Source: an uncultured Deferribacteres bacterium
GTDB taxonomy: Bacteria > Zhuqueibacterota > JdFR-76 > DREG01
Direction: 5' to 3'
DNA: 64,000 nt
Assembly (NCBI GenBank): GCA_913009825.1
Contig: CAJVYQ010000019.1
Coordinates: 2,980-66,979 of the forward strand
Part shown: positions 1 through 64,000 of the stretch, one piece after another
How the letters are laid out: each line of letters opens with the position of its first letter
Position numbering within the stretch: position 1 is the stretch's first letter
The notes under the pieces: model-generated
Told to the model about the DNA's origin: nothing
Database searches by the model: none
Seen by the model: only the letters and a program-made list of their open reading frames with translations
Position numbers and translations under genes: made by a program

Positions 1-1056
1 GTATTCGGCTATAATGTAAACTGGCATATCGGTCAGCGCTATTACAGTATTGCCGACGAACGGGACACTAAAAAAATGGCGGCATTGTGTGCTGTTTTGG
101 GTTTGGTTGGTCCTGTTTTATGGATCATGCCCGTGTTGGTTGCCAAGGTTCTTTTCCCCGATTTAGGTTCTTTGTGGCCGGAATTGACCGAACCGACCGA
201 AGCCTCCTTTGTTACGTTGTGTCTGTTCATACTGCCCAACGGATTTCTTGGTGTGCTGGTTTCGGCAATTTTAGCTGCCAGTATGAGCTCGGCGGATTCC
301 ACGTTCAACTGGCTGGCGGCAGTGATCACCAAAGATGTTTACGTACCGTTAGTGAGAAAATTGAACGATGGGAAGGAACCTTCAGACCGGACCCAGTTGC
401 TTGTGGGCAAAGGAACCGTGTTGATCGTTGGCGTTTTGGCTATTCTCATTTCACTCGTTTTTCAAAAACACGGCAGCTCCTTCGATATTTACATGAATAT
501 CTATTCCATGACTACGCCGGTGTTGTTCATGCCGGTGATGGTTGGTCTGGTCTACCGCAAAACTCCCTGGTGGTCCGGGATGGCGGCGGCATCTGCAGGG
601 ATTGTCACGGTCATCGCCATGAACATTATTGTCGTAATGATCTCCGGTTTGTCTATTCATTCTGTCGGCGACATTTTTCAGAATGTGAGTTTTTCAATCT
701 TTGGTTTGCCCTATGGGAAATTCGAACTGAATATTTTCTTCGGCATTTTTTCCAGCGGGCTGGTTCTTTTTCTCTCCTCCCGGTGGCCGAATAAAAATCA
801 GGAAGATATTGACAGACTTGCCGCGCTGGATGCCGATCTGCGCGCACCCGCTTACGATAAAAACGGTCAAATCGACAAAAAAAGTATTCAGCCGTATAAA
901 ATTGTTGCCATCCTTTCCGGGATTTTAGGGGGGATGTTGTTGATTTTGTCTTTCGTCTCCGGCAGTTTCCGGGATATTTCCATCAATTTTATTACGGGAG
1001 CAGGCGCTCTGCTGTTCGGTTTGTTTTTCTGGCGGATGGCGAAAAAATATGCGTAG
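1..1056 (+). CDS. Sodium:solute symporter (SSS) family transporter, C-terminal part; the 5-prime end lies outside the window
   Basis: Frame 1 is open from nt 1 (VFGYNVNWHIGQRYYSIADERDTKK precedes the ATG at 76), so the listed 326-aa ORF is a fragment. It has many hydrophobic helices and a QRYYS..DER block typical of SSS permeases. Confidence 0.75.
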   Translation, partial: VFGYNVNWHIGQRYYSIADERDTKKMAALCAVLGLVGPVLWIMPVLVAKVLFPDLGSLWPELTEPTEASFVTLCLFILPNGFLGVLVSAILAASMSSADSTFNWLAAVITKDVYVPLVRKLNDGKEPSDRTQLLVGKGTVLIVGVLAILISLVFQKHGSSFDIYMNIYSMTTPVLFMPVMVGLVYRKTPWWSGMAAASAGIVTVIAMNIIVVMISGLSIHSVGDIFQNVSFSIFGLPYGKFELNIFFGIFSSGLVLFLSSRWPNKNQEDIDRLAALDADLRAPAYDKNGQIDKKSIQPYKIVAILSGILGGMLLILSFVSGSFRDISINFITGAGALLFGLFFWRMAKKYA

Positions 1057-1130
1057 TTTGGTGATGAACAAAAAGGTTCAAATTTATTTGGCCAACAGTT
1101 ATTTATTATTTAAATACAGGAGTTTAAATT

Positions 1131-3128
1131 ATGAAGAGAAGAGAAGTTCTCCGGTTATTGGGCAGTTCCGCTTTGCTGGCAACAGTACCCCCCTTTTTAA
1201 ATCCGAACCGCGTTTTTGCTGCGCAGAGAAGTGAGTCGGGCAACTTTTTCTTCTCACCGGCTGATATTCCCCGCATACAGGAAAACCGGAATACGGATTT
1301 GTTGGAAGACCACTTTCAAACGATGTTACGCGCGAATCTCAAAGAGGACAAGCAGTTCATCAAAAGAGCAGCCGGCACAAAAGATCTGGTGCGGGAATTT
1401 GCCCGCATGCAGGAAATCCTTCGCCGCGAAGCGTTGGTTTATCTTATCACCGGAGACAAAAAGCGGGGGGATTTTGCGCTGGATATCATGCGCACCATCA
1501 TAAAAATGCCCAAATGGGATTATTTTTTAACCGGCAATGAAACATTCGGTTTGCAGCGGGCGCCGGGCGCAGTGATCTATCTTCTTTTTACCCGGGAAGC
1601 GTTGGGCGATTTGATAGACCAAAAGCTGGGAAAAGAGCTGCTCGGTCAAATTGCGGAAAAAGGATGTCTGCCATGCTACCGCGCCCTGTGGGGAATGGAA
1701 CACAAAGAGACGGTAAAAAACTGGCATTTTGATCCGGAATACATGGCCAACTACGAAATTAACATGGAACGCTGGCCCGTCATTTTGGATGAAACAAATC
1801 TGAAAGCGATTCCGGTCACCGGTCTGGGACTTGGCGCTTTGGCGCTGGAAGGGATCGAACCGGAAGCAAAAGAGTGGTTGGATATGGCGGTTAACAGCGC
1901 CAAAGAATATTTGCAGCTATTTTCCCCGGACGGCAGTTATTTTGAGGGAATGGGCTACGCCGATTATTCGCTGCGGAATCTCATCCTTTTTATGGATGCG
2001 CATCAACGGATAAAAGGAGATGTGGATTGGTTCGATCTGGCCAATTTTTACGGTCTGTCCGAATATCTGGTTTGCATGCAACTGGGCAGAGACGGCAACA
2101 AACCGGATGTAGTTAATTTCAGTGATGCCAGGAGTACCGTCCATCCTATCACAGCGCTGTGGAGCGCCGACCGGGGGCACGATCCTCTGGCCCAATATGC
2201 GGCACAGCATTATTCCAGTCTTTTTGATTTCCACGATTACCTCTGGTACTATCCCGAACAGGAAGCGGTTCCGCCGTCTGTTTCGCTGAAAAACAAACGG
2301 TTCGATCTGGATATCATCGTCGCCAGAACCGGATGGGAGAAGAACGATTCTATGCTGGCATTCAAGAGCGGCACGCCGGCGAATCACGAACATGCCGACC
2401 GTAACAGCTTTATTTTTAAAACGTTCGACGAACGGTTGCTCACCGATCCGTTCGGAGCCGCTTACGACTGGCGCCAAAAAACATGGCTGCTGCGCCTGAC
2501 AGAGGCTCACAATGCCGTGCTGATCGATGGTAAGGGTCATCAATACAATGATGGCAGAGAAGGCACCAATGCTTCGCTGGCAGAGGCAAAAATTCTGCGT
2601 TACGTTGACCGCGGTGATTTTATCTGGTGGAACAGCGAAGCGACCCAGGCATATCATCTGGTCAATGAAGATGTGCGGTTTGTCATGCGTTCCGTTCTGT
2701 TTATAAAGCCGGATGTTATCCTCGTTTTCGACCAATTGGAAAAAGGGGACAAACCGTCCCGTTTTTCCGCTCGTTTTTTTCCGGATAACCGGGATGGAAA
2801 AGCAAAAATTCAGGTTCACAACAACCGATTCCGCATCGCCAGACCGAAGGCCAATCTGTTTGGCAAATCTTTGGCGAATGTGGCCGTTAAAGCGAAAAAA
2901 AGCAAACTCGATCTGCCTGAGAAGAATGGGGTTTTCCCGTTTGCCGAAATCATCGCCGCGCCGGGGAAACAGATTCAGATGGTCACCGTGCTGAAGGCGC
3001 AGCGAATCGAAGATTCCGGGCTGCCGGTCATCGACATCAAAAAAGGCGAAAAGGAGTGGGCGGTTACTGTCAATAAGTTGAACGTAACAATTGAAGTTTC
3101 CGGGAAATTGCCGGAGTTTTTAGGGTAA
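1131..3128 (+). CDS. Heparinase II/III-like (polysaccharide-lyase-like) protein with a twin-arginine-type signal peptide
   Basis: 665-aa ORF with AGGAG 8 nt upstream of the ATG. The N-terminus MKRREVLRLLGSSALLATVPPFLNPNRVFA looks like a signal peptide. The PANHEHADRNSFIF and AHNAVLIDGKGH blocks resemble the heparinase II/III C-terminal domain. Confidence 0.7.
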   Translation: MKRREVLRLLGSSALLATVPPFLNPNRVFAAQRSESGNFFFSPADIPRIQENRNTDLLEDHFQTMLRANLKEDKQFIKRAAGTKDLVREFARMQEILRREALVYLITGDKKRGDFALDIMRTIIKMPKWDYFLTGNETFGLQRAPGAVIYLLFTREALGDLIDQKLGKELLGQIAEKGCLPCYRALWGMEHKETVKNWHFDPEYMANYEINMERWPVILDETNLKAIPVTGLGLGALALEGIEPEAKEWLDMAVNSAKEYLQLFSPDGSYFEGMGYADYSLRNLILFMDAHQRIKGDVDWFDLANFYGLSEYLVCMQLGRDGNKPDVVNFSDARSTVHPITALWSADRGHDPLAQYAAQHYSSLFDFHDYLWYYPEQEAVPPSVSLKNKRFDLDIIVARTGWEKNDSMLAFKSGTPANHEHADRNSFIFKTFDERLLTDPFGAAYDWRQKTWLLRLTEAHNAVLIDGKGHQYNDGREGTNASLAEAKILRYVDRGDFIWWNSEATQAYHLVNEDVRFVMRSVLFIKPDVILVFDQLEKGDKPSRFSARFFPDNRDGKAKIQVHNNRFRIARPKANLFGKSLANVAVKAKKSKLDLPEKNGVFPFAEIIAAPGKQIQMVTVLKAQRIEDSGLPVIDIKKGEKEWAVTVNKLNVTIEVSGKLPEFLG

Positions 3129-3274
3129 CTGATCACAGAGGTAAGTCCGGTCAACCCCCTGTGTCTCTCTTCAATGGGAAAGTAAAAGTCCCCTCTTGAG
3201 AGGGAATTTAGGCCTGCCTGCGCAGGCAGGGGTGTGTTTCTCCGCGCTACCGGAGCAGTTACCTGAAATAGTTA
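3124..3274. mobile_element. MITE/REP-like intergenic element (family E: GGTAACT... terminus, CCCCTCTTGAGAGGG and CCTGCCTGCGCAGGCAGG hairpins, ...ACCTGAAATAGTTA terminus)
   Basis: The inverted termini GGTAACTGATCAC / ACCTGAAATAGTTA relate to the GTAACTATTCAGG motif seen at more than 10 other sites. The left terminus contains the TAA stop (3126-3128) of the upstream gene. The internal hairpin modules are shared with the elements at 23.4 and 60.4 kb. Confidence 0.6.
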
Positions 3275-3423
3275 AAAAAATTGATGGCGATTCAGCGAAT
3301 CGATCTACATGATTTTGGGTGGAACGAATACGGTTTTTTCGTCAAAATTCATCGTGGTTTCAGCGATAAAACACGCATTTTTTACACAGTGGCACATAGA
3401 CTCAAACAACAGAGGTCTTCTTT

Positions 3424-4653
3424 ATGCAACAACTTCGATTTGTTATTATCGGTATCGGCGGATATTCATTGGTTCATCTTGCAGCAATCGACTGGCTGCA
3501 GGAACAGGGGTTGGCGCAACTGACGGGTGTGGTTGCGCTGGAAAGCGAGAGAAAAACCAAACCGGAATTGATCCGATCTTTGCAGGATAAAGGGATACCT
3601 CTTTACGGAACCATCGACGATTTTTTTCAGAACGGAACAGATACCGCGGATGTTCTTACTGTCCCCATCGGGATTCATCAGCACGTGCCGGTCAGCATCC
3701 GGGCAATGCAGCACGGTTTGGATGTGTACTGCGAAAAACCTTTAGCCGCCACCGTGCAGGAAGCGGATGCGCTGATCGAAGTAAAAAATGAGACCGGCAG
3801 AAAAATTGCCGTCGGCTACCAGCATATTTACAGCAATTCCATGCAGCAATTAAAGCGGCTCATCCACGACGGGAAATTGGGCCGGGTTCAATCCATTTCG
3901 TTACTATGCGGCTGGCCGCGCAGCAAACAATACTACCGGCGCAACAATTGGGCTGGGAAATTAAAACTGAGCGAACACTGGATTCTGGACAGCCCCGCCA
4001 ACAATGCCCATGCTCATTATTTATTGAACACGCTCTATCTCGCTTCTCCCTTGCCGCAACAAGCCGCCAATCCGGCAGAGCTCCGGGCTGAATTGTACCG
4101 GGCCAATCATATCGAAAGTGCGGATCTGGCTCAGATTAAATTCAGAACCGATACCGGAGCTGATTGTTTCATCTCTTTTGCCCATTGCAACCAAACAGAA
4201 CTGGGGCCAAAGATGAGCCTGCAATGTGAGAAAGGAAAAGTTTATTGGCAAACCGATAACGGAAAGACCGAAATCAAATACACTAACGGTGAGACGGAAG
4301 AATTTGACAACCTCACGCATGAAAAATGGCGATTCGACGGTTTCAAAGATTTTGTAAGTGCCGTGCGGGAAAACAGGCAGCCTCTGTGTACGCCTGAATT
4401 GGCCAGAGCGCAAACCCAGGCCGTATCCGCCATGCACCGGAGCTGTCCGGAAATTGTAACCATCCCGGAGGGGCATATTATCGAAATCGAAGACTGGGAA
4501 ATGTTTCCCCCGGACACCAGAGGGGATTTTCGCCGGGTGAAAAATCTGGATGACTATTTAAAGAAATCGTTTACAGAAAATCTGTTTTTCAGTGAAATGG
4601 GACTATCCTGGGCAAAAGGGATCGATGCAAAATGGGTGCAGGCACGCGGTTAA
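3424..4653 (+). CDS. Gfo/Idh/MocA family NAD(P)-dependent oxidoreductase
   Basis: 409-aa ORF with an N-terminal Rossmann motif (RFVIIGIGGYSLVH) and the family-typical CEKPLA block. Confidence 0.75.
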   Translation: MQQLRFVIIGIGGYSLVHLAAIDWLQEQGLAQLTGVVALESERKTKPELIRSLQDKGIPLYGTIDDFFQNGTDTADVLTVPIGIHQHVPVSIRAMQHGLDVYCEKPLAATVQEADALIEVKNETGRKIAVGYQHIYSNSMQQLKRLIHDGKLGRVQSISLLCGWPRSKQYYRRNNWAGKLKLSEHWILDSPANNAHAHYLLNTLYLASPLPQQAANPAELRAELYRANHIESADLAQIKFRTDTGADCFISFAHCNQTELGPKMSLQCEKGKVYWQTDNGKTEIKYTNGETEEFDNLTHEKWRFDGFKDFVSAVRENRQPLCTPELARAQTQAVSAMHRSCPEIVTIPEGHIIEIEDWEMFPPDTRGDFRRVKNLDDYLKKSFTENLFFSEMGLSWAKGIDAKWVQARG

Positions 4654-4725
4654 TTTTCGTTTATTTTTGGCCACAGAAATGAGATGCTGCAGAATTGATT
4701 TTGAAGAGTGTCAGTCAAAAAGCAA

Positions 4726-4760
4726 ACCTTCCGGGTTTTAAAAACCCGGAAGGTTTTTTT
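4726..4760 (+). terminator. Rho-independent terminator
   Basis: Perfect 14-bp stem ACCTTCCGGGTTTT / AAAACCCGGAAGGT followed by a T7 run, 73 nt after the stop at 4653. Confidence 0.8.
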
Positions 4761-4774
4761 GCGGCCAAAATGTC

Positions 4775-4922
4775 GTAACCAATCACGGGGATGTTAGTAC
4801 ATAATGTCATTCAGGATGAATCCTTTCAGTTCTGTAGTACAAATCAACAAGATTCCTCCTGAATGACAAGATAATTACTCCGCTTCACTATTACGATAAT
4901 CAAAAGTCCCGTGATCGGTTAC
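4775..4922. mobile_element. MITE-like element with nested inverted repeats
   Basis: Outer inverted repeat GTAACCAATCACGGG / CCCGTGATCGGTTAC. Inner inverted repeat GTCATTCAGGATGAATC / GATTCCTCCTGAATGAC, whose CCTGAATGAC core recurs at 59.9 kb. Confidence 0.6.
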
Positions 4923-4944
4923 AAAATGCCCACACAACAAATCT

Positions 4945-6753
4945 TCATCTTATTCCCACGGTATTAAAATCCAGAATCATTTTTTCATCCTTGTAGGTCA
5001 TTTCCAATTCGCCGCTGCCGACTTCCGCATGCAAAAAAGGCCCTTTAAATAATTTATACGATTTAAAATCAAGCGGCCTGCCGTTTACCATTCGTTGGCC
5101 GCCGTAGGTGAATTGCAGGTTGTCTCCTGCTGAGGTGATGTATTTTACCGTCATTTTTGCATTAAAGTCCGTCATATCAATGAAATTCGCTTTGATCTGC
5201 TGCCGGAAGGCTGCAAAGGTGGGATAATCATCGGCGGAAGCGACTTCAACGATACAACCGTTTTTAAGATCTGTGCTGCGCAGGCGCCAGTCGATATCCT
5301 CTTCAATCCAGCGGTACCGCTTCAACGGAAAATAGGCGATGTAGGTTTTTCCGGCGCGACAGAATATCCAGCGTGATGCCGTGGAATTTTCGTTGAAAGG
5401 TTGGAAAATCCGCTCATCCAGGTCTTTCGGGAAAAAGCCGTCAATATGCTCAAATTGCGTGCCTCCGGGAATGTTGTACAGCGCGATGAGTATATTTTTA
5501 TGCTGGAACGTCTGTTCGTACGGAGAGCTGGACACCCATTTGTCTTCTTTGCCGTAATAGGTGTGAAAATGCGCCACTTCGGCCAGAGTAAATTTCATCT
5601 CTTCGGGAAAGAACATGCCCAGTTCGCGCTCGCCGATATAAGGATGCACGGTAAAAAGAGTACAATTTGGCTTATCCGAAACGAATGTTACATCCCAGGT
5701 ATGCTCCTGAATCGGCTGTAAAATGCCGCCCTGCATGGAGCCGAGACAGAAATATTTGGTCATATAATCGTATTTATAAACGGGCGGGTTGCGGTCTTTA
5801 CTAAAACGAATGATATTGCGCACTCTCTTCGTTTCAGTATGAATATAAGGCTTACTACGATCCGTGGCGATATGGTAAATAAGTTCCGGCATGTGATAAT
5901 CACTCAAAGCCGCCGCCAGAATTTCCGGCCGCATCACCGGTTCCGTCTGCCCGAACATGAGCCAGGCCCATCCGGTGCTGGGCGCATGTTTCGGTTCGAC
6001 AGCATCGAAGGGATAATCCCGGCTGTGTGCGCCGCAGTACATTCCTTGCAGATGTTCTGCAGCAAAATCGGCCAAAAGATAATGCACCATCATCTTTGCT
6101 TTTTTCTTCAAAACCGGGTCGGCTGCAAACTGCTGCAAAATCAGCATGGGCGCCAGGTAGACAATCATGTAGGTGGGCGAATCAAATTCTCCCTGCCCGA
6201 TTGTTGTTGTGGTTCTGATCCAGTCGTACAAAAAACCTTCCGCCTCGGTAAAATTTTCCGCCGAGCTTTTCCCGGTGTACCAATGATCACCGGAAAGCCC
6301 GTTCCAGGTCTGAGCCGCTAAATAGAGACCGGTGTAGTACATCACCCAGTGGTTTTCCGTGTCGCCGCGATACAGCGGCCGGATTGCAAAAGAGCGGCGG
6401 ATTTTTTCTGTCAACGCCGGTGGAATCATGTCACCGCCGTACAGATAGGCGGCCATCAATTCATAAATCACAAACATGCCGCGGCTGCTCGCCGAAGGAT
6501 CGTTCAATAAATTTTCAAGCATGCGCAGCGCCGCAGGAACATCCTGTCGCCGGTGTAATTTAGCGGCAACGTAGAAATAGTTTTCCGTCTTTGTGGAATC
6601 TGTAAACGCAAACAGATGGTTACAGCGCTGTTGATAATTTCCGCGGACGGAACCTGTTTGCGGCAAATTGCCCGCGCCGTACAGAACGGTGAGAGGATAC
6701 ATAGTTTCCATAATGACCACGAAAAGAAAAAGGCTCAGGCATATTTTATTCAT
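4945..6753 (-). CDS. Secreted hypothetical protein (helical N-half, beta-rich C-half, possibly a glycan-active enzyme)
   Basis: 602-aa ORF with a hydrophobic N-terminal signal-like segment (MNKICLSLFLFVVIM). I recognise no catalytic motif. It sits next to the heparinase-like and oxidoreductase genes. Confidence 0.45.
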   Translation of the reverse strand: MNKICLSLFLFVVIMETMYPLTVLYGAGNLPQTGSVRGNYQQRCNHLFAFTDSTKTENYFYVAAKLHRRQDVPAALRMLENLLNDPSASSRGMFVIYELMAAYLYGGDMIPPALTEKIRRSFAIRPLYRGDTENHWVMYYTGLYLAAQTWNGLSGDHWYTGKSSAENFTEAEGFLYDWIRTTTTIGQGEFDSPTYMIVYLAPMLILQQFAADPVLKKKAKMMVHYLLADFAAEHLQGMYCGAHSRDYPFDAVEPKHAPSTGWAWLMFGQTEPVMRPEILAAALSDYHMPELIYHIATDRSKPYIHTETKRVRNIIRFSKDRNPPVYKYDYMTKYFCLGSMQGGILQPIQEHTWDVTFVSDKPNCTLFTVHPYIGERELGMFFPEEMKFTLAEVAHFHTYYGKEDKWVSSSPYEQTFQHKNILIALYNIPGGTQFEHIDGFFPKDLDERIFQPFNENSTASRWIFCRAGKTYIAYFPLKRYRWIEEDIDWRLRSTDLKNGCIVEVASADDYPTFAAFRQQIKANFIDMTDFNAKMTVKYITSAGDNLQFTYGGQRMVNGRPLDFKSYKLFKGPFLHAEVGSGELEMTYKDEKMILDFNTVGIR

Positions 6754-6918
6754 GATTTAACTGCAACTCATCTGTGCTGATAACTAACAGAAATTACCCG
6801 TATGAAGATAAATCTCCAGATTTTAAAATGCTGCTGACCGGGATTATTATAAGTCTTATTGAAGCAAGCAATAATCTTTTAATACATGACATGTTAAGCA
6901 GCTGTAGAACAAGTTTCT

Positions 6919-7056
6919 AAACGCAGAGTTCGCAAAGGACGCAGAGAATGTCGTTTTAATAAAGCAAAATTGTCCAATTATTTCAAAGGACAAAAATGTT
7001 ACAAAATGATTAAGCTTCTCGCTGCACAACTCTGCGGCCTCGGCGAACTCTGCGTT
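6919..7056. repeat. Palindromic CTCTGCG-family element (family C)
   Basis: Perfect 14-bp inverted repeat AACGCAGAGTTCGC ... GCGAACTCTGCGTT with additional internal GACGCAGAG / CTCTGCGG arms. Related copies lie at 13.0-13.6 kb and 40.39 kb. Confidence 0.6.
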
Positions 7057-7098
7057 AATTTTTTATGAATAATCCGGACTAAACATTTTTACACATCA

Positions 7099-8136
7099 TC
7101 ATTTTATGACAAAATCCCACACCTGCGAAGTTTCCAAACCGATAAAACGCCAGTTCGCCCCGGCATTTTCACTGATGAAAACACCTCCGCCCAGCGTGCC
7201 GCAGTACACTACATCATGATCGAAGGGATCGACGCAAAGTGCATGAACGGATAAATTTGTGAGACCTTCATTGCGGGACTGCCAGGAGTTTCCCCCATTC
7301 CCGCTTTTGTAAACTCCGCCACGGAATGTTCCGGCATAGATGATATTTGCATCCGCCGGATCAAAAGCGAGGGCATAAATAGTGCGGTGATGTAAACCGT
7401 TGTTTTTCTGCCGCCAGAATACACCGCCGTCAAAAGAGAAAAACACACCGTCGTCCTCGGTTCCGGCGACAAGTTCCGTCCCGGAATGAGGACTTTGTAA
7501 AATTGTGCGGCTTCCCTTCCCTTCCAGACCCGCCAACTGCCAGTTTTCCGCCCCGTCCGTGCTGATATACACTCCCGCTTCCGTTGCCGCAAACAATTTT
7601 TTCCCGACGATAATGACTGACGAAGTGAAGGTACTTTCAAAACCGCGGTTTTTTTCTCGCCAGGTTTTACCGCCATCGCTGCTTTTAAAAATACCATAAG
7701 CCGTGGCCGCATAAACCGTGTGCGGATTCTGTGGATCGATGGCCACTTTCAGACACTCGGTCATTCGCCAATCGGTTACAATTTGCCATTTTTCTCCGTC
7801 ATCAACGGATTTCTGGATGCCATTGCCGCAGGACAGGTAAAGAATTTTGCCACTGCTGCCGGGCTGAATAGCCACGGAAAAACATTTGGTGTACTCCCAA
7901 CCGTAATGGCGCCAGGTTACACCGCGATCAGATGTAGTGAACAAGCCGACAGCCGGGTTGTTCCTGCCGCCGATGGTAAATTTTTGCGTGCTGCGGGTAA
8001 CCACATATAGAACAGAATGATCCGGCTGGTTTACAGAGGGACTTTCGCCGGAAAAGGAAGATGTTTGACCTTGACTCATGTTACTCCAGCAGAAGATAAA
8101 AAGAAAGCATTGAATTGCGAATATTTGCTTTTTCAT
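7099..8136 (-). CDS. BNR/Asp-box repeat beta-propeller protein (Ycf48/sialidase-like fold), secreted
   Basis: Seven SxDxGxxW-type Asp-boxes (TSDRGVTWR, SVDDGEKWQ, SSDGGKTWR, STDGAENWQ, SFDGGVFWR, SGNGGNSWQ, SENAGANWR). The internal Met MKKQIFAIQCFLFIF gives a signal peptide, so I place the start at 8136 rather than 8190. Confidence 0.7.
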   Translation of the reverse strand: MKKQIFAIQCFLFIFCWSNMSQGQTSSFSGESPSVNQPDHSVLYVVTRSTQKFTIGGRNNPAVGLFTTSDRGVTWRHYGWEYTKCFSVAIQPGSSGKILYLSCGNGIQKSVDDGEKWQIVTDWRMTECLKVAIDPQNPHTVYAATAYGIFKSSDGGKTWREKNRGFESTFTSSVIIVGKKLFAATEAGVYISTDGAENWQLAGLEGKGSRTILQSPHSGTELVAGTEDDGVFFSFDGGVFWRQKNNGLHHRTIYALAFDPADANIIYAGTFRGGVYKSGNGGNSWQSRNEGLTNLSVHALCVDPFDHDVVYCGTLGGGVFISENAGANWRFIGLETSQVWDFVIK

Positions 8137-8203
8137 GATAGCATTTCGCTTCAGGCCGTATTTTGGAATGTGACCATCGGGGTTGTTCATTCAAAATGAA
8201 TAA

Positions 8204-8379
8204 GTAACTACCCAGGTATGCTTTGTGAATTAGCTGTAATCACGCTTCGACTCCCTGCTCGCAGCAGGCAGGCGCTAAGCATAGCTATTTAAGCCGGTCT
8301 GAGCCCTTCGTCAAGCTCAGGATAAACCCGGTCGAAGGTTTTTCTACACATTAAAAAATAAGCATACCTGAGTAGTTAT
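8204..8379. mobile_element. MITE-like element, family B
   Basis: Terminal inverted repeat GTAACTACCCAGGTATGCTT / AAGCATACCTGAGTAGTTAT. The internal blocks TAATCACGCTTCGACT, AGCATAGCTATTTAAGCCGGTCTGA and GTCGAAGG are shared with the copy at 44571-44725. Confidence 0.75.
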
Positions 8380-8458
8380 ATAAATAAAATAAATCTGTCC
8401 GGGGTTTTTACAGGATGATTTTCAAAGCGTATTTTAAAATCATCCCTCCGGGCAGAAA

Positions 8459-9388
8459 TTATTCCGTTTCTGAAGGCTGCCCTTCCAACATTTTTTTACG
8501 CGTCACAATGCGATATTTCCTTGGCGACATACCGGATATCTCTTTGAAAACGCGGTAAAAATGAGCGAGATCATTGAAGCCGGATTCGAAACAGATATGA
8601 GCAATTTGCTGATCCGTTTCCGCTAACATTTTTTGTGTGTAGTGAATGCGATGGAAACGTAAAAATTGTGTAAAAGTAACGCCGTAAACCGCTTTGAATT
8701 GATTGGTGAATTGGCGTACGCTCAGGCAGGCCATCCTGGCCATATTTTCCACGTTGATCTGCTCGTAAAAATTATTGGAAATATAGTCCGCCACTTTCTG
8801 AATCCGGTCCTGAGTGGGATTGGTATCACCGCATTGGTTGGGTACCGGGACGCTCATATAAATGCGATTGAGCGCTACCAGTAAACTGATTGTAGTTGCC
8901 TGAATAGTGGAAATATAACCAAATCTTTTCAGACGCTGCTCGTATAAAATCTGACGAATCATTCTGCGGATTTCGTAAGCGGCGTAATTGTAACGGGTTA
9001 GAGGTTTCATGTGTCTTTTATAAAGGGTCACAAGTTGATCCAATTGTTCTGAGAACATCTCAATCTCTCTCAGAGTTTCAACATCCAAAGCCAAAATATA
9101 CAGAGACAACGGAGAATTTTCAACATCGCGCAAATAGTGATTTGTGTGGCGGGGCACAACAAATATATTTTCCGGCTCTAATTTAACACTCTGCTTCTCA
9201 ACAAAACAATCGGCACTCCCCTCTAAAATATAATAAAGTTCCATGAATTCATGATCCTCCGGTTCCATGGAAAAACCGCTTTCATGGTGACTTTCACCGA
9301 TAACAATGCTATAATTGGGGAAATTAACCGGTATGGGTTCCCGGGTTGTCTCCACTTTTGGTTTCACATCTATCAAAAATTCCGGCAT
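8459..9388 (-). CDS. AraC family transcriptional regulator (cupin-like sensor plus HTH_18)
   Basis: 309 aa. The C-terminal two-HTH AraC signature is present (NVENMARMACLSVRQFTNQFK ... ICFESGFNDLAHFYRVFKEISGMSPRKYR). Confidence 0.85.
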   Translation of the reverse strand: MPEFLIDVKPKVETTREPIPVNFPNYSIVIGESHHESGFSMEPEDHEFMELYYILEGSADCFVEKQSVKLEPENIFVVPRHTNHYLRDVENSPLSLYILALDVETLREIEMFSEQLDQLVTLYKRHMKPLTRYNYAAYEIRRMIRQILYEQRLKRFGYISTIQATTISLLVALNRIYMSVPVPNQCGDTNPTQDRIQKVADYISNNFYEQINVENMARMACLSVRQFTNQFKAVYGVTFTQFLRFHRIHYTQKMLAETDQQIAHICFESGFNDLAHFYRVFKEISGMSPRKYRIVTRKKMLEGQPSETE

Positions 9389-9614
9389 GATTCCTCCCTG
9401 TGCGTAAATAATAGAACAACAATTTCAATATTGCAGCAACGGGATCTTTTGTACGTGAAGAAATTGTTTAATAATATAAAGATTATACTATAATATCAAG
9501 TTATTTGTTACAGTTTTGAATTGTTTACATTAAGCTAAATTTATTTCCTGTTCCACTCATTCATCCTTTTAAATATTGAATCTCAAACAAATATTCCCTA
9601 CTTTAAATAAACAG

Positions 9615-9835
9615 GCAACTATTCAGGTATGTGCTGAAAATATTGAGTAAAATTTAATTTATGGCAAAAAGATAAGGAAAAACGTTGAAATTAGAAATTG
9701 AAAATTAGAGATTAGGATTATCATACTTTCTATTCATTTGATTCATCAATTTCTAATTTCAAGTTTCAGCTTAATATTTGCAGCGTAGAACACATACAAA
9801 TGAAACTTTTGTATCCTTACGACTGCATAGTAACT
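9615..9835. repeat. AT-rich intergenic element with a GCAACTATTCAGGTATG terminus and an internal 17-bp perfect inverted repeat
   Basis: The left end carries the shared terminus motif. TTGAAATTAGAAATTGA (9685-9701) and its exact reverse complement (9746-9762) are separated by 44 bp. The right end (GCATAGTAACT) is degenerate. Confidence 0.45.
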
Positions 9836-9905
9836 AAATTAGATTGTTTCGTTACTGCCAAATGCAGGTGAAATAATTTTTTGATTTCAAATTGCGTAAA
9901 CGACC

Positions 9906-11267
9906 ATGAAAAATCCCGCGGACAACCTGGAATTTCTGCAGGTGATTTTAAATTCCATCGCAGACGGTGTGTTTACCATCGATAATGAGATGCGGATCAC
10001 ATCTTTCAATCAGGCTGCAGAAAAAATCACCGGCATTCCTGCGTCAAAAGCGATTGGTAAAAAATGTTCGGAGATTTTTCATTCCGATTTGTGTGAAAAT
10101 GGCTGTGCTTTGCAACGGACATTTCAAACCGGTGAAGCAGCTATTGATGTGCCGGTGCACATCATCAACAACCGCGGAAAAAAAACGCCTATTAGTGTAA
10201 GCACTTCTATTTTGAAAGATAAAAGCGGCCAGGTTTTAGGCGCGGTGGAAACGTTCCGCGATTTAAGCACTATCGAGCAGTTGCAGAAAGAGATCAAAAA
10301 AAGCTACACCTTTGAAGATATTGTCAGCAAAAGTCCCCTCATCCATAAAATATTCCAGATACTACCCGATGTTGCCGAGAGCGACAGCACAGTCCTCATC
10401 CAGGGACCGAGTGGATCAGGGAAGGAACTTTTTGCCCGCGCCATCCACAATTTAAGCTTGCGCAAACACAAACCGTACGTGGTTGTCAACTGCGGTGCCT
10501 TGCCGGAAACGCTGTTCGAATCGGAACTGTTTGGCTACAAAAAGGGCGCTTTTACGGATGCCAAGCGGGACAAACCGGGCAAAATCACGCTGGCAGAAGG
10601 CGGCACACTTTTTCTGGATGAAGTGGAAGCGCTCCCTTTTAAAACACAGGTGAAACTGCTGCGTCTGTTGCAGGAATGGGAATACGAACCGATCGGCGGT
10701 ACACGTACGTTGAAGGCCAATATCCGTGTTGTTGCCGCCACCAACAAGCAATTGCAAAACTTGATAGTAGAGGGAAAATTCCGGGATGATCTGTTCTTTC
10801 GCCTGGCGGTAGTCAAATTCGACCTGCCGCCACTAAAAGAACGGCGGGAAGATATTCCCTATCTGGTTGAACATTTCATTGCAAAATTTAATGCAAAGCG
10901 GTCGAAAAATATCATCGGTGTCAGTCCGGAGGTGATGAATATTCTTCTCAAACACAATTATTTGGGAAATGTACGGGAACTGGAAAATATCATCGAATAC
11001 GCCTTTGTGGTCTGCCGCGGTAAAATTATCGAAGTTCAACATCTACCGCAGGAATTCAGCGCTAAGGCATCATTTCAGGAAATTGCCGCCACGCATATAA
11101 AACAGGTTACGGAAGAGATAGAAATTCAGGAAATTCAGCAGGCGCTGCGCAAATATTATGGTCACCAGGGAAAAGCAGCAAAAGAGTTGGGGATCGACCG
11201 TTCCACACTATGGCGCAAAGCAAAAAAATTTAATATCGATGTCAGATCATTTAAAAAAGTTTTTTAG
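9906..11267 (+). CDS. Sigma-54-dependent transcriptional activator (PAS sensor, AAA+ sigma-54 interaction domain, Fis-type HTH)
   Basis: Walker A GPSGSGKE, ESELFGYKKGAFTDA (a GAFTGA-loop variant), RVVAATN, and the C-terminal HTH AAKELGIDRSTLWRKAKKF. The N-terminal PAS-like domain contains CSEIFHSDLCENGC. There is no receiver domain. Confidence 0.9.
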   Translation: MKNPADNLEFLQVILNSIADGVFTIDNEMRITSFNQAAEKITGIPASKAIGKKCSEIFHSDLCENGCALQRTFQTGEAAIDVPVHIINNRGKKTPISVSTSILKDKSGQVLGAVETFRDLSTIEQLQKEIKKSYTFEDIVSKSPLIHKIFQILPDVAESDSTVLIQGPSGSGKELFARAIHNLSLRKHKPYVVVNCGALPETLFESELFGYKKGAFTDAKRDKPGKITLAEGGTLFLDEVEALPFKTQVKLLRLLQEWEYEPIGGTRTLKANIRVVAATNKQLQNLIVEGKFRDDLFFRLAVVKFDLPPLKERREDIPYLVEHFIAKFNAKRSKNIIGVSPEVMNILLKHNYLGNVRELENIIEYAFVVCRGKIIEVQHLPQEFSAKASFQEIAATHIKQVTEEIEIQEIQQALRKYYGHQGKAAKELGIDRSTLWRKAKKFNIDVRSFKKVF

Positions 11268-11531
11268 TCTGAACCATTCACAGCCACGAAAACCCGAAGG
11301 CGCAAAGATGGATAAACAAGAAGGAAACAAGCTTAAAAATGATTAGTGAGAAAGTTTTACCAACATGTTGGCAGTGTTTTAAAACTTCAAAAATCAAAAA
11401 TCGTTAATTTTTGTTCCTAAATCAAAAAAATTACATTTAAAAGCGATTCACAATCATAGAGTACTCGATGCAATCTTTTATGCGGAATAATACCACAAAC
11501 ACAATCAACTATTTAACAACGTGAGGTTCAA

Positions 11532-13007
11532 ATGAAAAAAGTATGGTTAAAGGTGGCTCTGATTTTTGTTCTTCTTTTCAGTGTGCAGGAGATATTTGCA
11601 CAGAACGGGGACAGTCAATTTGATTGTTTTACCGTATTGGTCGGGAAAAATGCCACACAGGACGGTTCCGTTCTGCTCGCCCACAATGAAGATGACGGCG
11701 GCGTCAATTTGGTCGATTGGTACAAAGTACCCCGGTTGACGCACAAAAAAGGCGAATTCATTCAACTGAAAGCGGGATATAAATTGCCGCAGGTGAAAGA
11801 GACATCCGCTCTCCTCTGGTTAGAGATGCCCGGGCAGCAATTTTCAGACAGTTACATGAATGAATGGGGCATTGTGATCACCTCCAATTCCTGTCCGTCC
11901 CGGGAGAAAGAGCCGGAATTGGTGAATGGTGGCATCGGTTATTTTTTACGCAGAATCATGGCGGAACGAGGAAAAACTGCAAAATCCGCCATTAAAGTTG
12001 CCGGCAAAATCATCGAGCAGGTTGGTTATTCCGGATCAGGCAGAACCTATTCCGTGGCCGATGCCAATGAAGTCTGGATGCTTTCCGTCGTGCGCGGCAA
12101 ACATTGGGTAGCCCGGCGCATCCCGGATGACGAAGTTGCCATCATGCCCAACTATTACACTATCGAAACCGTAGATTTGCAGGATACGCTGAATTACCTG
12201 GGCTCGCAGGATTTGATTCAATATGCAATCCAAAAAGGTTGGTATGATCCCGCTAGCGGTAAAAAATTCAACTTTCGCCTGGCTTATGCTTCCCGCGGCA
12301 GTCTTTCTCATCTGGCCAACATCGCCAGAAAATGGCAGGCGTACAATCTGCTTTCCGGTGAGGCGCACCCTTTTTACGGTTATTTCCCTTTCTCTTTTAA
12401 AGCGGCGGTGAAACTAACCGCGCAAAAACTGATGGCGGTACTGCAAAATCATTATGAAGGCACGGAGCTGGAAATGAATCCTGCCTACAATGCAGGCAAC
12501 CCGCACAAAAGCATCATCATGCGCATCTGCTCGCAAACCAACCAATACGGCTTTGTCACCCAGTTGCGCAACTGGATGCCTACGGACATTGGCGTGGTAA
12601 TGTGGCTGGCACCGCGACGGCCGTGTACTCACCCGTTTACTCCCTGGTATTGCGGCATCACGCAGGTTACGCAGGAGTTCACACGCGGAGATTATGAAAA
12701 GGCGCTGCAAAATCATTTCAACGCTCCGAAAACCATCTTTGAAAGAAGCAGTTCCCATGGTTTCTGGAATTTTGCCCATGACGCGGAAAATATAGATAAA
12801 AGCTACGGCGCTCTGATTCCAACGGTTAGAAATAAAAAACAGGCCATGGAAAAACGGCTTTTTTCCAAACAGGAAACTTTTGAGAAAAAGGCGCTGGCGA
12901 CCTACAAAAAGAACCGCAAAAAAGCCAGGCAGATGCTGACCGAATATACAAAAAAATACGCTTTGGAAGCGTTGTCAGTGGTGAAAAACAGAAATGACAA
13001 CCGTTAG
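11532..13007 (+). CDS. Peptidase family C69 dipeptidase, secreted
   Basis: Signal peptide (MKKVWLKVALIFVLLFSVQEIFA), then the DCFTVLVGKNATQDGSVLLAHNEDD block typical of the N-terminal-nucleophile Cys of C69 dipeptidases. Confidence 0.75.
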   Translation: MKKVWLKVALIFVLLFSVQEIFAQNGDSQFDCFTVLVGKNATQDGSVLLAHNEDDGGVNLVDWYKVPRLTHKKGEFIQLKAGYKLPQVKETSALLWLEMPGQQFSDSYMNEWGIVITSNSCPSREKEPELVNGGIGYFLRRIMAERGKTAKSAIKVAGKIIEQVGYSGSGRTYSVADANEVWMLSVVRGKHWVARRIPDDEVAIMPNYYTIETVDLQDTLNYLGSQDLIQYAIQKGWYDPASGKKFNFRLAYASRGSLSHLANIARKWQAYNLLSGEAHPFYGYFPFSFKAAVKLTAQKLMAVLQNHYEGTELEMNPAYNAGNPHKSIIMRICSQTNQYGFVTQLRNWMPTDIGVVMWLAPRRPCTHPFTPWYCGITQVTQEFTRGDYEKALQNHFNAPKTIFERSSSHGFWNFAHDAENIDKSYGALIPTVRNKKQAMEKRLFSKQETFEKKALATYKKNRKKARQMLTEYTKKYALEALSVVKNRNDNR

Positions 13008-13076
13008 GTTTTCCTGTTCGTTATTCGGTTTTGAAAGTTCAAATTTCTCTGCGTTAAAAAAGGGCAGAGAAATGCA

Positions 13077-13114
13077 GAAGCTGACCTTTTTTGAAAAGGT
13101 CAGCTTCTTTTTTT
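13077..13114 (+). terminator. Rho-independent terminator of the C69 peptidase gene (repeated at about 13279 and about 13613)
   Basis: GAAGCTGACCTTTT / AAAAGGTCAGCTTC stem followed by a T7 run. Confidence 0.8.
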
Positions 13115-13375
13115 ACCACCTGAGGGCGCTTTAGCGTCCTTCCTGTTTTTAGCCCCGTGGTTCACCGCGGGACTTCCCAGTTCGTTATTCGGTTTTGAAA
13201 GTTCAAATTTCTCTGCGTCCTCTGCGTTAAAAAAGGGGTGAATAAAAACGCAGAGACGCGGAGACCGCAGAGAAATGCAGAAGCTGACCTTTTTTGAAAA
13301 GGTCAGCTTCTTTTTTTACCACCTGAGGGCGCTTCAGCGTCCTTCCTGTTTTTAGCCCCGTGGTTCACCGCGGCG

Positions 13376-13506
13376 CTTTTGAGAAAAAGGCGCTGGCAGC
13401 CTACAAAAAGAACCGTAAAAAAGCCAGACAGATGCTGACCGAATATACAACAAAATATGCATTGGAAGCATTGTCATTGGTGAAAAACAGAAATGAGAAC
13501 CGTTAG
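13376..13506 (+). pseudogene. Orphan diverged copy of the last 131 nt of the C69 peptidase gene (compare 12877-13007)
   Basis: Collinear alignment with about a dozen substitutions and the same TAG stop. No upstream coding sequence is present. Confidence 0.85.
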
Positions 13507-13911
13507 ACTTCCCAGTTCGTTATTCGGTTTTGAAAGTTCAAATTTCTCTGCGTCCTCTGCGTTAAAAAAGGGGTGAATAAAAACGCAGAGACGCGGAGAC
13601 CGCAGAGAAAGTAGAAGCTGACCTTTTTTGAAAAGGTCAGCTTCTTTTTTTACCACCTGAGGGCGCTTTAGCGTCCTTCCTGTTCTTAGCCCCGTGGTTC
13701 ACCGCGGGGCGGGCCCGGCGCCTTTGTTCTTTCGCGGCAAAAGAAATTCTCAGAAAAAAAATATTTTTTTGATGTAAGAACAAGGATTAACGATTTCAGA
13801 ATTTCGAAGGCATGAAAATAACTGACATATTCTTATAATAATACTACATTTCCATTCTAAGGCAAAAACAAAACAATCATAATTACAAAGAGGCAACGGC
13901 CTTCTCTATAA

Positions 13912-13988
13912 AATTTGTTGCGCAATTGTTGCACAAAAATAATGCGCTTTGCAACAAATGCAACAAATTGTATTGCGTTCCTGCAACA
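13912..13988. promoter_or_regulatory. Candidate enhancer (UAS) for a sigma-54 activator: nested inverted repeats of TTGTTGC / GCAACAA
   Basis: AATTTGTTGC (13912-13921) pairs with GCAACAAATT (13960-13969). TTGTTGCA (13926-13933) pairs with TGCAACAA (13950-13957). There is a further GCAACA at 13983-13988 and a TTGCGCAA palindrome. The centre lies about 125 bp upstream of the -24/-12 element. Confidence 0.6.
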
Positions 13989-14063
13989 TTCTATACTGCC
14001 ATCCCTTTATCCAATATCCCGTAATTTGTTATTAACATAAGGTTTACCTTACTTCCTATTCAT

Positions 14064-14078
14064 TGGTATGGATTCTGC
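14064..14078 (+). promoter_or_regulatory. Sigma-54 (-24/-12) promoter candidate
   Basis: TGGTATGGATTCTGC has GG-N10-GC spacing and is close to the TGGCAC-N5-TTGC consensus. It ends 57 nt upstream of the ATG at 14136. Confidence 0.65.
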
Positions 14079-14135
14079 CAAAGCTATTTACTTAAAAGCA
14101 AGGTTTTTTAATTTGTAAAAAAAGAAATTGTATTT

Positions 14136-14819
14136 ATGAGATTGGCAATTCCCACGTTCAAAGAAGAAGTCGCACCCAGTTTTGATTTCAGTAAAAGTTT
14201 TTCTCTCTTTGAAATCGAGAACGACAATATTGTGCGCCGGGAGAAGATGTCTTTCGGCGAACAGAATCCTCTCACACGGGTTCGGCAACTAAAACAGTAC
14301 CGGGTTGACGTCCTTATCTGCAATGCATTGCGTTCTTACACAGAACGATTGTTACAATTGAACGAGATCAGGTTTGTGTCCGGTATCTCGGGAAATGTGG
14401 ATGAAATTGTCCGCAAATATTTGCAGAAAGAGATTCAGACCAAAGAACCGGATTTGAACCGAATTGCACTGCTGAAAAAGACAAATTACGCTAATTTGTA
14501 TGTTTGCAGTCAGGAGCATTTTAAAAGCCTGGGATACGATGTTCAGCTTCCCAAAGAGACATCCAAAACATTTATCGATTTCATCGGGACAAAACGGGAC
14601 GAAACAGGAAAATCAACCAAAACCATTGCCGTGTGCTGCGGCGGCCATCTATACAAAGTCGAAGAAGAAATACGGGAATTTGCCCGGGAAACCGGCGACC
14701 TGTTCGATGAAAATTACTACGTCCACCCTGTTTGTCCGGGGGTTCAGCAGTTATGTGATCAGTACCAAATCATTCTGCTTGGCTCTGAATCGCTGCAGAA
14801 AACAATCGAAAAAGGATAA
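14136..14819 (+). CDS. NifX/NifB-C-terminal-like (dinitrogenase FeMo-cofactor-binding family) domain protein with a Cys-containing C-terminal extension
   Basis: The N-terminal about 95 aa (MRLAIPTFKEEVAPSFDFSKSFSLFEIEND...VDVLICNALRSYTERLLQLNEIRFVSG) resemble the small NifX-like fold. The C-terminal about 120 aa (..IAVCCGGHLY..VHPVCPGVQQLCDQ) are unassigned. Confidence 0.5.
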   Translation: MRLAIPTFKEEVAPSFDFSKSFSLFEIENDNIVRREKMSFGEQNPLTRVRQLKQYRVDVLICNALRSYTERLLQLNEIRFVSGISGNVDEIVRKYLQKEIQTKEPDLNRIALLKKTNYANLYVCSQEHFKSLGYDVQLPKETSKTFIDFIGTKRDETGKSTKTIAVCCGGHLYKVEEEIREFARETGDLFDENYYVHPVCPGVQQLCDQYQIILLGSESLQKTIEKG

Positions 14820-14822
14820 AAA

Positions 14823-16076
14823 ATGATCAACACAAAAAACTGGGATTGGGGGATTCAGAATAAAGTCCTTGCCGACATTGCTGAAATCAAATCCAGATAT
14901 CAGGATGTGCATGAATTTGTCGTGAGTCCCGACGGCGAAAAGATCGCTGCGCCGGTGGTGCTGGAAGATGATACTTTTACCGCATGTGTGAACAATGATC
15001 AGTGGCCGGATACTTTTGAAAAACTTTGGTACCTGCGTTTTTCCCCTGGCAATAAATTAACAGCGTTAGTAATGTCGGACGATGAATGGACGCTGGCAGT
15101 TGACGGCCGGGTTTACGAAGAAAACTATGAATATGCGTGGGATGTCAGATTCAGTGAAAATGGTGAATCGATCAGCATGTTGTATAAACGGGACAATCTG
15201 TACGGTGTAGCGCTGAACGGCAAGCCCTGGGCGAACGGTTTTGTGGCGATCCGGGACTATTGCCTCAGTCCCGACGGCAAACGCACTGCGGCAACGGTTC
15301 AGGTAAAAACACTGGACGAAGCCGATGTTTTTGGCTTTTTTGCCGGCGCCTGGTCAGTAGCCGTGGACGGAAAAGTCTGGCCGGAAAAATTTATCAATGC
15401 CTGGAAACCGGCTTTCAGTAAAGATGGCTCGCTGGTAGCTGCGGAAATCCGCACCGATATTTGTGAATACTCTGTTGCCGTCAATGGCAAATCGTGGGAG
15501 AAAAAATACGGCAGCGTTTGGGATCCTGTTTTCAGACCCGGCAACGGCAGCGTCATTGCCGCGGTAAAGGAGGGCAGTAACTGGTTTCTTGCAGAAAACG
15601 GCAGCCGAATATGGGGCCGCAATTACAATCAGATCTGGCTGCCAAAATTAAGTCCCGACGGCAAACGCATTGCAGCGGTTGCTTCGCCGGAATTCGGCAA
15701 ATGGACTATTGCCGTGGATGACAGACCGTGGGCCAAATTGTTTGACGACATGGTCCTCGCCCCTGTTTTCTCCCCGGACGGCAAAAGAGTAGCCGCCATT
15801 GTTAAAGAGAACAATCACTGGAGCATTGCCGTGGATGGTAAAACATGGCCGGAAAGTTACGATATGATCTGGGATCCGGTGTTCAGTCCCTGCGGAAAAA
15901 ACGTGGTTGCCAAAGCTGAAAAGAACGGCAGATACGCGGTGGTTTTGAATGGTAAAAACATCGGCACAAATTACGACGCCCTCTGGCCGCCGATTTTCAG
16001 CCCGGATGGTGATAAAATTCTGCTGCGTTACATCGCCGACGGAAAATATTACCGGGAAGTTCGTCCTTTGAATTAA
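14823..16076 (+). CDS. Tryptophan-rich cytoplasmic repeat protein (10 x about 40-aa PD40/TolB-like 'FSPDGK..AA' repeats), possible TmcD analogue
   Basis: Ten repeats of the form W.P.FSPDGKR[IV]AA..........W.[IV]AVDGK.W...Y...W. There are 21 Trp in 417 aa and no signal peptide. The start lies 3 nt after the upstream stop. Confidence 0.6.
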   Translation: MINTKNWDWGIQNKVLADIAEIKSRYQDVHEFVVSPDGEKIAAPVVLEDDTFTACVNNDQWPDTFEKLWYLRFSPGNKLTALVMSDDEWTLAVDGRVYEENYEYAWDVRFSENGESISMLYKRDNLYGVALNGKPWANGFVAIRDYCLSPDGKRTAATVQVKTLDEADVFGFFAGAWSVAVDGKVWPEKFINAWKPAFSKDGSLVAAEIRTDICEYSVAVNGKSWEKKYGSVWDPVFRPGNGSVIAAVKEGSNWFLAENGSRIWGRNYNQIWLPKLSPDGKRIAAVASPEFGKWTIAVDDRPWAKLFDDMVLAPVFSPDGKRVAAIVKENNHWSIAVDGKTWPESYDMIWDPVFSPCGKNVVAKAEKNGRYAVVLNGKNIGTNYDALWPPIFSPDGDKILLRYIADGKYYREVRPLN

Positions 16077-16094
16077 AATAGGAATCAATTAAAA

Positions 16095-16742
16095 ATGTAT
16101 GAATTTGTTCGTGGACCTCTGGTTTGGCTGGCTTTTATCGTTTTTATTTTGGGCAGCATCTATCGTTTGCTGCAAATACGCAGTCAGCTTAAAAAAGACA
16201 AAGTCGTTTTTTCATATATGAATTTTAAGTACGGCATGCGTTCCATTTTGCACTGGATCACCCCTTTCGGCGCCGTAAATATGAGGAAACGGCCGGCGTT
16301 TACTATCATGTCTTTTCTGTTTCATTTCTGCCTGATCATCACCCCCATCTTTTTATTGGGGCACAATCTGGTGTGGTACGAATCCTGGGGTATTCATTGG
16401 TGGACATTACCGGAGCGGATTACCAATATCATGACCATCATTGTTGTTGCGGCCGGTTTTATTTTTGCTTTGCGACGAATTGCAGACCCAACAGTGCGTC
16501 TGGTAACCGCCTTTTCCGATTTTCTGCTTTTGCTGATTGTTTTGGCGCCGTTCATCACAGGACTGTTTGCCTATTACCAGGCATTTGATTATAAAACCAT
16601 GATCACGCTGCACATCCTGTCCGGTTGCTTGTGGTTGATGATTATTCCCTTCACCCGGATTGTCCACATGATCTTTTTTGGAATTTCCCGCGCTTACATG
16701 GGCTCCGAATTTGGTTATGTGAGACACGCGAAAGATTGGTAA
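16095..16742 (+). CDS. NarI-type membrane cytochrome b subunit (HmcE / TmcC / DsrM-like)
   Basis: 215 aa with about 5 predicted helices, and conserved His residues in helices (FLFHFCL..LLGHNL, LHILSG, RIVHMIFF). Its size and its position next to an HdrD-like gene fit the call. Confidence 0.7.
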   Translation: MYEFVRGPLVWLAFIVFILGSIYRLLQIRSQLKKDKVVFSYMNFKYGMRSILHWITPFGAVNMRKRPAFTIMSFLFHFCLIITPIFLLGHNLVWYESWGIHWWTLPERITNIMTIIVVAAGFIFALRRIADPTVRLVTAFSDFLLLLIVLAPFITGLFAYYQAFDYKTMITLHILSGCLWLMIIPFTRIVHMIFFGISRAYMGSEFGYVRHAKDW

Positions 16743-16769
16743 ATCACGGATTTCAAAAACGGAGGCATC

Positions 16770-18092
16770 TTGAAATTAATCGATTCTCCCGAGAGCAAAG
16801 TAGTCGATCCCGGGCTTGACGAAACCATTAAAAAACTGACGCCCGAAAAGATAAAGCGGGTAGTCGATCACGTTCTGACCAAAGAAAACGCCGGGCGTTT
16901 GCAAATGTACATCGATACCTGCGTGCATTGCGGGCTGTGTGCAGAAGCTTGTCATACTTACCTGTCACGGGATAAAGATCCGAATTTCTCGCCGGTTGCC
17001 AAAGTGAAAAATACACTGTGGGAATTGGTTAAACAGAAAGGGGATGTCAGTCCGGAATTTATCCGGCAGGCGGCCAGAATCGCTTTCACCGAATGCGGTG
17101 CCTGCCGCAGGTGCAGCATGTACTGTCCGTTTGGAATCGACATCGCTTACCTGATCATGATTGTGCGGCGGATTTGCAGTCTGTTGGGTGTGGTGCCGCA
17201 ATATTTGCAGGACACTACCAACAGTCACGCCGCCACCTCCAACCAGATGTGGGTGCACCAGGATGAATGGATCGACACGCTGCAATGGCAGGAAGAGGAA
17301 GCGGGTTTTGAAATTCCCGGCGTACGTATCCCTCTGGAAAAAGAGGGCGCCGATGTGATGTATTCGGTGATTGCGCCGGAGCCAAAAATTCTGGCCCAAT
17401 TGTTAGGCAATATGGCCATGATTATGAAAGTAGCCGGAATCGACTGGACCATGCCGGCGACAGACGGCTGGGACAACAGCAATATGGCCATGTACTCCGG
17501 TGACTTCGAGATCATGGGACGTGTGGAACGGCTGCACTGGGAAACCGCCGCCCGATTGAAAGTAAAAAAAATCGTCATGGGCGAATGCGGTCACGCTTTT
17601 CGCGGCGCGGTGTACGACGGCCCCAAATGGCTGGGCTGGAAATTCCCGCCCATTCCCATGGTTCACGCCATTGAGTTTTACTACGATCTGATCAAAAGCG
17701 GTAGAATTAAAATCAAAGAAAAATATAAAGAACCGGTTACCATTCAGGACCCCTGTAATACGGTGCGCGGCCGCGGTTTGGGTGATAAATTGAGATATGT
17801 GGTGAATGAATTGTGTGAAGATTTCACCGATGTGAGTCCAAATCAGGAACATAATTACTGTTGCATGGCTGGCGGCGGTACCATCAATTGCGGCCCGCCG
17901 TGGAAAAAATCCCGTATGATCAGCAACCGGGTGAAAGCGGAACAGTTGGCTGCTACCGGCGCAAAAATAGTGATTACTCCCTGTCACAATTGTCACAGCG
18001 GCATCGAAGATATCATCGGTTATTACAATTTGGGCATGCACGTGAAATTTATCAACGAAATTTTGGTGGAAACCATGGAACGACCGGAATAA
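16770..18092 (+). CDS. HdrD-like iron-sulfur protein with two CCG domains (HmcF / TmcB / DsrK-like)
   Basis: TTG start 5 nt after GGAGG. Two ferredoxin motifs are present (CVHCGLCAEAC and CGACRRCSMYCP), plus CCG-type cysteine blocks (DPCNTVRG, YCCMAGGG, TPCHNCHSG). Confidence 0.8.
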   Translation: MKLIDSPESKVVDPGLDETIKKLTPEKIKRVVDHVLTKENAGRLQMYIDTCVHCGLCAEACHTYLSRDKDPNFSPVAKVKNTLWELVKQKGDVSPEFIRQAARIAFTECGACRRCSMYCPFGIDIAYLIMIVRRICSLLGVVPQYLQDTTNSHAATSNQMWVHQDEWIDTLQWQEEEAGFEIPGVRIPLEKEGADVMYSVIAPEPKILAQLLGNMAMIMKVAGIDWTMPATDGWDNSNMAMYSGDFEIMGRVERLHWETAARLKVKKIVMGECGHAFRGAVYDGPKWLGWKFPPIPMVHAIEFYYDLIKSGRIKIKEKYKEPVTIQDPCNTVRGRGLGDKLRYVVNELCEDFTDVSPNQEHNYCCMAGGGTINCGPPWKKSRMISNRVKAEQLAATGAKIVITPCHNCHSGIEDIIGYYNLGMHVKFINEILVETMERPE

Positions 18093-18151
18093 GAGAAACG
18101 ATACAATCCGGGTAAACCGAAAAATCAAGCAAGAAATTTTGAGGATAAAAT

Positions 18152-19744
18152 ATGAGACAAGAAAAAACACCGCATCGATGGATGAAACTGGTTTTCCCGC
18201 CGGCAGTTTTGTTTCTGTGCCTGCTTGCCTTTTCCGGATGCGGCCGCAGTGAAGCGGATCTGACCACTGAGAGAACCGATCTGGTTACCATCGATGTGCT
18301 GACCGCTTTCGGCAATCCGGAGAAACCGGCCGTCGTTTTTCCCCACGATCTGCACACCGGCACCATCGAACCCAAAAATGATAATTGCACAACCTGTCAT
18401 CTGAAAAACGAAAAAGGCATACTGGCGCAAAAATTTCAGCGGTGGACAGATTCCGACAAAGATTCGACCATGAATCTTTATCACAACAAATGCATCAACT
18501 GTCATAAAGAGACCGCAGCGAAAGGCAAAAAAGCGGGGCCGGTTGTCTGCGGCGATTGCCATCGCAAAAATCCTGCGTTTATTTCCGCCCGGCAGCCGAT
18601 GCGGATGGATAAATCGCTGCATTACCGGCACATCAAAGCAAACGAAGAGAAATGCGACAAATGTCATCATGACTACGATAAAATCAACAAAAAACTTATC
18701 TACAAAAAGGGTGAAGAGCGGCCGTGTCTGTTGTGCCATAAAAACAAAAAAGAGGAAAATCGGGATTCATTCCGGTTTGTCGCGCATCAGGAGTGCATTG
18801 GCTGCCACAAGGCGGCAAAGCCCGGGACTGCCGGACCGGTTCAATGTGCCGGCTGCCACGATGCACAACGGCAGCAGGCCATTAAAAAAGTGGAGAATCC
18901 GCCACGCCTGAAACGGAATCAGCCGGATCAGGTTTTGATCAGCGCCCCGGAAAATGAACTGGAAATGAGCAAAATGAACACCGTGCCGTTCGACCATCAG
19001 GCACACGAAATCTACAATTCCTCCTGCCATCGCTGTCATGAAGAAATTTTGCGCCCGTGTACCGAGTGCCACACCATGACGGAGAATAAAAAGAACAAAG
19101 GGATTCTGCTGCAAAAAGCGATGCACAGTAAAAACTCCGTTTTCAGTTGTATCGGCTGTCACGACAGCCAGAAGACAAAAACGGAGTGCGCCGGATGTCA
19201 TTCATTGATGGAACAGGGACGCCTTTCGGAAAACGCCTGTGTGAAATGCCATACCGGTCCGACACCACAACAGTTGCAAAAAACGTCCGGCAAAACAAGT
19301 AACATCAAAAAGTGGTTTCCGGACAAAAAAATGTCCCGCCTGTCTTTTGCAAAACAGGACATTCCGGATTCTGTCATCATCAGCCTTTTAGAAAATAAAT
19401 ATGAACCGGTTCATTTTCCACACCGAAAAATGATTGATGCACTGCAAAAGGATATTGCCAAAAGTAAATTAGCTTCCTTTTTCCACGGCAGTGAAGATAT
19501 GCTTTGCCGGGGTTGCCACCATCACACGCCGGTGGGCAAAAAACCGCCGCTCTGTGAAAGTTGTCACGGCAAGTCGTTTCAGGAAAGTAAAGTGCCCATG
19601 CCGGGAATTTTAGCCGCTTACCATCGGCAGTGTCTGGGCTGTCATGAAGAGATGAAAATAGAAAAACCTTCCGGCGGCTGTACCGACTGCCATGCGAAGA
19701 AAAAAGAATCTGCAATTACCATGCAAACAAAGGATAAGAAATGA
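18152..19744 (+). CDS. 16-haem c-type cytochrome, lipoprotein (HmcA-like high-molecular-weight cytochrome c)
   Basis: I count 16 CXXCH motifs (CTTCH, CINCH, CGDCH, CDKCH, CLLCH, CIGCH, CAGCH, CHRCH, CTECH, CIGCH, CAGCH, CVKCH, CRGCH, CESCH, CLGCH, CTDCH). The signal peptide ends in the lipobox-like [12 protein letters not shown] lies 8 nt upstream. Confidence 0.85.
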
Positions 19745-20793
19745 GCAATTCACGAAGAAATTTTTTCAAGCAAGTTGCCGCAATTGGCGCCGGTGTTGCC
19801 ATAACAAAACCGGCCAAAGCGACAGAAGAATTTCCCGGTTATCCGGACAGTTACGGCATTTTACATGACACCTCGCTCTGTGTCGGTTGTCGTTCCTGCG
19901 AAGCGGCCTGCAATGAAGTTAACCAATTGCCGCCGCCGGAAAAGCCGTTTGATGACAAATCCGTGCTGGACAAAAAACGCCGCACGGATGATAAAGCCTA
20001 CACAGTAGTGAACCGCTACAAAGACCGGGACGGTGAGAAGAAGCCGGTTTATCGTAAAATTCAATGCAACCATTGTTTTGAACCGGCCTGCGCCTCGGCT
20101 TGTTTTGTGGGTGCATTCACCAAAACGCCGTTGGGACCGGTTATTTATGATCCGTCTATCTGCGTCGGCTGCCGCTACTGTATCGTGGCTTGTCCCTTCA
20201 ATGTACCGGCGTTTGAGTACGATGAGCCGCTCCATCCCCGCGTCATGAAATGCACCATGTGTTACCCGCGACTGCTAGAAGGGAAATTGCCCGGTTGCGT
20301 GAAAGCTTGCCCGGTGGGCGCGCTCACGTTTGGTAAAAGGAAAGACCTGCTTTCCATCGCCCGGGAACGCATCCGTAAACATCCCGATCGATACATCGAT
20401 CACATTTATGGCGAACATGAGATGGGCGGCACCAACTGGCTTTATATCACCGGAACGCCGTTTGAAGAGGTGGACCTGCGTATGGATCTGGGAGTTACGC
20501 CGGCGCCGGAATTCACATATAGCGCATTGAGCGCAGTGCCGATGGTAGTGGGTCTGTGGCCGGTGCTGCTGACGGGCGTTTACGCTATCAACAAGCGTAA
20601 TCAAAAAATGGCAAAGAAGGAAGAGGAAGAAGCGGTTTTGGCGGCCATTGATAAAACGAGAAAAGAGGAACAGGCAAAAACGGAAACGGCTCTGGAACGG
20701 GCAAAAAAAGAACAACAAAAAGCGATTGACATCGCTGTGAAAAAAGCGCTTGAAGAAACATCCCGGTCGAAAGACAAGGAGGAAAATGAATGA
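19741..20793 (+). CDS. Tat-exported four-cluster [4Fe-4S] ferredoxin subunit with a C-terminal membrane anchor (HmcB / DsrO-like)
   Basis: The start overlaps the upstream stop (ATGA). The Tat motif is [24 protein letters not shown]. Four Cys clusters are present ([40 protein letters not shown]...CVKACP), followed by one helix ([18 protein letters not shown]) and a K/E-rich tail. Confidence 0.85.
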
Positions 20794-21965
20794 CAACGTT
20801 AACAAACCGTATTGAGCATAAATCGATTTTCACCATCCAAAACATCATCTCCGGGATCATTCTACTGGTGGGATTGGTGCTGACTTTTCTGCGTTTCACT
20901 CGCGGATTGGGAACGGTCAGCAATTTGTCCAACAACCAACCCTGGGGCTTCTGGATCGGCTTTGATCTGCTAACCGGCGTTGCGTTGGCAGCCGGAGGAT
21001 ATGTTACCGGAGCGGCAGTGTACATTTTCGGCAATGAAAAATATCATTCCGCTGTGCGTCCCGCCGTTTTAACCGGATTCCTGGGATATGCCATGGTTGT
21101 TTTTGCGCTGCTGTACGACGTCGGTCGTCCCTGGCGGCTTCCCTATCCGTTTTTTGTCTCCCAGGGAGTTACCTCCGTGATGTTCGAAGTGGGCGCCTGT
21201 GTAGCGCTCTATCTCACGGTGCTTTTCCTGGAAATCTCCCCGGTGGGTTTGGAATGGCTGGGCTTAAAAAAGACCCGCAACCTGGCGGTAAAACTGACCG
21301 TTCTGCTGACCATTTTAGGTGTCATCCTGTCCACGCTGCATCAGTCATCGTTGGGCGCGCTTTTCTTAATTGCTCCTTCCAAACTGCATCCGCTCTGGTA
21401 TTCCAATTATCTGCCGGTCTTTTTTTTCATCTCCAGCATTACCGCCGGATTGTCCATGGTGATCTTTGAAGGCTCACTGTCACAGCGTGCTTACGGCGAA
21501 AAGATGGATGCGAAACATCTAAAGGAAAAAGATGATGTAGCGTTGGGATTCGGTAAAGCGGCTGCCATTGTGCTGTTCGGTTATTTTGCCATCAAAGTGG
21601 TGGGCATTGCGGCGGGAAATCACTGGAATCTGCTATTTACTCCGTACGGCCTCTGGTTTCAGGTGGAGATGATCGGATTTGTCATGCTGCCCTGTTTCCT
21701 CTACTCCATTGGTGTGCGGGATAAAAATCTCAAGTTGATCAAATTCGCAGCAGGACTCACCGTATTCGGCATCGTTTTGAACCGTTTAAACATCTCCCTG
21801 ATTGCTTTTAATTACCGGCTTCCTTTGTCGGAACGGTATTTTCCGCACTGGATGGAAATCGGTATTTCGGTTTTTATTGTTACTATCGGCATTTCGGTTT
21901 ACCGCTTTATTGTCACTAAAATGCCGGTTTTTTACGAACATCCTGAATTTGAAGATTTGCACTAA
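20790..21965 (+). CDS. NrfD/PsrC-type integral membrane quinone-interacting subunit (HmcC / DsrP-like)
   Basis: ATGA overlap with the upstream gene. 391 aa with about 10 hydrophobic helices, positioned after the Tat ferredoxin. Confidence 0.75.
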
Positions 21966-21979
21966 CCGGAGAATAAAAG

Positions 21980-22123
21980 ATGGATATTCATACATTACAG
22001 CAGTTTGTCTTTCATACCAAAGGGGTCATCTACATTCTGATTGTCGGTTATTTGATCGGCTTCCCGCTTTTTTGGCGGTTTTTGCATGCACGGGAGCCAA
22101 AAGACAATGACATTCATACCTGA
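21980..22123 (+). CDS. Small single-helix membrane peptide (47 aa), HmcD-like; absent from the supplied ORF track (below the 60-aa cut-off)
   Basis: ATG at 21980, 14 nt after the upstream stop, preceded by GGAGAATAAAAG. The translation is MDIHTLQQFVFHTKGVIYILIVGYLIGFPLFWRFLHAREPKDNDIHT, with one hydrophobic helix and positive residues after it. Confidence 0.55.
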   Translation: MDIHTLQQFVFHTKGVIYILIVGYLIGFPLFWRFLHAREPKDNDIHT

Positions 22124-22157
22124 TCCCGGCAATATTTATTAACTTGGGTATCGCCCG

Positions 22158-22231
22158 AGGCAGGAGCACAACTCCTGCCTAAGCGAAAAAAAATGTCTTT
22201 GCAATGCCGGGGCAGGAGTTGAACTACTGCC
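22158..22231. repeat. Two GGCAGGAG...CTCCTGCC hairpins (family D REP-like)
   Basis: AGGCAGGAG-CACAA-CTCCTGCCT (22158-22180) and GGCAGGAGTTGAACTACTGCC (22211-22231). The same core occurs at 43648-43676, and a degenerate version at 49158-49184. Confidence 0.55.
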
Positions 22232-22357
22232 TCTACCCTATTATCCACCCCCCAATATCGTTCAATTTCCCCCATTTTATTTTTTTCATTTGCTTCCTTG
22301 CCTATTCATCCGTAAATTTCTTCAAAGCCAATTTTCAACAAAAAAGGAGTCTCTTTT

Positions 22358-23332
22358 ATGAAAACACGCTGGGGTATTTTAGGAACGGGAAATATCGCCA
22401 AACAGTTTGCACAAGGGTTGGCATTTGTCCCGGATGCGGAATTGGTTGCCGTCGGTTCACGCTCACAAAAAACAGCGGATCAGTTTGCCGATCGATTCAA
22501 CATCCCGAACCGTCACAACAGTTACGAAGACCTGGCAAAAGATACACAGGTGGATGTGATTTACATTTCCACTCCGCATACATTCCACAAAGAGAATTCA
22601 TTGTTGTGTTTGCGGCACGGAAAAGCCGTGTTGTGTGAAAAGCCGTTCACTATCAATGCAGCAGAAGCAGAGGAATTGATTGAGTACTCCCGGGGACAAA
22701 AACTTTTCCTCATGGAAGCGATGTGGAATCGTTTTTTACCTTCATTTGACAAACTGCGGCAACTGCTGCGGGAAAAAGTTATCGGCAACATCCTGCACTT
22801 GTCCGCCGATTTTTCTTACCAATTTCCTTTCGATCCGAAACACCGGCTGTTTGCCCCCGAATTGGGCGGCGGCGCATTGCTGGACCTGGGTGTGTACCCC
22901 ATCTCATTTTCATCCATAATTTTCGGGCCGCCCAAAAGTATCAAAAGCTTTGTCTATTTAGGCAAAACGGGAGTTGACGAACAGGCCGCCATCATTTTTG
23001 AATTTGATGGCGGAAAGATGGCTACTCTTTACACCTCGAGCCGTTTCACCTCGCCCGCCGAAATCTGGCTGCTGGGCACGGATGGACGAATCAAAATTCA
23101 CGGCCCTATTTACTGTCCGTCACAAATCACTATCTATCGCAGCGATGATCCGACCGAGTTGAATGTTCCTTTTGCCGAGAACGGCTACAATTACGAAGCC
23201 GCGGAAGTGATGCGGTGTCTGAAAACGGGAAAACTTGAAAGCGAAATCATGCCCCTTGCCGAATCACTTTCCATCATGCAAACCATGGATCGATTGCGCC
23301 GGGATTGGGATTTAAAATATCCCGGTGAGTGA
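22358..23332 (+). CDS. Gfo/Idh/MocA family oxidoreductase (dihydrodiol / sugar dehydrogenase-like)
   Basis: 324 aa with GILGTGNIAKQF Rossmann motif, a CEKPF block, and AAGGAG upstream. Confidence 0.8.
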   Translation: MKTRWGILGTGNIAKQFAQGLAFVPDAELVAVGSRSQKTADQFADRFNIPNRHNSYEDLAKDTQVDVIYISTPHTFHKENSLLCLRHGKAVLCEKPFTINAAEAEELIEYSRGQKLFLMEAMWNRFLPSFDKLRQLLREKVIGNILHLSADFSYQFPFDPKHRLFAPELGGGALLDLGVYPISFSSIIFGPPKSIKSFVYLGKTGVDEQAAIIFEFDGGKMATLYTSSRFTSPAEIWLLGTDGRIKIHGPIYCPSQITIYRSDDPTELNVPFAENGYNYEAAEVMRCLKTGKLESEIMPLAESLSIMQTMDRLRRDWDLKYPGE

Positions 23333-23385
23333 AAAGGAACGTTCATAGGGACGACATATAAAACAAATTTTCAATTTCAGAAAAA

Positions 23386-23510
23386 TAACCGGCGGTTATT
23401 AACACCCTCGGTACTCCCCTCAAGGGGGATTTTTAGATTCCCCTCTTGAGAGGGGCACGGGAAGTGTAAAATAACTTTTGCCACAATTATATCTTGCCCT
23501 GAATAGTTAC
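23386..23510. mobile_element. MITE/REP-like element, family E (reverse orientation relative to 60401-60536)
   Basis: Contains CCCCTCAAGGGGG and CCCCTCTTGAGAGGGG hairpins and ends with CCCTGAATAGTTAC. Its reverse complement aligns with the element at 60.4 kb. The left boundary is approximate. Confidence 0.55.
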
Positions 23511-23627
23511 GAAATTTTCATCTGTTCTTTTTCCCGCTCGTATCCATAAGAATCCAACTCATGACATATTGGAAACTATATTTTCCAAAATCCGTAAATT
23601 TGTAAAAAAAATCAGAAAGGCGTTCTT

Positions 23628-25172
23628 ATGAAAAAAATAAAAATCTCAAATGAGTGGATTCTAATATTATCTTTGGCATTCTTCAAATTGTTTATCCATT
23701 TTTTAACAAGCGCCAACTACGAACTTCATCGTGATGCCTATTTGTATTTATCCCTAAAGGACCACCCGGACTTCGGTTATATGTCGGTGCCGCCTTCCAT
23801 CGCAATTGTTGCCAAAATTTCTGAATTTTTATTCGGAAATTCAACCTTTGCAGTAAGAATATTTCCGGCTTTGACCGGAGCAGCTTCTGTAATTGTGATT
23901 GCTTTAATCGTAAAGAGGCTGGGTGGAAAATTTTGGGCGATATTAATTGCATGTTTTGCTTTTATCATTTCTCCTGCTTTTTTACGCAGCAATTCTTTAT
24001 TTCAGCCTGTTTCTTTTAACCAATTCTATTGGCTTTTAACAGCTTATTTTGTTGTTGTGTTAATTCAAACTCAAAATCCAAAATTTTGGATTCATTTATT
24101 TGTCCTATGGGGACTGGCATTTTTAAATAAATATTCAATTGCTTTTTTAATTGTTGCTTTTTTCCCGGCTCTTCTATTAACCAAAGACCGTAAATTAATT
24201 TTAACCAAACAATTTATTTGGGGAGCAATAATTGGATTTTTTATTATTTTACCTAATTTAATTTGGCAATTTTCTCATAATTGGCCGGTTGTTCATCACA
24301 TGCTGGAACTGCAAAGAACGCAATTAGTCAATGTGAGAATTGGGGATTTTTTTATGTCCCAACTGTTAATGAATATTCCAAACCTTTTGGTTTGGGTTTT
24401 CGGACTTTTGTTTCTGTTATTTTTTAAAGATGGAAAACCATATCGGATCCTTGGCTATACTTTTATATTCGTTATTCTGGTACTCATTTTATTAAGAGGA
24501 AAACCGTACTACACTTTGGGAATCTACACCACGTTATTTGCTGTCGGAGGGTTTGCTATTGAAAAATACTTTACCAATCGTTTGCGTTTGGCAAAACCGC
24601 TCATTTTGGTTGTCATGTTATTTTTTTCCCTGCCGATTATTCCGTATAGTTTACCAATTCTGCCATTTGATAAAATGATCGTTTATGCAGAAAAATCAAA
24701 ACAATACGGCGTAGAAGAGGCTTTACGTTGGGAAGACGGCAGAATTCATCAACTTCCCCAGGATTATGCAGATATGATTGGTTGGAAAGAATTGGGCTTG
24801 ACTGTGGCGAAAGCATATCATAGTTTAAATGAAGAGGAAAAAAGCAGGTGTGCAATTTATGCGGAAAATTATGGAGAAGCGGGCGCAATAAAGTATTACG
24901 GGAAAAAGTACAAGCTCCCCGAACCGATCTGCTTCAACGGTAGTTTCCTGTTCTGGGCGCCGGACAGTTTAAATATCAATTCATTAATTTATGTGAACGA
25001 TGACACTTCCGAAATTTCTCTATATTTTAATTCGGTGAAACAAGTTGGCGGGATTACAAATATTTATGCCAGAGAAAATGGACTACCTGTATTTTTATGC
25101 CGGGGACCAAGAAATAATTTTGAAGAATTTTATCGGAATAAAGTAAGGAAATTGAAGAGTAATTATAGATAA
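23628..25172 (+). CDS. GT39/GT83-type (ArnT/PMT-like) membrane glycosyltransferase
   Basis: 514 aa with about 11 helices. The N-terminal loop YELHRDAYLYLSLKDHPDFGYMSVPP resembles the acidic-loop region of PMT_2/ArnT-like enzymes. The gene is markedly AT-rich. Confidence 0.65.
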   Translation: MKKIKISNEWILILSLAFFKLFIHFLTSANYELHRDAYLYLSLKDHPDFGYMSVPPSIAIVAKISEFLFGNSTFAVRIFPALTGAASVIVIALIVKRLGGKFWAILIACFAFIISPAFLRSNSLFQPVSFNQFYWLLTAYFVVVLIQTQNPKFWIHLFVLWGLAFLNKYSIAFLIVAFFPALLLTKDRKLILTKQFIWGAIIGFFIILPNLIWQFSHNWPVVHHMLELQRTQLVNVRIGDFFMSQLLMNIPNLLVWVFGLLFLLFFKDGKPYRILGYTFIFVILVLILLRGKPYYTLGIYTTLFAVGGFAIEKYFTNRLRLAKPLILVVMLFFSLPIIPYSLPILPFDKMIVYAEKSKQYGVEEALRWEDGRIHQLPQDYADMIGWKELGLTVAKAYHSLNEEEKSRCAIYAENYGEAGAIKYYGKKYKLPEPICFNGSFLFWAPDSLNINSLIYVNDDTSEISLYFNSVKQVGGITNIYARENGLPVFLCRGPRNNFEEFYRNKVRKLKSNYR

Positions 25173-25292
25173 GTTCGGTAATTCCGAATTGGGTTTTTAA
25201 TTGTGAAAACAGTTTGTGCTAAACCACGAGGTTTAAAGTGGAAAGGATCTGCCCCGGGCGGGTCCCGGATGGCGATCTGAAAGGAGCAAAAA

Positions 25293-25634
25293 ATGAAAGG
25301 GAGTATTATTTACTCGGATAGACTTGTAGAAGTGTATGACAAGGGCATTTTATTCCGGAATTATTATTTCCCCTTTGTATCGAAGTTCGTCACATTTCCG
25401 GACATTCTTCGACTGTATAAAAAAGCATCCACTTTGGCGAATGGCAAATGGAGAATATGGGGATCGACCAATTTCATGTACTGGTACCCCCTGGATTGGC
25501 GCCGACCACGGCGAACCGCCATTTACTTTCTGAACCTGGCTTCTCAAAAAGTTCGTATTGGATTTACGGTTGAACACCCGGAACAATTCAGTGAAGTTAT
25601 GAAATCAAAAGGAATTGAAATACACAATTCCTGA
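25293..25634 (+). CDS. Hypothetical protein (113 aa)
   Basis: AAAGGAG lies 7 nt upstream of the ATG. I recognise no motif. Confidence 0.4.
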   Translation: MKGSIIYSDRLVEVYDKGILFRNYYFPFVSKFVTFPDILRLYKKASTLANGKWRIWGSTNFMYWYPLDWRRPRRTAIYFLNLASQKVRIGFTVEHPEQFSEVMKSKGIEIHNS

Positions 25635-25769
25635 CGAATCCCTTTAGCGGGCGCTCCATAAGTCGTGCTACCGGGGTAAGGTAAAAGTTTCTTTTCTAAG
25701 AACTTGAGTGTTACAATTTTTCAATGTTTTATTATTGCTTTGTAAACTGTATTTTGTATATTTTTTAAT

Positions 25770-25890
25770 ATCTTTGAGTTGAATGATCCTCTTGTTTTTG
25801 AACTTGTTGCTATTAGCAGCTCTGTTATTATTTTTCAGCGTAAAACCTGCCGGCGATTCGGCAAATCGTGCTACAATCGCTCAATTCAGG
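25770..25890 (-). mobile_element. MITE family A, copy 1 (reverse orientation; left end degenerate)
   Basis: ...CTCTTGTTTTTGAACTTGTTGC...GGCGATTCGGCAAATCGTGCTACAATCGCTCAATTCAGG aligns with the reverse complement of the copies at 35.2 and 60.55 kb. Confidence 0.7.
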
Positions 25891-25988
25891 GTAGAGAGAA
25901 AATTCTTTCTCAACAGGATGCCTCGGAAATAGGAGGATTGTTTTTATCCGTCGGTTTCGGCAAAAAATTAGATGGACGCCCAAAACAG

Positions 25989-28043
25989 ATGCCCGTTTAT
26001 ACCACAGCTTGTCCGCGTAACTGCTACAGCACCTGCGCCTTTAAAGTGCACGTAGAAAACGGCGTACTGCGCAAAATTGACCCCCATCCTGCCAATAAAG
26101 CTACTCCGGAAGGGCCTTGCCTGAAAGGGTTGAGCTATATCGAGCGGGTGTATTCGCCGGACCGGATTCTTTATCCGCTCAGGAAAAAACAGAATTCGGC
26201 GGATTTTGAGAGAATTTCCTGGGAGAGTGCTCTTAATCTGATTGCAGAAAAGATTACCGGGTTCAAAAATGAATTTGGTCCCCGGAGCATACTCTACTAC
26301 ACCGGCAGCGGCACCAAAGGGTTGCTGAATGCCGTGGGGATGAATTTCTGGCGCCTGTTTGGCGGCTGCACAACAACCTACGGCGATCTGTGCTGGCCCG
26401 CCGGTCTGGAAGCAACCCGGCTTACTTTAGGAGAAAACAAACACAATGCACCCTGGGACATCGCCAACGCCAAACTGATCATCCTGTGGGGGAAGAATGC
26501 CGCCGAAACCAACATTCATCAGATGCTTTACATCAACCGGGCTTTGGACAATGGCGCCAAACTAATTGTCATCGATCCGCGCCGCACCGAAACCTCGGAA
26601 CGTGCCCAGCTATTGGTTCAGCCGCGCCCCGGCAGTGACGGTGCACTGGCTTTGGCAATTGCCCGGCTGCTCATTCAAAACGGGCAAATTAATACGGATT
26701 TTATCAGTCGCCATGTCCTTGGATTTGATGAATTTGCCAAAATGGCTGCCGGATTCACAGCGGAAAAAGCGGCGGAAATAACCGATGTGCCCGTGAAATA
26801 TATTCAGCGACTTGCCGACGAAATCAGGACAATCCGGCCGGTAACCATCAACGCCGGGTTTGGCATGCAGCGCTACACCAACAGCGGCCAGACCATGCGC
26901 GCCATCATCGCTCTGCTGGCCATTACCGGCAACATCGGCAAACCGGGCGCCGGCTGGATTTTTGCCAATTTACAGAGCCACATTTTTGATGCAGTCAAAG
27001 ATCCCATCGCTTTCTATCCGCCTGAAAAACCGGACGGCACGGTACGGGTATCCATCTCCACGGCGAAATTGGGCCGGGATATGCTGGCGGCCAAAGACCC
27101 GCCGCTAAAAATGATCTGGGTGGAACGGGGCAATCCGGTGACGCAAAACCCGGATACCAACACAATTTTGCGGGCATTTCGCGCGCTAAATTTTTGTGTG
27201 GTTGTGGATCAGTTTCTCACCGATACCGCCCGCGAAGCCGATCTGATTCTGCCGGCAAAAACCATGTTTGAACAATCCGATGTGATCAGCGCATACTGGC
27301 ATCCCTACATTCAACTGAAACAAAAAGTGATCGAACCGCCCGGCGAAGTCAGACCGGAATCGCAAATCTACTACCTGCTGGCCAAACAGCTCGGTTTTAC
27401 GGATGAAGAGTTAACCGGTAAAATTCCCGGTCTCTCCGATGCGGACGCTATTTCCTATCTGGAAAAGGAGCTGAAACCGTTTCCGGAATTAACCCTTGAC
27501 ACATTGAAAACAACTCCTATTTTGGCGCCGGGACACCAGGAGATCGCTTTCGCCGATTTTGTTTTCCCCACGCCATCCGGTAAGATCGAGCTTTTTTCCG
27601 GCGAGGCCCAGAAGCGATGGGGTGCCGATCCGCTGCCTGTTTTTTTTGAACCGGCCGAATCGGTCCGCGATGGAAAAAATACGGCACAAGAATATCCGCT
27701 CTATTTCCTGACGTCAAATACTAAAAACAGCATTCATTCTCAATTCAGCAATCTGAAAATGATCCGCCAATTTGCTTCGGAACCTTCTTTGACAATCCAT
27801 CCGCAGGATGCAAAAAAGCGGGGGATTTCCGGCAAAGACCGGGTGCGGATTTTTAACGACCGCGGTGAATTGAAAATAAAGGCAGTATTGGATTACGGCA
27901 TCAAACCGGGGTGCGTGTCACTCTGTAACGGCTGGTGGATTTCCCGCGGCGGAACGGTGAATTTCTGCTCCCCGGGCCGGGAAACGGACATGGGATACGG
28001 CGCCGCATTTCACGACAATTTAGTGGAAGTGGAGAGAATTTAG
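25989..28043 (+). CDS. DMSO-reductase-family molybdopterin oxidoreductase catalytic subunit (DmsA-like) without a Tat signal
   Basis: The FS0 motif CPRNCYSTC-x27-C (C-x3-C-x3-C-x27-C) lies 7 residues after Met25989 and resembles E. coli DmsA CTVNCGSRC. The protein has typical MopB length (684 aa) and a C-terminal barrel region. The start is uncertain: an in-frame TTG at 25938 abuts an AGGAGGA. The ORF-track extension to 25779 runs through a MITE. Confidence 0.75.
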   Translation: MPVYTTACPRNCYSTCAFKVHVENGVLRKIDPHPANKATPEGPCLKGLSYIERVYSPDRILYPLRKKQNSADFERISWESALNLIAEKITGFKNEFGPRSILYYTGSGTKGLLNAVGMNFWRLFGGCTTTYGDLCWPAGLEATRLTLGENKHNAPWDIANAKLIILWGKNAAETNIHQMLYINRALDNGAKLIVIDPRRTETSERAQLLVQPRPGSDGALALAIARLLIQNGQINTDFISRHVLGFDEFAKMAAGFTAEKAAEITDVPVKYIQRLADEIRTIRPVTINAGFGMQRYTNSGQTMRAIIALLAITGNIGKPGAGWIFANLQSHIFDAVKDPIAFYPPEKPDGTVRVSISTAKLGRDMLAAKDPPLKMIWVERGNPVTQNPDTNTILRAFRALNFCVVVDQFLTDTAREADLILPAKTMFEQSDVISAYWHPYIQLKQKVIEPPGEVRPESQIYYLLAKQLGFTDEELTGKIPGLSDADAISYLEKELKPFPELTLDTLKTTPILAPGHQEIAFADFVFPTPSGKIELFSGEAQKRWGADPLPVFFEPAESVRDGKNTAQEYPLYFLTSNTKNSIHSQFSNLKMIRQFASEPSLTIHPQDAKKRGISGKDRVRIFNDRGELKIKAVLDYGIKPGCVSLCNGWWISRGGTVNFCSPGRETDMGYGAAFHDNLVEVERI

Positions 28044-28155
28044 GTTTGCTGAAACCGTCCAGCCCACACCTGTCTGCCGCAGCCGGAAAAAACACGACAT
28101 ACCGGCCTGCCGCAGGCATTTACGAAAACCTCGATGGGTTGGAAAACAACTTTGT

Positions 28156-28272
28156 CCTGATTTGAGCGATTCTTTTGTTTTTAAGTTTGTGACCGTTACT
28201 GAACGGGTTTATACTTTTAATGTGAATTCTGTTGGCGATTCCGCGAATCGCTCTACAATCGCTCAATTCAGG
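28156..28272 (-). mobile_element. MITE family A, copy 2 (reverse orientation)
   Basis: CCTGATTTGAGCGATTC...GGCGATTCCGCGAATCGCTCTACAATCGCTCAATTCAGG, flanked on both sides by TTTGT (possible target duplication). Confidence 0.8.
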
Positions 28273-28325
28273 TTTGTATTGTATCCTGAATAGTTACAGT
28301 TTTCCATATATTTTAGATCAAAAAC

Positions 28326-29672
28326 ATGTTAAACAACCGGGTTAATCAAAAAAGCTTCATCTTCGATACCAACAAATGCACCGGCTGCGGTGCGTGCATA
28401 CTGGCCTGTTCCATTGAGAATGAATTGGAATTTGGCGCCTCCCGGCGCCGGGTATTCACATTCAACGAGGCCCATTATCCGGCTCTGCCCCGCTTTCACC
28501 TTTCGCTGGCGTGTAATCACTGTTTGGACCCGCCCTGTCTCAAATACTGTCCTGCCCGCGCCTACCATAAAGATGAACAAACCGGCGCCGTGATTCTGGA
28601 TCAGGACAAATGTATCGGCTGTAAGTATTGTTCCTGGGCCTGTCCTTACGATGCGCCGCAATTCAATCCATTATCCGGGCTGATGGAAAAATGCACTTTC
28701 TGCGAGCATCGTCTGGCGGAAAATATAGAGCCCGCCTGCGTGGAACTTTGCCCCACCACCGCGCTGCGGTTTGGTGATTACGGCTCAGAAAAAAATTCCA
28801 CAGGAGTACCCGGTTTCACTAAAACGGAAATAAAACCGGCCATCCAATTGATTCCGCTGCAGGAGAACCGCACCGTACCTGAATTTTCGCTGCAACCTGC
28901 AGAAGCAATACAGAAAAAAATCCCGCAGTCTTCGCCTGTATCAAAAATCAGGCTGCAATCCGAGTGGTCACTCATCCTGTTCACGCTTCTCACAGCCATT
29001 TTGGTTGGTTGGATCAGTGCGGCGGTTGTTTACGGCAGCCGGATCGATCCCGTTCAATTTGCCGGTTTTGGTGCCGGGACATTGCTAATCAGTCTGGGAC
29101 ATTTGGGGAAAAAGAGCCGGGCCTATCGTACCATCCTTAATTGGCGCCATTCCTGGCTGAGCCGGGAGATCAGCCTGTTTCCCCTGTTCCTGTTTTTGTC
29201 GGCCGTCTTTATGTTACGAATCGCTGAGGGGCATATTTTAAAATCCTTTGTTTTATTGTCCGGAGTAGTGCTGCTTGTTGCGATGGATAAGGTGTATGAG
29301 ACGGTTTCTTTCTCCCGCTTGCGATTACACAGCGCCGGAACGGTACTCACCGGATTTCTGTTTTTTGCCTATTTTGCCGCTCAACAGAATATTTTCATCT
29401 CCGTTTTGTTTCTTAAATTGGTTTTGTACGCCGGCAGAAAATTCAACGTAGAACTGTACCGGTCAAAAATACACCCGCTTGCATCTGTCACTCGCATCAT
29501 CGCCGGTTTTTTCCTCCCGCCGGTTCTGTTTCATTATTTTTCTCCCGGTTCTGCCGTTTTCATTTTCCTGTTTATCACAACGGGAGAACTGTTAGACCGG
29601 TGTGAATTTTTTCTGGAAATGAACATCCCGACTCCCCAAAACCAGATTGTCACGGATATGTTAAATGATTGA
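28326..29672 (+). CDS. Fusion of a DmsB-like four-cluster ferredoxin and a DmsC-like membrane anchor
   Basis: The N-terminal about 165 aa carry CTGCGACILAC, CNHCLDPPCLKYCP, CIGCKYCSWACP and CTFC...CVELCP. About 8 helices follow, including HLGKKSRAYRTILNWRHSWLSREI, which resembles the DmsC-family HLG..R....SWLSRE block. No Tat signal is present. Confidence 0.7.
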   Translation: MLNNRVNQKSFIFDTNKCTGCGACILACSIENELEFGASRRRVFTFNEAHYPALPRFHLSLACNHCLDPPCLKYCPARAYHKDEQTGAVILDQDKCIGCKYCSWACPYDAPQFNPLSGLMEKCTFCEHRLAENIEPACVELCPTTALRFGDYGSEKNSTGVPGFTKTEIKPAIQLIPLQENRTVPEFSLQPAEAIQKKIPQSSPVSKIRLQSEWSLILFTLLTAILVGWISAAVVYGSRIDPVQFAGFGAGTLLISLGHLGKKSRAYRTILNWRHSWLSREISLFPLFLFLSAVFMLRIAEGHILKSFVLLSGVVLLVAMDKVYETVSFSRLRLHSAGTVLTGFLFFAYFAAQQNIFISVLFLKLVLYAGRKFNVELYRSKIHPLASVTRIIAGFFLPPVLFHYFSPGSAVFIFLFITTGELLDRCEFFLEMNIPTPQNQIVTDMLND

Positions 29673-29678
29673 AATCTT

Positions 29679-29757
29679 GTAACTATTTAGGGAAGTACGG
29701 GGGGTGTAAAACAACTTCCAATATTATTATTACTATACATCCCGGGGTGTTAAATGG
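29679..29757. repeat. Family E-like element fragment (GTAACTATTTAGGG terminus)
   Basis: Starts 7 nt after the stop at 29672. GTACGGGGGGTGTAAAACAACTTCC resembles CACGGGAAGTGTAAAATAACTTTT in the 23.4-kb copy. Confidence 0.4.
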
Positions 29758-29762
29758 TTTTA

Positions 29763-32700
29763 TTAGCTTTCACTGACGATGGCGGAAAATTGCCGGAAAT
29801 TTTGATCGATCTGTTCTAACAATGACGGCACTTTGTCCAGTGTTTTTTCTTTGCCCAATTTTTCTATCTCCGAAGCGATTTCAGCGATCGCAACGGCGCC
29901 CATATTCAAACTGGCGCCTTTTATGGTGTGGGCAATCCGTTCGATAAGCTTGTGATCCCCCTGTTTCACTGCGCTTTTTAATTTTGCCTGCTGATTTTGG
30001 AAATCTTCGATATAGACAGTAATAATTTCTGCCAGTAATTCCGTATCATTATCCAACCGGTTCAGTAAAGATTGGCGATCAAACCGGACGGCCTTTTCTG
30101 TTCCGCCAATATTGTGTGTTTCCTTATTATTCCGGGCATCATAGTTAGAAAAGTGCTTTTCGATCACTTGCAGCAGCGCTTCCGGTTCGATAGGTTTGGC
30201 GATGTAATCATCCATACCAACGTCGAGGCAGGCCTCCCGGTCCCCTTTCATGGCGTGTGCGGTCATCGCCACAATTTTGATATCATGATCGGGCACATCG
30301 GAATCGGAATCACGGATGATTTTCGTAGTTGCAAAGCCATCCAGTACCGGCATCTGAACATCCATCAAAATCAGGTCGTAATGTTTGTTTTTTAAAGCTT
30401 CAAGCGTTTCGGCGCCATCGTTGGTTACATCGGCATGGAAACCTAATTTTTCCAATATATGCAAAGCCACTTTTTGATTGACTAAATTATCTTCGGCAAG
30501 TAAAATCCGGAAATTATGTTTGCGATTCTCTTCCAATGAGTGTCTGGTGACCATGGATTTACCCGGCTGACTCGTCACCAATGTTTGATTTACCACGGTG
30601 GCGAGACATTCATAAAGCTGAGCCTGTTTCACCGGTTTTGTCAGATACGCTTTAAAACCGATTTTTTTTATCCGTTTTGCCTCGCCGCGCTCGCCGATAG
30701 AAGTGAGCATAATTAAAATGAGATGGTGCAATTCAGGGTCGTTTTTTATTTTTCTCCCAAGCGTTTCACCGTCCATTTCCGGCATCATCATGTCCAGGAT
30801 GGCAATATCATAAGGTTCGTCACCGGCCTGGCCGCGGCGCAGTTCTGTTAATGCTTCCCGGCCACAATTTGCTTCTCCGATTTTACAACCCAAAGCTTGC
30901 AACTGCTCAGTTAAAACAAACCGGTTCGTTGCATTATCATCCACAATTAAAATTTTCTGGTTGCGGATTTCATCCAAAGATGCAAATTTCACTTCCTGGC
31001 TGCCGGGTTGTTTTTCAAACACAGCAGTAAACCAGAATGTAGAACCTTCGCCTTCTTTGCTGTCCACGCCGATTTCTCCTCCCATCATTTCGGCGATCTC
31101 TTTGGAAATAGCCAGCCCCAAACCCGTGCCGCCAAATTTCCGTGTGGTGGAAGCATCAACCTGGGTAAAAGGATTAAATATTTTTCTCAATCGATCCGCA
31201 GGAATCCCGATGCCGGTATCAGAAACCTCAAACCGAAGTTTGGCCCGGGCATCTTCTTCCTCAACCAGTTTCACGCGGATCACCACTTCCCCATCTTTGG
31301 TAAATTTGATGGCATTATTCGCCAGATTGATCAAAACCTGTCGCAATCTACCCGGATCACCCTTGAGCAGGGAGGGCACTTCATTGTATATCAAACAGGC
31401 CAGTTCCAATCCTTTACTCTGCGCCCGGTGCGCCAACAGTGAAGCGATATCCTCCACGGCGAACCGCAAGTCGAAATCGATGCATTCCATCTCCAGTTTT
31501 CCGGCTTCAATTTTGGAAAAGTCCAGAATATCATTGATTACTTTCAACAAGGTATCTGCGCTGGAACGTACAATTTCGGCATATTCCTGTTGTTCGGAAT
31601 TCAATTTCGTATCCAGCAGCAAGTCTGTCATGCCGATGACGCCATTCATGGGTGTGCGAATTTCATGGCTCATGTTGGCCAGAAAATCACTTTTGGCTCT
31701 ATTGGCCGTTTGTGCGGTTTTGATTGCCTGGTTCAATTCCCCTTCGGCATATTTCCGTTCGGTAATGTCACGCGCAAAGGCAAAATTATATTCTTTCCCT
31801 TCAAAATTAAGATAATTCAGAACCAATTCTACCGGAAATGTCCGCCCGTCTTTGGCAAGATGCTGCGATTCGATGATCATGGAACCTTGTTTTTTTATAT
31901 TTTCCCAATGTTCCGGCCAGATTTTTTTTGTGAATTTCGCATCAATATCGTGAACCGTCAAGGTTAAGAGTTCATCCCTTGAATACCCCAGATTTTTACA
32001 AGCGGAATCGTTCACATATTGAAAATGCGCATCCGGCCCGATCCAGAAAACGGCATCTGCAGAATGATCCACTGAGAATTGGGTGAGACGTAATTTCTTT
32101 TCGGTTCTCTTCCGTTCCGAAATTTCCTGCTTTAAGTCGTTATTTGTCTTCTTAATCTCCCGGGTTCTTTCCTCTACCCGGTTTTCCAGCTCCTTGTTAG
32201 TACGTTTCACCGACCTTGTTTTAACATGAACTATCAACCCAATGAATAGAATCAGGCTAATTATGCCAAGGGTTCGAAACCATCCGGTTTGCCAGATGGG
32301 GGGGGTAATGGTAATTTTCAAAGAGGCTCCGGCTTCATTCCAGACTCCGTCACTGTTCGACCCCTTCACACGAAAGACATATTCACCCGGAGGAAGACTG
32401 TGAAAAGGCACATAGCGGCGATGACCAAGATTGATCCAATCCCGGTCGAATCCCGCCAATTTATAAGCGTATCGATTCTCTTCCGGGTTGCTGAAATGCA
32501 GCGCGACAATTTCAAAAGAGAAAACATAATCCTTGTAAGACAGGGTAATCTCTTTCGTTTCGGTGATCGATTTTTTTAATGGGGAATTCTCATTTATGGG
32601 TACCGATTGATTGAAAATTTTAAAGTCCGTGATCAAAATGGGCGGCACGTAGGGATTATCAACAATTTTACCCGGCAAAAAAGAGTTGAAACCGTTAATA

Positions 32701-34895
32701 CCGCCGAAATAGATCTTGCCACTGCGGTCTTTATAACCGGCGCCTAAATTAAATTCGTTACTTTGCAAGCCATCCTGCATATTAAAATTCCGGAATTTTT
32801 CTGTTTTGGGGTCAAATCTTGAAAGCCCTTTATTCGTACTTAGCCACAGTAAACCGCTGTCATCTTCAACAATGGCATAAACCAGTTCATTGGGCAAACC
32901 GTCTTTTTCCGTATAGTGAACAAACCGGGCTCCCGCCACCTTTCCGTCATTCGATTTTTCCGTTATCCTTTTATTCAGGCCGCCGTTAGGTGTCCCCACC
33001 CATAATGTGCCGAGATGATCAAAATAGAGAGATAGTATTGCATTGCTGTTGAGGCTGAATGGGTCTTTGGCATCCGACAAATAGCGGGTAAATTTCCCGG
33101 TGGCCGCATCAAAACGGTTCAATCCCTCGATGGTGCCAATCCAGATATTTCCATTCTGATCTTGCGTGATTGAATAAATATAATTGTTGCTCAAACTATG
33201 CTGGTTGTTTTTGTCATGGAAATAATGGGTAAATGCCACCCCATCCTTTTGCTTGCCTTGTAGACTCACACGGGGAATTCTGTTTAAACCGTTTACGGTG
33301 CCAATCCATAAATTGTCATCATAATCCGTGTAGACTACTCTCACCAGGTTGCTGCTTAAACTTTTTGGATCTCCGTCATTATGTTTAAAATTGGTGAACC
33401 TGATCTTGTCATCTCCAACCGGATTGAGTCTGAATTGATTCAGACCGTCCTGCGTTGCCAGCCAGAAGCTGCCGGCACGATCCTGGCAGATCGACATGAT
33501 GCGATCATTGCTTAAACTGCCGGTATCACCGGGGGAATGATTGTAATGCCGGAACCGTTCCACGCCATCTTTATCCATAGACATCCGGTTCAGCCCCTGA
33601 TACGTTCCAATCCATAGAGTGCCGGTACTATCCTGATAGAAAGAACGAACATACCCTCCCTTCAATCCATTTTTATCATCGGGAGTTGGCTTGTATTGCA
33701 CAAAATGTTTCTTCCGCAGATCGAATTTACTGATGCCGCCAATGGTGCCAATCCAGAGTACACCGGCTTCATCTTCATAAATAGATAACACCTCATCATT
33801 CGATAAACTGTGAGCGTCAAAAGGGTTGTATTGATATTGAATAAAACCGGCATTATGATTTTCTTTTGATACGGAACCGGACAAATTTTCACCTGCATGC
33901 TCAACATCAGTCAGCTTATTCAACCCTTTTGATTTTGTGCCGATCCACAGATTGCCATTTGTACTTCCGAACAGAGCTGTCACATAATTGTCAATTAGAC
34001 TGAATGGACGCCCGGCTGCATGATAAAAACGGGAAAACCGGTCACGCTCCCGGTCATAACGATTGAGACCGCCGTTTTCCGTGCCGATCCACAACTCACC
34101 GGAATTATCTTCGCCAATGGCAGAAATAAAATTATTACTTAAACTATTTTGGTCCCGCTTATCGAGGGAATAGTGGATAAAATGATCTCCCCCCTCGTCC
34201 AGCCTGTTCAGCCCGCCGCCGGCTGTGCCAATCCATAATACACCCAAATGATCCAGAAAAAGCACAGTGATCCGATTGTTACTGAGACTGCCGGGATCAT
34301 CGTCAATTTTTCTATAATGAGTGATATAGCATTGGGAATTTTCCGACCAACTCATTTTATTCAGCCCGTTATCTGTACCAATCCAGAGAACACCGTTTTT
34401 ATCCTGACAGATCGCATTGATAAAATTGTTGCAGATACCGGAAGGATCGACCGGATTATATTGAAAACGGGTAAAATTATTTTTCTCCCGGTCGAACAGA
34501 TTCAAACCGCCCCCGTAAGTGCCGATCCAGAGTGATTTATTTTCGTCTTCAAAAATTGTTTTGATATAATTGAAACTCAAACTGGTGGAATCATTTGAAC
34601 TCCATTTATAAACGGTGAATTGGTAGCCGTCATATTTATTTAAACCATCTTGTGTACCAAACCACATGAATCCTTCGTAATCCTGAAGGATACACAAAAC
34701 CGTTGTTTGCGATAAACCTTCATCGATGCCAATGTTCTGAAATTTAATATATTCTTCCTGGGCAAACAGATGGAATGGAAGGATAAACATAAATACAAGC
34801 AGAATTCTTACGATCCGATAAAACGCCAAAATTCGCAATCTGTAAGTCTCCCCCGCTGTTATTCTCTTAACCGGCCGGCATAACGATTTTAACAT
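29763..34895 (-). CDS. Hybrid sensor histidine kinase: periplasmic Reg_prop beta-propellers plus Y_Y_Y domain, TM, PAS, HisKA/HATPase, two receiver domains, Hpt
   Basis: 1710 aa. It has many LWIGT..GLNR repeats, the TM helix WFRTLGIISLILFIGLIV, the H-box FLANMSHEIRTPMNG, the G-box GGTGLGLAISK, receivers ILIVDDNATNRF..DMMMPEMDG and ILLAEDNLVNQK..DVQMPVLDG, and the Hpt motif HTIKGAS. Confidence 0.9.
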   Translation of the reverse strand: MLKSLCRPVKRITAGETYRLRILAFYRIVRILLVFMFILPFHLFAQEEYIKFQNIGIDEGLSQTTVLCILQDYEGFMWFGTQDGLNKYDGYQFTVYKWSSNDSTSLSFNYIKTIFEDENKSLWIGTYGGGLNLFDREKNNFTRFQYNPVDPSGICNNFINAICQDKNGVLWIGTDNGLNKMSWSENSQCYITHYRKIDDDPGSLSNNRITVLFLDHLGVLWIGTAGGGLNRLDEGGDHFIHYSLDKRDQNSLSNNFISAIGEDNSGELWIGTENGGLNRYDRERDRFSRFYHAAGRPFSLIDNYVTALFGSTNGNLWIGTKSKGLNKLTDVEHAGENLSGSVSKENHNAGFIQYQYNPFDAHSLSNDEVLSIYEDEAGVLWIGTIGGISKFDLRKKHFVQYKPTPDDKNGLKGGYVRSFYQDSTGTLWIGTYQGLNRMSMDKDGVERFRHYNHSPGDTGSLSNDRIMSICQDRAGSFWLATQDGLNQFRLNPVGDDKIRFTNFKHNDGDPKSLSSNLVRVVYTDYDDNLWIGTVNGLNRIPRVSLQGKQKDGVAFTHYFHDKNNQHSLSNNYIYSITQDQNGNIWIGTIEGLNRFDAATGKFTRYLSDAKDPFSLNSNAILSLYFDHLGTLWVGTPNGGLNKRITEKSNDGKVAGARFVHYTEKDGLPNELVYAIVEDDSGLLWLSTNKGLSRFDPKTEKFRNFNMQDGLQSNEFNLGAGYKDRSGKIYFGGINGFNSFLPGKIVDNPYVPPILITDFKIFNQSVPINENSPLKKSITETKEITLSYKDYVFSFEIVALHFSNPEENRYAYKLAGFDRDWINLGHRRYVPFHSLPPGEYVFRVKGSNSDGVWNEAGASLKITITPPIWQTGWFRTLGIISLILFIGLIVHVKTRSVKRTNKELENRVEERTREIKKTNNDLKQEISERKRTEKKLRLTQFSVDHSADAVFWIGPDAHFQYVNDSACKNLGYSRDELLTLTVHDIDAKFTKKIWPEHWENIKKQGSMIIESQHLAKDGRTFPVELVLNYLNFEGKEYNFAFARDITERKYAEGELNQAIKTAQTANRAKSDFLANMSHEIRTPMNGVIGMTDLLLDTKLNSEQQEYAEIVRSSADTLLKVINDILDFSKIEAGKLEMECIDFDLRFAVEDIASLLAHRAQSKGLELACLIYNEVPSLLKGDPGRLRQVLINLANNAIKFTKDGEVVIRVKLVEEEDARAKLRFEVSDTGIGIPADRLRKIFNPFTQVDASTTRKFGGTGLGLAISKEIAEMMGGEIGVDSKEGEGSTFWFTAVFEKQPGSQEVKFASLDEIRNQKILIVDDNATNRFVLTEQLQALGCKIGEANCGREALTELRRGQAGDEPYDIAILDMMMPEMDGETLGRKIKNDPELHHLILIMLTSIGERGEAKRIKKIGFKAYLTKPVKQAQLYECLATVVNQTLVTSQPGKSMVTRHSLEENRKHNFRILLAEDNLVNQKVALHILEKLGFHADVTNDGAETLEALKNKHYDLILMDVQMPVLDGFATTKIIRDSDSDVPDHDIKIVAMTAHAMKGDREACLDVGMDDYIAKPIEPEALLQVIEKHFSNYDARNNKETHNIGGTEKAVRFDRQSLLNRLDNDTELLAEIITVYIEDFQNQQAKLKSAVKQGDHKLIERIAHTIKGASLNMGAVAIAEIASEIEKLGKEKTLDKVPSLLEQIDQNFRQFSAIVSES

Positions 34896-35174
34896 GATTT
34901 TTGTAAAACCTCTTTTAGAATTAAGAATCTACATTTTGTAAAAAAGCAACTTCTCATTAAAAATATTAAATCACTAATAATTTATCGGAAGGAGTGCAAA
35001 AAAGATAAACCATTTTATGGTGGTAATTTATTCTTCAACGCAAACGTCACGGCTCATTTGACAAAAAGAGTATTCGCTCAGTTTTTTTAAATTTAAAAAC
35101 AGTACTACTTGTAAACTTTAGTTTTTTGGAACGATAACTTGGTGTTGTGCCAAAAAATCAAAATGTTACAAAAT

Positions 35175-35291
35175 CCTGAATTGAGCGATTGTAGAGCGAT
35201 TCGCCGAATCGCCAACAGGATTTATACCCAAAGATGAAAATTCGTTTGTAAACGCAACAAGTTCAAAAACATAAAAATTGTTCAATTCAGA
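35175..35291 (+). mobile_element. MITE family A, copy 3 (forward)
   Basis: CCTGAATTGAGCGATTGTAGAGCGATTCGCCGAATCGCCAACAGGATTTATAC...AACAAGTTCAAAAAC...TTCAATTCAG. Confidence 0.8.
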
Positions 35292-35297
35292 AAAATA

Positions 35298-38490
<3,193 letters not shown>

Positions 38491-38837
38491 TTATTGAATA
38501 AACAGACCGAATCCGGCCAAATTGCCTGCAGCAGACAAGACAGAAACGGCAAAGTTCAATTCCTCAGATAGTTTTGCAGAAAAAGTGATAGAAAAATCGC
38601 AAAAAAACAGGTGAAAATCAAGGATAAAAGGGATGACTTCACTCCCGGAGACAATCATTTTCATCCGAACACGCTGTCGATTAAACAAACTTTCAAAGTT
38701 TTTCTCCGCATTAGTTTCAACATATTGTGTAATTTGAAAGTCAATGCAGCAATTATTCGAACCGGTTATAAACTTTGGAAGTTTTCCGGTAGTAGATCGA
38801 CAAACATATTTATAACCTCCCGCTGCTCCCGCTCTCA

Positions 38838-40085
38838 TTATTTTCCGGGATTCCACACCCCTCTGGCAACGGCCGGAATGAACCTTGCCAGTTCCGGTGA
38901 CGGAAAAACAATGGTTTTTTCCTGTTCCGCGCTCATATAGGCGGTCATCAGCAGTTCGGTCACATTCAGGCCGTCGCTGAAATTTTCGGTGGGTCGTTTC
39001 CCCGACAGGAAAGACTGCACCATGTGCCGGTTCTCACCGACGTAGCCGTACTCGCCCGCTTCATCGCCCACAACCGGCATCAGGCCCACTTCCGCATTCT
39101 GTTTTTCCACCAGGTCTTCACCGGCTTCGCCGCGAACATTTCTGCTGAAAAACAGTTTCAAATCGGTATCCAGACTATTGACTTGCAGTGAATATTCCGG
39201 TCCCAACAGCTCCATACTCAAACGCAAACCGGCGCCCACATAGCACCAGGATGTGGTGGTTTCAACAATGAGCCGTTCGCCGTTTTTGTCCCGGTATTCG
39301 ATTAACGAGCGGGCAAAATCTTCCGCCGGCCGGTTGATGTAATCAATCTTACCGCCGCTATTCTCGGATAAAATTTTTGCATAATGGGGATTCTGCCATT
39401 TCAGGCAGGTTGTGTGCGCTGTCACTTTCACCGGGGTTAAAAAGGAGCGGTCTTCGCCCGGAGGCGTCAACATAAAACGCGCCACTTCCACGGAATGACA
39501 CATCATATCGTTGAGGACGCCGCCGCCCTGCAGGCTGCCTTCCCAGAACCAGGGCATGTGCGGCCCGCTGTGTTCTTCCGCCGCCCGGGCAAGATAAGGC
39601 CGACCGGAAACAGCCGCGCCTCTGGCCCAGACAATCTCACGACCGCGGGTAAGAGAAGGCGAGAAAAGTTGGTCTTCCAGATAGCCGTCCCAAAGACCTG
39701 CTTTTTGTACCAGTTCCAGCATTCTTTTCGCTTCAGCCACATTTCTGCCCAGCGGTTTTTCGCAGGCAACGCCGATCAGCTCTCCTTTGCCGGACTCGAT
39801 TGCATGGACAATCTCTTCCATCACTTCGATACGGGTAAAATTGGGCGAACAGATCCAGATTGCATCGATGTTCTGATCGGCGACCATATCGGTGATGGAA
39901 TGATAAACTTTTGCGTCTCCTACATGTAACGTCCTTGCCAGCGCGGCGGCGCTGTTTGCCGTTTTTTCATTGGGATCGACAATACCCAAAATGTCCGCAT
40001 CCCTCACGCTCTCCCATGACCGGATGTGAAACTGAGTAATGAATCCGCCGCCGACAAAACCAACACCTAATCTTTTTTTAGCCAT
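38838..40085 (-). CDS. Gfo/Idh/MocA family oxidoreductase
   Basis: 415 aa with LGVGFVGGGFITQFH Rossmann motif and a CEKPLG block. Confidence 0.8.
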   Translation of the reverse strand: MAKKRLGVGFVGGGFITQFHIRSWESVRDADILGIVDPNEKTANSAAALARTLHVGDAKVYHSITDMVADQNIDAIWICSPNFTRIEVMEEIVHAIESGKGELIGVACEKPLGRNVAEAKRMLELVQKAGLWDGYLEDQLFSPSLTRGREIVWARGAAVSGRPYLARAAEEHSGPHMPWFWEGSLQGGGVLNDMMCHSVEVARFMLTPPGEDRSFLTPVKVTAHTTCLKWQNPHYAKILSENSGGKIDYINRPAEDFARSLIEYRDKNGERLIVETTTSWCYVGAGLRLSMELLGPEYSLQVNSLDTDLKLFFSRNVRGEAGEDLVEKQNAEVGLMPVVGDEAGEYGYVGENRHMVQSFLSGKRPTENFSDGLNVTELLMTAYMSAEQEKTIVFPSPELARFIPAVARGVWNPGK

Positions 40086-40188
40086 ATTTTCCTCTCTGTT
40101 CTTTTTTTAGTCCTATTTAGTGTCTAACCGAAGACTCTGAAAAACAGTAAAAAACGTTCTTCCTGCCGCGTCCGGGGGCAGACCGCTT

Positions 40189-40369
40189 GAATCATACGGA
40201 AATGATAGAAAAACGGGGTCTTTGGTCAGGAACCAAATAGTTGCCAATCATTTTCTGTTCCATCTTTGCAATGATTTAAGTCGCCCGCTAATAACGCTAA
40301 AAAGCGTGAATACTTAACTGTTTCATCCCATTCGTATGATTCGTGTAATTCGCGGGCTGAATAGTTACC
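40189..40369. mobile_element. MITE-like element with GAATCATACG / CGTATGATTC inverted repeat, ending in CTGAATAGTTACC
   Basis: 10-bp perfect inverted repeat at 40189-40198 and 40333-40342. The shared terminus motif lies at 40357-40369. Confidence 0.5.
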
Positions 40370-40385
40370 CAATTTTTTTCAATTT

Positions 40386-40448
40386 CTCTGTGTCCTCTGC
40401 GCCTCTGCGTTAAAAAACAGGGGCTCTAAAACGCAGAGACGCAGAGAG
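40386..40448. repeat. CTCTGCG-family palindrome (family C)
   Basis: CTCTGTGTCCTCTGCGCCTCTGCGTTAAAAAACAGGGGCTCTAAAACGCAGAGACGCAGAGAG. It has the same architecture and the same flanking TTCAATTTCT as the 13-kb copies. Confidence 0.65.
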
Positions 40449-40593
40449 CGCAAAGGGCGCGGATTTCAGTAAAAACTAAAGAGTTACGTATTCTTTACAA
40501 AACAGGCCATAACAATTTGAGAAATGTTATTTTCCCAATAGCTATTTCATCCCGGCCAATACTCTCAAAAAAAACCAGATTTTTGATCCTATC

Positions 40594-41814
40594 TTACACG
40601 TTTTGCACTTGTATTTTGGGCCGTTCATCCCGGAAGAAAAACAGAAATGCCAGCGCACAGGCGATGGTTAAAAAGCAGGGCACTAAAAACACGCCGGTCC
40701 AGTTTGTCACTCCGCCGGTGGTGAAATAGTCCTGTATCCAGCCGGCGAAAAATGCGCCGATGTAATTTCCGATACCGTACGTGGCCAGTGTGATCAAGCT
40801 CTGTGCAGAATGTCGAATATCCGGCGGGGCGATGGTATCCACATAAATAAAAGCTGCGGTAAAGAAAAATACAAAACAGAAACCGTGCAGCGACAGAGAA
40901 GCAATCACCAGCCAGACAGGTGTTCCGATGGCAAAGATGATGTAGCGGATTGGCCAGGCTACCACACCGATGAACAACACATTCCGCAAGCCGATTTTTT
41001 TAATCGCCACCGGCAAGAGCGCCGCCATCACAATAATCTCCGCAAATTGCGCAATAGTCATGATTGCCGGAACATTTGCCGGCGAAAGTCCGATTTTCGG
41101 CGATTCCAGAAACGGCGAGGTTAACTGATAATAGAACATCAATTCGGTTGCCACTATAAAAGAGATAATGATGAAAATCAGGAAGTTTTTATCCTTCATC
41201 ATTTTGAGGGCATCTAAAAAAGCCCAGGGCCTGCCGCCTTCTTTTTTGGGCGGCGTATGCGGCAGAGAAAAAGATTGTATCCCCATGATGATCGAAAAGA
41301 TACCTGCCAATATCAGTAAATCACCGTTGAAAGAAAAGGAAGCGGTTACTTTTTCCATATAACGCCAGCCTGTGAGAGACCAGCCCGCCGCAATCCAGCC
41401 GATAGTACCCCACACACGAATCAGGCCGAAATCTTTTTCCGAATCTTTAAGATTAATAAAAGCGATAGAGTTGGTCAAGGCCAATGTGGGAGCGTACAGT
41501 AAAGAGTAAAGCAACATCAACCAAACCATTACGGTGTAGTTTGAGGTTTGTGAAATGACAATCAGAATACCGCCGCCGATCAATTGTAAAAATGCGATCA
41601 CCTTTTCCGAAGAAAAGTAGCGGTCGGCAATTTGTCCGCCCACAAAAGGCGAGATAATCGTTGCCAACGGCAGCAGGCTGTAAATCATGCCCACTTGAAC
41701 GCCGGTGAAATTAAGGGGGGGACTCTGCAAATAGGCCGCCAGAACCGGCGCCCAGGCGCCCCAGATCGCATACTGCAAAAACATCATGATACTCAAACGA
41801 ACTTTCGCACTCAT
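40594..41814 (-). CDS. MFS transporter of the nucleoside:H+ symporter (NHS, NupG/XapB-like) family
   Basis: 406 aa with 12 helices. The N-terminus VRLSIMMFLQYAIWGAWAPVLAAYL resembles the NupG-type LSFLQFCLWGSW start. Confidence 0.65.
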   Translation of the reverse strand: MSAKVRLSIMMFLQYAIWGAWAPVLAAYLQSPPLNFTGVQVGMIYSLLPLATIISPFVGGQIADRYFSSEKVIAFLQLIGGGILIVISQTSNYTVMVWLMLLYSLLYAPTLALTNSIAFINLKDSEKDFGLIRVWGTIGWIAAGWSLTGWRYMEKVTASFSFNGDLLILAGIFSIIMGIQSFSLPHTPPKKEGGRPWAFLDALKMMKDKNFLIFIIISFIVATELMFYYQLTSPFLESPKIGLSPANVPAIMTIAQFAEIIVMAALLPVAIKKIGLRNVLFIGVVAWPIRYIIFAIGTPVWLVIASLSLHGFCFVFFFTAAFIYVDTIAPPDIRHSAQSLITLATYGIGNYIGAFFAGWIQDYFTTGGVTNWTGVFLVPCFLTIACALAFLFFFRDERPKIQVQNV

Positions 41815-42137
41815 TCTTCCTCCAACCGTTTGTCTGTAACTGGATTTATAATTTTAGACGTAATTTGTGCCGGTGTCCGGTATCCGGTATATATTTTCAT
41901 CCGGTATGTAGTAGCCGGCTTGCAATGATCAGTTGTATTGCATGCAAAAAAATGAACCGATGATGTGCGGTTCTTTGTTATAAAAATTTAGCGAGTTGCT
42001 GCATGAATGTCAACGAAAAAATCGGTAAGATCATCAACCATAAAAAGCGTAAAAGGAAAAATTTCCGCATTGGATGACAGAATTTTATTGACTCTTGCCT
42101 GTCAAATTTTAAATTGGCTATAGATGGGTTTTTCATT

Positions 42138-42220
42138 CCTAAATTGAGCGATTGTAGGGCGATTCGCTGAATCGCCAACGGGAGTTGCACAAAAAAATGA
42201 AAACCCGTTTGGTAATAGAA
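42138..42220 (+). mobile_element. MITE family A, copy 4 (forward, right third missing)
   Basis: CCTAAATTGAGCGATTGTAGGGCGATTCGCTGAATCGCCAACGGGAGTTGCAC...AAAATGAAAACCCGTTTGGTAAT. There is no right terminal repeat, and the copy abuts the GH29 remnant. Confidence 0.7.
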
Positions 42221-42222
42221 CC

Positions 42223-42375
42223 GAGTACGAAAAATATGCCGCGCAGTTCAATCCGGTGAAATTCAACGCGGATGAATGAGTGAAAATCGCCAAAGATGCC
42301 GGCATGAAATATATCGTGATCACCTCCAAACATCACGATGGCTTCTGTATGTGGGACTCCAGAGTTTCCGATTGA
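42223..42375 (+). pseudogene. Remnant (about 50 codons) of a GH29 alpha-L-fucosidase gene with an internal TGA
   Basis: Translates to [49 protein letters not shown]. The F.A..F.A.EW..L.K.AG.KY.V.T.KHHDGF..W.S block is the hallmark GH29 N-terminal region, and the TGA sits where the conserved Trp (TGG) is expected. About 100 N-terminal and more than 300 C-terminal codons are missing. Confidence 0.7.
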
Positions 42376-42488
42376 TTCAGGGTTATTCGGTTCGACAAAG
42401 GGGTGCCGCGTGGGCCGGTGTTGAACATTTGCCCGGTCATGAAAATGAAAGCAAACAAAAAAAGTAAAATAAATCAGGAGGACAAAGA

Positions 42489-43637
42489 ATGTACAATCTC
42501 AAAACAGCTATTATCGGCGCGGGATTTATGGGACCCGCGCATACGGAAGCGCTGCGCCGCATCGGTGTGAATGTGGTTGGTTTACTGGGTATCGATGATG
42601 CCGAATCGACCCGCGTTGCCAAAAGCCTGGGCATTCCCAAAGCTTACCGGAATTTTGACGAGGCACTTGCCGATCCGAATGTTGACGTTGTGCATATCAC
42701 AACGCCGAACCGGCTGCATCACCGGATGGCCAAAGCGGCTTTGCAAGCGGGAAAACATGTGATGTGTGAAAAACCGCTGGCCATGACAACCGAAGAAACA
42801 AGCGATTTGGTTGAAACAGCCCGAAAAAGCGGTCTGGCTGCCGGCGTGAATTACAATATGCGTTTCTACCCTCTCTGTTTGCAGGCGAAAGAGATGGTTA
42901 AAGCCGGTGAGGCAGGTCAGGTGTTTTCCATTGTGGGCAGTTATGTTCAGGATTGGCTGTTGTACCCCACGGATTACAATTGGCGTGTGCTGGCGGAAGA
43001 AGGCGGCGCCGTGCGCGCAGTGGGTGATATCGGCACCCATTGGCTGGATTTGGTACAGAATATCACCGGAACCAAAGTTGTTGCGGTGCTGGCCGATCTG
43101 AAAACGGTTCATCCTTTGCGAAAACGGCCCAAAGGGGAAGTGGAAACCTTCTCCGGCAAGGTTACGCAAATCCAGGCGACGGAAGACGTCGCCATCAACA
43201 CGGAGGATTGCGGTTCCATAATGCTGCGATTCGATAACGGTGCCAAAGGATCGCTCTGGGTATCGCAAATGACGGCGGGACGAAAAAATTGTTTGCGTTT
43301 TGAAATCGGCGGCACTAAAAAAGCGCTGTACTGGGACAGCGAATCGCCAAATGAAATATGGTCGGGTTACCGGAACAAAGCCAATGAAAAATTATTGAAG
43401 GACCCCGGCCTGGCGGCGGAGAATGTGCGCGGATTTATCGGCTACCCGGGCGGGCACAACGAAGGCTACCCGGACAGTTTCAAACAGAGTTTTCAGGCAT
43501 TTTACAGCTACATTGCCAACGGCGACATGTCCGCTCATCCGCCCTTTGCCACTTTTGCCGACGGACACCATGAAGTGGCGTTGGGCGAGGCAATTTTTAG
43601 AAGCCACCGGGAAGAGAAATGGGTTGCAGTTGCGTAG
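42489..43637 (+). CDS. Gfo/Idh/MocA family oxidoreductase
   Basis: 382 aa with [12 protein letters not shown]ossmann motif, a CEKPLA block, and AGGAGG 7 nt upstream. Confidence 0.8.
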
Positions 43638-43647
43638 ATTGAACTTA

Positions 43648-43676
43648 CCAGGGCAGGAGTTGAACTCCTGCCCTGG
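43648..43676. repeat. Family D hairpin (CCAGGGCAGGAGT-TGA-ACTCCTGCCCTGG), probable terminator/REP
   Basis: Perfect 13-bp stem 11 nt after the stop at 43637. Confidence 0.6.
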
Positions 43677-43742
43677 CCCGAGATCGAATAGAACTGCGAA
43701 CAGCCGCAACTGAGTATGAATTAAACATACGGAGGCTATCAA

Positions 43743-44519
43743 TTGATTCATGAATGGGACCTGACCGAAACGAATTTGTCACGACTTTCAGAACAAAACA
43801 TAGAAGTGGCGGTGATTCCAACCGCAGCAATTGAACCCCACAACCGGCATTTGCCGCAGGGGCAGGATTTTTTACACACCAAATATATTGCCGGAGAAGT
43901 GTGCCGGAATGCCTGGGAAAAGACAAAATCGGTTATCTGCCTGCCCGGACTTCCTTACGGTGTGGATTGTAATCTGCTGGATTTTCCCCTGGCCATCCAC
44001 GTTACGCAGGCAACGCTGGACGCGCTGCTCACGGATATTATCGTGTCGCTGCATCACCATCATATTCACAAAATTGTTATCATCAACGGACATGGCGGCA
44101 ATGATTTCACCCCGCTGATTCGCCAACTGCAGTGCGAGATAGATGTGTACCTGTTTCAAAGCGACTGGTGGAAAGTGGGACTGGACAGATACGACGAGAT
44201 TTTCGATAAACCGGATGATCATGCCGGGCAGTTCGAAACATCCGTGGCCCTGGCGCTTTTTCCGGAATTGGTGGAACTGGAAAAAGCAAAAGACGGTATC
44301 CCGCGGCCGTTTCGGTTTGAAGCTTTGAAAAAAGGCTGGGTGCAAACCAGCCGGCAATTTTCCCGCCTGAATGATCACAGCGCTGCCGGAGATCCAACCG
44401 GCGCTTCGGCGGAAAAGGGATGGAAATATCTGGAAATCGTCATCGAACGACTCGGTTCCTTTCTAATAGAACTTGCATCTTCTCCCATCGATGACAACTT
44501 TCCGCAGATAAACGGTTGA
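43743..44519 (+). CDS. Creatininase-family amidohydrolase
   Basis: VAVIPTAAIEPHNRHLPQGQD, IINGHGGN and HAGQFETS blocks match the creatininase/MftE-type metal-binding signature. A TTG start is inferred. Confidence 0.7.
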   Translation: MIHEWDLTETNLSRLSEQNIEVAVIPTAAIEPHNRHLPQGQDFLHTKYIAGEVCRNAWEKTKSVICLPGLPYGVDCNLLDFPLAIHVTQATLDALLTDIIVSLHHHHIHKIVIINGHGGNDFTPLIRQLQCEIDVYLFQSDWWKVGLDRYDEIFDKPDDHAGQFETSVALALFPELVELEKAKDGIPRPFRFEALKKGWVQTSRQFSRLNDHSAAGDPTGASAEKGWKYLEIVIERLGSFLIELASSPIDDNFPQING

Positions 44520-44570
44520 AAAAACAGAAAAGGCAGCTACGGGAACGGATCGAAACTGATAAAAGAAAAG

Positions 44571-44725
44571 GTAACTATTCAGGTTTACACAATGAATTGG
44601 CTATAATCACGCTTCGACTTCGCTCAGCATAGCTATTTAAGCCGGTCTGATCCCTTCGGCAAGGTTTGTCCTGAGCTTGTCGAAGGCTCCCTGCACATCA
44701 AACAATAAACATACCTGAGTAGTTA
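44571..44725. mobile_element. MITE-like element, family B, second copy
   Basis: GTAACTATTCAGGT ... ACATACCTGAGTAGTTA termini, with internal blocks shared with 8204-8379. Confidence 0.75.
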
Positions 44726-44753
44726 AAAGAAGAGACGGAAGATTATACCGGAA

Positions 44754-46046
44754 TTGAAAAAAGAATTGACGCAATACGGACTCATCATGGTGGCCATCGG
44801 CTCCTGTATCGGTTCGGGAATTTTTCTTACCCCTTCACAAATTGCCGGACAATTGCCGTCTCCCCTGCTAATTCTCACTATTTGGGGGATTGGCGGGGTT
44901 ATCACACTAACCGGCGCACTCACTTTTGCCGAGTTAGGCGCCATGTTTCCACAGGCCGGGGGAGTTTACGTTTATCTGAAAGAAGCGTATGGCGACCTGG
45001 CCGGATTTTTGTACGGCTGGTCTTACCTGATGGTTATTTCAACGGGAGCTATTGCGGCGCTTAGCATCGCATTTGCCCGCTACATGGCCTTTATCATCCC
45101 TCTTTCTGCAAACGGAATCAAGATTGTGGCGAGCGCGGCAATTGTTGCGGTTACCATTGTAAATATTTTACGTGTGAAAGCGGGAGAAGTGTTTTCCAAT
45201 CTTTTTACCGGACTGAAAATTATCGGAATTTCAGCTATTATTTTAATCGGATTGATTTGGGGCAACGCCGCTTTCATTGCTAATACATCCACCTCACAGA
45301 CGCTGCCCGGCAACCTAATCAGCGCCCTGGGATTGGGATTGATCGGCGTTTTGTGGTCTTATGGCGGATGGCAGCACGCTTCGTACGTTGCCGGAGAGGC
45401 TAAGGATGCCCAACGAACCGTGCCGCGCGCCATGATCATCGGCGCGCTGATTGTCGCCGCCATCTATTTATTGACCAATCTTGCCTACCTTTTCCTTTTA
45501 CCTGTCGACGAAATAATTCAATCCAAAAGTCTGGCGGCAGATGCGGTGAAAACCATCATTCCATTCGGCGGCGTTGCCGTGGCGCTGATCATTGCTCTTT
45601 CCACTTTCGGCACTGCCGGAATCTACACCCTTTCCTCTCCCAGAATTTACTATGCCATGGCCGCAGATAAACTCTTTTTCCGCCAGTTAGCCGCCATACA
45701 TCCCAAATTCAGAACGCCCATGAACGCCATTTTGGCGCAATCTTCCTGGGCGATTGTGCTGCTGCTGTTTTGGGGAACTTTTGAAGATGTGATCACTTAC
45801 GTGGTTTTCAGCGATTGGATTTTTTTCAATTTAACCGCCGTTTCCATTTTCATTTTTCGCCGGAAACGAAAAGATGTTCACAGACCGTATAAAACCTGGG
45901 GTTACCCCGTTACACCCATTATTTTCATCGTCATTACATTTCTATTTGTGGTGAACACCTTAATCGAAAAGCCGCTGCATGCCTGGGCCGGATTGATTTT
46001 TATGGGTATCGGTACTGTTGTTTACCTGTTTTTTAAAAAAAGGTAA
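44754..46046 (+). CDS. APC superfamily amino-acid permease
   Basis: 430 aa with 12 helices. The N-terminal GLIMVAIGSCIGSGIF block is typical of APC transporters. The start is TTG. The stop TAA (46044-46046) lies inside a GGTAACTATTCAGG terminus. Confidence 0.8.
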   Translation: MKKELTQYGLIMVAIGSCIGSGIFLTPSQIAGQLPSPLLILTIWGIGGVITLTGALTFAELGAMFPQAGGVYVYLKEAYGDLAGFLYGWSYLMVISTGAIAALSIAFARYMAFIIPLSANGIKIVASAAIVAVTIVNILRVKAGEVFSNLFTGLKIIGISAIILIGLIWGNAAFIANTSTSQTLPGNLISALGLGLIGVLWSYGGWQHASYVAGEAKDAQRTVPRAMIIGALIVAAIYLLTNLAYLFLLPVDEIIQSKSLAADAVKTIIPFGGVAVALIIALSTFGTAGIYTLSSPRIYYAMAADKLFFRQLAAIHPKFRTPMNAILAQSSWAIVLLLFWGTFEDVITYVVFSDWIFFNLTAVSIFIFRRKRKDVHRPYKTWGYPVTPIIFIVITFLFVVNTLIEKPLHAWAGLIFMGIGTVVYLFFKKR

Positions 46047-46110
46047 CTATTCAGGCAGGATATAATTGTGTTGGAACTACTCTTATGCGCCCCAGTACTC
46101 CCCATGTTGT
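46042..46110. repeat. Family E-like element fragment (GGTAACTATTCAGGCAGGATATAATTGTGTTGG...)
   Basis: The left half aligns with the reverse complement of the 23.4-kb copy (GTAACTATTCAGGGCAAGATATAATTGTGGC). No right terminus was found. Confidence 0.45.
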
Positions 46111-46165
46111 TGACTTAATGAGTGTTTTCTTTGGATTTTTTATTGTTTTCCATACTGTTCTTTGT

Positions 46166-46634
46166 GTTTAACCATTTACAACGCTCGCCTGATGGTGAAC
46201 CATCAGGCTAATGTCGGCAAGCGCCATAAATGACGCTCGGAAGACCGGAGAAGTGTCAGTTTCAGGCGGACTTTGAGGGGTGTACCGGGAGTGTTCTCTC
46301 TCCAACGAACAAGCTACCGGGAAACCTAAAAATCGGTTCACAGAATTGAGGTTTCACAGAAAAAAAATGAATAATTTTGTTGATTTAATATGTTTTAAAA
46401 GTTTAACCATTTACAACGCTCGCCTGATGGTGAACCATCAGGCGAATGTCGGCAAGCGCCATAAATGACGCTCGGAAGACCGGAGAAGTGTCAGTTTCAG
46501 GCGGACTTTGAGGGGTGTACCGGGAGTGTTCTCTCTCCAACCGAACAGCTACCGGGAAACCTAAAAATCGGTTCACAGAATTGAGGTTTCACAGAAAAAA
46601 ATGAATAATTTTGTTGATTTAATATGTTTTAAAA
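46166..46634. repeat. Tandem duplication, 2 x about 235 bp (46166-46400 and 46401-46634), near-identical
   Basis: The copies differ only at GGCTAATG/GGCGAATG, CCAACGAACAAGC/CCAACCGAACAGC and A8/A7. Each unit holds the hairpin CGCCTGATGG-TGAA-CCATCAGGCG. A partial match to the unit end (TTGTTGACTTAATGAGTGTTTT) precedes copy 1. Confidence 0.85.
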
Positions 46635-46867
46635 ATTGCCTCGAATGAATTTATGCCAATATTGCATGTTTTGAAAATGATCAATACATGAATGAAAATA
46701 CAAAAAAAGTTGAACCATCCACAAATGCCAACGGTAATAAAGAACATTACAACCACGAAAGAGATAAAGGCAAATCCGGGAAATCTTGTTGAACTTTGTC
46801 TGTTTCAGGCCGGGTTATCAAATACAAATTTTCTATCATTTGGACAAATCAATGAAAGGGAGTTAAA

Positions 46868-49147
46868 ATGAAACGTGCAATCACCATTCTTGCCACATTC
46901 CTGTTTGCAATGATTTTTATTTCACCGGTTTTTTCACAGGAGAAGATGAGCCGAAGCAAAATTTACGACAACTGGGATGAACTGAATCTCACCAAAACAA
47001 CCGGAAAAGGCAGGCTGACCTGGCTGCCCAACGGCATGGGCTACCTTGAAATTGAGAATCATGTATTTTACAGAGTCGATCCGAAAAATAAAAAACGGCG
47101 CCGCCTGTTCGATAAAAGTACCGTGAAGAATTTGATCCGTGAATATAACAAACTCACGGGAAAATCCGAGACCAATCTTCCTTTCAGAAGATTCGAATAT
47201 TTATCCGACAACAGCGGCATACAATTTAAAATTCGCGGCGGCGATAAATTCATCTACAAATTCCGGGAAAAAGAGCTGATGAAACTGCCGGAATCGCGTG
47301 CAGAAGTAGCCGGCTGGGTTCCGCACCGGAGTTCGCGACAGCTAAAAACCGGCTCCTATTCACCCGATTTCAAAAAAATTGCTTATGTAAAAAATTACGA
47401 TATTTTCGTTTATAATTCCCAAACCGGCGAGGAAAAACAGGTAACTTTCGGCGGCACGGACGAGATCATGAACGGCCGCACCGACTGGGTTTACCCGGAA
47501 GAACTGTACCAAAGCGATGCGTTCTGGTGGTCACCGGACGGCAGGAAAATCGCCTATTTTCAATTCGACGTGCGCGCCGAATACAAATATCCTTTGCTGC
47601 ATGAAATCGACCTGAGCAAAGACGGCATCGATCACTATCGTTTTGAGACGCTTCTGGAAATTGAGCGCTACCCCAAAGCGGGCGAGCCCAACGCCACCGT
47701 CAAACTTTTTATCGTAGATTTGGCGACCGACAAAAAAGTTGAAGTGAACACCGATAGTTCGCCGGACGTTTACCTCATCAAAGTTGCCTGGCGCAAAGAC
47801 GGCAGTGAATTGACCTTCCAGCGTTTGAACCGTTTCCAAAACAAACTTGAACTGTTAGCGGCGGATCCGCAAAATGGTCAGGTGCGAACGATTCTTGCGG
47901 AAGAAGAGAAGTGTTTTGTCCGAACCCATAACAATTTCCGCCAACTGAACGATGGGAAGTATTTTCTGTGGAGTTCTGAAAGAAGCGGCTGGAACCATCT
48001 CTATTTGTACGATTTTCAGGGAAACCTGGTCAAACAGCTTACCAACGGCAATTGGGAAGTGGCGGGGATTCGGTGCGTCGATGAAAAGGGCAAATACATC
48101 TATTTCAGCACCTACATGAAAGACGGATTGGAATCCCATTTCTGCCGCGTCAAATTCGACGGCACCGGATTCAAACAGTTGACAACCGCGGCCGGCTTTC
48201 ATCGCGTCAGTATCGATCCTGCCGGAAAGTACTATACGGACAGCTACTCTTCACTAAAAACGCCAACCATCGTAAACTTGCATCGTTCTAATGGGAAACT
48301 GATCCGCAACCTGGCAAAAACCACGCTGGATAATGCAAAGATGAAAGAACTGGGACTGGAACTACCCGAGCTGGTTTATTTCAAAGCGGCCGATGGGAAA
48401 ACAGACCTGCACGCCATCCTTTACAAACCGGCGCAGTACGATGTTCACAAAAAGTATCCGCTCATCGTCTCCGTCTACGGCGGTCCGGCAGGAAGTGTGC
48501 GCAATTCATTCAGAATCGGCAACCGCATGGCACAGCTTGGCTATTTTGTCATCAAACAGGACAACAGAGGCACCACCAACCGGGGCAAAAAGTTCCTCAC
48601 CGAAACCTACCTGAAATTCGGCCAGGTTGAAATTGACGATCAGGCGGCGGGCGTTGCACAGATCACACAACGCGCTTACATCGACGGTTCACGCGTCGGC
48701 ATCACCGGCGGTTCCTACGGCGGCTACGCCACCTGCATGTCTCTGCTGCGCTATCCGGATGTTTACCAAGCCGGGGTTGCCATGTCGTCGGTTACGGATT
48801 GGCGGAGTTACGATTCCATTTACACCGAACGCTACATGAGGACACCGCAGGCTAATCCGGAAGGCTACCGGCTGGGCTCCGCCATGACGTACGCCAAAAA
48901 TTTAAAAGGAAAACTGCTGCTTACCCATGGCTTAACCGACAACAATGTAAATTTTGGCAATACCATCCACCTGGCAGATGCGCTGCAAAAGGCGGGCAAA
49001 GATTTCGAACTCATGATTTACCCGGAAAACCGCCATGGTATCAGAGGGTACCACAGGGCGCACCTGAACAAACTTCGCACGGCTTATTTTTTGAGGTATT
49101 TACAACCGGAAGGCTGGCAGGAGAGGTTGAAAAAGGTGTGGCAGTGA
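46868..49147 (+). CDS. Dipeptidyl-peptidase IV (peptidase S9B), secreted
   Basis: 759 aa with a signal peptide and the DPPIV N-terminal propeller blocks (TDWVYPEELYQSDAFWWSPDGRKIAYFQFD). Catalytic Ser motif GGSYGGY, with later D and H (HGLTDNNV, NRHGI). Confidence 0.85.
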   Translation: MKRAITILATFLFAMIFISPVFSQEKMSRSKIYDNWDELNLTKTTGKGRLTWLPNGMGYLEIENHVFYRVDPKNKKRRRLFDKSTVKNLIREYNKLTGKSETNLPFRRFEYLSDNSGIQFKIRGGDKFIYKFREKELMKLPESRAEVAGWVPHRSSRQLKTGSYSPDFKKIAYVKNYDIFVYNSQTGEEKQVTFGGTDEIMNGRTDWVYPEELYQSDAFWWSPDGRKIAYFQFDVRAEYKYPLLHEIDLSKDGIDHYRFETLLEIERYPKAGEPNATVKLFIVDLATDKKVEVNTDSSPDVYLIKVAWRKDGSELTFQRLNRFQNKLELLAADPQNGQVRTILAEEEKCFVRTHNNFRQLNDGKYFLWSSERSGWNHLYLYDFQGNLVKQLTNGNWEVAGIRCVDEKGKYIYFSTYMKDGLESHFCRVKFDGTGFKQLTTAAGFHRVSIDPAGKYYTDSYSSLKTPTIVNLHRSNGKLIRNLAKTTLDNAKMKELGLELPELVYFKAADGKTDLHAILYKPAQYDVHKKYPLIVSVYGGPAGSVRNSFRIGNRMAQLGYFVIKQDNRGTTNRGKKFLTETYLKFGQVEIDDQAAGVAQITQRAYIDGSRVGITGGSYGGYATCMSLLRYPDVYQAGVAMSSVTDWRSYDSIYTERYMRTPQANPEGYRLGSAMTYAKNLKGKLLLTHGLTDNNVNFGNTIHLADALQKAGKDFELMIYPENRHGIRGYHRAHLNKLRTAYFLRYLQPEGWQERLKKVWQ

Positions 49148-49157
49148 TTTAACAATC

Positions 49158-49231
49158 GTGGGCAGGAGTGAATATCCCGCCCACATCTGATTTAACTTAT
49201 TTTCGTAACTTTCAAGTCTCTTGAAAGTTAC
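49158..49231. terminator. Convergent-gene terminator region (two hairpins)
   Basis: GTGGGCAGG...CCCGCCCAC (49158-49184) and the perfect GTAACTTTCAAG-TCT-CTTGAAAGTTAC (49205-49231), between convergent genes. Confidence 0.5.
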
Positions 49232-49269
49232 ATTGAAACGTTTATTGTATTTTTGGGGATGAAAAAAGT

Positions 49270-51177
49270 TCACCGCAAAAGCAGCATTCTAACCCCCGAT
49301 TTTTCGGCTTTTGTCCCGGCAATCAGAAAATAAACGCCGGAGGGCAGAACGTTCCCGTTGCTGTCTTTCCCGTCCCAGACAAAAGAATGATTGCCGGAAC
49401 TCAACTCACCCTGAAACAGAACGGCTACCTGTCTTCCCAGAAGATCGTAGACGGCAATGCTAAAAAACCCTGCCCGGGGATTTTGCAGCATAATTTGCGT
49501 CTCTTCATTGAACGGATTGGGATAATTGACCAGCGTATTTGTTTGTTCTCCTGTTTCCGGTAAATCTGTCACGGCAACGGAAACAGTGGATTGGAAAAAC
49601 TCCATTTTTTTTGTTCGACTTCTCTTACCGCCGGAAGAGGATTGGGCTACATTGTAAGTCCAGCCCAGATAATTTGAATCCCCGCCGTTTCTGGTTGTGG
49701 CAAAAACATCGCCGGAATAGCCGCCAAAATAGCGCGCCTGATCTGCAGGATTATCCCGGTCATCCCAGGTGCAATCTACCGGCGTCCAGCCGACCTGAGG
49801 AAAATAGATGTATGCCCAGCGATGAAAGACGGTATCTTCGTACGGCAATTGAGCGCGGATATGTCCCCCCGCTTCAGAACAAGCCGGGATACCGGCGGCG
49901 CGGCACATGGAGATAAATGTCATAGAATATTCGGAACAGGAACCGTGCCCCTGCGTTAACACCTGCGGTGCATCCGACCATACGTGATCATTAATATATT
50001 CGATATGGGAGATAATGTAATCATGGATGTTTCTCACCATCCAGTACAGCCCGGTTTCACCCTGAACCGCTTCCGTCAGCGCTGAAGTGATGACGGAATT
50101 GTGAATATCATATTTGCTGCCATCGACCGTGTACTTTGCTTTAATATCGGCAGGGATTTCCTGCAATTTCCCAACCCGCTCCGATAAATAGTAGAAACGG
50201 GCATTATACGTTTTCGCATCAACCTCCCAACGATAGAAAGTGCTGCTGCCCGGCAAAATGGATTGGGTATAATAAGCGACCGGTCGTTGGAAATTGTCCG
50301 TCAGGAAAGATGTGGGTGCGGGGTAATAGCGAATGTTGTTCAGCAATTCCTGAAACGGCGTGGCGGTTGGCACAGCAAAATAGGATTTCAGATTCATGGT
50401 TGTGGAACCGGTATTTTTTGTCTCCACCGTATATAGAATTCTGATCGTTCTGGGATTTGAGCGCACGAACAACTCATCTCCCCGAACCTGAATTTTATAA
50501 ATTTTGTTGGTTTCATAATCCGCATTCCATAAATAAGTTCCGTCCCAGGCTAAGCCGTAACTGTAGGTTCCCGGCGCGGGGATGATATCCACTACTTTTT
50601 TCCTGAGAGAATCCAGGCGGTAATATTCATTCTTAAATCGATCCGTGCTCCAAAAAGAGTTTCCGTCCCAGGTTAATCCTCTGCCGTATTCACCCGGCGC
50701 GGCGAATTGGGAAACAACTTCGCCGGTTACAGGGTTCAGTTGAAATATTTTTTCTGCCCTGCTATCCTGATAATAAACGGATCCATTTACAAAAGCTAAT
50801 CCCCGCGGCGCCGGCGTGGAGATGGCTATTGTTTGCAGAACCGAACCGTCTGCCGGGTTGATTTTGTAAATTTTGTCCAGATCGTTATCGCCGCACCATA
50901 AATTTTGTCCGTCCCAGGTGAGGCCGGTGGGAGCAGAACCAGGCGAAGGAAATGACAGGAACACGTTGCCCGTTGCGGGTTCTATTTTATAAATCCGCTC
51001 CGAAGTCAGATCACTTACCCAAAGATACTGTCCGTCGAAAGTTAAACCTGCCGGATGTTGGTGGGGCCCCGGAAATGTTTGCACCACCTGTCCGATTTGA
51101 GCAGAGGCATGCCGGTTTATTATGAATAAAAACAGGGCTGCCGTACTGATCCGAAGAAAGTCTCTTCTGTTCATCAT
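49270..51177 (-). CDS. Secreted multidomain protein: glutaminyl-cyclase-like beta-propeller repeats, transglutaminase-like Cys protease core, T9SS-type C-terminal sorting domain
   Basis: N-terminus MMNRRDFLRISTAALFLFI. Five W.GQ.LW..D....IYKI.P..G repeats are present, then the core GHGSCSEYSMTFISMCRAAGIPA with downstream H/D, then the C-terminal tail NYPNPFNEETQIMLQ...VYFLIAGT typical of Por/T9SS CTDs. Confidence 0.65.
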   Translation of the reverse strand: MMNRRDFLRISTAALFLFIINRHASAQIGQVVQTFPGPHQHPAGLTFDGQYLWVSDLTSERIYKIEPATGNVFLSFPSPGSAPTGLTWDGQNLWCGDNDLDKIYKINPADGSVLQTIAISTPAPRGLAFVNGSVYYQDSRAEKIFQLNPVTGEVVSQFAAPGEYGRGLTWDGNSFWSTDRFKNEYYRLDSLRKKVVDIIPAPGTYSYGLAWDGTYLWNADYETNKIYKIQVRGDELFVRSNPRTIRILYTVETKNTGSTTMNLKSYFAVPTATPFQELLNNIRYYPAPTSFLTDNFQRPVAYYTQSILPGSSTFYRWEVDAKTYNARFYYLSERVGKLQEIPADIKAKYTVDGSKYDIHNSVITSALTEAVQGETGLYWMVRNIHDYIISHIEYINDHVWSDAPQVLTQGHGSCSEYSMTFISMCRAAGIPACSEAGGHIRAQLPYEDTVFHRWAYIYFPQVGWTPVDCTWDDRDNPADQARYFGGYSGDVFATTRNGGDSNYLGWTYNVAQSSSGGKRSRTKKMEFFQSTVSVAVTDLPETGEQTNTLVNYPNPFNEETQIMLQNPRAGFFSIAVYDLLGRQVAVLFQGELSSGNHSFVWDGKDSNGNVLPSGVYFLIAGTKAEKSGVRMLLLR

Positions 51178-51183
51178 TTCCTC

Positions 51184-52770
51184 TCACTTATTTTGTCTTT
51201 TTATAAATTTGCCCGGTTTCTGCGTTATTGATTTCCCTTTTTCCAAAACCACCTTTCCGTTCACGAAAACATATTGAATTCCGTCTGAAACCTGCTTTGG
51301 TTTGCTCCAGGTTGCCCGGTCTTTGATTGTTTGTGCGTTAAAAATAACGATGTCCGCCCATTTTCCTTTTGCGATAATACCGCGGCCGGACAGGTTCAAT
51401 CTGTCTGCAACGGCCCCGGTCATTTTATGCACCGCCTGCGCCAAAGTCAGTAGATGCAGTTCCCGCACATAATGACCCAGCACCCGGGGAAAGGTGCCGT
51501 AATTTCTGGGATGCGGCAGCGCTTCATCCGGTGAAACGGTGTGGCTGTCAGAAGCGACCAAACCGACCGGATGTTCCATGATACGCTGTACATCCTCTTC
51601 GCTCAAACTATGGTAGATACAGGAATGGCGGCCGGCAAGCATCAAACGGATGGCTGTTTCCGCTGCATTCTCAATGGTCGTTTCAGGGAAAAACCGGGAA
51701 GTGATCTGCGCCAGATTCATCCCGCTCAATGACGGATCGTAACTGCTGGAAATAACCACTACATTGGCCGGATTGCCGCCGCCGCGGTCATATTTTAAAT
51801 TGTACACAACGCCGGCTTTCACTTTCCGGTGTATCTCCGGTTTTTGCCATTCCTTTGCATAGACGCTTCGCCCGCCGGCCAGTGACCAGGCCGGAAACAG
51901 CGCACCAAGACCGGTGCCGGTTGCTGTATAGGGATACTGATCGAAGGTGATGTCCAATCCGGCGGCGCGGGCGCTGTCGATCATGGCCAACACTTTTTCT
52001 GAACTTCCCCACATACTCTTGCCCATGGCTTTGAGATGGGAAATTTCCACCGGAATGTTGGCCTGATCTCCGATAATTAGCGCTTCCTGCACCGCGCCAA
52101 TCAAACCCAGACCTTCATCCCGTATATGAGTGGCGTAAATACCGCCGCTTTCCGCAACCACCTGCGCCAGCGCCACTACTTCTTCCGTTGCAGCATAAGC
52201 ACCGGGAATATACTTCAATCCGGTGGACAAACCGAAGGCGCCGTCCGCCATAGCCTGTTTGACCAGCTTTTTCATTTGTACCAATTCTTCGGCAGTGGGC
52301 TTTCTGTTTTCACTGCCCATCACCTTCCGGCGTATGGTATTGTGCCCGGCCAGCAGAGCCAGATTGATAGCGATCCCGGTGGAATCCACCTTGCGTATAT
52401 ATTTTCTCAAAGATAACGGCGAACCGCCGCAATTGCCACCAACAACTGTTGTTACACCTTGTGTGAGGTAATTTTCCGCAGCTGGGTACCGAAGTAATTT
52501 TCGCTCCGCGTGTGTGTGAATATCGATGAATCCCGGCGCAACAATCAAACCTTCCGCATCGATTGTCCGGCGCGTCTTTTGATCGGCGTCAAAGGATCCG
52601 ATGTCGATAATCTTTCCGTCCCGGATAGCCAGGTCTGTACGGACAGCATCGCTGCCGGTTCCATCAATGATCCGGCCATTTACAATGAGCACATCATAGG
52701 ATTTTCCGCAACCAATTCCGATGAGAAAACCCAATAAAATCAGCCATTTTACTCTCATTTGCGGCCTCAT
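51184..52770 (-). CDS. D-aminoacylase (N-acyl-D-amino-acid deacylase) family amidohydrolase, secreted/lipoprotein
   Basis: GFIDIHTHAE metal-binding start, a beta-sandwich N/C arrangement (DVLIVNGRIIDGTG... and ...GKWADIVIFN), and the lipobox-like LIGIGCG. It overlaps the upstream gene by 4 nt. Confidence 0.75.
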   Translation of the reverse strand: MRPQMRVKWLILLGFLIGIGCGKSYDVLIVNGRIIDGTGSDAVRTDLAIRDGKIIDIGSFDADQKTRRTIDAEGLIVAPGFIDIHTHAERKLLRYPAAENYLTQGVTTVVGGNCGGSPLSLRKYIRKVDSTGIAINLALLAGHNTIRRKVMGSENRKPTAEELVQMKKLVKQAMADGAFGLSTGLKYIPGAYAATEEVVALAQVVAESGGIYATHIRDEGLGLIGAVQEALIIGDQANIPVEISHLKAMGKSMWGSSEKVLAMIDSARAAGLDITFDQYPYTATGTGLGALFPAWSLAGGRSVYAKEWQKPEIHRKVKAGVVYNLKYDRGGGNPANVVVISSSYDPSLSGMNLAQITSRFFPETTIENAAETAIRLMLAGRHSCIYHSLSEEDVQRIMEHPVGLVASDSHTVSPDEALPHPRNYGTFPRVLGHYVRELHLLTLAQAVHKMTGAVADRLNLSGRGIIAKGKWADIVIFNAQTIKDRATWSKPKQVSDGIQYVFVNGKVVLEKGKSITQKPGKFIKRQNK

Positions 52771-54746
52771 TTTTTCACTATTTTGAACGGGATCGTGCGG
52801 AATACTCGCTTCTTGGAGAGCAAATCCCGCACCTGAATTGTTAATTTAACTGTTCCGGCCGGAAAATCCTGCCGGGGAAATTTGGCATATTCAATGGCCA
52901 TTGTATGTTCGCCCGGGCGGTTTATGGTTTTCAAAATTTTCTTTTGCACTTTCTTCTTCCGCCGCCAAAATGTAATCGATTTAAAAAACCCTTTCTTTTC
53001 CTCCGACGGATTGAAACTGTATTCTACTTGATACCGGCTTTTCCCTTGTTGATTCAAAGTAAGATGATAAATTTCAAAATAGATAAAAAGATACTTTTCA
53101 TCCACAAAAATTTTGGCTGGTGCGGGAAGTATGAACAGGCCGTTGGTAACAAAATCCCCCTTTTTATCGGTTGGATAAATATCTTTTGCCAACCGGATAT
53201 CGCTCAGTTGTAATGAATCTCCGCTGAAATCCGGGACATTCACCGTATCCCGAAAAACCACAATTCTGTTGCCTTTCGGATTCTCCATTCTGAAATAAAG
53301 ATAATACTTTGCCGGTGTCAGCTCCGTTTGCCACTTACCCCAAAATCCACCCCGGTTTACAGATTCACCGGCGGGAAGCCGGTATAAATATTTAAGTGAG
53401 TCTTTGTGCAGCAGGACATAGTTTTCATCCAAAATGCCCAGATCTCCCAAAAGCTGCGTATAATCGCCGCTCTCATCGCTGGAAAAAAGAAGCGCCTGAT
53501 TGGGAATGCCAAAACAGATGTCCAACCGGCTTTTCTTATCTTTGCCCATGTAGTTTGCCAGGCTCAGCTCCAGCGGCAGAGATTCCCGGCGACTATCCGT
53601 AATAAAAGAGACTTTTCGCAGCAGCCCGGCCACAAATGCAGCATGTTCCTGATCCTCTTCCGGAAAATGAATCCGGGCATAATTCAACGCCTGCAGAGGT
53701 GAAATCTGATCCTGTAACTGATAGAGTCGTGAACGAAAAGTTTTATGGATGGGAGCAATATTTTCGTAGAGATAAATGCGTAAATTATTGGCGGTACGGC
53801 CGGCATCGTTGCGGTTCAAAATGGAATTTCTGCGTTGGTAAAACGGACTGAACAGGGACTCCGGGCCGTCCACCAATTTATAATCACCATGCCCGCGTTC
53901 ACGCATGAAAGTGAAATACAGATCCGGATGAATCAGACTGTAGAACCACATTTCGTAAGGTTGAATGGCGTATCCGTACTCCCCGGGTACTCCACTGTGT
54001 TCAGAAAATATTTTCCACGGTTTACCGAGCCGGACATAAATCTCGCCGCGGGCGTCGTATCCGCACCGGGAAATCCGGCTTGAATATTTTGATTTGGCCG
54101 TTGCCGTTCGTCGAAACAGAACCGGCAGCCATTCATTTTGTTGTGTGAGCGGATTTGGATCTTCCCGGCGAAAAACAGTCTGCAATAATTGTCCGGCCCG
54201 GCCGGTATTTTCTTTTTCTTCTTGCTGCAGATTCTGCAACTCTGTCGGACTCAGAAACCGGTGAATCAGGCCGGTGATTTCCAGCCATAAATTTATCTGC
54301 TTTTGTGGATTTATTTTTGTTAAGACTTCATTAATCAGACCGGTAATTTCCGGATTCTTTTCATCAACATGATTCTCCGCATAAAGTCTGGCCAGATGAT
54401 AACCAAGATAACAATCAAACATGCCGGCTGCACGGAGAGTGTCGAGCCCCCGGGAAAGAATATCCATGGCATCGAATTTTTCACCGGAGTTTTCTAAAGC
54501 CGAAGCCAACAAATACCAGGCGGATCTGCCGGAAGTTTCCCGGAACAGGTTGTTCCGCCGCAAAAGCCGGCGCAGATATGCTTCCGCGCGATCATATTCT
54601 TTCTGTTCCATAGCGGCCAAAGCTGATTTGTGAAGACTTTCGGAAGAATCCTCCTGAACCCATATTGAGGATTCAGCCGGCAGCGTGGCAAAACAGATTT
54701 GGAGAAAAGCGATGAGCAGAGATATTTTGTTGATGTGGAAAATCAT
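52767..54746 (-). CDS. GWxTD-domain protein with N-terminal TPR-like region
   Basis: CGYDARGEIYVRLGKPWKIF...QPYEMWFY resembles the GW.TDRG..Y...G.PD....YE.W.Y signature. The start is placed at Met54746 (signal-like MIFHINKISLLIAFLQICFA) because a terminator for the upstream gene lies at 54791-54822. Confidence 0.5.
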   Translation of the reverse strand: MIFHINKISLLIAFLQICFATLPAESSIWVQEDSSESLHKSALAAMEQKEYDRAEAYLRRLLRRNNLFRETSGRSAWYLLASALENSGEKFDAMDILSRGLDTLRAAGMFDCYLGYHLARLYAENHVDEKNPEITGLINEVLTKINPQKQINLWLEITGLIHRFLSPTELQNLQQEEKENTGRAGQLLQTVFRREDPNPLTQQNEWLPVLFRRTATAKSKYSSRISRCGYDARGEIYVRLGKPWKIFSEHSGVPGEYGYAIQPYEMWFYSLIHPDLYFTFMRERGHGDYKLVDGPESLFSPFYQRRNSILNRNDAGRTANNLRIYLYENIAPIHKTFRSRLYQLQDQISPLQALNYARIHFPEEDQEHAAFVAGLLRKVSFITDSRRESLPLELSLANYMGKDKKSRLDICFGIPNQALLFSSDESGDYTQLLGDLGILDENYVLLHKDSLKYLYRLPAGESVNRGGFWGKWQTELTPAKYYLYFRMENPKGNRIVVFRDTVNVPDFSGDSLQLSDIRLAKDIYPTDKKGDFVTNGLFILPAPAKIFVDEKYLFIYFEIYHLTLNQQGKSRYQVEYSFNPSEEKKGFFKSITFWRRKKKVQKKILKTINRPGEHTMAIEYAKFPRQDFPAGTVKLTIQVRDLLSKKRVFRTIPFKIVKK

Positions 54747-54790
54747 ATCAGGAAAAATCCTGTGTTTTTTTGGGGGCGGATGAAACCGAA

Positions 54791-54822
54791 TATAAAAACC
54801 CCACCGGTGACCCGGTGGGGTT
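54791..54822 (-). terminator. Rho-independent terminator after the SusD-like gene
   Basis: On the minus strand: AACCCCACCGG-GTCA-CCGGTGGGGTT followed by TTTTT. Confidence 0.75.
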
Positions 54823-54896
54823 GCGAAGGTATTCACGCAGCAGACATCAAACACCTTTCCATTCAGATTTACATGAAACCGGATGCACATCCCACG

Positions 54897-56300
54897 TTAT
54901 GGATTCACTGTTCTGCCCGGATAAGTGGGATTACCGGGATCGTTTTCGACCCGGGTATACCAACCCAAATTGGTCACATTGCCGGAATTGGTGTTCAATT
55001 CATCATCAGAGTAAAGCATGCGGCGCGGGATTCTCTTTCCCAATGCCGTGATCGGGAAAATGGGAAAAGCGGTTCTGCGCCAATCGCTGAATATTTGGAT
55101 ATTCAAAAACATCGCTTTGTATTTTTCCAGCATGATGGCTGCCAACAGATCCACGCCGGTTGCCGCATCGGGAATTCTGGGCAGCGAGTTTGCCGCCAGA
55201 CCCCATTTGGCTTCCAGACCCGGTTGAATGACATCGTTCACCGTATTCCTGGCGCCGTTTTCATCACCGGTGGCATATTGACATTCTGCAATGATAAATT
55301 GGTTTTCATACCAGGAGACAAATTCTAAACCGTAACTCTTGGCGCCAAACGTATTTTCATTCAGAAAACTGACACTTCCGTTCAACTCTCCCGGTTTTGA
55401 ACCGGAATAATTTCCGTCCGGGTCGGTGCCAAAATAGACTTGCAAACGGGGATCATTCTGTGTTTTGAGCAGTTCGACAAGATAATTGCCTGCTTTTACA
55501 TAACCGAAGCGCACTGAATTGAACTGCCACCAGACACTCTCCTCGCCGTTAATATCGGAATGAAGCGCTTTCCAGTTATCGGCGTCGGAAGCGATGCCTT
55601 GCTGGGCTTCCGCCATGGCCAGCGCATAATTGCCCTGTTTCACTTCCGCCCAGTTTAGCAAAATACGGGCTTTTAATGTATGAGCGGCCGCAATCCATTT
55701 GGTCACATCGCCGTGGAATGTGAAGTCATATTTGTTGATATCTTTGGTTTGTCCCGCCTGCAGGTCTGCAATTGCGCCGTCGATCAGGTTCAGGATGGCA
55801 TCATGAACATCCGATTGTTTATCATATTTGGGTTTGGGGTAGTCGGAATTAATCGCCTGAGAATAGGGGATATCGCCCCACAAATCCGCGGCGGTGCTCA
55901 TAATCAGAGCTTCCCACATTTTTGTGATCCCTAATAAAACACGCTGACCGCCGTCAGAGGCGTTTTTCTCTACTTTTCTCATATCAACCAAACCGCCGCC
56001 GCCGTAAACATCCAGCCAGGCACCACCGAATTGAGTTGGCAATTGATTATATACATCATACCCTTCATAGTGTTGGGCAACGCCGGCCATCTGCTGCATA
56101 TACATGGTAACGGTGCGATTGAGATGCCCTTCCAATACCGTATAGGCGGAAACCTGCATACCCACAAACAGATTATCGGTAGGTACTTCTGTTGCTCTGT
56201 TGGGGTCATTATCCAAATTAGGGCCGGTGAGAAAATTACCGCAGCTCATGAAACCAGCAAGGGAAAAGATGACTGTCAACATAAAGATTTTCTTAAACAT
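54897..56300 (-). CDS. SusD/RagB family nutrient-binding outer-membrane lipoprotein
   Basis: Lipoprotein signal (LAGFMSCGN), 467 aa, located 17 nt downstream of a SusC-like gene, with the N-terminal block LDNDPNRATEVPTDNLF typical of the SusD-like_2 type. Confidence 0.8.
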   Translation of the reverse strand: MFKKIFMLTVIFSLAGFMSCGNFLTGPNLDNDPNRATEVPTDNLFVGMQVSAYTVLEGHLNRTVTMYMQQMAGVAQHYEGYDVYNQLPTQFGGAWLDVYGGGGLVDMRKVEKNASDGGQRVLLGITKMWEALIMSTAADLWGDIPYSQAINSDYPKPKYDKQSDVHDAILNLIDGAIADLQAGQTKDINKYDFTFHGDVTKWIAAAHTLKARILLNWAEVKQGNYALAMAEAQQGIASDADNWKALHSDINGEESVWWQFNSVRFGYVKAGNYLVELLKTQNDPRLQVYFGTDPDGNYSGSKPGELNGSVSFLNENTFGAKSYGLEFVSWYENQFIIAECQYATGDENGARNTVNDVIQPGLEAKWGLAANSLPRIPDAATGVDLLAAIMLEKYKAMFLNIQIFSDWRRTAFPIFPITALGKRIPRRMLYSDDELNTNSGNVTNLGWYTRVENDPGNPTYPGRTVNP

Positions 56301-56317
56301 TTTTCACCTCCTGATTA

Positions 56318-59300
56318 TTAGTAATTCACACGAAAAGTTAACAGAAATGATCTGATCTGCGGTTGATTAAAATAATCGCTGTCACGCTCATCAGACGCCT
56401 GACGGCGGTTGGTTTCAGGATCCAGACCGGTGTAATCTGTCCATGTATAAATATTATTAGCACTCAACCGCACACTGGCGCCGCTTAAACCGAATCGTCT
56501 CATGTATTTCGCCGGTATTTTATATGCGACGGAAATTTCCCGCAGTTTGATGTAACTGGCGTCTTCCGTGAATAAAAAACCGTCGCCGGAAAATCCCAAT
56601 GGACCGCGGTACCAGCTTTCCGTCCATTCCACCGCCTTACCGGCGCCGGGGCCAATGGCTTTCTCTCCATGCTTCAGGAAACTGTAATTTTCTCCGGTTG
56701 TAGTTGTGCCGCCGGAGATGGGGGCAACGGTACCGCGATATCTTGTATCTGCATGGGTGCCGTAGCTAAAAAGCGCCATCTTCGTATGATTCATGATTTC
56801 AAAACCCTGTTTAAAATCCAGAAGGCCTGCAATAGAGATGTTTTTGAATAATTTAAATTCGGTGCGAATACTTCCGGTCCAATCCGGATTCGGACTGAAG
56901 TCGGACCAGATTCTGTCCTCATTCATCACCGGGTAGCCATCTTCAGCAATATAGACATCGTACTTTTTCCACTGACCGGCGTATTTTTTATCGATATTCA
57001 CCATCTGGCCATTCTCTTCCGTTGTCATCCCAAAACCAAACCGTTTCCAGGTGGCCAGCCTCAACTCGCCAAGCTCATGTCCCGGCGCAGCATACGCCCA
57101 ACGGCCAACCTGTTCCCAATTGGCGCCGGACATATCCAGAACTTTGTTTTTGTTTCTTGCATAGATAAACGTAAGGTTCCAGGTGAAATCCCTGAGTTTC
57201 ACCGGCACCAGGTCCAAATTCAATTCAAAACCATGATTTTCGATGGATGCAGCATTAGCGGTCTGGTCGAAAGAACCGGTAGAGGGAGCCACATTAATAT
57301 CGAACAAAACATCGGTGGATTTGGCTTTGTAATAGGTAAGTTCCAAACCGATGCGGGAGTTCCAGAAAGACAGATCGGAACCGATTTCTATTTCCTTGGT
57401 TCTTTCCGGTTTCACATTATCATTGCCTAATCTGGTACTTGCCCGGTAACCATTGATGCCGTTATACGTCAAATTCAGGTTTGCGCCCCAACCGTCGCCG
57501 GACGTTCCGGCATTATAACCGGTTACCGTGTTATAAACGCCGGGTTGGACGCCCGCTTCGCCATAGGCAAAACGGAGTTTACCAAAACTAACGTAAGGAA
57601 TTTTCTTGAACTTGGTAAATTCCCAGGCCGCGCTGGCTTTGGGATACCAATGTTGTTTTTGACTTTTGCCAAATGTGGAAGAACCTTCGTTCCGCAACGC
57701 GCCGGTAAAATACAATTGATCGAACAGGTCGAGTGTCGCCTGGGCAAAAATGGCATTGGTATGAATGAGATAGCGATATTCATTGGTTGTTAAGTTGGTC
57801 GATACGGTATTATCCAACTGATTCCAGCCGGGGATACCCATGTCGACTCCTGTAGCTTGTAATCGGCGATAGTCCCGGCTATTCAAATTGTGCCCCAGCA
57901 TTAAGGTGGCATCGATGTTTTTATATTTGCCGAGAAATTTTCGCCCTTCCAATGACAGAATCAAATTGCTGTCCCATTCCAGAAAACCGAAGTTTGCCCG
58001 GCGAATCCGGCCGACACCATTTTCCCTGGAATCACCGATAGGATCAACATTCAAACGATCATCCAGTGAGTAATCCGTGCCGAAAGTGTAGGAGAGATTG
58101 ATCCAATCCTGCACATCATAATCCAGTTTCATATTCCCATACACCCGGTTCATATCCGCCGGATTAACATGTTCATGCATGATGAAAAACGGATTATCAA
58201 ATTTTCGGGACTTGCGCAATTCCTTGGCCTCGGAATAACGGTAAGAACGATGAAACCCGGTTACCGGATCGATGTAAGGCAGGTTGTTAAATTCCGGCGG
58301 GGTTCTGGTTGTAGCCAGCATAATTCCTACCGCGTTATCGCCGCGCTCCAGATAATGTGCGTTCGTATTGGCGTAAGCGATATTTCCGGTAATTTTCAGC
58401 TTATCGGTAACGGCCTGCGAAGCTTTTACCCGGGCCGTATAACGGGTATAATCGGAACCGGCGACCCAGTGTCCTTGTTCGAAATAACGGCCAAACGAAG
58501 CAAAAAAAGTAGTTTTGTCGTTGCCGCCGGAGATGGTAACATTGTTCTCATTACTGTAGCCGCCATTGGTCACTTCTCTGGGATGATCATAAATGGTATC
58601 TCCCGGTTTGCCGGCATCATAAAACGGAGAGCCCGGCACATTTAAAGGCCGTCCCCAACTCCTGGAGTAATCTTTCTTGAAGGCTCCTTTTGTTCCCTGG
58701 CCAAACCAGGTTTGCACCGGGTAAAATTTTGTCATTTCCGTACTGCCGATAGAAGATTTAAAATTGATCTTCACTCTGCCTGCTTTACCGCTTTTGGTGG
58801 TAATCATAATCACGCCATTGGACGCCCGTGATCCGTAAATCGCAGCGGCAGAAGCGCCTTTCAGAATTTCGATGGACGCGATATCTTCCACATTCAGATC
58901 CGAAGCCCGGTTCTGCGCCTCCATACCGCCATTGTAGCCCCGGATATAGTTGGTCTGATTATTGATCGGCACACCATCCACAACGAACAGCGGTTGATTG
59001 CCGCGATCGATACTTGCCGGCCCGCGGATACGGATATAGGTGTTCGTGCCGGCATCGCCGCTGGTTTTAGTGATTTCCACATTGGCCACTTTGCCCGACA
59101 GAGCAGAAACAATGTTCGGCTGATCGGCATTCTCGACCAATTCCGGTGCCACTTTGGCGATGGCAACACCCAATTTTTCCTTCATCTGTGTTGCACCCAC
59201 ACCTGTAACCACAACCGATTCCAGTTTAAGCACATCCACTTCCAATTTAAAATTGTGGGTAATGGTGCCGGGACTGAGCGTTATGGCAGCTTTCTGCGAC

Positions 59301-59572
59301 CGGTAACCGATGAATCGCGCCACCAAATTCACCTGCTGATTTTTTACCACACCGGAGGGTACCACAAAGCTGTATTCACCCTCTGTATTTGAAGCGGCGC
59401 CGTACTTCATCCCCTCGATGATCACATTTGCGCCGGGTAACGGATTGCCTACATCGTCCGTAACGACACCGACAATATTTGCGCCCCCTTGCCCAAAAAC
59501 ACTCTGGCTGAATACAAACGCAGGTGTTAATATCGATGCGCAAATAAGAAATGTGGAAAGTAGTTTTTTCAT
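56318..59572 (-). CDS. SusC/RagA family TonB-dependent outer-membrane transporter
   Basis: 1084 aa with a CarboxypepD_reg-like N-domain (VVTDDVGNPLPGANVII), a plug (IEILKGASAAAIYGSRASNGVIMITTK) and a C-terminal LLTFRVNY barrel end. GGAAGGAG is the RBS. Confidence 0.9.
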   Translation of the reverse strand: MKKLLSTFLICASILTPAFVFSQSVFGQGGANIVGVVTDDVGNPLPGANVIIEGMKYGAASNTEGEYSFVVPSGVVKNQQVNLVARFIGYRSQKAAITLSPGTITHNFKLEVDVLKLESVVVTGVGATQMKEKLGVAIAKVAPELVENADQPNIVSALSGKVANVEITKTSGDAGTNTYIRIRGPASIDRGNQPLFVVDGVPINNQTNYIRGYNGGMEAQNRASDLNVEDIASIEILKGASAAAIYGSRASNGVIMITTKSGKAGRVKINFKSSIGSTEMTKFYPVQTWFGQGTKGAFKKDYSRSWGRPLNVPGSPFYDAGKPGDTIYDHPREVTNGGYSNENNVTISGGNDKTTFFASFGRYFEQGHWVAGSDYTRYTARVKASQAVTDKLKITGNIAYANTNAHYLERGDNAVGIMLATTRTPPEFNNLPYIDPVTGFHRSYRYSEAKELRKSRKFDNPFFIMHEHVNPADMNRVYGNMKLDYDVQDWINLSYTFGTDYSLDDRLNVDPIGDSRENGVGRIRRANFGFLEWDSNLILSLEGRKFLGKYKNIDATLMLGHNLNSRDYRRLQATGVDMGIPGWNQLDNTVSTNLTTNEYRYLIHTNAIFAQATLDLFDQLYFTGALRNEGSSTFGKSQKQHWYPKASAAWEFTKFKKIPYVSFGKLRFAYGEAGVQPGVYNTVTGYNAGTSGDGWGANLNLTYNGINGYRASTRLGNDNVKPERTKEIEIGSDLSFWNSRIGLELTYYKAKSTDVLFDINVAPSTGSFDQTANAASIENHGFELNLDLVPVKLRDFTWNLTFIYARNKNKVLDMSGANWEQVGRWAYAAPGHELGELRLATWKRFGFGMTTEENGQMVNIDKKYAGQWKKYDVYIAEDGYPVMNEDRIWSDFSPNPDWTGSIRTEFKLFKNISIAGLLDFKQGFEIMNHTKMALFSYGTHADTRYRGTVAPISGGTTTTGENYSFLKHGEKAIGPGAGKAVEWTESWYRGPLGFSGDGFLFTEDASYIKLREISVAYKIPAKYMRRFGLSGASVRLSANNIYTWTDYTGLDPETNRRQASDERDSDYFNQPQIRSFLLTFRVNY

Positions 59573-59621
59573 CTCATTCTCCTTCCTGTTACTTTCAATT
59601 TCCGGTTAAAATGAAATTAGC

Positions 59622-59719
59622 GTAACTATCCAGTCCACGAAATACCGGCGACAGGTATGAAATAATCAAAAGATTTTAATTATTTTTTTCGTGTCTTTCG
59701 TGGCTTCCCAAGTAGCTAC
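59622..59719. repeat. Short palindromic element with GTAACTATCCAG / CCCAAGTAGCTAC termini
   Basis: Degenerate shared termini plus the internal CCACGAAA...TTTCGTGG inverted repeat. Confidence 0.45.
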
Positions 59720-59901
59720 AAATGAATAAAAAAGTGGCTCTTTCCCTCACCTCCTTTCATTTTTTTGGCTAACACGGAATAAGCTGAAACATTTTTCCTC
59801 TACTACCTCCTTTCGGACAGATTTTCCCGGTTCAACAATAATTATAATTTTGAAATGGATATTCTTGCATCTGTTTGTTTTCAAAACCCATCTTTTACAT
59901 A

Positions 59902-59999
59902 AACTGAGCGATCCTTCTGTCATTCAGCCTGCCCGCAGCAGGCGGGGAGGAATCTTTTTGAGTATAAGCACTAAAATATCAAGATCCCTACCGAATGAC
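59902..59999. repeat. Mosaic palindromic element (AACTGAGCGATCC, GTCATTCAG...CGAATGAC, CCTGCCCGCAGCAGGCGGGG)
   Basis: It combines a family-A-like terminus fragment, the CCTGAATGAC-type inverted repeat seen at 4.8 kb, and the CCTGC..GCAGCAGGC hairpin seen at 3.2 and 8.25 kb. Confidence 0.45.
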
Positions 60000-60400
60000 A
60001 TTTCACTCATCAGGTGATAGTCTGAAGTTCAGAATCACTTGATTAAAGTTTTACCTAAATCGAACCGCAAAAAAAGAGAAAAAAGTGACGGCACTAACGC
60101 TAAAAAATGCTCTCTCCCTGGAGGTTAAATATTCGAAAAATTAGTAAGTACTCAAAAACATCAAATAGTCCGGATAAAATCCTGTAAATTTTTACAAAGC
60201 AGCTGTGGCAAATTCAGTTGTGGTTCCGGTTCTTACGTTGAAAGCTAATTAATATTTTTAAACAGGTTTTCACTAAGTGTAAGTCTACGATGTTCTTTAA
60301 TCATAGTTTCACACATTTTTCTTAAATTTAATATTTATGACAATATTGTCAAGTATTTTTTTTATTTTATAGAAAGAAAATTATTTTACAATACTTGTTT

Positions 60401-60536
60401 GTAACTATTCAGGATCAAAATGATTATGTTGGCAGTTGTTTTACATCCTCCGTGCCCCCTCAAAGAGGGTCTATTATAATCCCCCTTCTGAAGGGTACGG
60501 AAGGTGTGTATTCATTTTACCTGAATCATGACTACC
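60401..60536. mobile_element. MITE/REP-like element, family E
   Basis: GTAACTATTCAGGATC ... ACCTGAATCATGACTACC termini, with CCCCCTCAAAGAGGG and CCCCCTTCTGAAGGG hairpins. It aligns with the reverse complement of 23386-23510. Confidence 0.65.
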
Positions 60537-60554
60537 AAAGGAGTTTCTTTAAAG

Positions 60555-60672
60555 CCTGAACTGAGCGATTGCAGGGCGATTCGCTGAATCGCCAACAGGA
60601 TTTACACTAAAAAATGAAAACCCGTTTGGTAACAGCAACAAGTTTAAAAACAAGAGAATCACTCAATTCAGG
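60555..60672 (+). mobile_element. MITE family A, copy 5 (forward, complete)
   Basis: CCTGAACTGAGCGATTGCAGGGCGATTCGCTGAATCGCCAACAGGATTTACAC...AAAATGAAAACCCGTTTGGTAAC...AAGAGAATCACTCAATTCAGG. The terminal inverted repeat is about 16 bp. Confidence 0.85.
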
Positions 60673-60679
60673 GCAAACA

Positions 60680-63625
60680 TTATTTTCCCGATAATGGATC
60701 AGGGCGTACTGTGATTATACTTGAGCAGGTCTTTTCTCCAACCGTCATTTTTACAAGATATTGCCCCGGCTTCGCCTGCACGCCGGGAATTTTAAAATAA
60801 GAGATGCCGGCTAATTTTTTATCCAGTTGCTGAACTAATTTCCTAATGTTCCGGGAAGTCATTTCGGTTTTGAGTGCATTTTGGCACCGGGTGAGAAGTT
60901 GGCGCTGCTCCGCAGTAAGCGGCCGGTCTCGCAGTGTCCTTGTAATCAGCGGTTGCATTCTTTTGCTGTACTGCCGGATCTGCGCCGGTGTGGGATCGAA
61001 CTGCAAATCCCACAACAAGCGGTTGATTCCGGGTAAACCGGTCACCGTTATGGTTCGTTTCAGCATTCCGGAAATATCGGTAATCTCAAAAGTTACATCG
61101 CCGGCAGGTTTGGTTTTCAAATAGTAATCGATGAGACCGCCGTTGATCAATTTTGCCCGTACTATATCGGCACGTTTGGGGATGTACGGCGGATTTTCAC
61201 CGGCAAAAAACTGCTGTCCCCGTACTCCGCCGCGGGAGGCGTCTTCCCATATCGTAATGGGTCGATTTTTAAAAATGTGCGCATCCGCCTGTAATACTTC
61301 CCGGTTCAATTGCTGCAACGGCGTAATATCATCCAGAATCCAGATAGAACGGCCGTGGGTAGCGGCGATCAGATCTCCGTCCCGGGGATGAATCACCAGA
61401 TCCTGGATAGCTACGGTGGGCAAATTATTCATGAAACGAAACCAATTTTTCCCGCCGTCCAGTGAAGCATAGCAAGCAAACTCCGAACCGGCAAAAAGAA
61501 GATTTTTATTTTTTAAATCCTCACGAATCACGTACATGCTGTTCCCGGCAGGAATGTTTCCGGTAATTTTCACCCAGTTTTTGCCGTAATCTTCGGTTTT
61601 ATAAATCCAGGTTGCATAATCGGCGCTGCGGTGACCGTCAAAAGTGATGTAACAGGTCCCTTCTGCGAAATGGGAAGCTTCCACGCTGCTCACCCAGATT
61701 CCTTTCGGCACACCGGAGATCTTTTTTCGGACATTGGTCCAGGTGACACCGCCGCTACGGGTGACCTGCACATTGCCATCGTCGGTTCCGGCCCAAAGTA
61801 ATCGAGGGTTTATCGGGGATTCCGAAAATGCCGTGATAGAACAATAAGTTTCCGCGCCGGTTACATCTCTCGTTAAACCGCCCGAATCACGTTTGATTTT
61901 TTCCGCATCGTTGATGGACAAATCCGGACTGATGATCAGCCAGTGATAGCCTTCATCGATGGATTTAAACAGATAATTTCCGCTTAGATAAAGAACTTTG
62001 GGATTGTGTGATGACATGACGAGCGGCGCCCGCCAATTGAAGCGAAATTGCTGTGGTAACCGATTGCCGCGCACGGGTGTTTTGCGTTGCACAAAATCAG
62101 CATAATTGATAATATTACCCGGATTAGGCCGGGTTGACTCCACCTGCCGAGTCTCGGCATTGTATCGCCGGAAACTGCCGTTCTCCGCTTCGGTGTAAAC
62201 TTTACGCCAGTCCGTAGGATCGATCTGAGCAAACATGCCGTCGCCCCAGTGCAATTTCCACCAGCTATCCGCCATAATTCCACGCACATCTTTACTGAAA
62301 CTTGGGCCTCCCCAACTGCCGTTGTCCTGAGTGCCGCCGTAAATATAGTACGGATCACGCATATCCACGCCGATGGCATAAAATTGCCCGATGGGCATGT
62401 TATCGAACAGAACGAAGGATTTCCCCTGATCGTGGGTTAGCGTCAATCCTTTATCTTTGCCCAGATAGTAGCGATCTTTATACGTGGGGTCCAACCACAT
62501 GGCATGGTAGTCGAGCCCGCCCTCGAAGGACAATCCGCCGGGTTGAAAGGTCTTCCCGCCGTCCCGGGACAAGCGGATTGTGGTTGTTAACACATAAACC
62601 AATCGATCGTCAAGCGGATTGATGCGAATCTGGCTGTAGTAAAAAGGCCGGTTGTTGTAACGGTTCAAAAATTGCCAGCTTTCACCACCGTCTTCGGAGC
62701 GATAGATGCCGCTGCCGAGTTTCGTCATATTTTTGTAATCGGGACTGTTTCGCCGAGGATGAAATCCATATTCCACGATAGCCATGATAATGTTGGGATT
62801 TTTACGGTAAATATCCAAACCGATCCGGCCGGTTTCTCCCTGCGGCAACCCATTGGTCAGCTTACGCCAGCTTTTGCCGCCGTCGGTGGTTTTGAAAATG
62901 CCGCCGTTAGGCCCGCCGCTGTCGAACCGGTACGGTTTGCGTAAACGCCGGTAAAACGCTGCATATAACGTATTTGGCTCGGACAGATCCATTACCAGAT
63001 CGATGACGCCGGTTTTGCCGTTGTTCGGTAAACCGTTGGTAAGTTTTTGCCAGGTCGTGCCGCCGTCCACGGTTTTGAACAAGCCGCGCTCGCCGATGTA
63101 GCCCCACAGGTTGCCGATTGCCGCCACATACACGATGAGAGGATTTTCAGGATGCGTAACAATCCGCGCAATCTGATAACTGTTTTTCAAACCGACATTT
63201 TTAAAGCTTTTTCCCCCGTCGATCGATTTGTAAACCCCATCTCCCCAGGCGACGCTGTTGCGGTTGTTGGCCTCACCGGTGCCAACCCAGATGATATTGG
63301 GATTTTTCTGAAATATTTTAATATCGCCAATGGAGGCGCTGCCGTAATGTTCGAAAATCGGCTGCCAGGTAATACCGGCATTGTCCGATTTCCACACGCC
63401 GCCGGAGGCAGAAGCCACAATTACATGAGTAAAATCGTTATCCAGCGCTTCCACATCCACAATCCGCCCGGCAAAATTGGCAGGCCCGATGCAGCGCCAT
63501 TTCATTGCGCGAAAAAGATTATCCGCACTCATTTGAGAGTAAACCGGGGAGATCGCGAAGGCGGCCACCATCCCCGCCAACAGGTTGAAAAACAAGCGAC
63601 GAAACAGAGTTTTGGATTTCATCAT
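60680..63625 (-). CDS. Large secreted BNR/Asp-box, sortilin(VPS10)-like tandem beta-propeller protein
   Basis: 981 aa with a signal peptide and repeated S.D.G.[ST]W boxes (SDNAGITWQ, SIDGGKSFK, TVDGGTTWQ, TTDGGKSWR, SEDGGESWQ, SRDGGKTFQ, TRSGGVTWT, TEDYGKNWV, SLDGGKNWF). Confidence 0.7.
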   Translation of the reverse strand: MMKSKTLFRRLFFNLLAGMVAAFAISPVYSQMSADNLFRAMKWRCIGPANFAGRIVDVEALDNDFTHVIVASASGGVWKSDNAGITWQPIFEHYGSASIGDIKIFQKNPNIIWVGTGEANNRNSVAWGDGVYKSIDGGKSFKNVGLKNSYQIARIVTHPENPLIVYVAAIGNLWGYIGERGLFKTVDGGTTWQKLTNGLPNNGKTGVIDLVMDLSEPNTLYAAFYRRLRKPYRFDSGGPNGGIFKTTDGGKSWRKLTNGLPQGETGRIGLDIYRKNPNIIMAIVEYGFHPRRNSPDYKNMTKLGSGIYRSEDGGESWQFLNRYNNRPFYYSQIRINPLDDRLVYVLTTTIRLSRDGGKTFQPGGLSFEGGLDYHAMWLDPTYKDRYYLGKDKGLTLTHDQGKSFVLFDNMPIGQFYAIGVDMRDPYYIYGGTQDNGSWGGPSFSKDVRGIMADSWWKLHWGDGMFAQIDPTDWRKVYTEAENGSFRRYNAETRQVESTRPNPGNIINYADFVQRKTPVRGNRLPQQFRFNWRAPLVMSSHNPKVLYLSGNYLFKSIDEGYHWLIISPDLSINDAEKIKRDSGGLTRDVTGAETYCSITAFSESPINPRLLWAGTDDGNVQVTRSGGVTWTNVRKKISGVPKGIWVSSVEASHFAEGTCYITFDGHRSADYATWIYKTEDYGKNWVKITGNIPAGNSMYVIREDLKNKNLLFAGSEFACYASLDGGKNWFRFMNNLPTVAIQDLVIHPRDGDLIAATHGRSIWILDDITPLQQLNREVLQADAHIFKNRPITIWEDASRGGVRGQQFFAGENPPYIPKRADIVRAKLINGGLIDYYLKTKPAGDVTFEITDISGMLKRTITVTGLPGINRLLWDLQFDPTPAQIRQYSKRMQPLITRTLRDRPLTAEQRQLLTRCQNALKTEMTSRNIRKLVQQLDKKLAGISYFKIPGVQAKPGQYLVKMTVGEKTCSSIITVRPDPLSGK

Positions 63626-63710
63626 TTTCTCCTCTAAAATGCGGTTTCACTTTTTTTAACCGTTGCGAGCCAGATTTTACTCAGGGGAAAACCGGTATTC
63701 GGCAACGATT

Positions 63711-64000
63711 TTATGGAACTGGGTCCGGCGATTCTTCAAACAGAACATTTCCCGCTGCCGGAGCCATTTTTTTATTGCTGCGTGCTACACCCGGAACCGT
63801 TGCTAATTTTCGGTTAAACGCTACACCCAAGGAATTTGCCATCTGTCTGCAAGCATTATAAAAGGTGTGTCCCCTTTCAAAACGGTAAGCGCCCTGTTTC
63901 ATTGCTTGCGGCGTCCTGCGCAGGCTTTTGTGTTGAGGATCAATGTCTGCTTCGCCTAAGAGAACCGTAACATCTTTGGAAAACAGATTTTTCAAATGCT
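63711..64000 (-). CDS. Hypothetical protein, C-terminal fragment (the gene continues beyond the window)
   Basis: The reading frame is open to the window edge. The listed M is a translated TTG 5 nt from the end. I recognise no motif. Confidence 0.35.
   Translation of the reverse strand, partial: HLKNLFSKDVTVLLGEADIDPQHKSLRRTPQAMKQGAYRFERGHTFYNACRQMANSLGVAFNRKLATVPGVARSNKKMAPAAGNVLFEESPDPVP

Follow-up and report, generated by a model that had tools for sequence, protein, structure and literature searches.

Motif-bounded intergenic elements of a Deferribacteres bacterium are very probably MITEs mobilised by an IS66-family transposase

The intergenic palindromic elements of the 64,000-nucleotide window analysed here, which is part of the 5.1-Mb draft genome of an uncultured Deferribacteres bacterium, form a superfamily that very probably consists of non-autonomous MITEs moved in trans by an IS66-family DDE transposase of the single-gene ISBst12 group. 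The observations behind this reading are the repeat structure of the elements, their target-site duplications, their bias toward spacers, the identity of their ends with those of IS66-family elements elsewhere, and one replacement of a stop codon. From these, we infer that an IS66-family transposase has acted in this genome.

End motif, element families, and target-site duplications

A sequence-only reading of the window had proposed that the elements are bounded by a common 13-14-nt motif, and a census of the whole genome confirmed that this motif is real and abundant: exact copies of GTAACTATTCAGG number 221 against about 0.15 expected, rising to 555 at up to one mismatch and 982 at up to two, and in the window the 14-mer gives 9 matches at up to two mismatches against 0.09 expected from shuffles. 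Alignment of the 555 ends and their variant spectrum define the motif as GTAACTA(T/C)TCAG(G/C), a 13-14-bp terminal inverted repeat that is not itself palindromic; genome-wide, the copies are followed on the outside by unrelated, AT-rich sequence and on the inside by distinct families. A second, GTAAC-type end (GTAACCRATCACGGG) accounts for 69 ends at up to two mismatches across the genome. Fifteen positions had been listed for the window, ten of which carry the 13-nt core or its complement: the core is found at zero or one mismatch at 9615, 23497, 28279, 29679, 40357, 44571, 46042, and 60401, and the pairs 8204/8366 and 44571/44712 are counted among the ten with two mismatches. Weaker are 59622 (two mismatches to the core) and 60519 (three), as well as 3124 and 3261, which are degenerate and of a different GTAAC-type end. 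The motif is far from equally frequent in coding regions, as only 15 of the 555 copies (2.7%) fall in ATG-ORFs of at least 150 aa, which make up 77% of the genome. One match at 17736, not among the listed positions, sits within an ORF and looks like a chance occurrence.

As a terminal inverted repeat, the motif bounds about 240 small, non-coding elements of 60-500 bp (mostly 80-200 bp, the largest about 480 bp). Grouped by their interiors, the 296 adjacent inverted motif pairs, also mostly 80-200 bp, form 49 clusters, with 67, 61, 29, 15, 13, and 8 members in the six largest, and at least six unrelated interior families share the same ends, in line with the earlier idea of one recognition sequence with variable cargo. 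A 160-bp family is present in 30 full copies that are 98.1-100% identical, and about 64 of the 246 contig ends (approximately one-quarter) are breaks that lie within these elements and are caused by them. Of 237 elements, 56 have perfect 8-bp target-site duplications on their flanks and 94 do when one mismatch is allowed, whereas the next 8 nt outward, taken as a control, gave 0 perfect matches and 1 at one mismatch; duplication lengths other than 8 bp gave almost no matches. The target sites so duplicated have an A+T content of 80%, with A prevailing in their left part and T in their right part. A 1,441-bp candidate with identical 8-bp flanks (contig C43) turned out to be a normal Cys-rich gene that has separate MITEs on its two sides.

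It is hardly credible that the motif is instead a host regulatory or terminator signal maintained by selection. Such a signal would fit the strongly intergenic position of the motif, often directly after stop codons, and the capacity of the ends to pair, as in the element at 44571..44726, whose ends fold into a 13-bp stem with a z-score of only -1.9; it would not fit the target duplications, the near identity of one family over its 30 copies, the contig breaks inside elements, or the occurrence of the same ends around unrelated interiors in unrelated phyla. Rfam gave no matches within the window, and no paper was found for the motif string. Under the MITE reading, the transposase would bind both ends and, by analogy with its family, insert the element through 8-bp staggered cuts, which is proposed as the cause of the 8-bp duplications seen here. 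The A+T-rich target choice largely restricts the elements to intergenic spacers and to the final codons of genes.

Elements in the window and their effect on gene ends

Two complete MITEs in the window share an interior family. The 176-bp element at 8204..8379 has ends GTAACTACCCAGG and CCTGAGTAGTTAT and flanks ATGAATAA / ATAAATAA that match at 7/8 positions, and the 156-bp element at 44571..44726 has ends GTAACTATTCAGG and CCTGAGTAGTTAA and flanks AAGAAAAG / AAGAAGAG, again matching at 7/8. The first, which has up to 79 related copies genome-wide, carries an extra CCTGC..GCAGG hairpin module; the difference between the two copies is this 19-nt CCCTGCTCGCAGCAGGCAGG module, which substantiates the mosaic structure suggested from the window. 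Mosaic interiors of this kind probably arose by insertion of elements beside or inside one another, by internal deletion, and by gain or loss of hairpin modules. A 148-bp MITE at 4775..4922 has the second, GTAAC-type end (GTAACCAATCACGGGG / CCCGTGATCGGTTAC), flanks AAAATGTC / AAAATGCC matching at 7/8, and a GTCATTCAGG / CCTGAATGAC module.

Other copies are incomplete or worn. The CCCC..GGGG hairpin family is represented by a 132-bp MITE at 60401..60532, with an exact left end, a degenerate right end (CCTGAATCATGAC), and a duplication that is no longer present; by a left part with an exact end at 46043..46105 (plus strand), truncated by another inserted element; by a copy at 23401..23510 (minus strand) that lacks the left end but retains an exact right end CCTGAATAGTTAC (23498-23510); and by a short remnant at 29679..29750 (plus strand) with end GTAACTATTTAGG (one mismatch) and a partial interior of this family. 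An MITE of about 100 bp at 40268..40368, of the GCCCGCTAATA family, has the right end GCTGAATAGTTAC and a degenerate left end; it adjoins a GCAGAG-heptamer repeat. A worn copy of about 94 bp at 59622..59715 belongs to the CACGAA family (left end GTAACTATCCAGT, two mismatches), and a candidate worn element at 9615..9834, with left end GCAACTATTCAGG at one mismatch and a possible right end at three, has an interior that is not repeated elsewhere. The element at 3125..3274 is degenerate, with a left end (GTAACTGATCACAG) similar to the second end, that of GTAAC type.

A lone exact end CCTGAATAGTTAC at 28285..28297 (minus strand) adjoins a copy of Family A (28156-28272), whose termini had been thought to share the CCTGAAT core of the superfamily. 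This likeness is superficial: Family A has CCTGAAT at the very outside of another inverted repeat (CCTGAATTGAGCGATT), whereas in the superfamily it is an inner part of the repeat. Family A is a different type of element and lies outside the superfamily.

Read inward from either side, the motif end contains TAA in one frame and, on the other strand, TAG/TGA; an element that lands among the final codons of a gene can therefore supply that gene with a new stop. For example, the TAA at 46044-46046, within an element end, is the stop of an amino-acid permease gene (44754-46046) whose product ends in ...FFKKR*, as against ...FFKKKQVKSG* in the ortholog of a same-family genome, which is five codons longer. 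The proposal that the element supplied this stop is thus confirmed, and insertion into gene ends in general is supported; 15 genes genome-wide end on the TAA of the terminal inverted repeat. The same proposal for the TAA at 3126-3128, the stop of a heparinase-like gene (1131-3128), is plausible given orthologs that are 2-3 residues longer, but the element there is degenerate.

IS66-family elements with the same ends in other genomes

The sequence-only reading had suggested a single mobilising enzyme encoded elsewhere, either a REP/RAYT-like or another transposase. One kind of enzyme encoded elsewhere is indeed supported. Identical ends occur on IS66-family elements of other genomes; no IS66 transposase was found here. 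A complete 2,267-bp element in another genome (L217) has perfect GTAACTATTCAGGGG ends and the 8-bp duplication ATTATCTG on both sides, and encodes a 475-aa protein that matches NF033517 (IS66 family) at 298 bits, against a cut-off of 180, and PF03050 at 1e-47; besides this gene, the element contains just one ORF, a weakly matching Dam-like passenger. Two 1.5-kb IS66 elements (L232 and L283) have GTAACTACTCAGG ends, and L232 holds a single 388-aa ORF. All three carry a single DDE transposase gene whose stop lies inside the right end, and in L217 and L232 the enzyme is of the IS66 family without canonical IS66 tnpA/tnpB. At two further loci (L205 and L207), an IS66 transposase gene terminates inside GCTGAATAGTTAC, with unrelated flanks beyond. 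A Lyngbya locus (L213) has CCTGAGTAGTTAC ends, a hint that cyanobacterial Nezha/ISNpu3 may be part of the same IS66-type set.

These features agree with the ISBst12 group. ISDge4 of Deinococcus geothermalis, an IS66-family member of this group, is bounded by near-identical ends (GTGACTACTCAGCA and GTAACTGCTCAGCA) with an 8-bp direct repeat and encodes a single transposase of 449 aa (PMC12898284). Like ISDge4 and ISBst12, the elements described here start with GTAAC, contain the ACT(A/G)(T/C)TCAG core, and have an 8-bp direct repeat (PMC12898284); unlike them, they are 60-500 bp long, non-coding, and of many interior families, and their autonomous partner is absent from the assembly. They also resemble the classical bacterial MITEs Correia, RUP, Nezha, and Chunjie (PMC3184786), which are likewise small non-coding elements that have terminal inverted repeats, are flanked by target duplications, lie in AT-rich spacers, occasionally fuse to gene ends, and rely on a transposase in trans, but differ from them in end sequence and duplication length.

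Hundreds of MITE copies with this 13-nt end occur in Anaerolineae, Calditrichaceae, Desulfobacteria, Chloroflexus, and other lineages, and MITEs in other phyla combine these ends and 8-bp duplications with unrelated interiors. A scan of genome contigs with GTAACTATTCAGGC returned 120 loci, many of them MITEs and none a full-length element; recurrent ORFs beside these loci were conserved housekeeping genes containing the 14-mer by chance. In a Methylococcales insertion sequence the motif is internal, matches in two relatives (G035 and G011) were all MITEs or chance coding matches, and repeats at Calditrichaceae contig starts led to MITEs only.

Search for the mobilising enzyme in this genome

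No IS66 transposase was detected in this assembly, either as a PF03050 match or when three IS66 proteins served as tblastn queries (best E-value >1), and searches of three genomes of the same family were likewise negative; among 40 relatives, those that have IS66 all lack the motif, and PF03050 matches are absent from four of five MITE-rich genomes of other phyla. The link between transposase and MITEs therefore rests on shared ends rather than on co-occurrence. An autonomous partner with the same ends, which MITE families usually have although it is not required of them, was not found in this draft assembly. The assembly has no contigs below 2.7 kb and 134 of its 246 contig ends lack an overlapping partner, so that a multi-copy element of 1.5-2.3 kb could be unassembled. 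We regard as improbable the more specific scenario of a recent burst of the 160-bp family in a genome truly devoid of an IS66 transposase, with a transient (plasmid or phage) or unrecognised resident enzyme as mover and the stop codons in the ends selected for harmless landing in last codons.

A REP/REPIN-like origin, with spread by a RAYT (Y1, IS200/IS605-type) transposase, might be considered from the nine Y1-transposase matches in the genome and from the abundance, intergenic position, and hairpin potential of the elements. However, REP/REPIN sequences are short palindromes that a Y1 enzyme recognises and make no target duplication, whereas the motif here is not palindromic and the elements have DDE-type ends, identical to those of IS66 elements. 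The regular 8-bp duplications rule out a REP/RAYT mechanism and indicate a DDE transposase, as Y1 enzymes, as is established for their family, make no such duplications. In addition, the 3.3-kb loci of the four best Y1 genes hold zero copies of the motif at up to two mismatches within 1.5 kb. Overall, this origin is extremely unlikely.

Only slightly less remote is mobilisation by another resident DDE family with 8-bp duplications (IS256, ISL3/ISKra4, IS1595, IS6, or IS1). The genome does contain an ISKra4-like element (C20/C109), detected as a weak ISL3 match, but this has its own TATAAGGGGTGTGTTTTT ends and lacks the motif. It also contains an IS1/IS256-like gene on contig C58, the source of a weak IS256 match, but this gene is single-copy and without inverted repeats; its relatives occupy a fixed location next to sulfate-reduction genes, and a related-locus search found no close relatives of its protein. 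IS1595 is absent, and PF01609 matches correspond to IS701, IS4, IS1182, and IS1634 copies, none of which is flanked by the motif; nor are any of the seven 23S-rRNA-IVS protein genes.

The IS66-family reading makes the motif an ordinary kind of selfish DNA, and no new mechanism is indicated. For this organism, the elements extend ORFs spuriously and have changed the C-terminal ends encoded by about 15 genes. As the same end is found on hundreds of MITEs across lineages, the ISBst12 group is very probably a major and little-described source of bacterial MITEs.

Abundance and placement of the terminal motif

In the 5.1-Mb draft genome (G000; 123 contigs, 43.5% G+C; the window is C19:2980-66979), the core of the terminal inverted repeat, GTAACTATTCAGG, occurs in 221 exact copies, whereas ~0.15 would be expected, with 555 copies at ≤1 mismatch and 982 at ≤2 mismatches; within the window, 9 sites match the 14-mer with ≤2 mismatches (0.09 expected). 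Alignment of all copies revealed a sharp boundary, with unrelated, AT-rich sequence outside the G of GTAAC and a handful of unrelated sequence classes inward, and 296 adjacent inverted pairs were found genome-wide, spaced mostly by 80-200 bp. The intergenic elements sharing this motif that the sequence-only reading proposed are real. Only 15 of the 555 copies lie inside ATG-ORFs of at least 150 aa, which cover 77% of the genome; a random distribution, coding regions included, which would have spoken against the proposal, therefore fails. Most of the 15 positions listed in that reading are right at 0-2 mismatches, the exceptions being 60519, with 3 mismatches, and the degenerate 3124 and 3261; a further match at 17736, within an ORF, looks like a chance occurrence.

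Element families and gene ends

BLAST clustering of 242 bounded elements gave 49 clusters, the largest with 67, 61, 29, 15, 13, and 8 members. The elements are flanked by an 8-bp target-site duplication, perfect in 56 of 237 elements and present at ≤1 mismatch in 94, as compared with 0 and 1, respectively, for the next 8 nt outward, and essentially no other duplication length was seen among the elements checked. At 80% A+T overall, these target sites are rich in A in their first half and in T in their second. In a 160-bp family, 30 full copies are 98.1-100% identical, a sign of a recent burst, and ~64 contig ends stop within motif-bounded elements. The suggested mosaicism holds: in the window, the elements at 8204 and 44571 are members of a single family, distinguished by a 19-nt GC hairpin module; other "families" are composites, with one small element beside or within another repeat.

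A second GTAAC-type MITE class, found at window positions 4775-4922, has ends GTAACCRATCACGGG (~69 genome-wide at ≤2 mismatches) and 8-bp flanks matching at 7 of 8 positions, and may depend on another lineage of ISBst12-like transposases. At 46100-46650, the CCCC hairpin of the truncated MITE at 46043 is interrupted by sequence beginning ATGTTGTTGACTTAA, followed by a ~235-bp unit in two tandem copies; this terminus recurs at other loci (C63, C32, and C20) and may belong to another mobile element targeting the hairpin of these MITEs. Family A (25770-25890, 28156-28272, 35174-35290, 42139-42237, and 60575-60675; up to ~170 related copies genome-wide) had been thought to share the CCTGAAT core, but its ends are CCTGAATTGAGCGATT, with CCTGAAT outermost rather than innermost as in the motif superfamily, and it is a distinct MITE type. 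A heptamer-array repeat family (GCAGAG/CTCTGCG around a hairpin) occupies 6841-7073, 13047-13714, and 40369-40470, its CGCAGAGACGC occurring 131 times genome-wide, and a Calditrichaceae MAG carries analogous CACAGAG arrays within GTAAC-ended MITEs. CAGTGAT/CAGTAAT-type heptamer arrays flank at least one of seven intact or relic PF05635 (23S-rRNA-intervening-sequence protein) genes in this genome (C30:276-590, C3:65991-66311, C45:435-752, C26:22907-23233, and three weaker sites), none of which is flanked by a GTAACTATTCAGG end.

In one frame, the motif end reads xxG TAA going inward, and 15 ORFs of at least 100 aa genome-wide end on this TAA. As had been claimed, a permease gene (PF13520) takes its stop from the element at 46043: it ends ...FFKKR-TAA, the element supplying the TAA along with the third base of the preceding Arg codon, whereas a 63%-identical ortholog from a same-family genome ends ...FFKKKQVKSG; about five codons have been replaced. 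The parallel claim for the heparinase-like gene at 3125, whose end ...PEFLG-TAA falls within GGTAACTG, is consistent with four orthologs being 2-3 residues longer, but the element there is degenerate, with the second type of GTAAC end.

The same ends in other genomes

MITEs bounded by the same ends with 8-bp duplications also occur in distant genomes, with motif copies (≤1 mismatch) numbering 356 in an Anaerolineae MAG (3.3 Mb), 187 in a Desulfobacteria MAG, 132 in a Calditrichaceae MAG, 104 in an Anaerolineales MAG, and 50 in a Chloroflexus MAG. In the Anaerolineales MAG, an IS66-family transposase gene, present as two contig-start fragments, runs directly into ...GGCTGAATAGTTAC and then unrelated DNA, its TAG stop lying inside that end. 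Relatives fetched with this fragment as query include L217, from a gammaproteobacterial MAG, where a full IS66-type element of 2,267 bp has perfect GTAACTATTCAGGGG ends, the duplication ATTATCTG, and a 475-aa protein matching NF033517 (IS66 family; 298 bits, cut-off 180) and PF03050 (1e-47). Its only other ORF (2151-2846), upstream of the transposase gene, encodes a 231-aa passenger with weak Dam methyltransferase similarity, so the element has the single-gene (ISBst12-type) form. Two 1.5-kb elements (L232 and L283) have ends GTAACTACTCAGG, a variant occurring 53 times in G000. Published data on ISDge4, an ISBst12-group member of the IS66 family from Deinococcus geothermalis, agree with an IS66/ISBst12 origin of the motif ends: its termini are GTGACTACTCAGCA and GTAACTGCTCAGCA, its direct repeat is 8 bp long, and it encodes a single transposase of 449 aa (PMC12898284). 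The ISDge4 left end is paralleled by an odd GTCACTACTCAGG end found 67 times in G000. A 1.8-kb, multi-copy insertion sequence of a Methylococcales MAG (L056:3645-5448, L090, and L103), encoding a ~496-aa DDE-like ORF, was rejected as a motif-ended element: its own ends are TTAACTCGTCAGTCACGAGTT, and GTAACTATTCAGG lies 35 nt inside the left end by chance.

Mobilizing enzymes and the nature of the superfamily

A REP/RAYT-like enzyme had been suggested as the mobilizer, but the target duplications exclude a Y1/RAYT mechanism, and the motif is absent within 1.5 kb of the four best Y1 genes. Copies of IS701, IS4, IS1182, and IS1634 are not flanked by the motif, and IS1595 is absent from this genome. 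An ISKra4-like insertion sequence of ~1.4 kb, split over two contigs (C20:about 76810-78021 and C109:1-345, which join through an overlap of 127 nt; NF033572 E=4e-30, under the curated cut-off), was discarded because it has its own ends, TATAAGGGGTGTGTTTTT. A single-copy, transposase-like gene of 368 aa (G000:C58:4898-6004; L148:1501-2604), which encodes a zinc ribbon of the IS1/IS1595 type and matches the Mutator/IS256 DDE domain weakly, lacks inverted repeats and was likewise set aside; its 13 database relatives (36-94% identity, metagenome contigs) have a fixed place next to sat-aprBA, qmo-like, or dsrAB-like genes, and the gene has the look of a transposase that was domesticated and is linked to sulfate-reduction loci.

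No transposase gene flanked by the motif was found in this genome, and the same ends are carried by IS66 elements elsewhere (L217), in line with the proposal of an enzyme encoded elsewhere. PF03050 had no match in this assembly, tblastn with three IS66 proteins returned nothing below E=1, and no IS66-family transposase was found in the three same-family genomes searched. The assembly has no contigs under 2.7 kb, and 134 of its 246 contig ends lack an overlapping partner; a multi-copy 1.5-2.3-kb element could have been left unassembled, an explanation that fits with, but is not proven by, the lack of a PF03050 match in four of five MITE-rich MAGs. Alternatively, the autonomous IS66-type element could have been lost or reside on an unsampled replicon. 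The missing transposase is the sole gap in the IS66/ISBst12 reading. Together, our results identify the superfamily as real, abundant, and recently active IS66/ISBst12-type MITEs, a kind of element that is already known.

What the first reader, a model, noticed from the sequence alone, without database searches (positions are those of the whole stretch)
13912..14078. Well-formed sigma-54 promoter with a nested-palindrome enhancer upstream of the redox operon
TGGTATGGATTCTGC (14064-14078) has the exact GG-N10-GC geometry of -24/-12 promoters and ends 57 nt from the first ATG. About 125 bp upstream there are two left-hand TTGTTGC copies (13915, 13926) and two right-hand GCAACAA copies (13951, 13960). 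They form an outer 10-bp perfect inverted repeat (AATTTGTTGC/GCAACAAATT) and an inner 8-bp perfect inverted repeat (TTGTTGCA/TGCAACAA), and a fifth half-site lies at 13983. This is the classic layout for an oligomerising bEBP. Sigma-54 control of an Hmc/Dsr-like complex would indicate signal-dependent expression.
Basis: seen in the sequence. Interest (0 to 1): 0.65.

Follow-up and report, generated by a model that had tools for sequence, protein, structure and literature searches.

The report
Sigma-54 promoter and enhancer, Tmc/Hmc operon
The flagged sequence is very probably a real sigma-54 promoter with an upstream activator-binding array, switching on a membrane electron-transfer (Tmc/Hmc-type) operon; the same design is kept in related bacteria from several phyla, so it is a sound but fairly ordinary new example of a known kind of gene switch.

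Summary
The bare GG-N10-GC geometry is not above chance in the window. The case rests on comparative evidence instead.

I found relatives by protein homology only. In 13 loci a PAS-AAA+-HTH activator gene is followed by an array of tGTTGCa half-sites, then a -24/-12 element, then a NifX/ORP-like first gene. This first gene leads a DsrMK/Tmc/Hmc-type operon.

- In two 52-53 % identical orthologues the spacer has diverged, except for four islands: TGTTGC, TTGCAAyAAATGCAA, TTGC-N6-GCAaCA and TGGTAT-N6-TGC.
- GTTGCA is the top 6-mer in the upstream regions: 31 observed against 1.2 expected, in 10 of 11 loci.
- The activator at 9906-11267 is the cognate one. Its orthologue lies directly next to the operon everywhere else. 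In the window, a peptidase gene and tandem repeats have been inserted between them.
- Its PAS domain has the C-x8-C-x3-C plus acidic residue pattern of OrpR, the [4Fe-4S] redox-sensing activator of Desulfovibrio. The operator differs from OrpR's.

The nested palindrome is real, but it is a by-product of short dyads and half-sites. The operon is a TmcDCB-HmcABC hybrid. No transcription start, DNA binding or rpoN could be tested. I classify it as a new member of a known kind, of moderate interest.

The parts
9906..11267 (+). Cognate enhancer-binding protein (453 aa): PAS - AAA+ sigma-54 interaction domain - Fis-type HTH. The PAS domain carries C54, E56, C63 and C67 (C-x8-C-x3-C). The L1 loop reads GAFTDA.
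   Evidence: Pfam domains PAS, Sigma54_activat, AAA_lid_14 and HTH_8. Translation. Orthologues lie directly upstream of the orthologous operons. The cysteine spacing equals that of OrpR C52/C61/C65 plus D/E54 (PMC8359166).
13912..13969 (.). This is the distal and central part of the upstream activating sequence.
   Evidence: Read directly. As single-stranded DNA it could fold at -17 kcal/mol, z = -2.8. The nested arrangement itself is not conserved in relatives.
13915..13933 (+). Two direct tGTTGC half-sites, 11 bp apart (13915-13921 and 13926-13933). The 13927-13932 TGTTGC is invariant in the three-way alignment.
   Evidence: Their cores lie at -148 and -137 relative to the GG. Relatives have half-sites at about -135.
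13949..13963 (.). Dyad A: TTGCA-ACAAA-TGCAA (TTGC-N7-GCAA). It is the best conserved block of the enhancer and its centre lies about 109 bp upstream of the GG.
   Evidence: It is the only perfect TTGCA-N5-TGCAA in the window. 14 of 15 columns are invariant among window, L005 and L006. The distance from its end to TGGTAT is 98, 96 and 95 nt in the three loci (read).
13972..13987 (.). Dyad B: ATTGC-GTTCCT-GCAAC (TTGC-N6-GCAA), the promoter-proximal site.
   Evidence: It is conserved as GTTGC-N6-GCAGC in L005 and GTTGC-N6-GCAAC in L006. L022 has two ATTGC-N6-GCAAT dyads and L024 has one. L008, L009 and L013 have GTTGCA-N5-yGCAAC (L010 with one mismatch) at about -75.
14022..14050 (.). A moderately conserved A/T-rich block between the enhancer and the promoter. 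It is a candidate bend or architectural-protein site.
   Evidence: Partly conserved columns in the three-way alignment. There is only a 2-mismatch match to the E. coli IHF consensus. Any function is inferred, not shown.
14064..14078 (+). Sigma-54 promoter TGGTATGGATTCTGC, with -24 GG at 14065-66 and -12 GC at 14077-78. The inferred transcription start is near 14089-14090, giving a leader of about 46 nt.
   Evidence: Conserved in L005 and L006. Equivalent elements occur in 10 of 11 orthologous upstream regions. The start site is inferred from the usual -12 geometry.
14136..14819 (+). First operon gene (227 aa). The N-terminal domain is NifX/ORP-like. The C-terminal domain has no known family and carries invariant CCGxH ... 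C-x6-C.
   Evidence: Pfam Nitro_FeMo-Co, 25 bits, just under the cut-off. NCBIfam MrpORP C-terminal domain, 43 bits, weak. Alignment A1. No Pfam hit for the C-terminal half.
14823..18092 (+). TmcD (14823-16076), TmcC membrane cytochrome b anchor (16095-16742), and TmcB, an HdrD/DsrK-like CCG iron-sulfur protein (16770-18092).
   Evidence: NCBIfam scores: TmcD 537 bits (cut-off 440), TmcC 295 (cut-off 240), TmcB 733 (cut-off 735). Pfam domains.
18152..21965 (+). HmcA 16-haem cytochrome c (18152-19744), HmcB iron-sulfur protein (19741-20793), and HmcC, an NrfD-type membrane protein (20790-21965).
   Evidence: NCBIfam scores: HmcA 550 bits (cut-off 400), HmcB 512 (cut-off 420), HmcC 648 (cut-off 550). 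HmcA has 16 CxxCH motifs.
22064..22078 (+). Terminator-like hairpin followed by a T run. This is the probable end of the operon.

Best explanation
The region 13912-14078 is the control region of a 7.8-kb operon (14136-21965). The operon encodes a NifX/ORP-like protein and a hybrid TmcDCB-HmcABC transmembrane electron-transfer complex.

Proposed mechanism:
- RNA polymerase with sigma-54 binds TGGTAT-N6-TGC (14064-78) as a closed complex.
- Dimers of the PAS-AAA+-HTH activator encoded at 9906-11267 bind an array of tGTTGCa half-sites 80-150 bp upstream of the GG. The array comprises dyad A (13949-63), dyad B (13972-87) and two direct half-sites (13915-33).
- The bound dimers assemble into the active AAA+ ring.
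- The ring reaches the polymerase by looping the A/T-rich spacer and uses ATP hydrolysis to open the promoter.
- By analogy with OrpR, the cysteine-rich PAS domain probably holds a redox-sensitive Fe-S cluster that allows activation only at low redox potential. The complex would then be made under reducing, anoxic conditions.

Shown here:
- the sequence elements;
- their conservation and conserved spacing in relatives;
- the synteny with the activator gene;
- the domain content of the proteins.

Inferred:
- binding;
- looping;
- the start site near 14089-90;
- the Fe-S cluster and the redox signal.
For: (a) Phylogenetic footprint. In the alignment of the window with two loci found only through the first gene's protein (52-53 % identity), conservation falls into four islands: TGTTGC, TTGCAAyAAATGCAA, TTGC-N6-GCAaCA and TGGTAT..T.TGC. 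The spacing from enhancer to promoter is 98, 96 and 95 nt.

(b) Distant loci. These have first-gene identity of 23-31 % and activator identity of 45-63 %. They are labelled Zixibacteria, Gemmatimonadota, Ignavibacteria, Planctomycetaceae and Thermodesulfobacteriota, or come from unlabelled metagenomes. All show the order activator gene, TTGC/GCAA sites, GG-N10-GC, NifX-like gene, DsrK/DsrM/FeS/NrfD-type genes.

(c) Promoter scores. The best sigma-54 score in the 150 nt before the first gene is in the top 0.7-4.3 % of all 150-nt windows of the same locus in 9 of 11 loci; L006 is at 8.3 %, but with only 12 control windows.

(d) Unbiased word count. GTTGCA occurs 31 times against 1.24 expected, in 10 of 11 loci. 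TGTTGC occurs 28 times against 1.2 expected. Per-locus enrichment gives P from 1e-6 to 0.03. The half-site cores recur near -135, -116, -105 and -84 from the GG.

(e) Specificity. Clusters of 4 or more cores occur in 5 of 15 orthologue-type activator loci but in only 2 of 65 paralogue loci. There is no second such cluster in the window.

(f) Activator. It has full bEBP architecture. Its C54/E56/C63/C67 spacing is identical to the OrpR residues shown to be needed for [4Fe-4S]-based redox sensing.

(g) Rival signals are absent. There is no Bacteroidota-type TAnnTTTG on the + strand of the spacer and no Rfam element.

(h) Precedent. OrpR works with sigma-54 and IHF at the orp operons, and DVU3142 is predicted to control the Ohc cytochrome complex with sigma-54.
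Against: - There are no transcript or binding data.
- The promoter match alone is mediocre: TGGTAT and CTGC instead of TGGCAC and TTGC, ranking 8th in the window. The bare geometry is at chance level.
- rpoN is not in the window, and I could not search the rest of the genome.
- The activator's sigma-54 contact loop reads GAFTDA instead of the canonical GAFTGA. I could not establish what this means for function.
- In two relatives the -12 element is poor: L009 has TTAC and L018 has TTGAG.
- L015 uses GTTTC/GAAAC half-sites without an obvious change in the HTH.
- The activator gene is 2.6 kb away in the window, not adjacent.
- The link to OrpR rests on domain order and cysteine spacing only. I did not align the protein with DVU2106, and OrpR's operator (GGGCGYRTTTTGCGCCC) is absent.
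- The division of the half-sites into dyads is my own reading and cannot be settled from sequence.
Confidence: 0.78

Rival explanations
1. The enhancer and promoter are real, but the array is bound by a different regulator. This could be another bEBP elsewhere in the genome or the AraC-type protein at 8459-9388, rather than the activator at 9906-11267.
For: In the window the activator gene is separated from the operon by a peptidase gene and about 1.1 kb of repeats. An AraC-family gene lies nearby. No binding data exist.
Against: In L005 the 81 % identical activator gene ends 229 nt before the operon's ATG. In at least 10 more distant loci the orthologous activator is the immediate upstream or divergent neighbour, and the same half-site word follows it. 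The AraC gene is not part of that conserved neighbourhood. The HTH recognition region (R-T/S-T-L-W-R-K) is conserved along with the site.
Confidence: 0.07
2. The GG-N10-GC match is a chance occurrence. The operon is read from a housekeeping-sigma promoter, and the TTGC/GCAA array is the operator of a classical repressor or activator.
For: The geometry is at chance frequency in the window and the site ranks only 8th by weight matrix. Sigma-70-like hexamers exist at 13812-13850.
Against: The -24/-12 element is conserved in position and sequence in relatives while the flanks diverge. The sigma-70-like hits lie upstream of the enhancer and have no counterpart in L005 or L006, where the activator gene ends there. 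There is no TAnnTTTG on the + strand. The conserved neighbour is a sigma-54-dependent activator, a protein class known to act only with sigma-54 (established knowledge).
Confidence: 0.06
3. The nested palindrome acts as a DNA cruciform or RNA hairpin, or is debris of the adjacent tandem repeats, and is not a protein-binding array.
For: It can fold at -17 kcal/mol as single-stranded DNA, z = -2.8. It lies just downstream of a repeat-rich, hairpin-rich stretch.
Against: The nested pairing is not kept in relatives, whereas the half-site word and its distance to the promoter are. No T run follows it. It lies upstream of the promoter and downstream of three strong terminator-like hairpins, so it is unlikely to be transcribed with either gene. 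It shares no sequence with repeat families D1-D3.
Confidence: 0.03

Closest known systems
OrpR (DVU2106) / sigma-54 / IHF control of the orp operons in Desulfovibrio vulgaris Hildenborough (Fievet et al. 2011, 2021; PMC8359166)
   Same: - It is a one-component PAS-AAA+-HTH activator.
- It has three PAS cysteines with identical spacing (C-x8-C-x3-C) plus an acidic residue two positions after the first Cys.
- The activator gene lies next to its target.
- The regulon is narrow and local.
- The operator is a roughly 17-bp imperfect palindrome upstream of a -24/-12 promoter.
- The first target gene encodes a NifX/ORP-type domain.
   Different: - The operator is tGTTGCa-based (TTGC-N6/7-GCAA), not GGGCGYRTTTTGCGCCC, which is absent here.
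- There is one unidirectional operon, not two divergent ones.
- The targets are a Tmc/Hmc-type membrane redox complex, not the Orp proteins.
- There is no convincing IHF site.
- The host looks like an FCB-group bacterium, not a Desulfovibrio.
- Sequence identity to DVU2106 was not measured.
DVU3142-dependent sigma-54 control of the octahaem cytochrome complex operon ohcBAC (predicted; Kazakov et al. 2015, PMC4641369)
   Same: A bEBP gene lies next to an operon for a periplasmic multihaem cytochrome, an Fe-S protein and a membrane subunit. The promoter and binding sites were inferred by comparative genomics.
   Different: The complex differs (Ohc against a Tmc/Hmc hybrid). The arrangement there is divergent, and the activator's sensor and binding motif differ. 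That paper does not mention hmc or tmc.
Multi-site enhancers of NtrC- and NorR-type activators (established knowledge, from memory)
   Same: Several dyad sites of about 17 bp lie 80-150 bp upstream of a -24/-12 promoter and nucleate an AAA+ oligomer.
   Different: The half-site sequence differs. Here extra direct half-sites flank the dyads. The sensor is a PAS domain, not a receiver or GAF domain.
Tmc (TmcABCD) and Hmc (HmcABCDEF) complexes of sulfate reducers
   Same: TmcD, TmcC, HmcA (16 haems), HmcB and HmcC all score above NCBIfam equivalog cut-offs.
   Different: The gene set is a hybrid. There is no TmcA and no HmcD/E/F. TmcC and TmcB take the place of HmcE and HmcF. TmcB scores 2 bits under its cut-off. 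A NifX/ORP-like gene leads the operon. Relatives carry the simpler set NifX-like, DsrK-like, DsrM-like, FeS, NrfD.

Membership tests
sigma-54 (-24/-12) promoter | GG and GC dinucleotides separated by exactly 10 nt, within a TGGCAC-N5-TTGCW-like context | tested here: met
   TGGTATGGATTCTGC at 14064-78. The weight-matrix score is 11.1-11.3 bits depending on the background used, in the top 0.8 % of 150-nt windows. Bases -23 and -21 are T and -14 is C, so it departs from the consensus.
sigma-54 (-24/-12) promoter | Conserved at the same place in orthologous loci | tested here: met
   L005 and L006 keep TGGTAT-N6-TGC. 10 of 11 orthologous upstream regions have a high-scoring element 19-70 nt before the first gene. 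L022 and L024 have one as well.
sigma-54 (-24/-12) promoter | Transcription starts about 11-13 nt downstream of the GC and depends on rpoN | not testable with these tools
   There are no transcript data.
sigma-54 (-24/-12) promoter | A bEBP with a sigma-54 interaction domain is available | tested here: met
   Sigma54_activat E = 1e-64 for the 9906-11267 product. However, the L1 loop reads GAFTDA rather than GAFTGA.
bEBP upstream activating sequence | Repeated dyad-symmetric sites about 80-200 bp upstream of the promoter | tested here: met
   Half-site cores at -172, -148, -137, -114, -105 and -82 from the GG. Dyads at 13949-63 and 13972-87.
bEBP upstream activating sequence | The site word co-occurs with the activator's orthologues and not with paralogues | tested here: met
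   GTTGCA occurs 31 times against 1.24 expected, in 10 of 11 loci. Clusters of 4 or more occur in 5 of 15 orthologue loci against 2 of 65 paralogue loci.
bEBP upstream activating sequence | Specific binding by the activator | not testable with these tools
   This needs EMSA, DAP-seq or footprinting.
OrpR-type Fe-S PAS activators | PAS-AAA+-HTH architecture, with three conserved PAS cysteines spaced as C52, C61, C65 and an acidic residue at position 54 | tested here: met
   C54, E56, C63 and C67 in the window protein. C-x8-C-x2/3-C is present in every orthologue whose PAS region the motif search covered, 14 of 18 proteins; the other four are truncated (L005) or were missed because the ORF was over-extended at the N-terminus. 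OrpR residues are taken from PMC8359166.
OrpR-type Fe-S PAS activators | Operator GGGCGYRTTTTGCGCCC | tested here: not met
   Allowing 3 mismatches gives no match near the operon and only scattered matches elsewhere.
OrpR-type Fe-S PAS activators | Orthology to DVU2106 by sequence, and a bound [4Fe-4S] cluster | not tested
NCBIfam has no OrpR model; the best hit, PrdR, scores 380 bits against a cut-off of 795. The cluster needs biochemistry.
Tmc / Hmc electron-transfer complexes | Subunits pass the curated equivalog models | tested here: met
   TmcD, TmcC, HmcA, HmcB and HmcC are above their cut-offs. TmcB scores 733.2 against a cut-off of 735. HmcA has 16 CxxCH motifs.
Tmc / Hmc electron-transfer complexes | The complete canonical subunit set of one complex (TmcABCD or HmcABCDEF) | tested here: not met
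   There is no TmcA and no HmcD/E/F. The operon mixes the two sets.

The most novel reading that the evidence does not exclude
The activator, the tGTTGCa enhancer, the sigma-54 promoter and the NifX/ORP-like first gene form an ancient module found across phyla. The module puts DsrMK/Tmc/Hmc-type membrane complexes under an Fe-S-based redox switch. The always-first NifX/ORP-like protein has an unclassified CCGxH...C-x6-C domain. It would be a dedicated cytoplasmic partner (cofactor carrier or thiol/disulfide substrate) of the HdrD-like subunit. This would tie the enigmatic orange-protein family to membrane-bound electron transfer.
Probability: 0.2. Interest if true: 0.6.

Novelty: new member of a known kind. 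Interest (0 to 1): 0.36.

Why it matters
Hmc- and Tmc-type complexes are central but poorly understood links between periplasmic electron donors and cytoplasmic reduction in anaerobes. Little is known about how they are regulated outside Desulfovibrio. I found no paper in the searched library that links sigma-54 to Tmc or Hmc.

This locus gives a concrete, testable regulatory circuit: a defined promoter, a defined operator word and an identified activator with a probable redox sensor. The circuit recurs in several poorly studied phyla. It also offers a second, differently targeted relative of OrpR, which so far is the only bEBP shown to sense redox through an Fe-S PAS domain. Finally, it points to a recurrent genetic link between ORP/NifX-like proteins and HdrD-type membrane complexes.

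As a mechanism it is textbook sigma-54 biology, so the surprise for a specialist is modest.

Tried and rejected
- Single-protein scans of the genome collection with the first gene and with HmcA found no relatives. An alignment-based scan with the first gene also found none in genomes. Relatives came from exact-protein look-ups, the metagenome scan and the activator alignment.
- OrpR's operator was searched in the window and all loci, allowing up to 3 mismatches. Nothing meaningful turned up.
- L019 carries a 51 % identical activator flanked by NifX-like genes. I examined it as a possible true orp locus, but NCBIfam gave no Orp/Mrp equivalogs, so I dropped it.
- IHF consensus between the enhancer and the promoter: only a 2-mismatch hit, and no conserved consensus in L005 or L006.
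- Bacteroidota-type -7 element TAnnTTTG: none on the + strand of the spacer.
- Rfam search of 12900-14300: only sub-threshold hits driven by hairpins in the repeats.
- Other enhancer copies in the window, including upstream of the activator gene: none.
- I looked for a change in the HTH recognition helix of L015 to match its altered half-site (GTTTC). There was no clear change, so I make no covariation claim.
- A literature search for the GAFTDA loop variant timed out.
- A DPP-IV scan placed the organism only loosely: 37-38 % identity at best, to Cytophagia, KSB1 and Ignavibacteria MAGs.
- A Pfam search of the first gene's C-terminal half at E <= 10 found nothing.
Full report
**1. The observation**

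Reading 13600-14400 confirms every element at the stated coordinates.
- TTGTTGC lies at 13915 and 13926, and GCAACAA at 13951 and 13960.
- The outer 10-bp perfect inverted repeat is 13912-13921 / 13960-13969.
- The inner 8-bp perfect inverted repeat is 13926-13933 / 13950-13957.
- A further GCAACA lies at 13983.
- TGGTATGGATTCTGC lies at 14064-14078, and 57 nt separate it from the ATG at 14136.

The promoter-like element is not significant on its own. TGG-N9-TGC occurs 30 times in the window against 38 expected. An approximate sigma-54 weight matrix (my own weights) ranks the site 8th on both strands. However, the seven better sites all lie inside long ORFs. Only 0.8 % of 150-nt windows reach its score.

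The half-site cluster is clearly non-random.
- Four of 22 TTGTTGC copies lie within 52 bp.
- Six GTTGC/GCAAC cores lie within 120 bp, where the next largest cluster in 64 kb has three. Random placement gives P about 0.001.

**2. The surroundings**

Downstream lies a tightly packed operon, 14136-21965. It ends at a terminator-like hairpin at 22064. Its products are as follows.
- The first is a 227-aa protein with a weak NifX/ORP-type N-terminal domain.
- TmcD, TmcC and TmcB follow. TmcB scores 2 bits under its NCBIfam cut-off.
- HmcA (16 CxxCH motifs), HmcB and HmcC complete the operon.

'Hmc/Dsr-like' is therefore right. More precisely, the operon is a TmcDCB-HmcABC hybrid.

Upstream, 9906-11267 encodes a PAS-AAA+ (Sigma54_activat, E = 1e-64)-HTH_8 activator. 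A peptidase C69 gene follows (11532-13007). After it comes about 700 bp of tandem repeats with strong terminator-like hairpins.

The window matches contigs from a marine metagenome, PRJDB5792. T9SS sorting domains and a Reg_prop/Y_Y_Y hybrid kinase point to an FCB-group organism. Its best DPP-IV match among species-representative genomes is only 37-38 % identical.

**3. Comparative test with close relatives**

The first gene's protein has only four relatives in the large protein database, at 52-53 % identity. Two of them have retrievable DNA, L005 and L006.

Both carry TGGTAT-N6-TGC just upstream of the gene: TGGTATATAATCTGC and TGGTATGTTATGTGC. Both also carry TTGCAATAAATGCAA(y)A 95-96 nt upstream of that. 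The window has TTGCAACAAATGCAACA 98 nt upstream.

In the three-way alignment, conservation is confined to four islands in an otherwise diverged A/T-rich spacer:
- TGTTGC (13927-32);
- TTGCAAyAAATGCAA (13949-63; 14 of 15 columns invariant);
- TTGC-N6-GCAaCA (13973-88);
- TGGTAT..T.TGC (14064-78).

This is a classical phylogenetic footprint of a promoter plus operator.

In L005 the gene ending 229 nt upstream of the operon encodes an 81 % identical orthologue of the window's activator. The peptidase gene and repeats are therefore an insertion in the window's lineage. The 9906-11267 protein is the natural candidate for the cognate activator.

**4. Comparative test with distant relatives**

An alignment-based metagenome scan with the first gene gave further loci. 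So did a genome scan with the activator alignment. In these loci a 45-63 % identical, full-length activator orthologue directly precedes a NifX-like gene. DsrK-like, DsrM-like, FeS (HmcB/DsrO-like) and NrfD genes follow. In one locus the activator gene is divergent from the operon.

The loci are L008, L009, L010, L013, L015, L018, L022, L023, L024 and L032. Their labels are Zixibacteria, Gemmatimonadota, Ignavibacteria, Planctomycetaceae and Thermodesulfobacteriota, or they come from unlabelled metagenomes. MAG labels may be unreliable.

Their intergenic regions hold 3-7 GTTGC/GCAAC cores followed by -24/-12 elements:

| Locus | -24/-12 element |
|---|---|
| L008 | CGGCATTGTTCGTGCT |
| L010 | CGGCATGTTTCATGCA |
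| L013 | CGGCACCGCCTTTGCA |
| L015 | TGGTCTGGCCCTTGCG |
| L022 | CGGCATGTTATCTGCA |
| L023 | TGGTATAGGGTTTGCA |
| L024 | TGGCACGCGTGTTGCA |
| L032 | TGGCATGACGTTTGCT |

Two loci have poor -12 elements, L009 (TTAC) and L018 (TTGAG).

The quantitative results are as follows.
- In 9 of 11 loci the best sigma-54 score before the first gene is in the top 0.7-4.3 % of windows of that locus. L006 is at 8.3 % with only 12 control windows.
- Core enrichment in the -40 to -200 region has P from 1e-6 to 0.03 per locus. The exception is L015, which uses GTTTC/GAAAC instead.
- An unbiased 6-mer count puts GTTGCA first (31 observed, 1.24 expected, 10 of 11 loci). TGTTGC is second (28 against 1.2).
- The half-site logo from 61 sites is tGTTGCa.
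- Core positions relative to the GG recur near -135, -116, -105 and -84. The window has -137, -114, -105 and -82, plus -148 and -172.
- As a specificity control, clusters of 4 or more cores occur in 5 of 15 orthologue-type loci against 2 of 65 paralogous bEBP loci.

**5. Anatomy of the enhancer**

The nested long-range palindrome is real and could even fold (-17 kcal/mol as single-stranded DNA, z = -2.8). It is not what relatives conserve. The recurring units are short dyads.
- TTGC-N7-GCAA is dyad A in the window (13949-63). It also occurs as GTTGCA-N5-yGCAAC at about -75 in L008, L009 and L013, and with one mismatch in L010.
- TTGC-N6-GCAA is dyad B in the window (13972-87). The same form occurs in L005 and L006. 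L022 has two ATTGC-N6-GCAAT copies and L024 has one.
- Additional single or direct half-sites are also present. In the window these are at 13915-33, 11 bp apart.

Because TTGCAA is itself palindromic, the orientation of several half-sites is ambiguous. The exact pairing needs footprinting. Core spacings of 11, 23, 9 and 23 bp keep the sites roughly on one face of the helix.

Between dyad B and the promoter lies a partly conserved A/T-rich block (14022-50). It could bend DNA or bind an architectural protein. The E. coli IHF consensus is matched only with two mismatches.

**6. Mechanism**

The best-supported reading is a standard sigma-54 circuit.
- Sigma-54 polymerase forms a closed complex at 14064-78.
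- Activator dimers bind the tGTTGCa array and oligomerise.
- The oligomer reaches the polymerase by DNA looping.
- ATP-driven opening gives a start near 14089-90.

The signal is inferred from the PAS domain. C54, E56, C63 and C67 reproduce the spacing of OrpR C52, D/E54, C61 and C65. In OrpR these residues are required for redox sensing by a [4Fe-4S] cluster, and the PAS domain inhibits activation when the medium becomes oxidising (PMC8359166). C-x8-C-x2/3-C is present in every orthologue whose PAS region the motif search covered, 14 of 18 proteins. The other four were truncated or over-extended at the N-terminus.

The Tmc/Hmc-type complex would then be produced only at low redox potential. 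This part has lower confidence, about 0.5. I did not align the protein with DVU2106, its operator differs from OrpR's, and NCBIfam places it in no named family.

**7. Rivals**

- A different regulator binding the array is unlikely, given the conserved synteny and the co-occurrence of the word with the activator's orthologues.
- A housekeeping-sigma promoter is unlikely. The only sigma-70-like hexamers lie upstream of the enhancer and have no room in L005 or L006. No TAnnTTTG faces the operon.
- A structural role for the palindrome, or an origin in the repeats, is unlikely. The nested pairing is not conserved, no T run follows it, and it shares nothing with the repeat families.
- No Rfam family matches the region.

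**8. Comparison with what is known, and novelty**

The closest characterised system is OrpR/sigma-54/IHF at the orp operons. It shares the activator architecture, the cysteine signature, a local narrow regulon and an ORP/NifX-type target gene. It differs in operator, in target genes and in host.

Sigma-54 control of a cytochrome-containing membrane complex has been predicted before, for DVU3142 and Ohc (PMC4641369). I found nothing in the searched literature on sigma-54 control of Tmc or Hmc.

I therefore classify this as a new member of a known kind. It is well supported computationally, mechanistically unsurprising, and useful as a defined circuit for poorly studied phyla.

**9. Limits**

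There is no transcription start, no binding data, and rpoN has not been seen. The GAFTDA loop has unknown consequences for function. The weight matrix uses my own approximate frequencies. MAG taxonomic labels are taken at face value. Some loci were found with a search pattern that contained GAFTDA, so its universality there is partly built in.

Noticed in passing
window 13020-13712: There are three copies of a roughly 112-nt unit, each with a perfect 15-bp-stem hairpin plus T run (13076, 13279, 13613). There is also a 92 % duplicate of the last ~150 nt of the peptidase C69 gene (12901-13054 vs 13400-13553). The spacer between the peptidase gene and the operon is 1128 nt in the window and L001 but 591 and 629 nt in two other assemblies whose enhancer and promoter are identical. 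Either the copy number varies or the assemblies collapse the repeats.
   Followed up: partly
window 11532-13007: The peptidase C69 gene sits between the activator gene and its target operon only in the window's lineage. In L005 (81 % identical activator) and in the distant loci the two are adjacent. This looks like an insertion into a regulatory module.
   Followed up: partly
window 14136-14819 (residues ~100-227): The C-terminal half of the first operon protein has invariant CCGxH...C-x6-C residues across its 52-53 % identical homologues. It matches no Pfam family even at E <= 10. It is always the first gene of these operons.
   Followed up: partly
window 14823-21965: The operon mixes Tmc-type (TmcD, TmcC, TmcB) and Hmc-type (HmcA with 16 haems, HmcB, HmcC) subunits. 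There is no TmcA and no HmcD/E/F. Distant relatives have a simpler set: NifX-like, DsrK-like, DsrM-like, FeS, NrfD. In L010 a cytochrome c domain is fused to NrfD.
   Followed up: partly
window 10530-10550 region (activator residues ~214-219): The sigma-54-contacting loop reads GAFTDA instead of the canonical GAFTGA. This holds in the window protein and in the orthologues found independently through the first gene (L005, L008-L010). A literature search for the variant timed out.
   Followed up: no
L015 3980-4060: The orthologous locus labelled Gemmatimonadota has GTTTC/GAAAC half-sites in place of GTTGC/GCAAC. The activator's recognition helix shows no obvious change.
   Followed up: partly
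window 35298-38475 (- strand): A GH2 beta-galactosidase is split into two adjacent ORFs. The N-terminal sugar-binding domain is at 37591-38475 and the rest at 35298-37583. The likely cause is a frameshift, a pseudogene or an assembly error.
   Followed up: no
window 25779-29672: A molybdopterin oxidoreductase and a 4Fe-4S dicluster protein gene lie about 4 kb downstream of the Tmc/Hmc operon. No tGTTGCa cluster precedes them.
   Followed up: no
L019 3550-3900 and 7090-7400: Two NifX-like genes flank a 51 % identical activator gene, and both are preceded by near-identical duplicated upstream regions of about 250 nt. There are no tGTTGCa sites and no OrpR operator.
   Followed up: partly

Follow-up and report, generated by a model that had tools for sequence, protein, structure and literature searches.

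A signal-less molybdoenzyme subunit paired with a fused ferredoxin-anchor protein: a probable cytoplasm-facing, quinone-linked oxidoreductase of mostly uncultured bacteria

Introduction

Two neighbouring genes of an uncultured Deferribacteres bacterium, here termed A and BC, raise the question of which side of the membrane an enzyme of the DMSO reductase family occupies when neither of its subunits carries an export signal, and what reaction it might catalyze there. The initial annotation (25938-29672) described them as an apparently cytoplasm-facing enzyme, composed of a Tat-less DmsA-like catalytic subunit and a DmsB-DmsC fusion. In the present study, we analyzed both genes, their homologues and their neighbourhood in the window, which is the whole 64,000-nt stretch of DNA. 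All coordinates refer to the window, and all features lie on its + strand. Both open reading frames were present and intact in it, as had been claimed.

Several known systems serve for comparison. E. coli DmsABC and YnfEFGH are DMSO and selenate reductases; in DmsABC, three polypeptides face the periplasm, DmsA carries a 45-residue Tat leader, and the Mo ligand is Ser. NarGHI keeps its catalytic and FeS subunits on the cytoplasmic side, without export; its di-haem cytochrome b, NarI, takes electrons from quinol at the outer face and conducts them through the membrane, and NarG (~1,250 aa) has an Asp Mo ligand. BisC, an S-/N-oxide reductase, is cytoplasmic. SoeABC of Allochromatium vinosum and Aquifex aeolicus is a sulfite:quinone oxidoreductase without a Tat signal, whose catalytic dimer lies on the N (cytoplasmic) side on a haem-less, inverted 8-helix anchor, and which occurs in Proteobacteria, Aquificae and some Clostridia (PMC8076601).

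Results

Gene A (25989..28043) encodes a catalytic Mo/W-bisPGD subunit of 684 aa without a signal peptide, as indicated by Pfam, orthologue and AlphaFold analyses. The start common to the orthologues is the ATG at 25989, from which the product begins MPVYTTACPRNCYSTC. The start at 25938 taken by the initial annotation is a TTG, which the public annotation also chose (P0121, 701 aa), but it is not the start of the orthologues; the accompanying statement that the protein starts essentially at its FS0 cluster held, with seven residues preceding the motif. The Molybdop_Fe4S4, Molybdopterin and Molydop_binding domains were identified, and PF00384 (6e-49), PF01568 (6e-20) and PF04879 (2e-9) all exceeded the Pfam thresholds. 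These domains, together with the four Cys of the cluster motif, place A in the Mo/W-bisPGD (DMSO reductase) superfamily with FS0. The orthologues share ~70% identity across phyla and are 680-690 aa long. The AlphaFold model of A (pTM 0.82) matched DMSO reductases and acetylene hydratase best.

The alignment located the FS0 [4Fe-4S] motif C8-x3-C12-x3-C16-x27-C44 (CPRNCYSTC...C; 26010..26120), whose Cys residues align with C63/C67/C71/C104 of E. coli DmsA and are 97-100% conserved among 106 orthologues. The Cx3Cx3C spacing and the Asn preceding the second Cys are as in DmsA (CTVNCGSRC), and the spacing is similar in NarGHI (x3-C-x3-C). In this respect, the description of A as DmsA-like was appropriate, since its FS0 is of the DmsA/NarG type, but it did not extend to the Mo ligand or to subfamily membership. 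Where the name implied a Ser ligand, the alignment revealed Cys135 (codon 26391..26393; motif YGDLCW), present in 100% of the 106 orthologues at the position of DmsA Ser205 (Ser176 in the old numbering), DorA Ser147 and the FdhF Cys. From this alignment, Cys135 is predicted to bind Mo as its protein ligand, in the canonical place. The score of A was 346.6 bits against the 777.7-bit cut-off of TIGR02166 (DmsA/YnfE), and 113 bits against the cut-off of 1084 for TIGR01580 (narG). Pairwise, A matched DmsA over its full length (281 bits, 30% identity). Its best PDB matches were of the BisC/DorA/TorA type, both in sequence (1eu1, E 6e-57) and in structure (Foldseek, 8e-43). Unlike A, enzymes of that type are soluble monomers that lack FS0, use a Ser ligand and carry aromatic pocket residues; DorA Tyr114/Trp116 align with Thr and Ser in A.

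Gene BC (28326..29672) encodes a single polypeptide of 448 aa, in which homologues and the AlphaFold model (pLDDT 86, pTM 0.87) indicate a four-cluster ferredoxin followed by an 8-helix quinone-binding anchor. The B domain (residues 1-160; 28326..28805) contains the Cys groups C18/21/24/28, C63/66/71/75, C96/99/102/106 and C123/126/138/142 for four [4Fe-4S] clusters, the pattern of a four-cluster CISM ferredoxin. All 16 Cys are shared with E. coli DmsB and were invariant in 54 homologues. Fer4_11 (9e-29) and related Pfam domains cover residues 1-160, and Foldseek matched the domain with ArrB, PsrB and FdnH. Its identity was 44% to E. coli DmsB and 35-39% to SoeB, and it did not reach the cut-off of the DmsB equivalog TIGR02951 (160.1 versus 214.1 bits).

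The membrane domain (residues 214-431; 28965..29618) was assigned to the SoeC/DmsC-like NrfD superfamily by AlphaFold and hhalign. The model contains helices at residues 214-236, 242-257, 277-296, 303-327, 339-350, 354-373, 384-405 and 410-431, and no haem ligands were predicted in this domain. The initial annotation of a roughly 8-helix DmsC-like anchor was accurate in the number of helices, but the closer relative turned out to be SoeC, with an hhalign probability of 98% (E 1.6e-13) versus 95.5% for E. coli DmsC and a blastp E value of 1e-10 versus 0.6; confident alignment with either protein was confined to the first four helices. In these sequence comparisons, the anchor resembled SoeC more than E. 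coli DmsC, and its closest non-fused relatives are SoeC proteins. The membrane domain alone scored 17.5 bits (E 0.003) with Pfam DmsC (PF04976), below the gathering score of 22.3, while many BC homologues carry a precomputed PF04976 match. Overall, the window proteins fell below the curated thresholds for DmsA, DmsB and DmsC.

The motif HLGKKSRAY...SWLSRE highlighted in the initial annotation corresponds to BC residues 259-281 (HLGKKSRAYRTILNWRHSWLSRE; 29100..29168). Conservation and residue spacing suggest that this loop, H259...S276..S279.E281, forms the quinone site on the ferredoxin (cytoplasmic) side. H259, S276 and E281 were invariant and S279 nearly so in 54 homologues, and they are spaced like His65/Ser82/Ser85/Glu87, which have been assigned to the quinone sites of DmsC and SoeC (PMC8076601). 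The anchor therefore combines eight helices with the equivalents of the DmsC quinol-site residues His65 and Glu87, and also has the complete four-residue set of the SoeC-type inverted anchor.

The topology of BC was assigned from the charges of its loops, the helices of the AlphaFold model and considerations of biogenesis. The ferredoxin-side loops contained 13 K+R (family mean 15.0, minimum 11), and the far-side loops contained 2 (family mean 0.9, maximum 4). [quoted passage not shown] The quinone-site loop carried 5 K/R, versus 0-2 in Tat-dependent DmsC. This positive-inside bias matched SoeC and was opposite to Tat-dependent DmsC, suggesting that the complex faces the cytoplasm. Moreover, a four-cluster domain of ~200 residues that precedes TM1 without a signal would only be able to stay in the cytoplasm. 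The absence of a Tat signal from BC, to which the initial annotation had drawn attention, was confirmed, but it is not informative alone, since E. coli DmsB has no Tat signal either and is exported together with DmsA. By computational inference from the charge bias and the signal-less N-terminal FeS domain, the BC anchor departs from DmsC, in which the termini and quinol site are periplasmic. Collectively, the Tat-less A, the signal-less FeS domain and the inverted charge bias supported the proposed location on the cytoplasmic face.

The initial annotation had likened this arrangement to NarGHI, and the likeness applies to the orientation only. Unlike NarGHI, the pair has a haem-less SoeC/DmsC-like anchor, a predicted Cys ligand and a quinone site next to the ferredoxin domain; with such an anchor and site, no Nar-type electrogenic redox loop is expected. 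The cytoplasmic face also distinguishes the pair from E. coli DmsABC, together with the missing leader, Cys135, the fused B and C and the opposite anchor charge bias. However, the claim of a different bioenergetic arrangement needs to be narrowed, as the orientation has a precedent in the N-side-facing SoeABC with its inverted SoeC (PMC8076601).

This precedent raises the possibility that the pair is a functional equivalent of SoeABC, that is, a cytoplasm-facing sulfite/sulfur-oxyanion:quinone oxidoreductase in which a shorter subunit replaces SoeA and SoeB is fused to SoeC. Both are complex iron-sulfur molybdoenzymes without a Tat signal, and the anchor shares with SoeC, its closest non-fused relative, the quinone-site residues and the charge topology. 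A Cys ligand is usual among the sulfur-compound enzymes of the Mo/W-bisPGD superfamily, and the cytoplasmic orientation would suit an internally generated substrate, as has been described for Soe (PMC8076601, PMC9324843). The catalytic subunit, however, is not SoeA-like: it is compact (684 aa versus ~990-1007 aa) and matched SoeA of loci L057 and L079 only in part (81-100 bits), compared with 281 bits over the full length for DmsA, and its FS0 is Cx3Cx3C, whereas that of the L079 SoeA is CxxCxxxC. The B domain is equally close to DmsB and SoeB, and L057 and L079 encode B and C in two ORFs instead of one (NCBI and IMG both give the L079 B subunit the name SoeB). In contrast to the range of Soe, the A/BC family occurs in FCB-group phyla, Acidobacteriota, Gemmatimonadota and Planctomycetota, and no sulfur-oxidation genes were conserved near A/BC across the related loci. 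Based on these differences, we considered a Soe equivalent unlikely.

The genomic neighbourhood was analyzed with regard to the partnership of A and BC. Across more than eight phyla, A lay directly upstream of BC in most of 54 loci, the stop of A often overlapping the start of BC or lying ~15 nt or less from it, and A and BC were the only genes conserved at these loci. An arrangement in which A is a soluble cytoplasmic reductase with various donors, and BC a general quinol-linked module for other enzymes, is opposed by this conserved adjacency and appears very unlikely. It has some support from the wide A-BC spacing in the window (below) and from exceptions: in the Gemmatimonadota locus L001, a gene for a C_GCAxxG_C_C redox protein takes the place of BC after A, and some Rikenellaceae loci contain BC without A within 6 kb. 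In L047 and L051, which lack A over that distance, BC adjoins a Cys/Met PLP enzyme gene. The L001 and Rikenellaceae cases indicate that the partnership is not obligatory everywhere. In the window, A and BC are separated by an unusually long spacer of 282 nt (28044..28325), in which a repeat search found one copy (about 28163-28274, roughly 115 nt) of a MITE-like non-coding element that occurs four times in the window. With this inserted repeat, co-transcription of the two intact ORFs is not assured in the window. The non-overlapping ORFs of at least 150 aa in the 64-kb window included no member of the TorD/NarJ family, in agreement with the initial annotation, which had noted no DmsD/TorD-type chaperone nearby.

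A second copy of the same repeat (25777..25891) lies just upstream of gene A and creates a spurious in-frame upstream extension. The 88 in-frame codons that are open before the first FS0 Cys in the window include 'CRRFGKS', and they are what could be cited for a conventional DmsABC-type reductase on the periplasmic side, with a Tat leader overlooked through a wrong start or situated upstream. We rejected this candidate as highly improbable. The stretch belongs to the four-copy non-coding repeat, has no hydrophobic h-region in the window, and is unconserved and absent from the orthologues. More than 100 orthologues of many phyla begin just as A does; in the full-length ones, 5-10 residues precede the first FS0 Cys in the pattern M-x-x-Y/F-T-T-A-C-P-R-N-C, and none of these had an RR motif. 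Upstream of that Cys, the first in-frame stop is reached after 8-27 codons at 24 of 37 related loci, leaving no room there for a Tat leader, and in L002 and L003 A is separated from the end of the preceding gene by 21 and 65 nt, respectively. Hence no upstream start with a genuine RRxFLK leader was found in the orthologues, A lacks the twin-arginine leader of the DmsA/YnfE subfamily in full-length orthologues and at these 24 loci, and the catalytic subunit is Tat-less, as first proposed. The anchor charge bias, opposite to that of Tat-dependent DmsC, also speaks against a missed leader, and a true Tat-dependent DmsABC, that of Sporomusa (L061), looks quite different from the window pair.

The fusion in BC was examined by a database survey. 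The 120 best matches were all 432-485 aa long except for a 304-aa fragment, and the top homologues were fused over their full length. When the 150 best of 545 representative clusters were inspected, at least 101 showed the B-C fusion, 78 of them full-length and 23 N-truncated. The family is widespread, and its carriers, which are mostly uncultured bacteria, include Krumholzibacteriota, Aminicenantes, Calditrichia, Acidobacteriota, Gemmatimonadota, Bacteroidales and Planctomycetota. A frameshift or assembly artefact joining two genes can be dismissed, as the same uninterrupted architecture, with conserved linker and length, recurs in many independently assembled genomes and metagenomes of many phyla, even though ~49 of the best 150 membrane-domain clusters lack FeS motifs (most resemble fragments, and some could be stand-alone C).

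Discussion

Taken together, these results make it probable that A and BC form a two-polypeptide membrane-bound Mo/W-bisPGD oxidoreductase with a cytoplasmic orientation and a quinone-linked electron path. In the mechanism that we propose, A would be made and loaded with its cofactor in the cytoplasm and remain there, carrying Mo-bisPGD ligated by Cys135 and the FS0 cluster. Its docking site would be the four-cluster ferredoxin domain at the BC N-terminus, a domain presumably tethered via a linker of ~50 residues to the haem-less 8-helix anchor of the SoeC/DmsC type. Electrons might then pass along a chain of Mo, FS0, four [4Fe-4S] clusters and quinone/quinol. The substrate and quinone sites would both lie on the N side, so that a Nar-type redox loop should not form, and the enzyme may exchange electrons between a small substrate in the cytoplasm and the (mena)quinone pool. 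The analysis itself established which domains and cofactor-ligand residues are present, that export signals are missing, that the fusion is conserved and that the charge bias is inverted; the physical A-BC complex, the quinone coupling, the direction and the substrate we infer from these data.

With respect to the reaction, our leading guess, weakly held and somewhat doubtful, is that the enzyme uses quinol to reduce an S-/N-oxide, or a related sulfur compound, in the cytoplasm. Its chief competitor is a reaction like that of Soe, in which a sulfur oxyanion would be oxidised and the electrons passed to the quinone pool.

In the literature searched, we found no description of the B-C fusion or of the catalytic clade, although the cytoplasm-facing orientation with such an anchor is already known from SoeABC (PMC8076601). 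On balance, we lean towards the view that the A+BC pair represents a large undescribed class of two-polypeptide cytoplasm-facing complex iron-sulfur molybdoenzymes, which combines a DmsA/NarG-type FS0 and a Cys-ligated Mo with a fused SoeB-SoeC-like quinone module, is found in the FCB group, Acidobacteriota, Gemmatimonadota and Planctomycetota, and would catalyze a cytoplasmic reaction. If this is true, many uncultured phyla would carry out a cytoplasmic reaction of this kind, possibly a housekeeping conversion of sulfur compounds or S-oxides.

Architecture and Distribution of the Fused BC Subunit

ORF calls placed A, the predicted catalytic subunit gene, and BC on the same strand, together filling the interval of the initial annotation. 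BC (28326-29672, forward strand) encoded a 448-aa protein with a four-cluster ferredoxin region (B) followed by a hydrophobic C-terminal half (C). The best 120 BC homologues were fusions of 432-485 aa with 96-100% query coverage, except for one 304-aa fragment. Many of them carried precomputed Fer4_11 and DmsC Pfam matches, and some bore the IMG name [quoted passage not shown]. The membrane half of BC alone was searched against 1.84 billion representative proteins, and 545 matches were obtained, 335 at E-values up to 1e-10. The best 150 of the 545 matches included 78 complete and 23 N-terminally truncated fusions; the remainder lacked FeS motifs and were mostly obvious fragments. The carriers in species-representative genomes, all of them MAGs, belonged to Krumholzibacteriota, Aminicenantes, Calditrichia, Phycisphaerales, Planctomycetales, Acidobacteriota (Holophagae and Thermoanaerobaculales), Gemmatimonadota, Eisenbacteria and many Bacteroidales. 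When a Bacteroidaceae orthologue served as the query of a homology search, none of the carriers found had a functional name or was clearly cultured, and the sole non-MAG label was "unclassified Lentimicrobium". In the family alignment, all 16 ferredoxin Cys residues of BC were invariant, and the structural matches of this domain were ArrB, PsrB and FdnH. The recurrence of complete fusions in the genomes of many phyla indicated that the B-C fusion proposed in the initial annotation was real; a frameshift or assembly artefact was tested for and was not borne out.

The BC query also drew in soeABC loci (L056-L084; for example, L079, 3029-7689, and L057, 2772-7728). These proteobacterial matches were rejected as further fusions, as soeB and soeC were separate genes in the same frame. 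In such loci, tblastn reads across the stop and mimics a fusion, which can mislead automated surveys of fusions. A Sporomusa match was likewise rejected as a family member; it was a canonical Tat-dependent DmsABC and served as a control.

A Leaderless Catalytic Subunit with a Predicted Cysteine Ligand

The frame of A was open from TTG 25779, and its public annotation (P0121) starts at TTG 25938, the coordinate used in the initial annotation, giving 701 aa. The start of the orthologues corresponded to ATG 25989, which gives a 684-aa protein (25989-28043, forward strand) with the N-terminus MPVYTTACPRNCYSTC. Homologues of A numbered in the thousands. The best 120 were 66-74% identical and mostly 680-690 aa long, and their hosts included Gemmatimonadota, Latescibacterota, Aminicenantes and KSB1. 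All full-length homologues among them began with M-x-x-(Y/F)-T-T-A-C-P-R-N-C-Y-S-T-C. Truncation or spurious extension affected a few gene calls, and none of the homologues had a twin-arginine motif. At the DNA level, an upstream stop was visible in 37 related A loci, and in 24 of these it lay 8-27 codons from the first Cys of FS0, the [4Fe-4S] cluster of A. By contrast with this short N-terminus, E. coli DmsA has 62 residues ahead of its first FS0 Cys. The preceding gene ended 21 nt from A in L002 and 65 nt in L003. In the window, an 88-codon open stretch upstream of A, including "CRRFGKS", sits within a non-coding repeat present in four copies and had no counterpart in the A orthologues. On the basis of the orthologue N-termini, the close upstream stops and the repeat nature of this stretch, the search of the orthologues for an upstream in-frame start with a genuine leader was negative, and the Tat-less character first ascribed to A was confirmed.

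A matched the Pfam families Molybdop_Fe4S4, Molybdopterin and Molydop_binding. Its residues C8, C12, C16 and C44 aligned with C63, C67, C71 and C104 of DmsA, and its FS0 resembled that of DmsA in the Cx3Cx3C spacing and the Asn ahead of the second Cys. Cys135 (YGDLCW), invariant in 106 orthologues, aligned with the molybdenum ligand Ser205 (old Ser176) of DmsA, with Ser147 of DorA and with the Cys that ligates Mo in FdhF. The alignment of FS0 and Cys135 indicated that in A a DmsA/NarG-type FS0 motif is paired with a predicted cysteine molybdenum ligand. None of the curated family thresholds was reached in profile scoring: the best family was TIGR02166 dmsA_ynfE (346.6 bits vs. a cut-off of 777.7), followed by Fdh-alpha (297 bits), BisC (242 bits) and PhsA (222 bits). 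The term "DmsA-like" therefore held for the FS0 spacing but not for Cys135, where DmsA has Ser, nor for the missed TIGR02166 cut-off. In blastp, A scored 281 bits against DmsA and about 100 bits against SoeA, and it was about 70% identical across phyla. The AlphaFold model of A (pTM 0.82) gave its best E-value with DMSO reductases and its best TM-score with acetylene hydratase; structure searches with the A and BC models confirmed the folds without discriminating the substrate.

Anchor Relatives and Predicted Orientation

The AlphaFold model of BC (pLDDT 86, pTM 0.87) contained eight membrane helices. The anchor family profile matched residues 5-143 of E. coli DmsC with 95.5% probability, and more strongly the C subunit of the three-gene proteobacterial loci (98%, E 1.6e-13), whose B subunit carries the name sulfite dehydrogenase SoeB in NCBI and IMG. 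Similarly, blastp of the membrane half gave 1e-10 with SoeC vs. 0.6 with E. coli DmsC. Residues H259, S276, S279 and E281 of BC were invariant or nearly so, and their spacing was exactly that of His65/Ser82/Ser85/Glu87, the quinone-site residues reported for DmsC and SoeC in a review of NrfD-like subunits (PMC8076601).

Loop charges (K+R) were counted using the AlphaFold helix boundaries. Over all loops, window BC had 13 on the ferredoxin (B) side (family mean 15.0, minimum 11) and 2 on the far side (mean 0.9, maximum 4), and E. coli DmsC had 4 and 8, respectively. For helices 1-4, the B-side and far-side counts were 9 and 2 in window BC, 8-12 and 0-1 in other family members, and 5-6 and 1 in SoeC; the Tat-dependent DmsC proteins showed the opposite bias (2 and 4 in E. 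coli, 0 and 3 in Sporomusa). The leaderless A, the signal-less, cofactor-loaded domain N-terminal to helix 1 and the inverted charge bias together place the catalytic side of A-BC on the predicted cytoplasmic face, in agreement with the cytoplasm-facing complex originally proposed.

Gene Partnership and Neighbourhood

In most loci BC came immediately after A, and the stop codon of A often overlapped the BC start. Clustering of all ORFs of 54 loci revealed A and BC as the only conserved genes; no chaperone, regulator, transporter or other third gene was conserved alongside them. The TorD/NarJ family was absent from the non-overlapping ORFs of at least 150 aa in the 64-kb window, consistent with the initial remark that no DmsD/TorD-type chaperone gene is nearby. 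The flanking genes in the window were unrelated: a PMT_2 glycosyltransferase gene upstream of A (23628-25172, forward; GC 0.35, GC3 0.33, vs. 0.46 for the window), a following 113-aa ORF without family match (25293-25634, forward) and an opposite-strand gene for a 1,710-aa hybrid two-component sensor. The first two may be a small foreign insert beside the molybdoenzyme genes; the GC content of A and BC did not mark either gene as foreign.

In a Gemmatimonadota genome (L001, CP070666, 8001-10641), an A orthologue with 70% identity was followed 10 nt on by a gene for a 189-aa C_GCAxxG_C_C "putative redox-active" protein, and no BC fusion lay within 8 kb. This arrangement suggests an alternative soluble electron partner for A.

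Beyond A and BC, a Cys/Met PLP enzyme was the only neighbour to recur; it did so in some Bacteroidales, too narrow a distribution to define function. The enzyme beside BC belonged to the cystathionine gamma-synthase/methionine gamma-lyase superfamily, below all equivalog cut-offs. Genes of this kind were located in L035, L036, L041, L047 and L051 (about 4770-5990), in L026 (4787-5977), where the gene follows BC, and in L015 (2565-3839). The divergent gene ended no more than about 70 nt, mostly 20 nt or less, from the BC start in several members of the Bacteroidales (Tenuifilaceae, Rikenellaceae). Another paralogue lay ahead of A in a Holophaga locus, and no A gene was found within 6 kb of BC in L047 and L051.

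The A-BC spacer in the window was 282 nt, whereas A and BC abut in the orthologues. A MITE-like repeat of about 115 nt lay just upstream of A (25777-25891, forward), filled the spacer (28163-28274, forward) and recurred at about 35175-35290 and 42138-42255 (both reverse), making 4 copies in 64 kb vs. 0 expected by chance. It had inverted-repeat ends (CTGAATTGAGCGAT ... ATCGCTCAATTCAG) and a near-identical 39-nt core. Every copy was upstream of a gene start and oriented as that gene; a promoter or another regulatory signal may reside in the repeat. Its RNA folds were unremarkable (z from -0.3 to -2.2). A known RNA upstream of A and BC was rejected: Rfam over 20000-36000 gave only a spurious sub-threshold picornavirus IRES elsewhere, and the conserved sequence was this dispersed repeat. 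The A and BC ORFs were full-length despite the repeat, so both genes look functional.

Elsewhere in the window, an Hmc/Tmc-type transmembrane redox cluster (16095-21965, forward) encoded a NarI-like cytochrome b, a TmcB-like protein (733 bits vs. a 735-bit cut-off), and a 16-haem HmcA, HmcB and HmcC, these three above equivalog cut-offs. Just upstream, a 227-aa ORF (14136-14819, forward) had a weak dinitrogenase FeMo-cofactor-binding-type domain (25.2 bits vs. a 26.3-bit threshold). No sulfate-reduction genes were seen in the window, and the genome otherwise looked like Bacteroidota (a SusC/SusD pair, a T9SS sorting domain and a hybrid two-component sensor). A GH2 beta-galactosidase was split between two reverse-strand ORFs a few bases apart (35298-37583 and 37591-38475), separating the N-terminal sugar-binding domain from the TIM barrel and C-terminal domains, which is probably a frameshift, pseudogene or sequencing error.

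Proposed Mechanism and Comparison with Known Systems

Electrons would pass between Mo(Cys135), FS0, the four [4Fe-4S] clusters and quinone in a putative H259/E281 pocket, which would lie at the cytoplasmic face adjoining the ferredoxin domain. With an anchor predicted to lack haem and the quinone and active sites on the same side, A-BC would be NarGHI-like in orientation only, with no Nar transmembrane redox loop. The initial description, NarGHI-like in orientation with Dms-like parts, thus held for orientation; the redox loop is not expected, and the haem-less anchor is nearer SoeC. Regarding function, we tentatively rank first a reductase acting on an S-/N-oxide or sulfur compound in the cytoplasm, a reading that is possible but short of an even chance. 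It is hinted at by the best characterised relatives of A, which are S-/N-oxide reductases, by the soluble redox protein replacing BC in the Gemmatimonadota genome, and by the PLP enzyme gene directly upstream of BC in five Bacteroidales species and after it in one. A Soe-like dehydrogenase ranks below the reductase and appears unlikely, with the SoeC-like anchor and the predicted Cys ligand as its hints.

In the broad sense, A-BC belongs to the complex iron-sulfur molybdoenzyme group. A differed from DmsA in profile score, Ser ligand and Tat leader, the B domain from DmsB in curated score, and the anchor from DmsC in Pfam threshold and orientation. A-BC also differed from NarGHI, which has a haem anchor and an Asp ligand. 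Its nearest working analogue was SoeABC, which faces the N side with an inverted anchor (PMC8076601); A-BC lacks a SoeA-type subunit and the three-polypeptide organisation. The orientation thus has precedent; the novelty lies in having two polypeptides and in how the features of the catalytic subunit are combined. The words "fused" and "fusion" are absent from the same review (PMC8076601). In the full-text literature covered, which is incomplete and may hold an earlier account, we found no description of a DmsB-DmsC fusion, a Tat-less Dms-type enzyme or the catalytic clade of A. Databases label these proteins only as "molybdopterin-dependent oxidoreductase", "4Fe-4S dicluster domain-containing protein" or "DmsC/YnfH family ... 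anchor subunit".

Membrane-bound molybdoenzymes of such architecture are almost always drawn periplasm-facing, and to our knowledge SoeABC was until now alone in combining a cytoplasm-facing orientation with an NrfD-type anchor. A second group, for which the same inverted orientation is predicted, includes the A-BC locus; it is taxonomically broad, comprises at least 335 representative clusters (E up to 1e-10), and has another catalytic subunit and a covalent B-C fusion. If annotated automatically as periplasmic respiratory reductases, its members would be assigned the wrong orientation and perhaps the wrong role. Metagenome-based reconstructions tend to label such genes as DMSO, thiosulfate or selenocysteine-type dehydrogenases, and A, with no assigned substrate, is a sizeable blind spot in them. 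Because the B-C fusion sets the topology of the N-terminal end of the anchor, the family lends itself to testing how inverted NrfD/DmsC-type anchors operate and whether these move protons.
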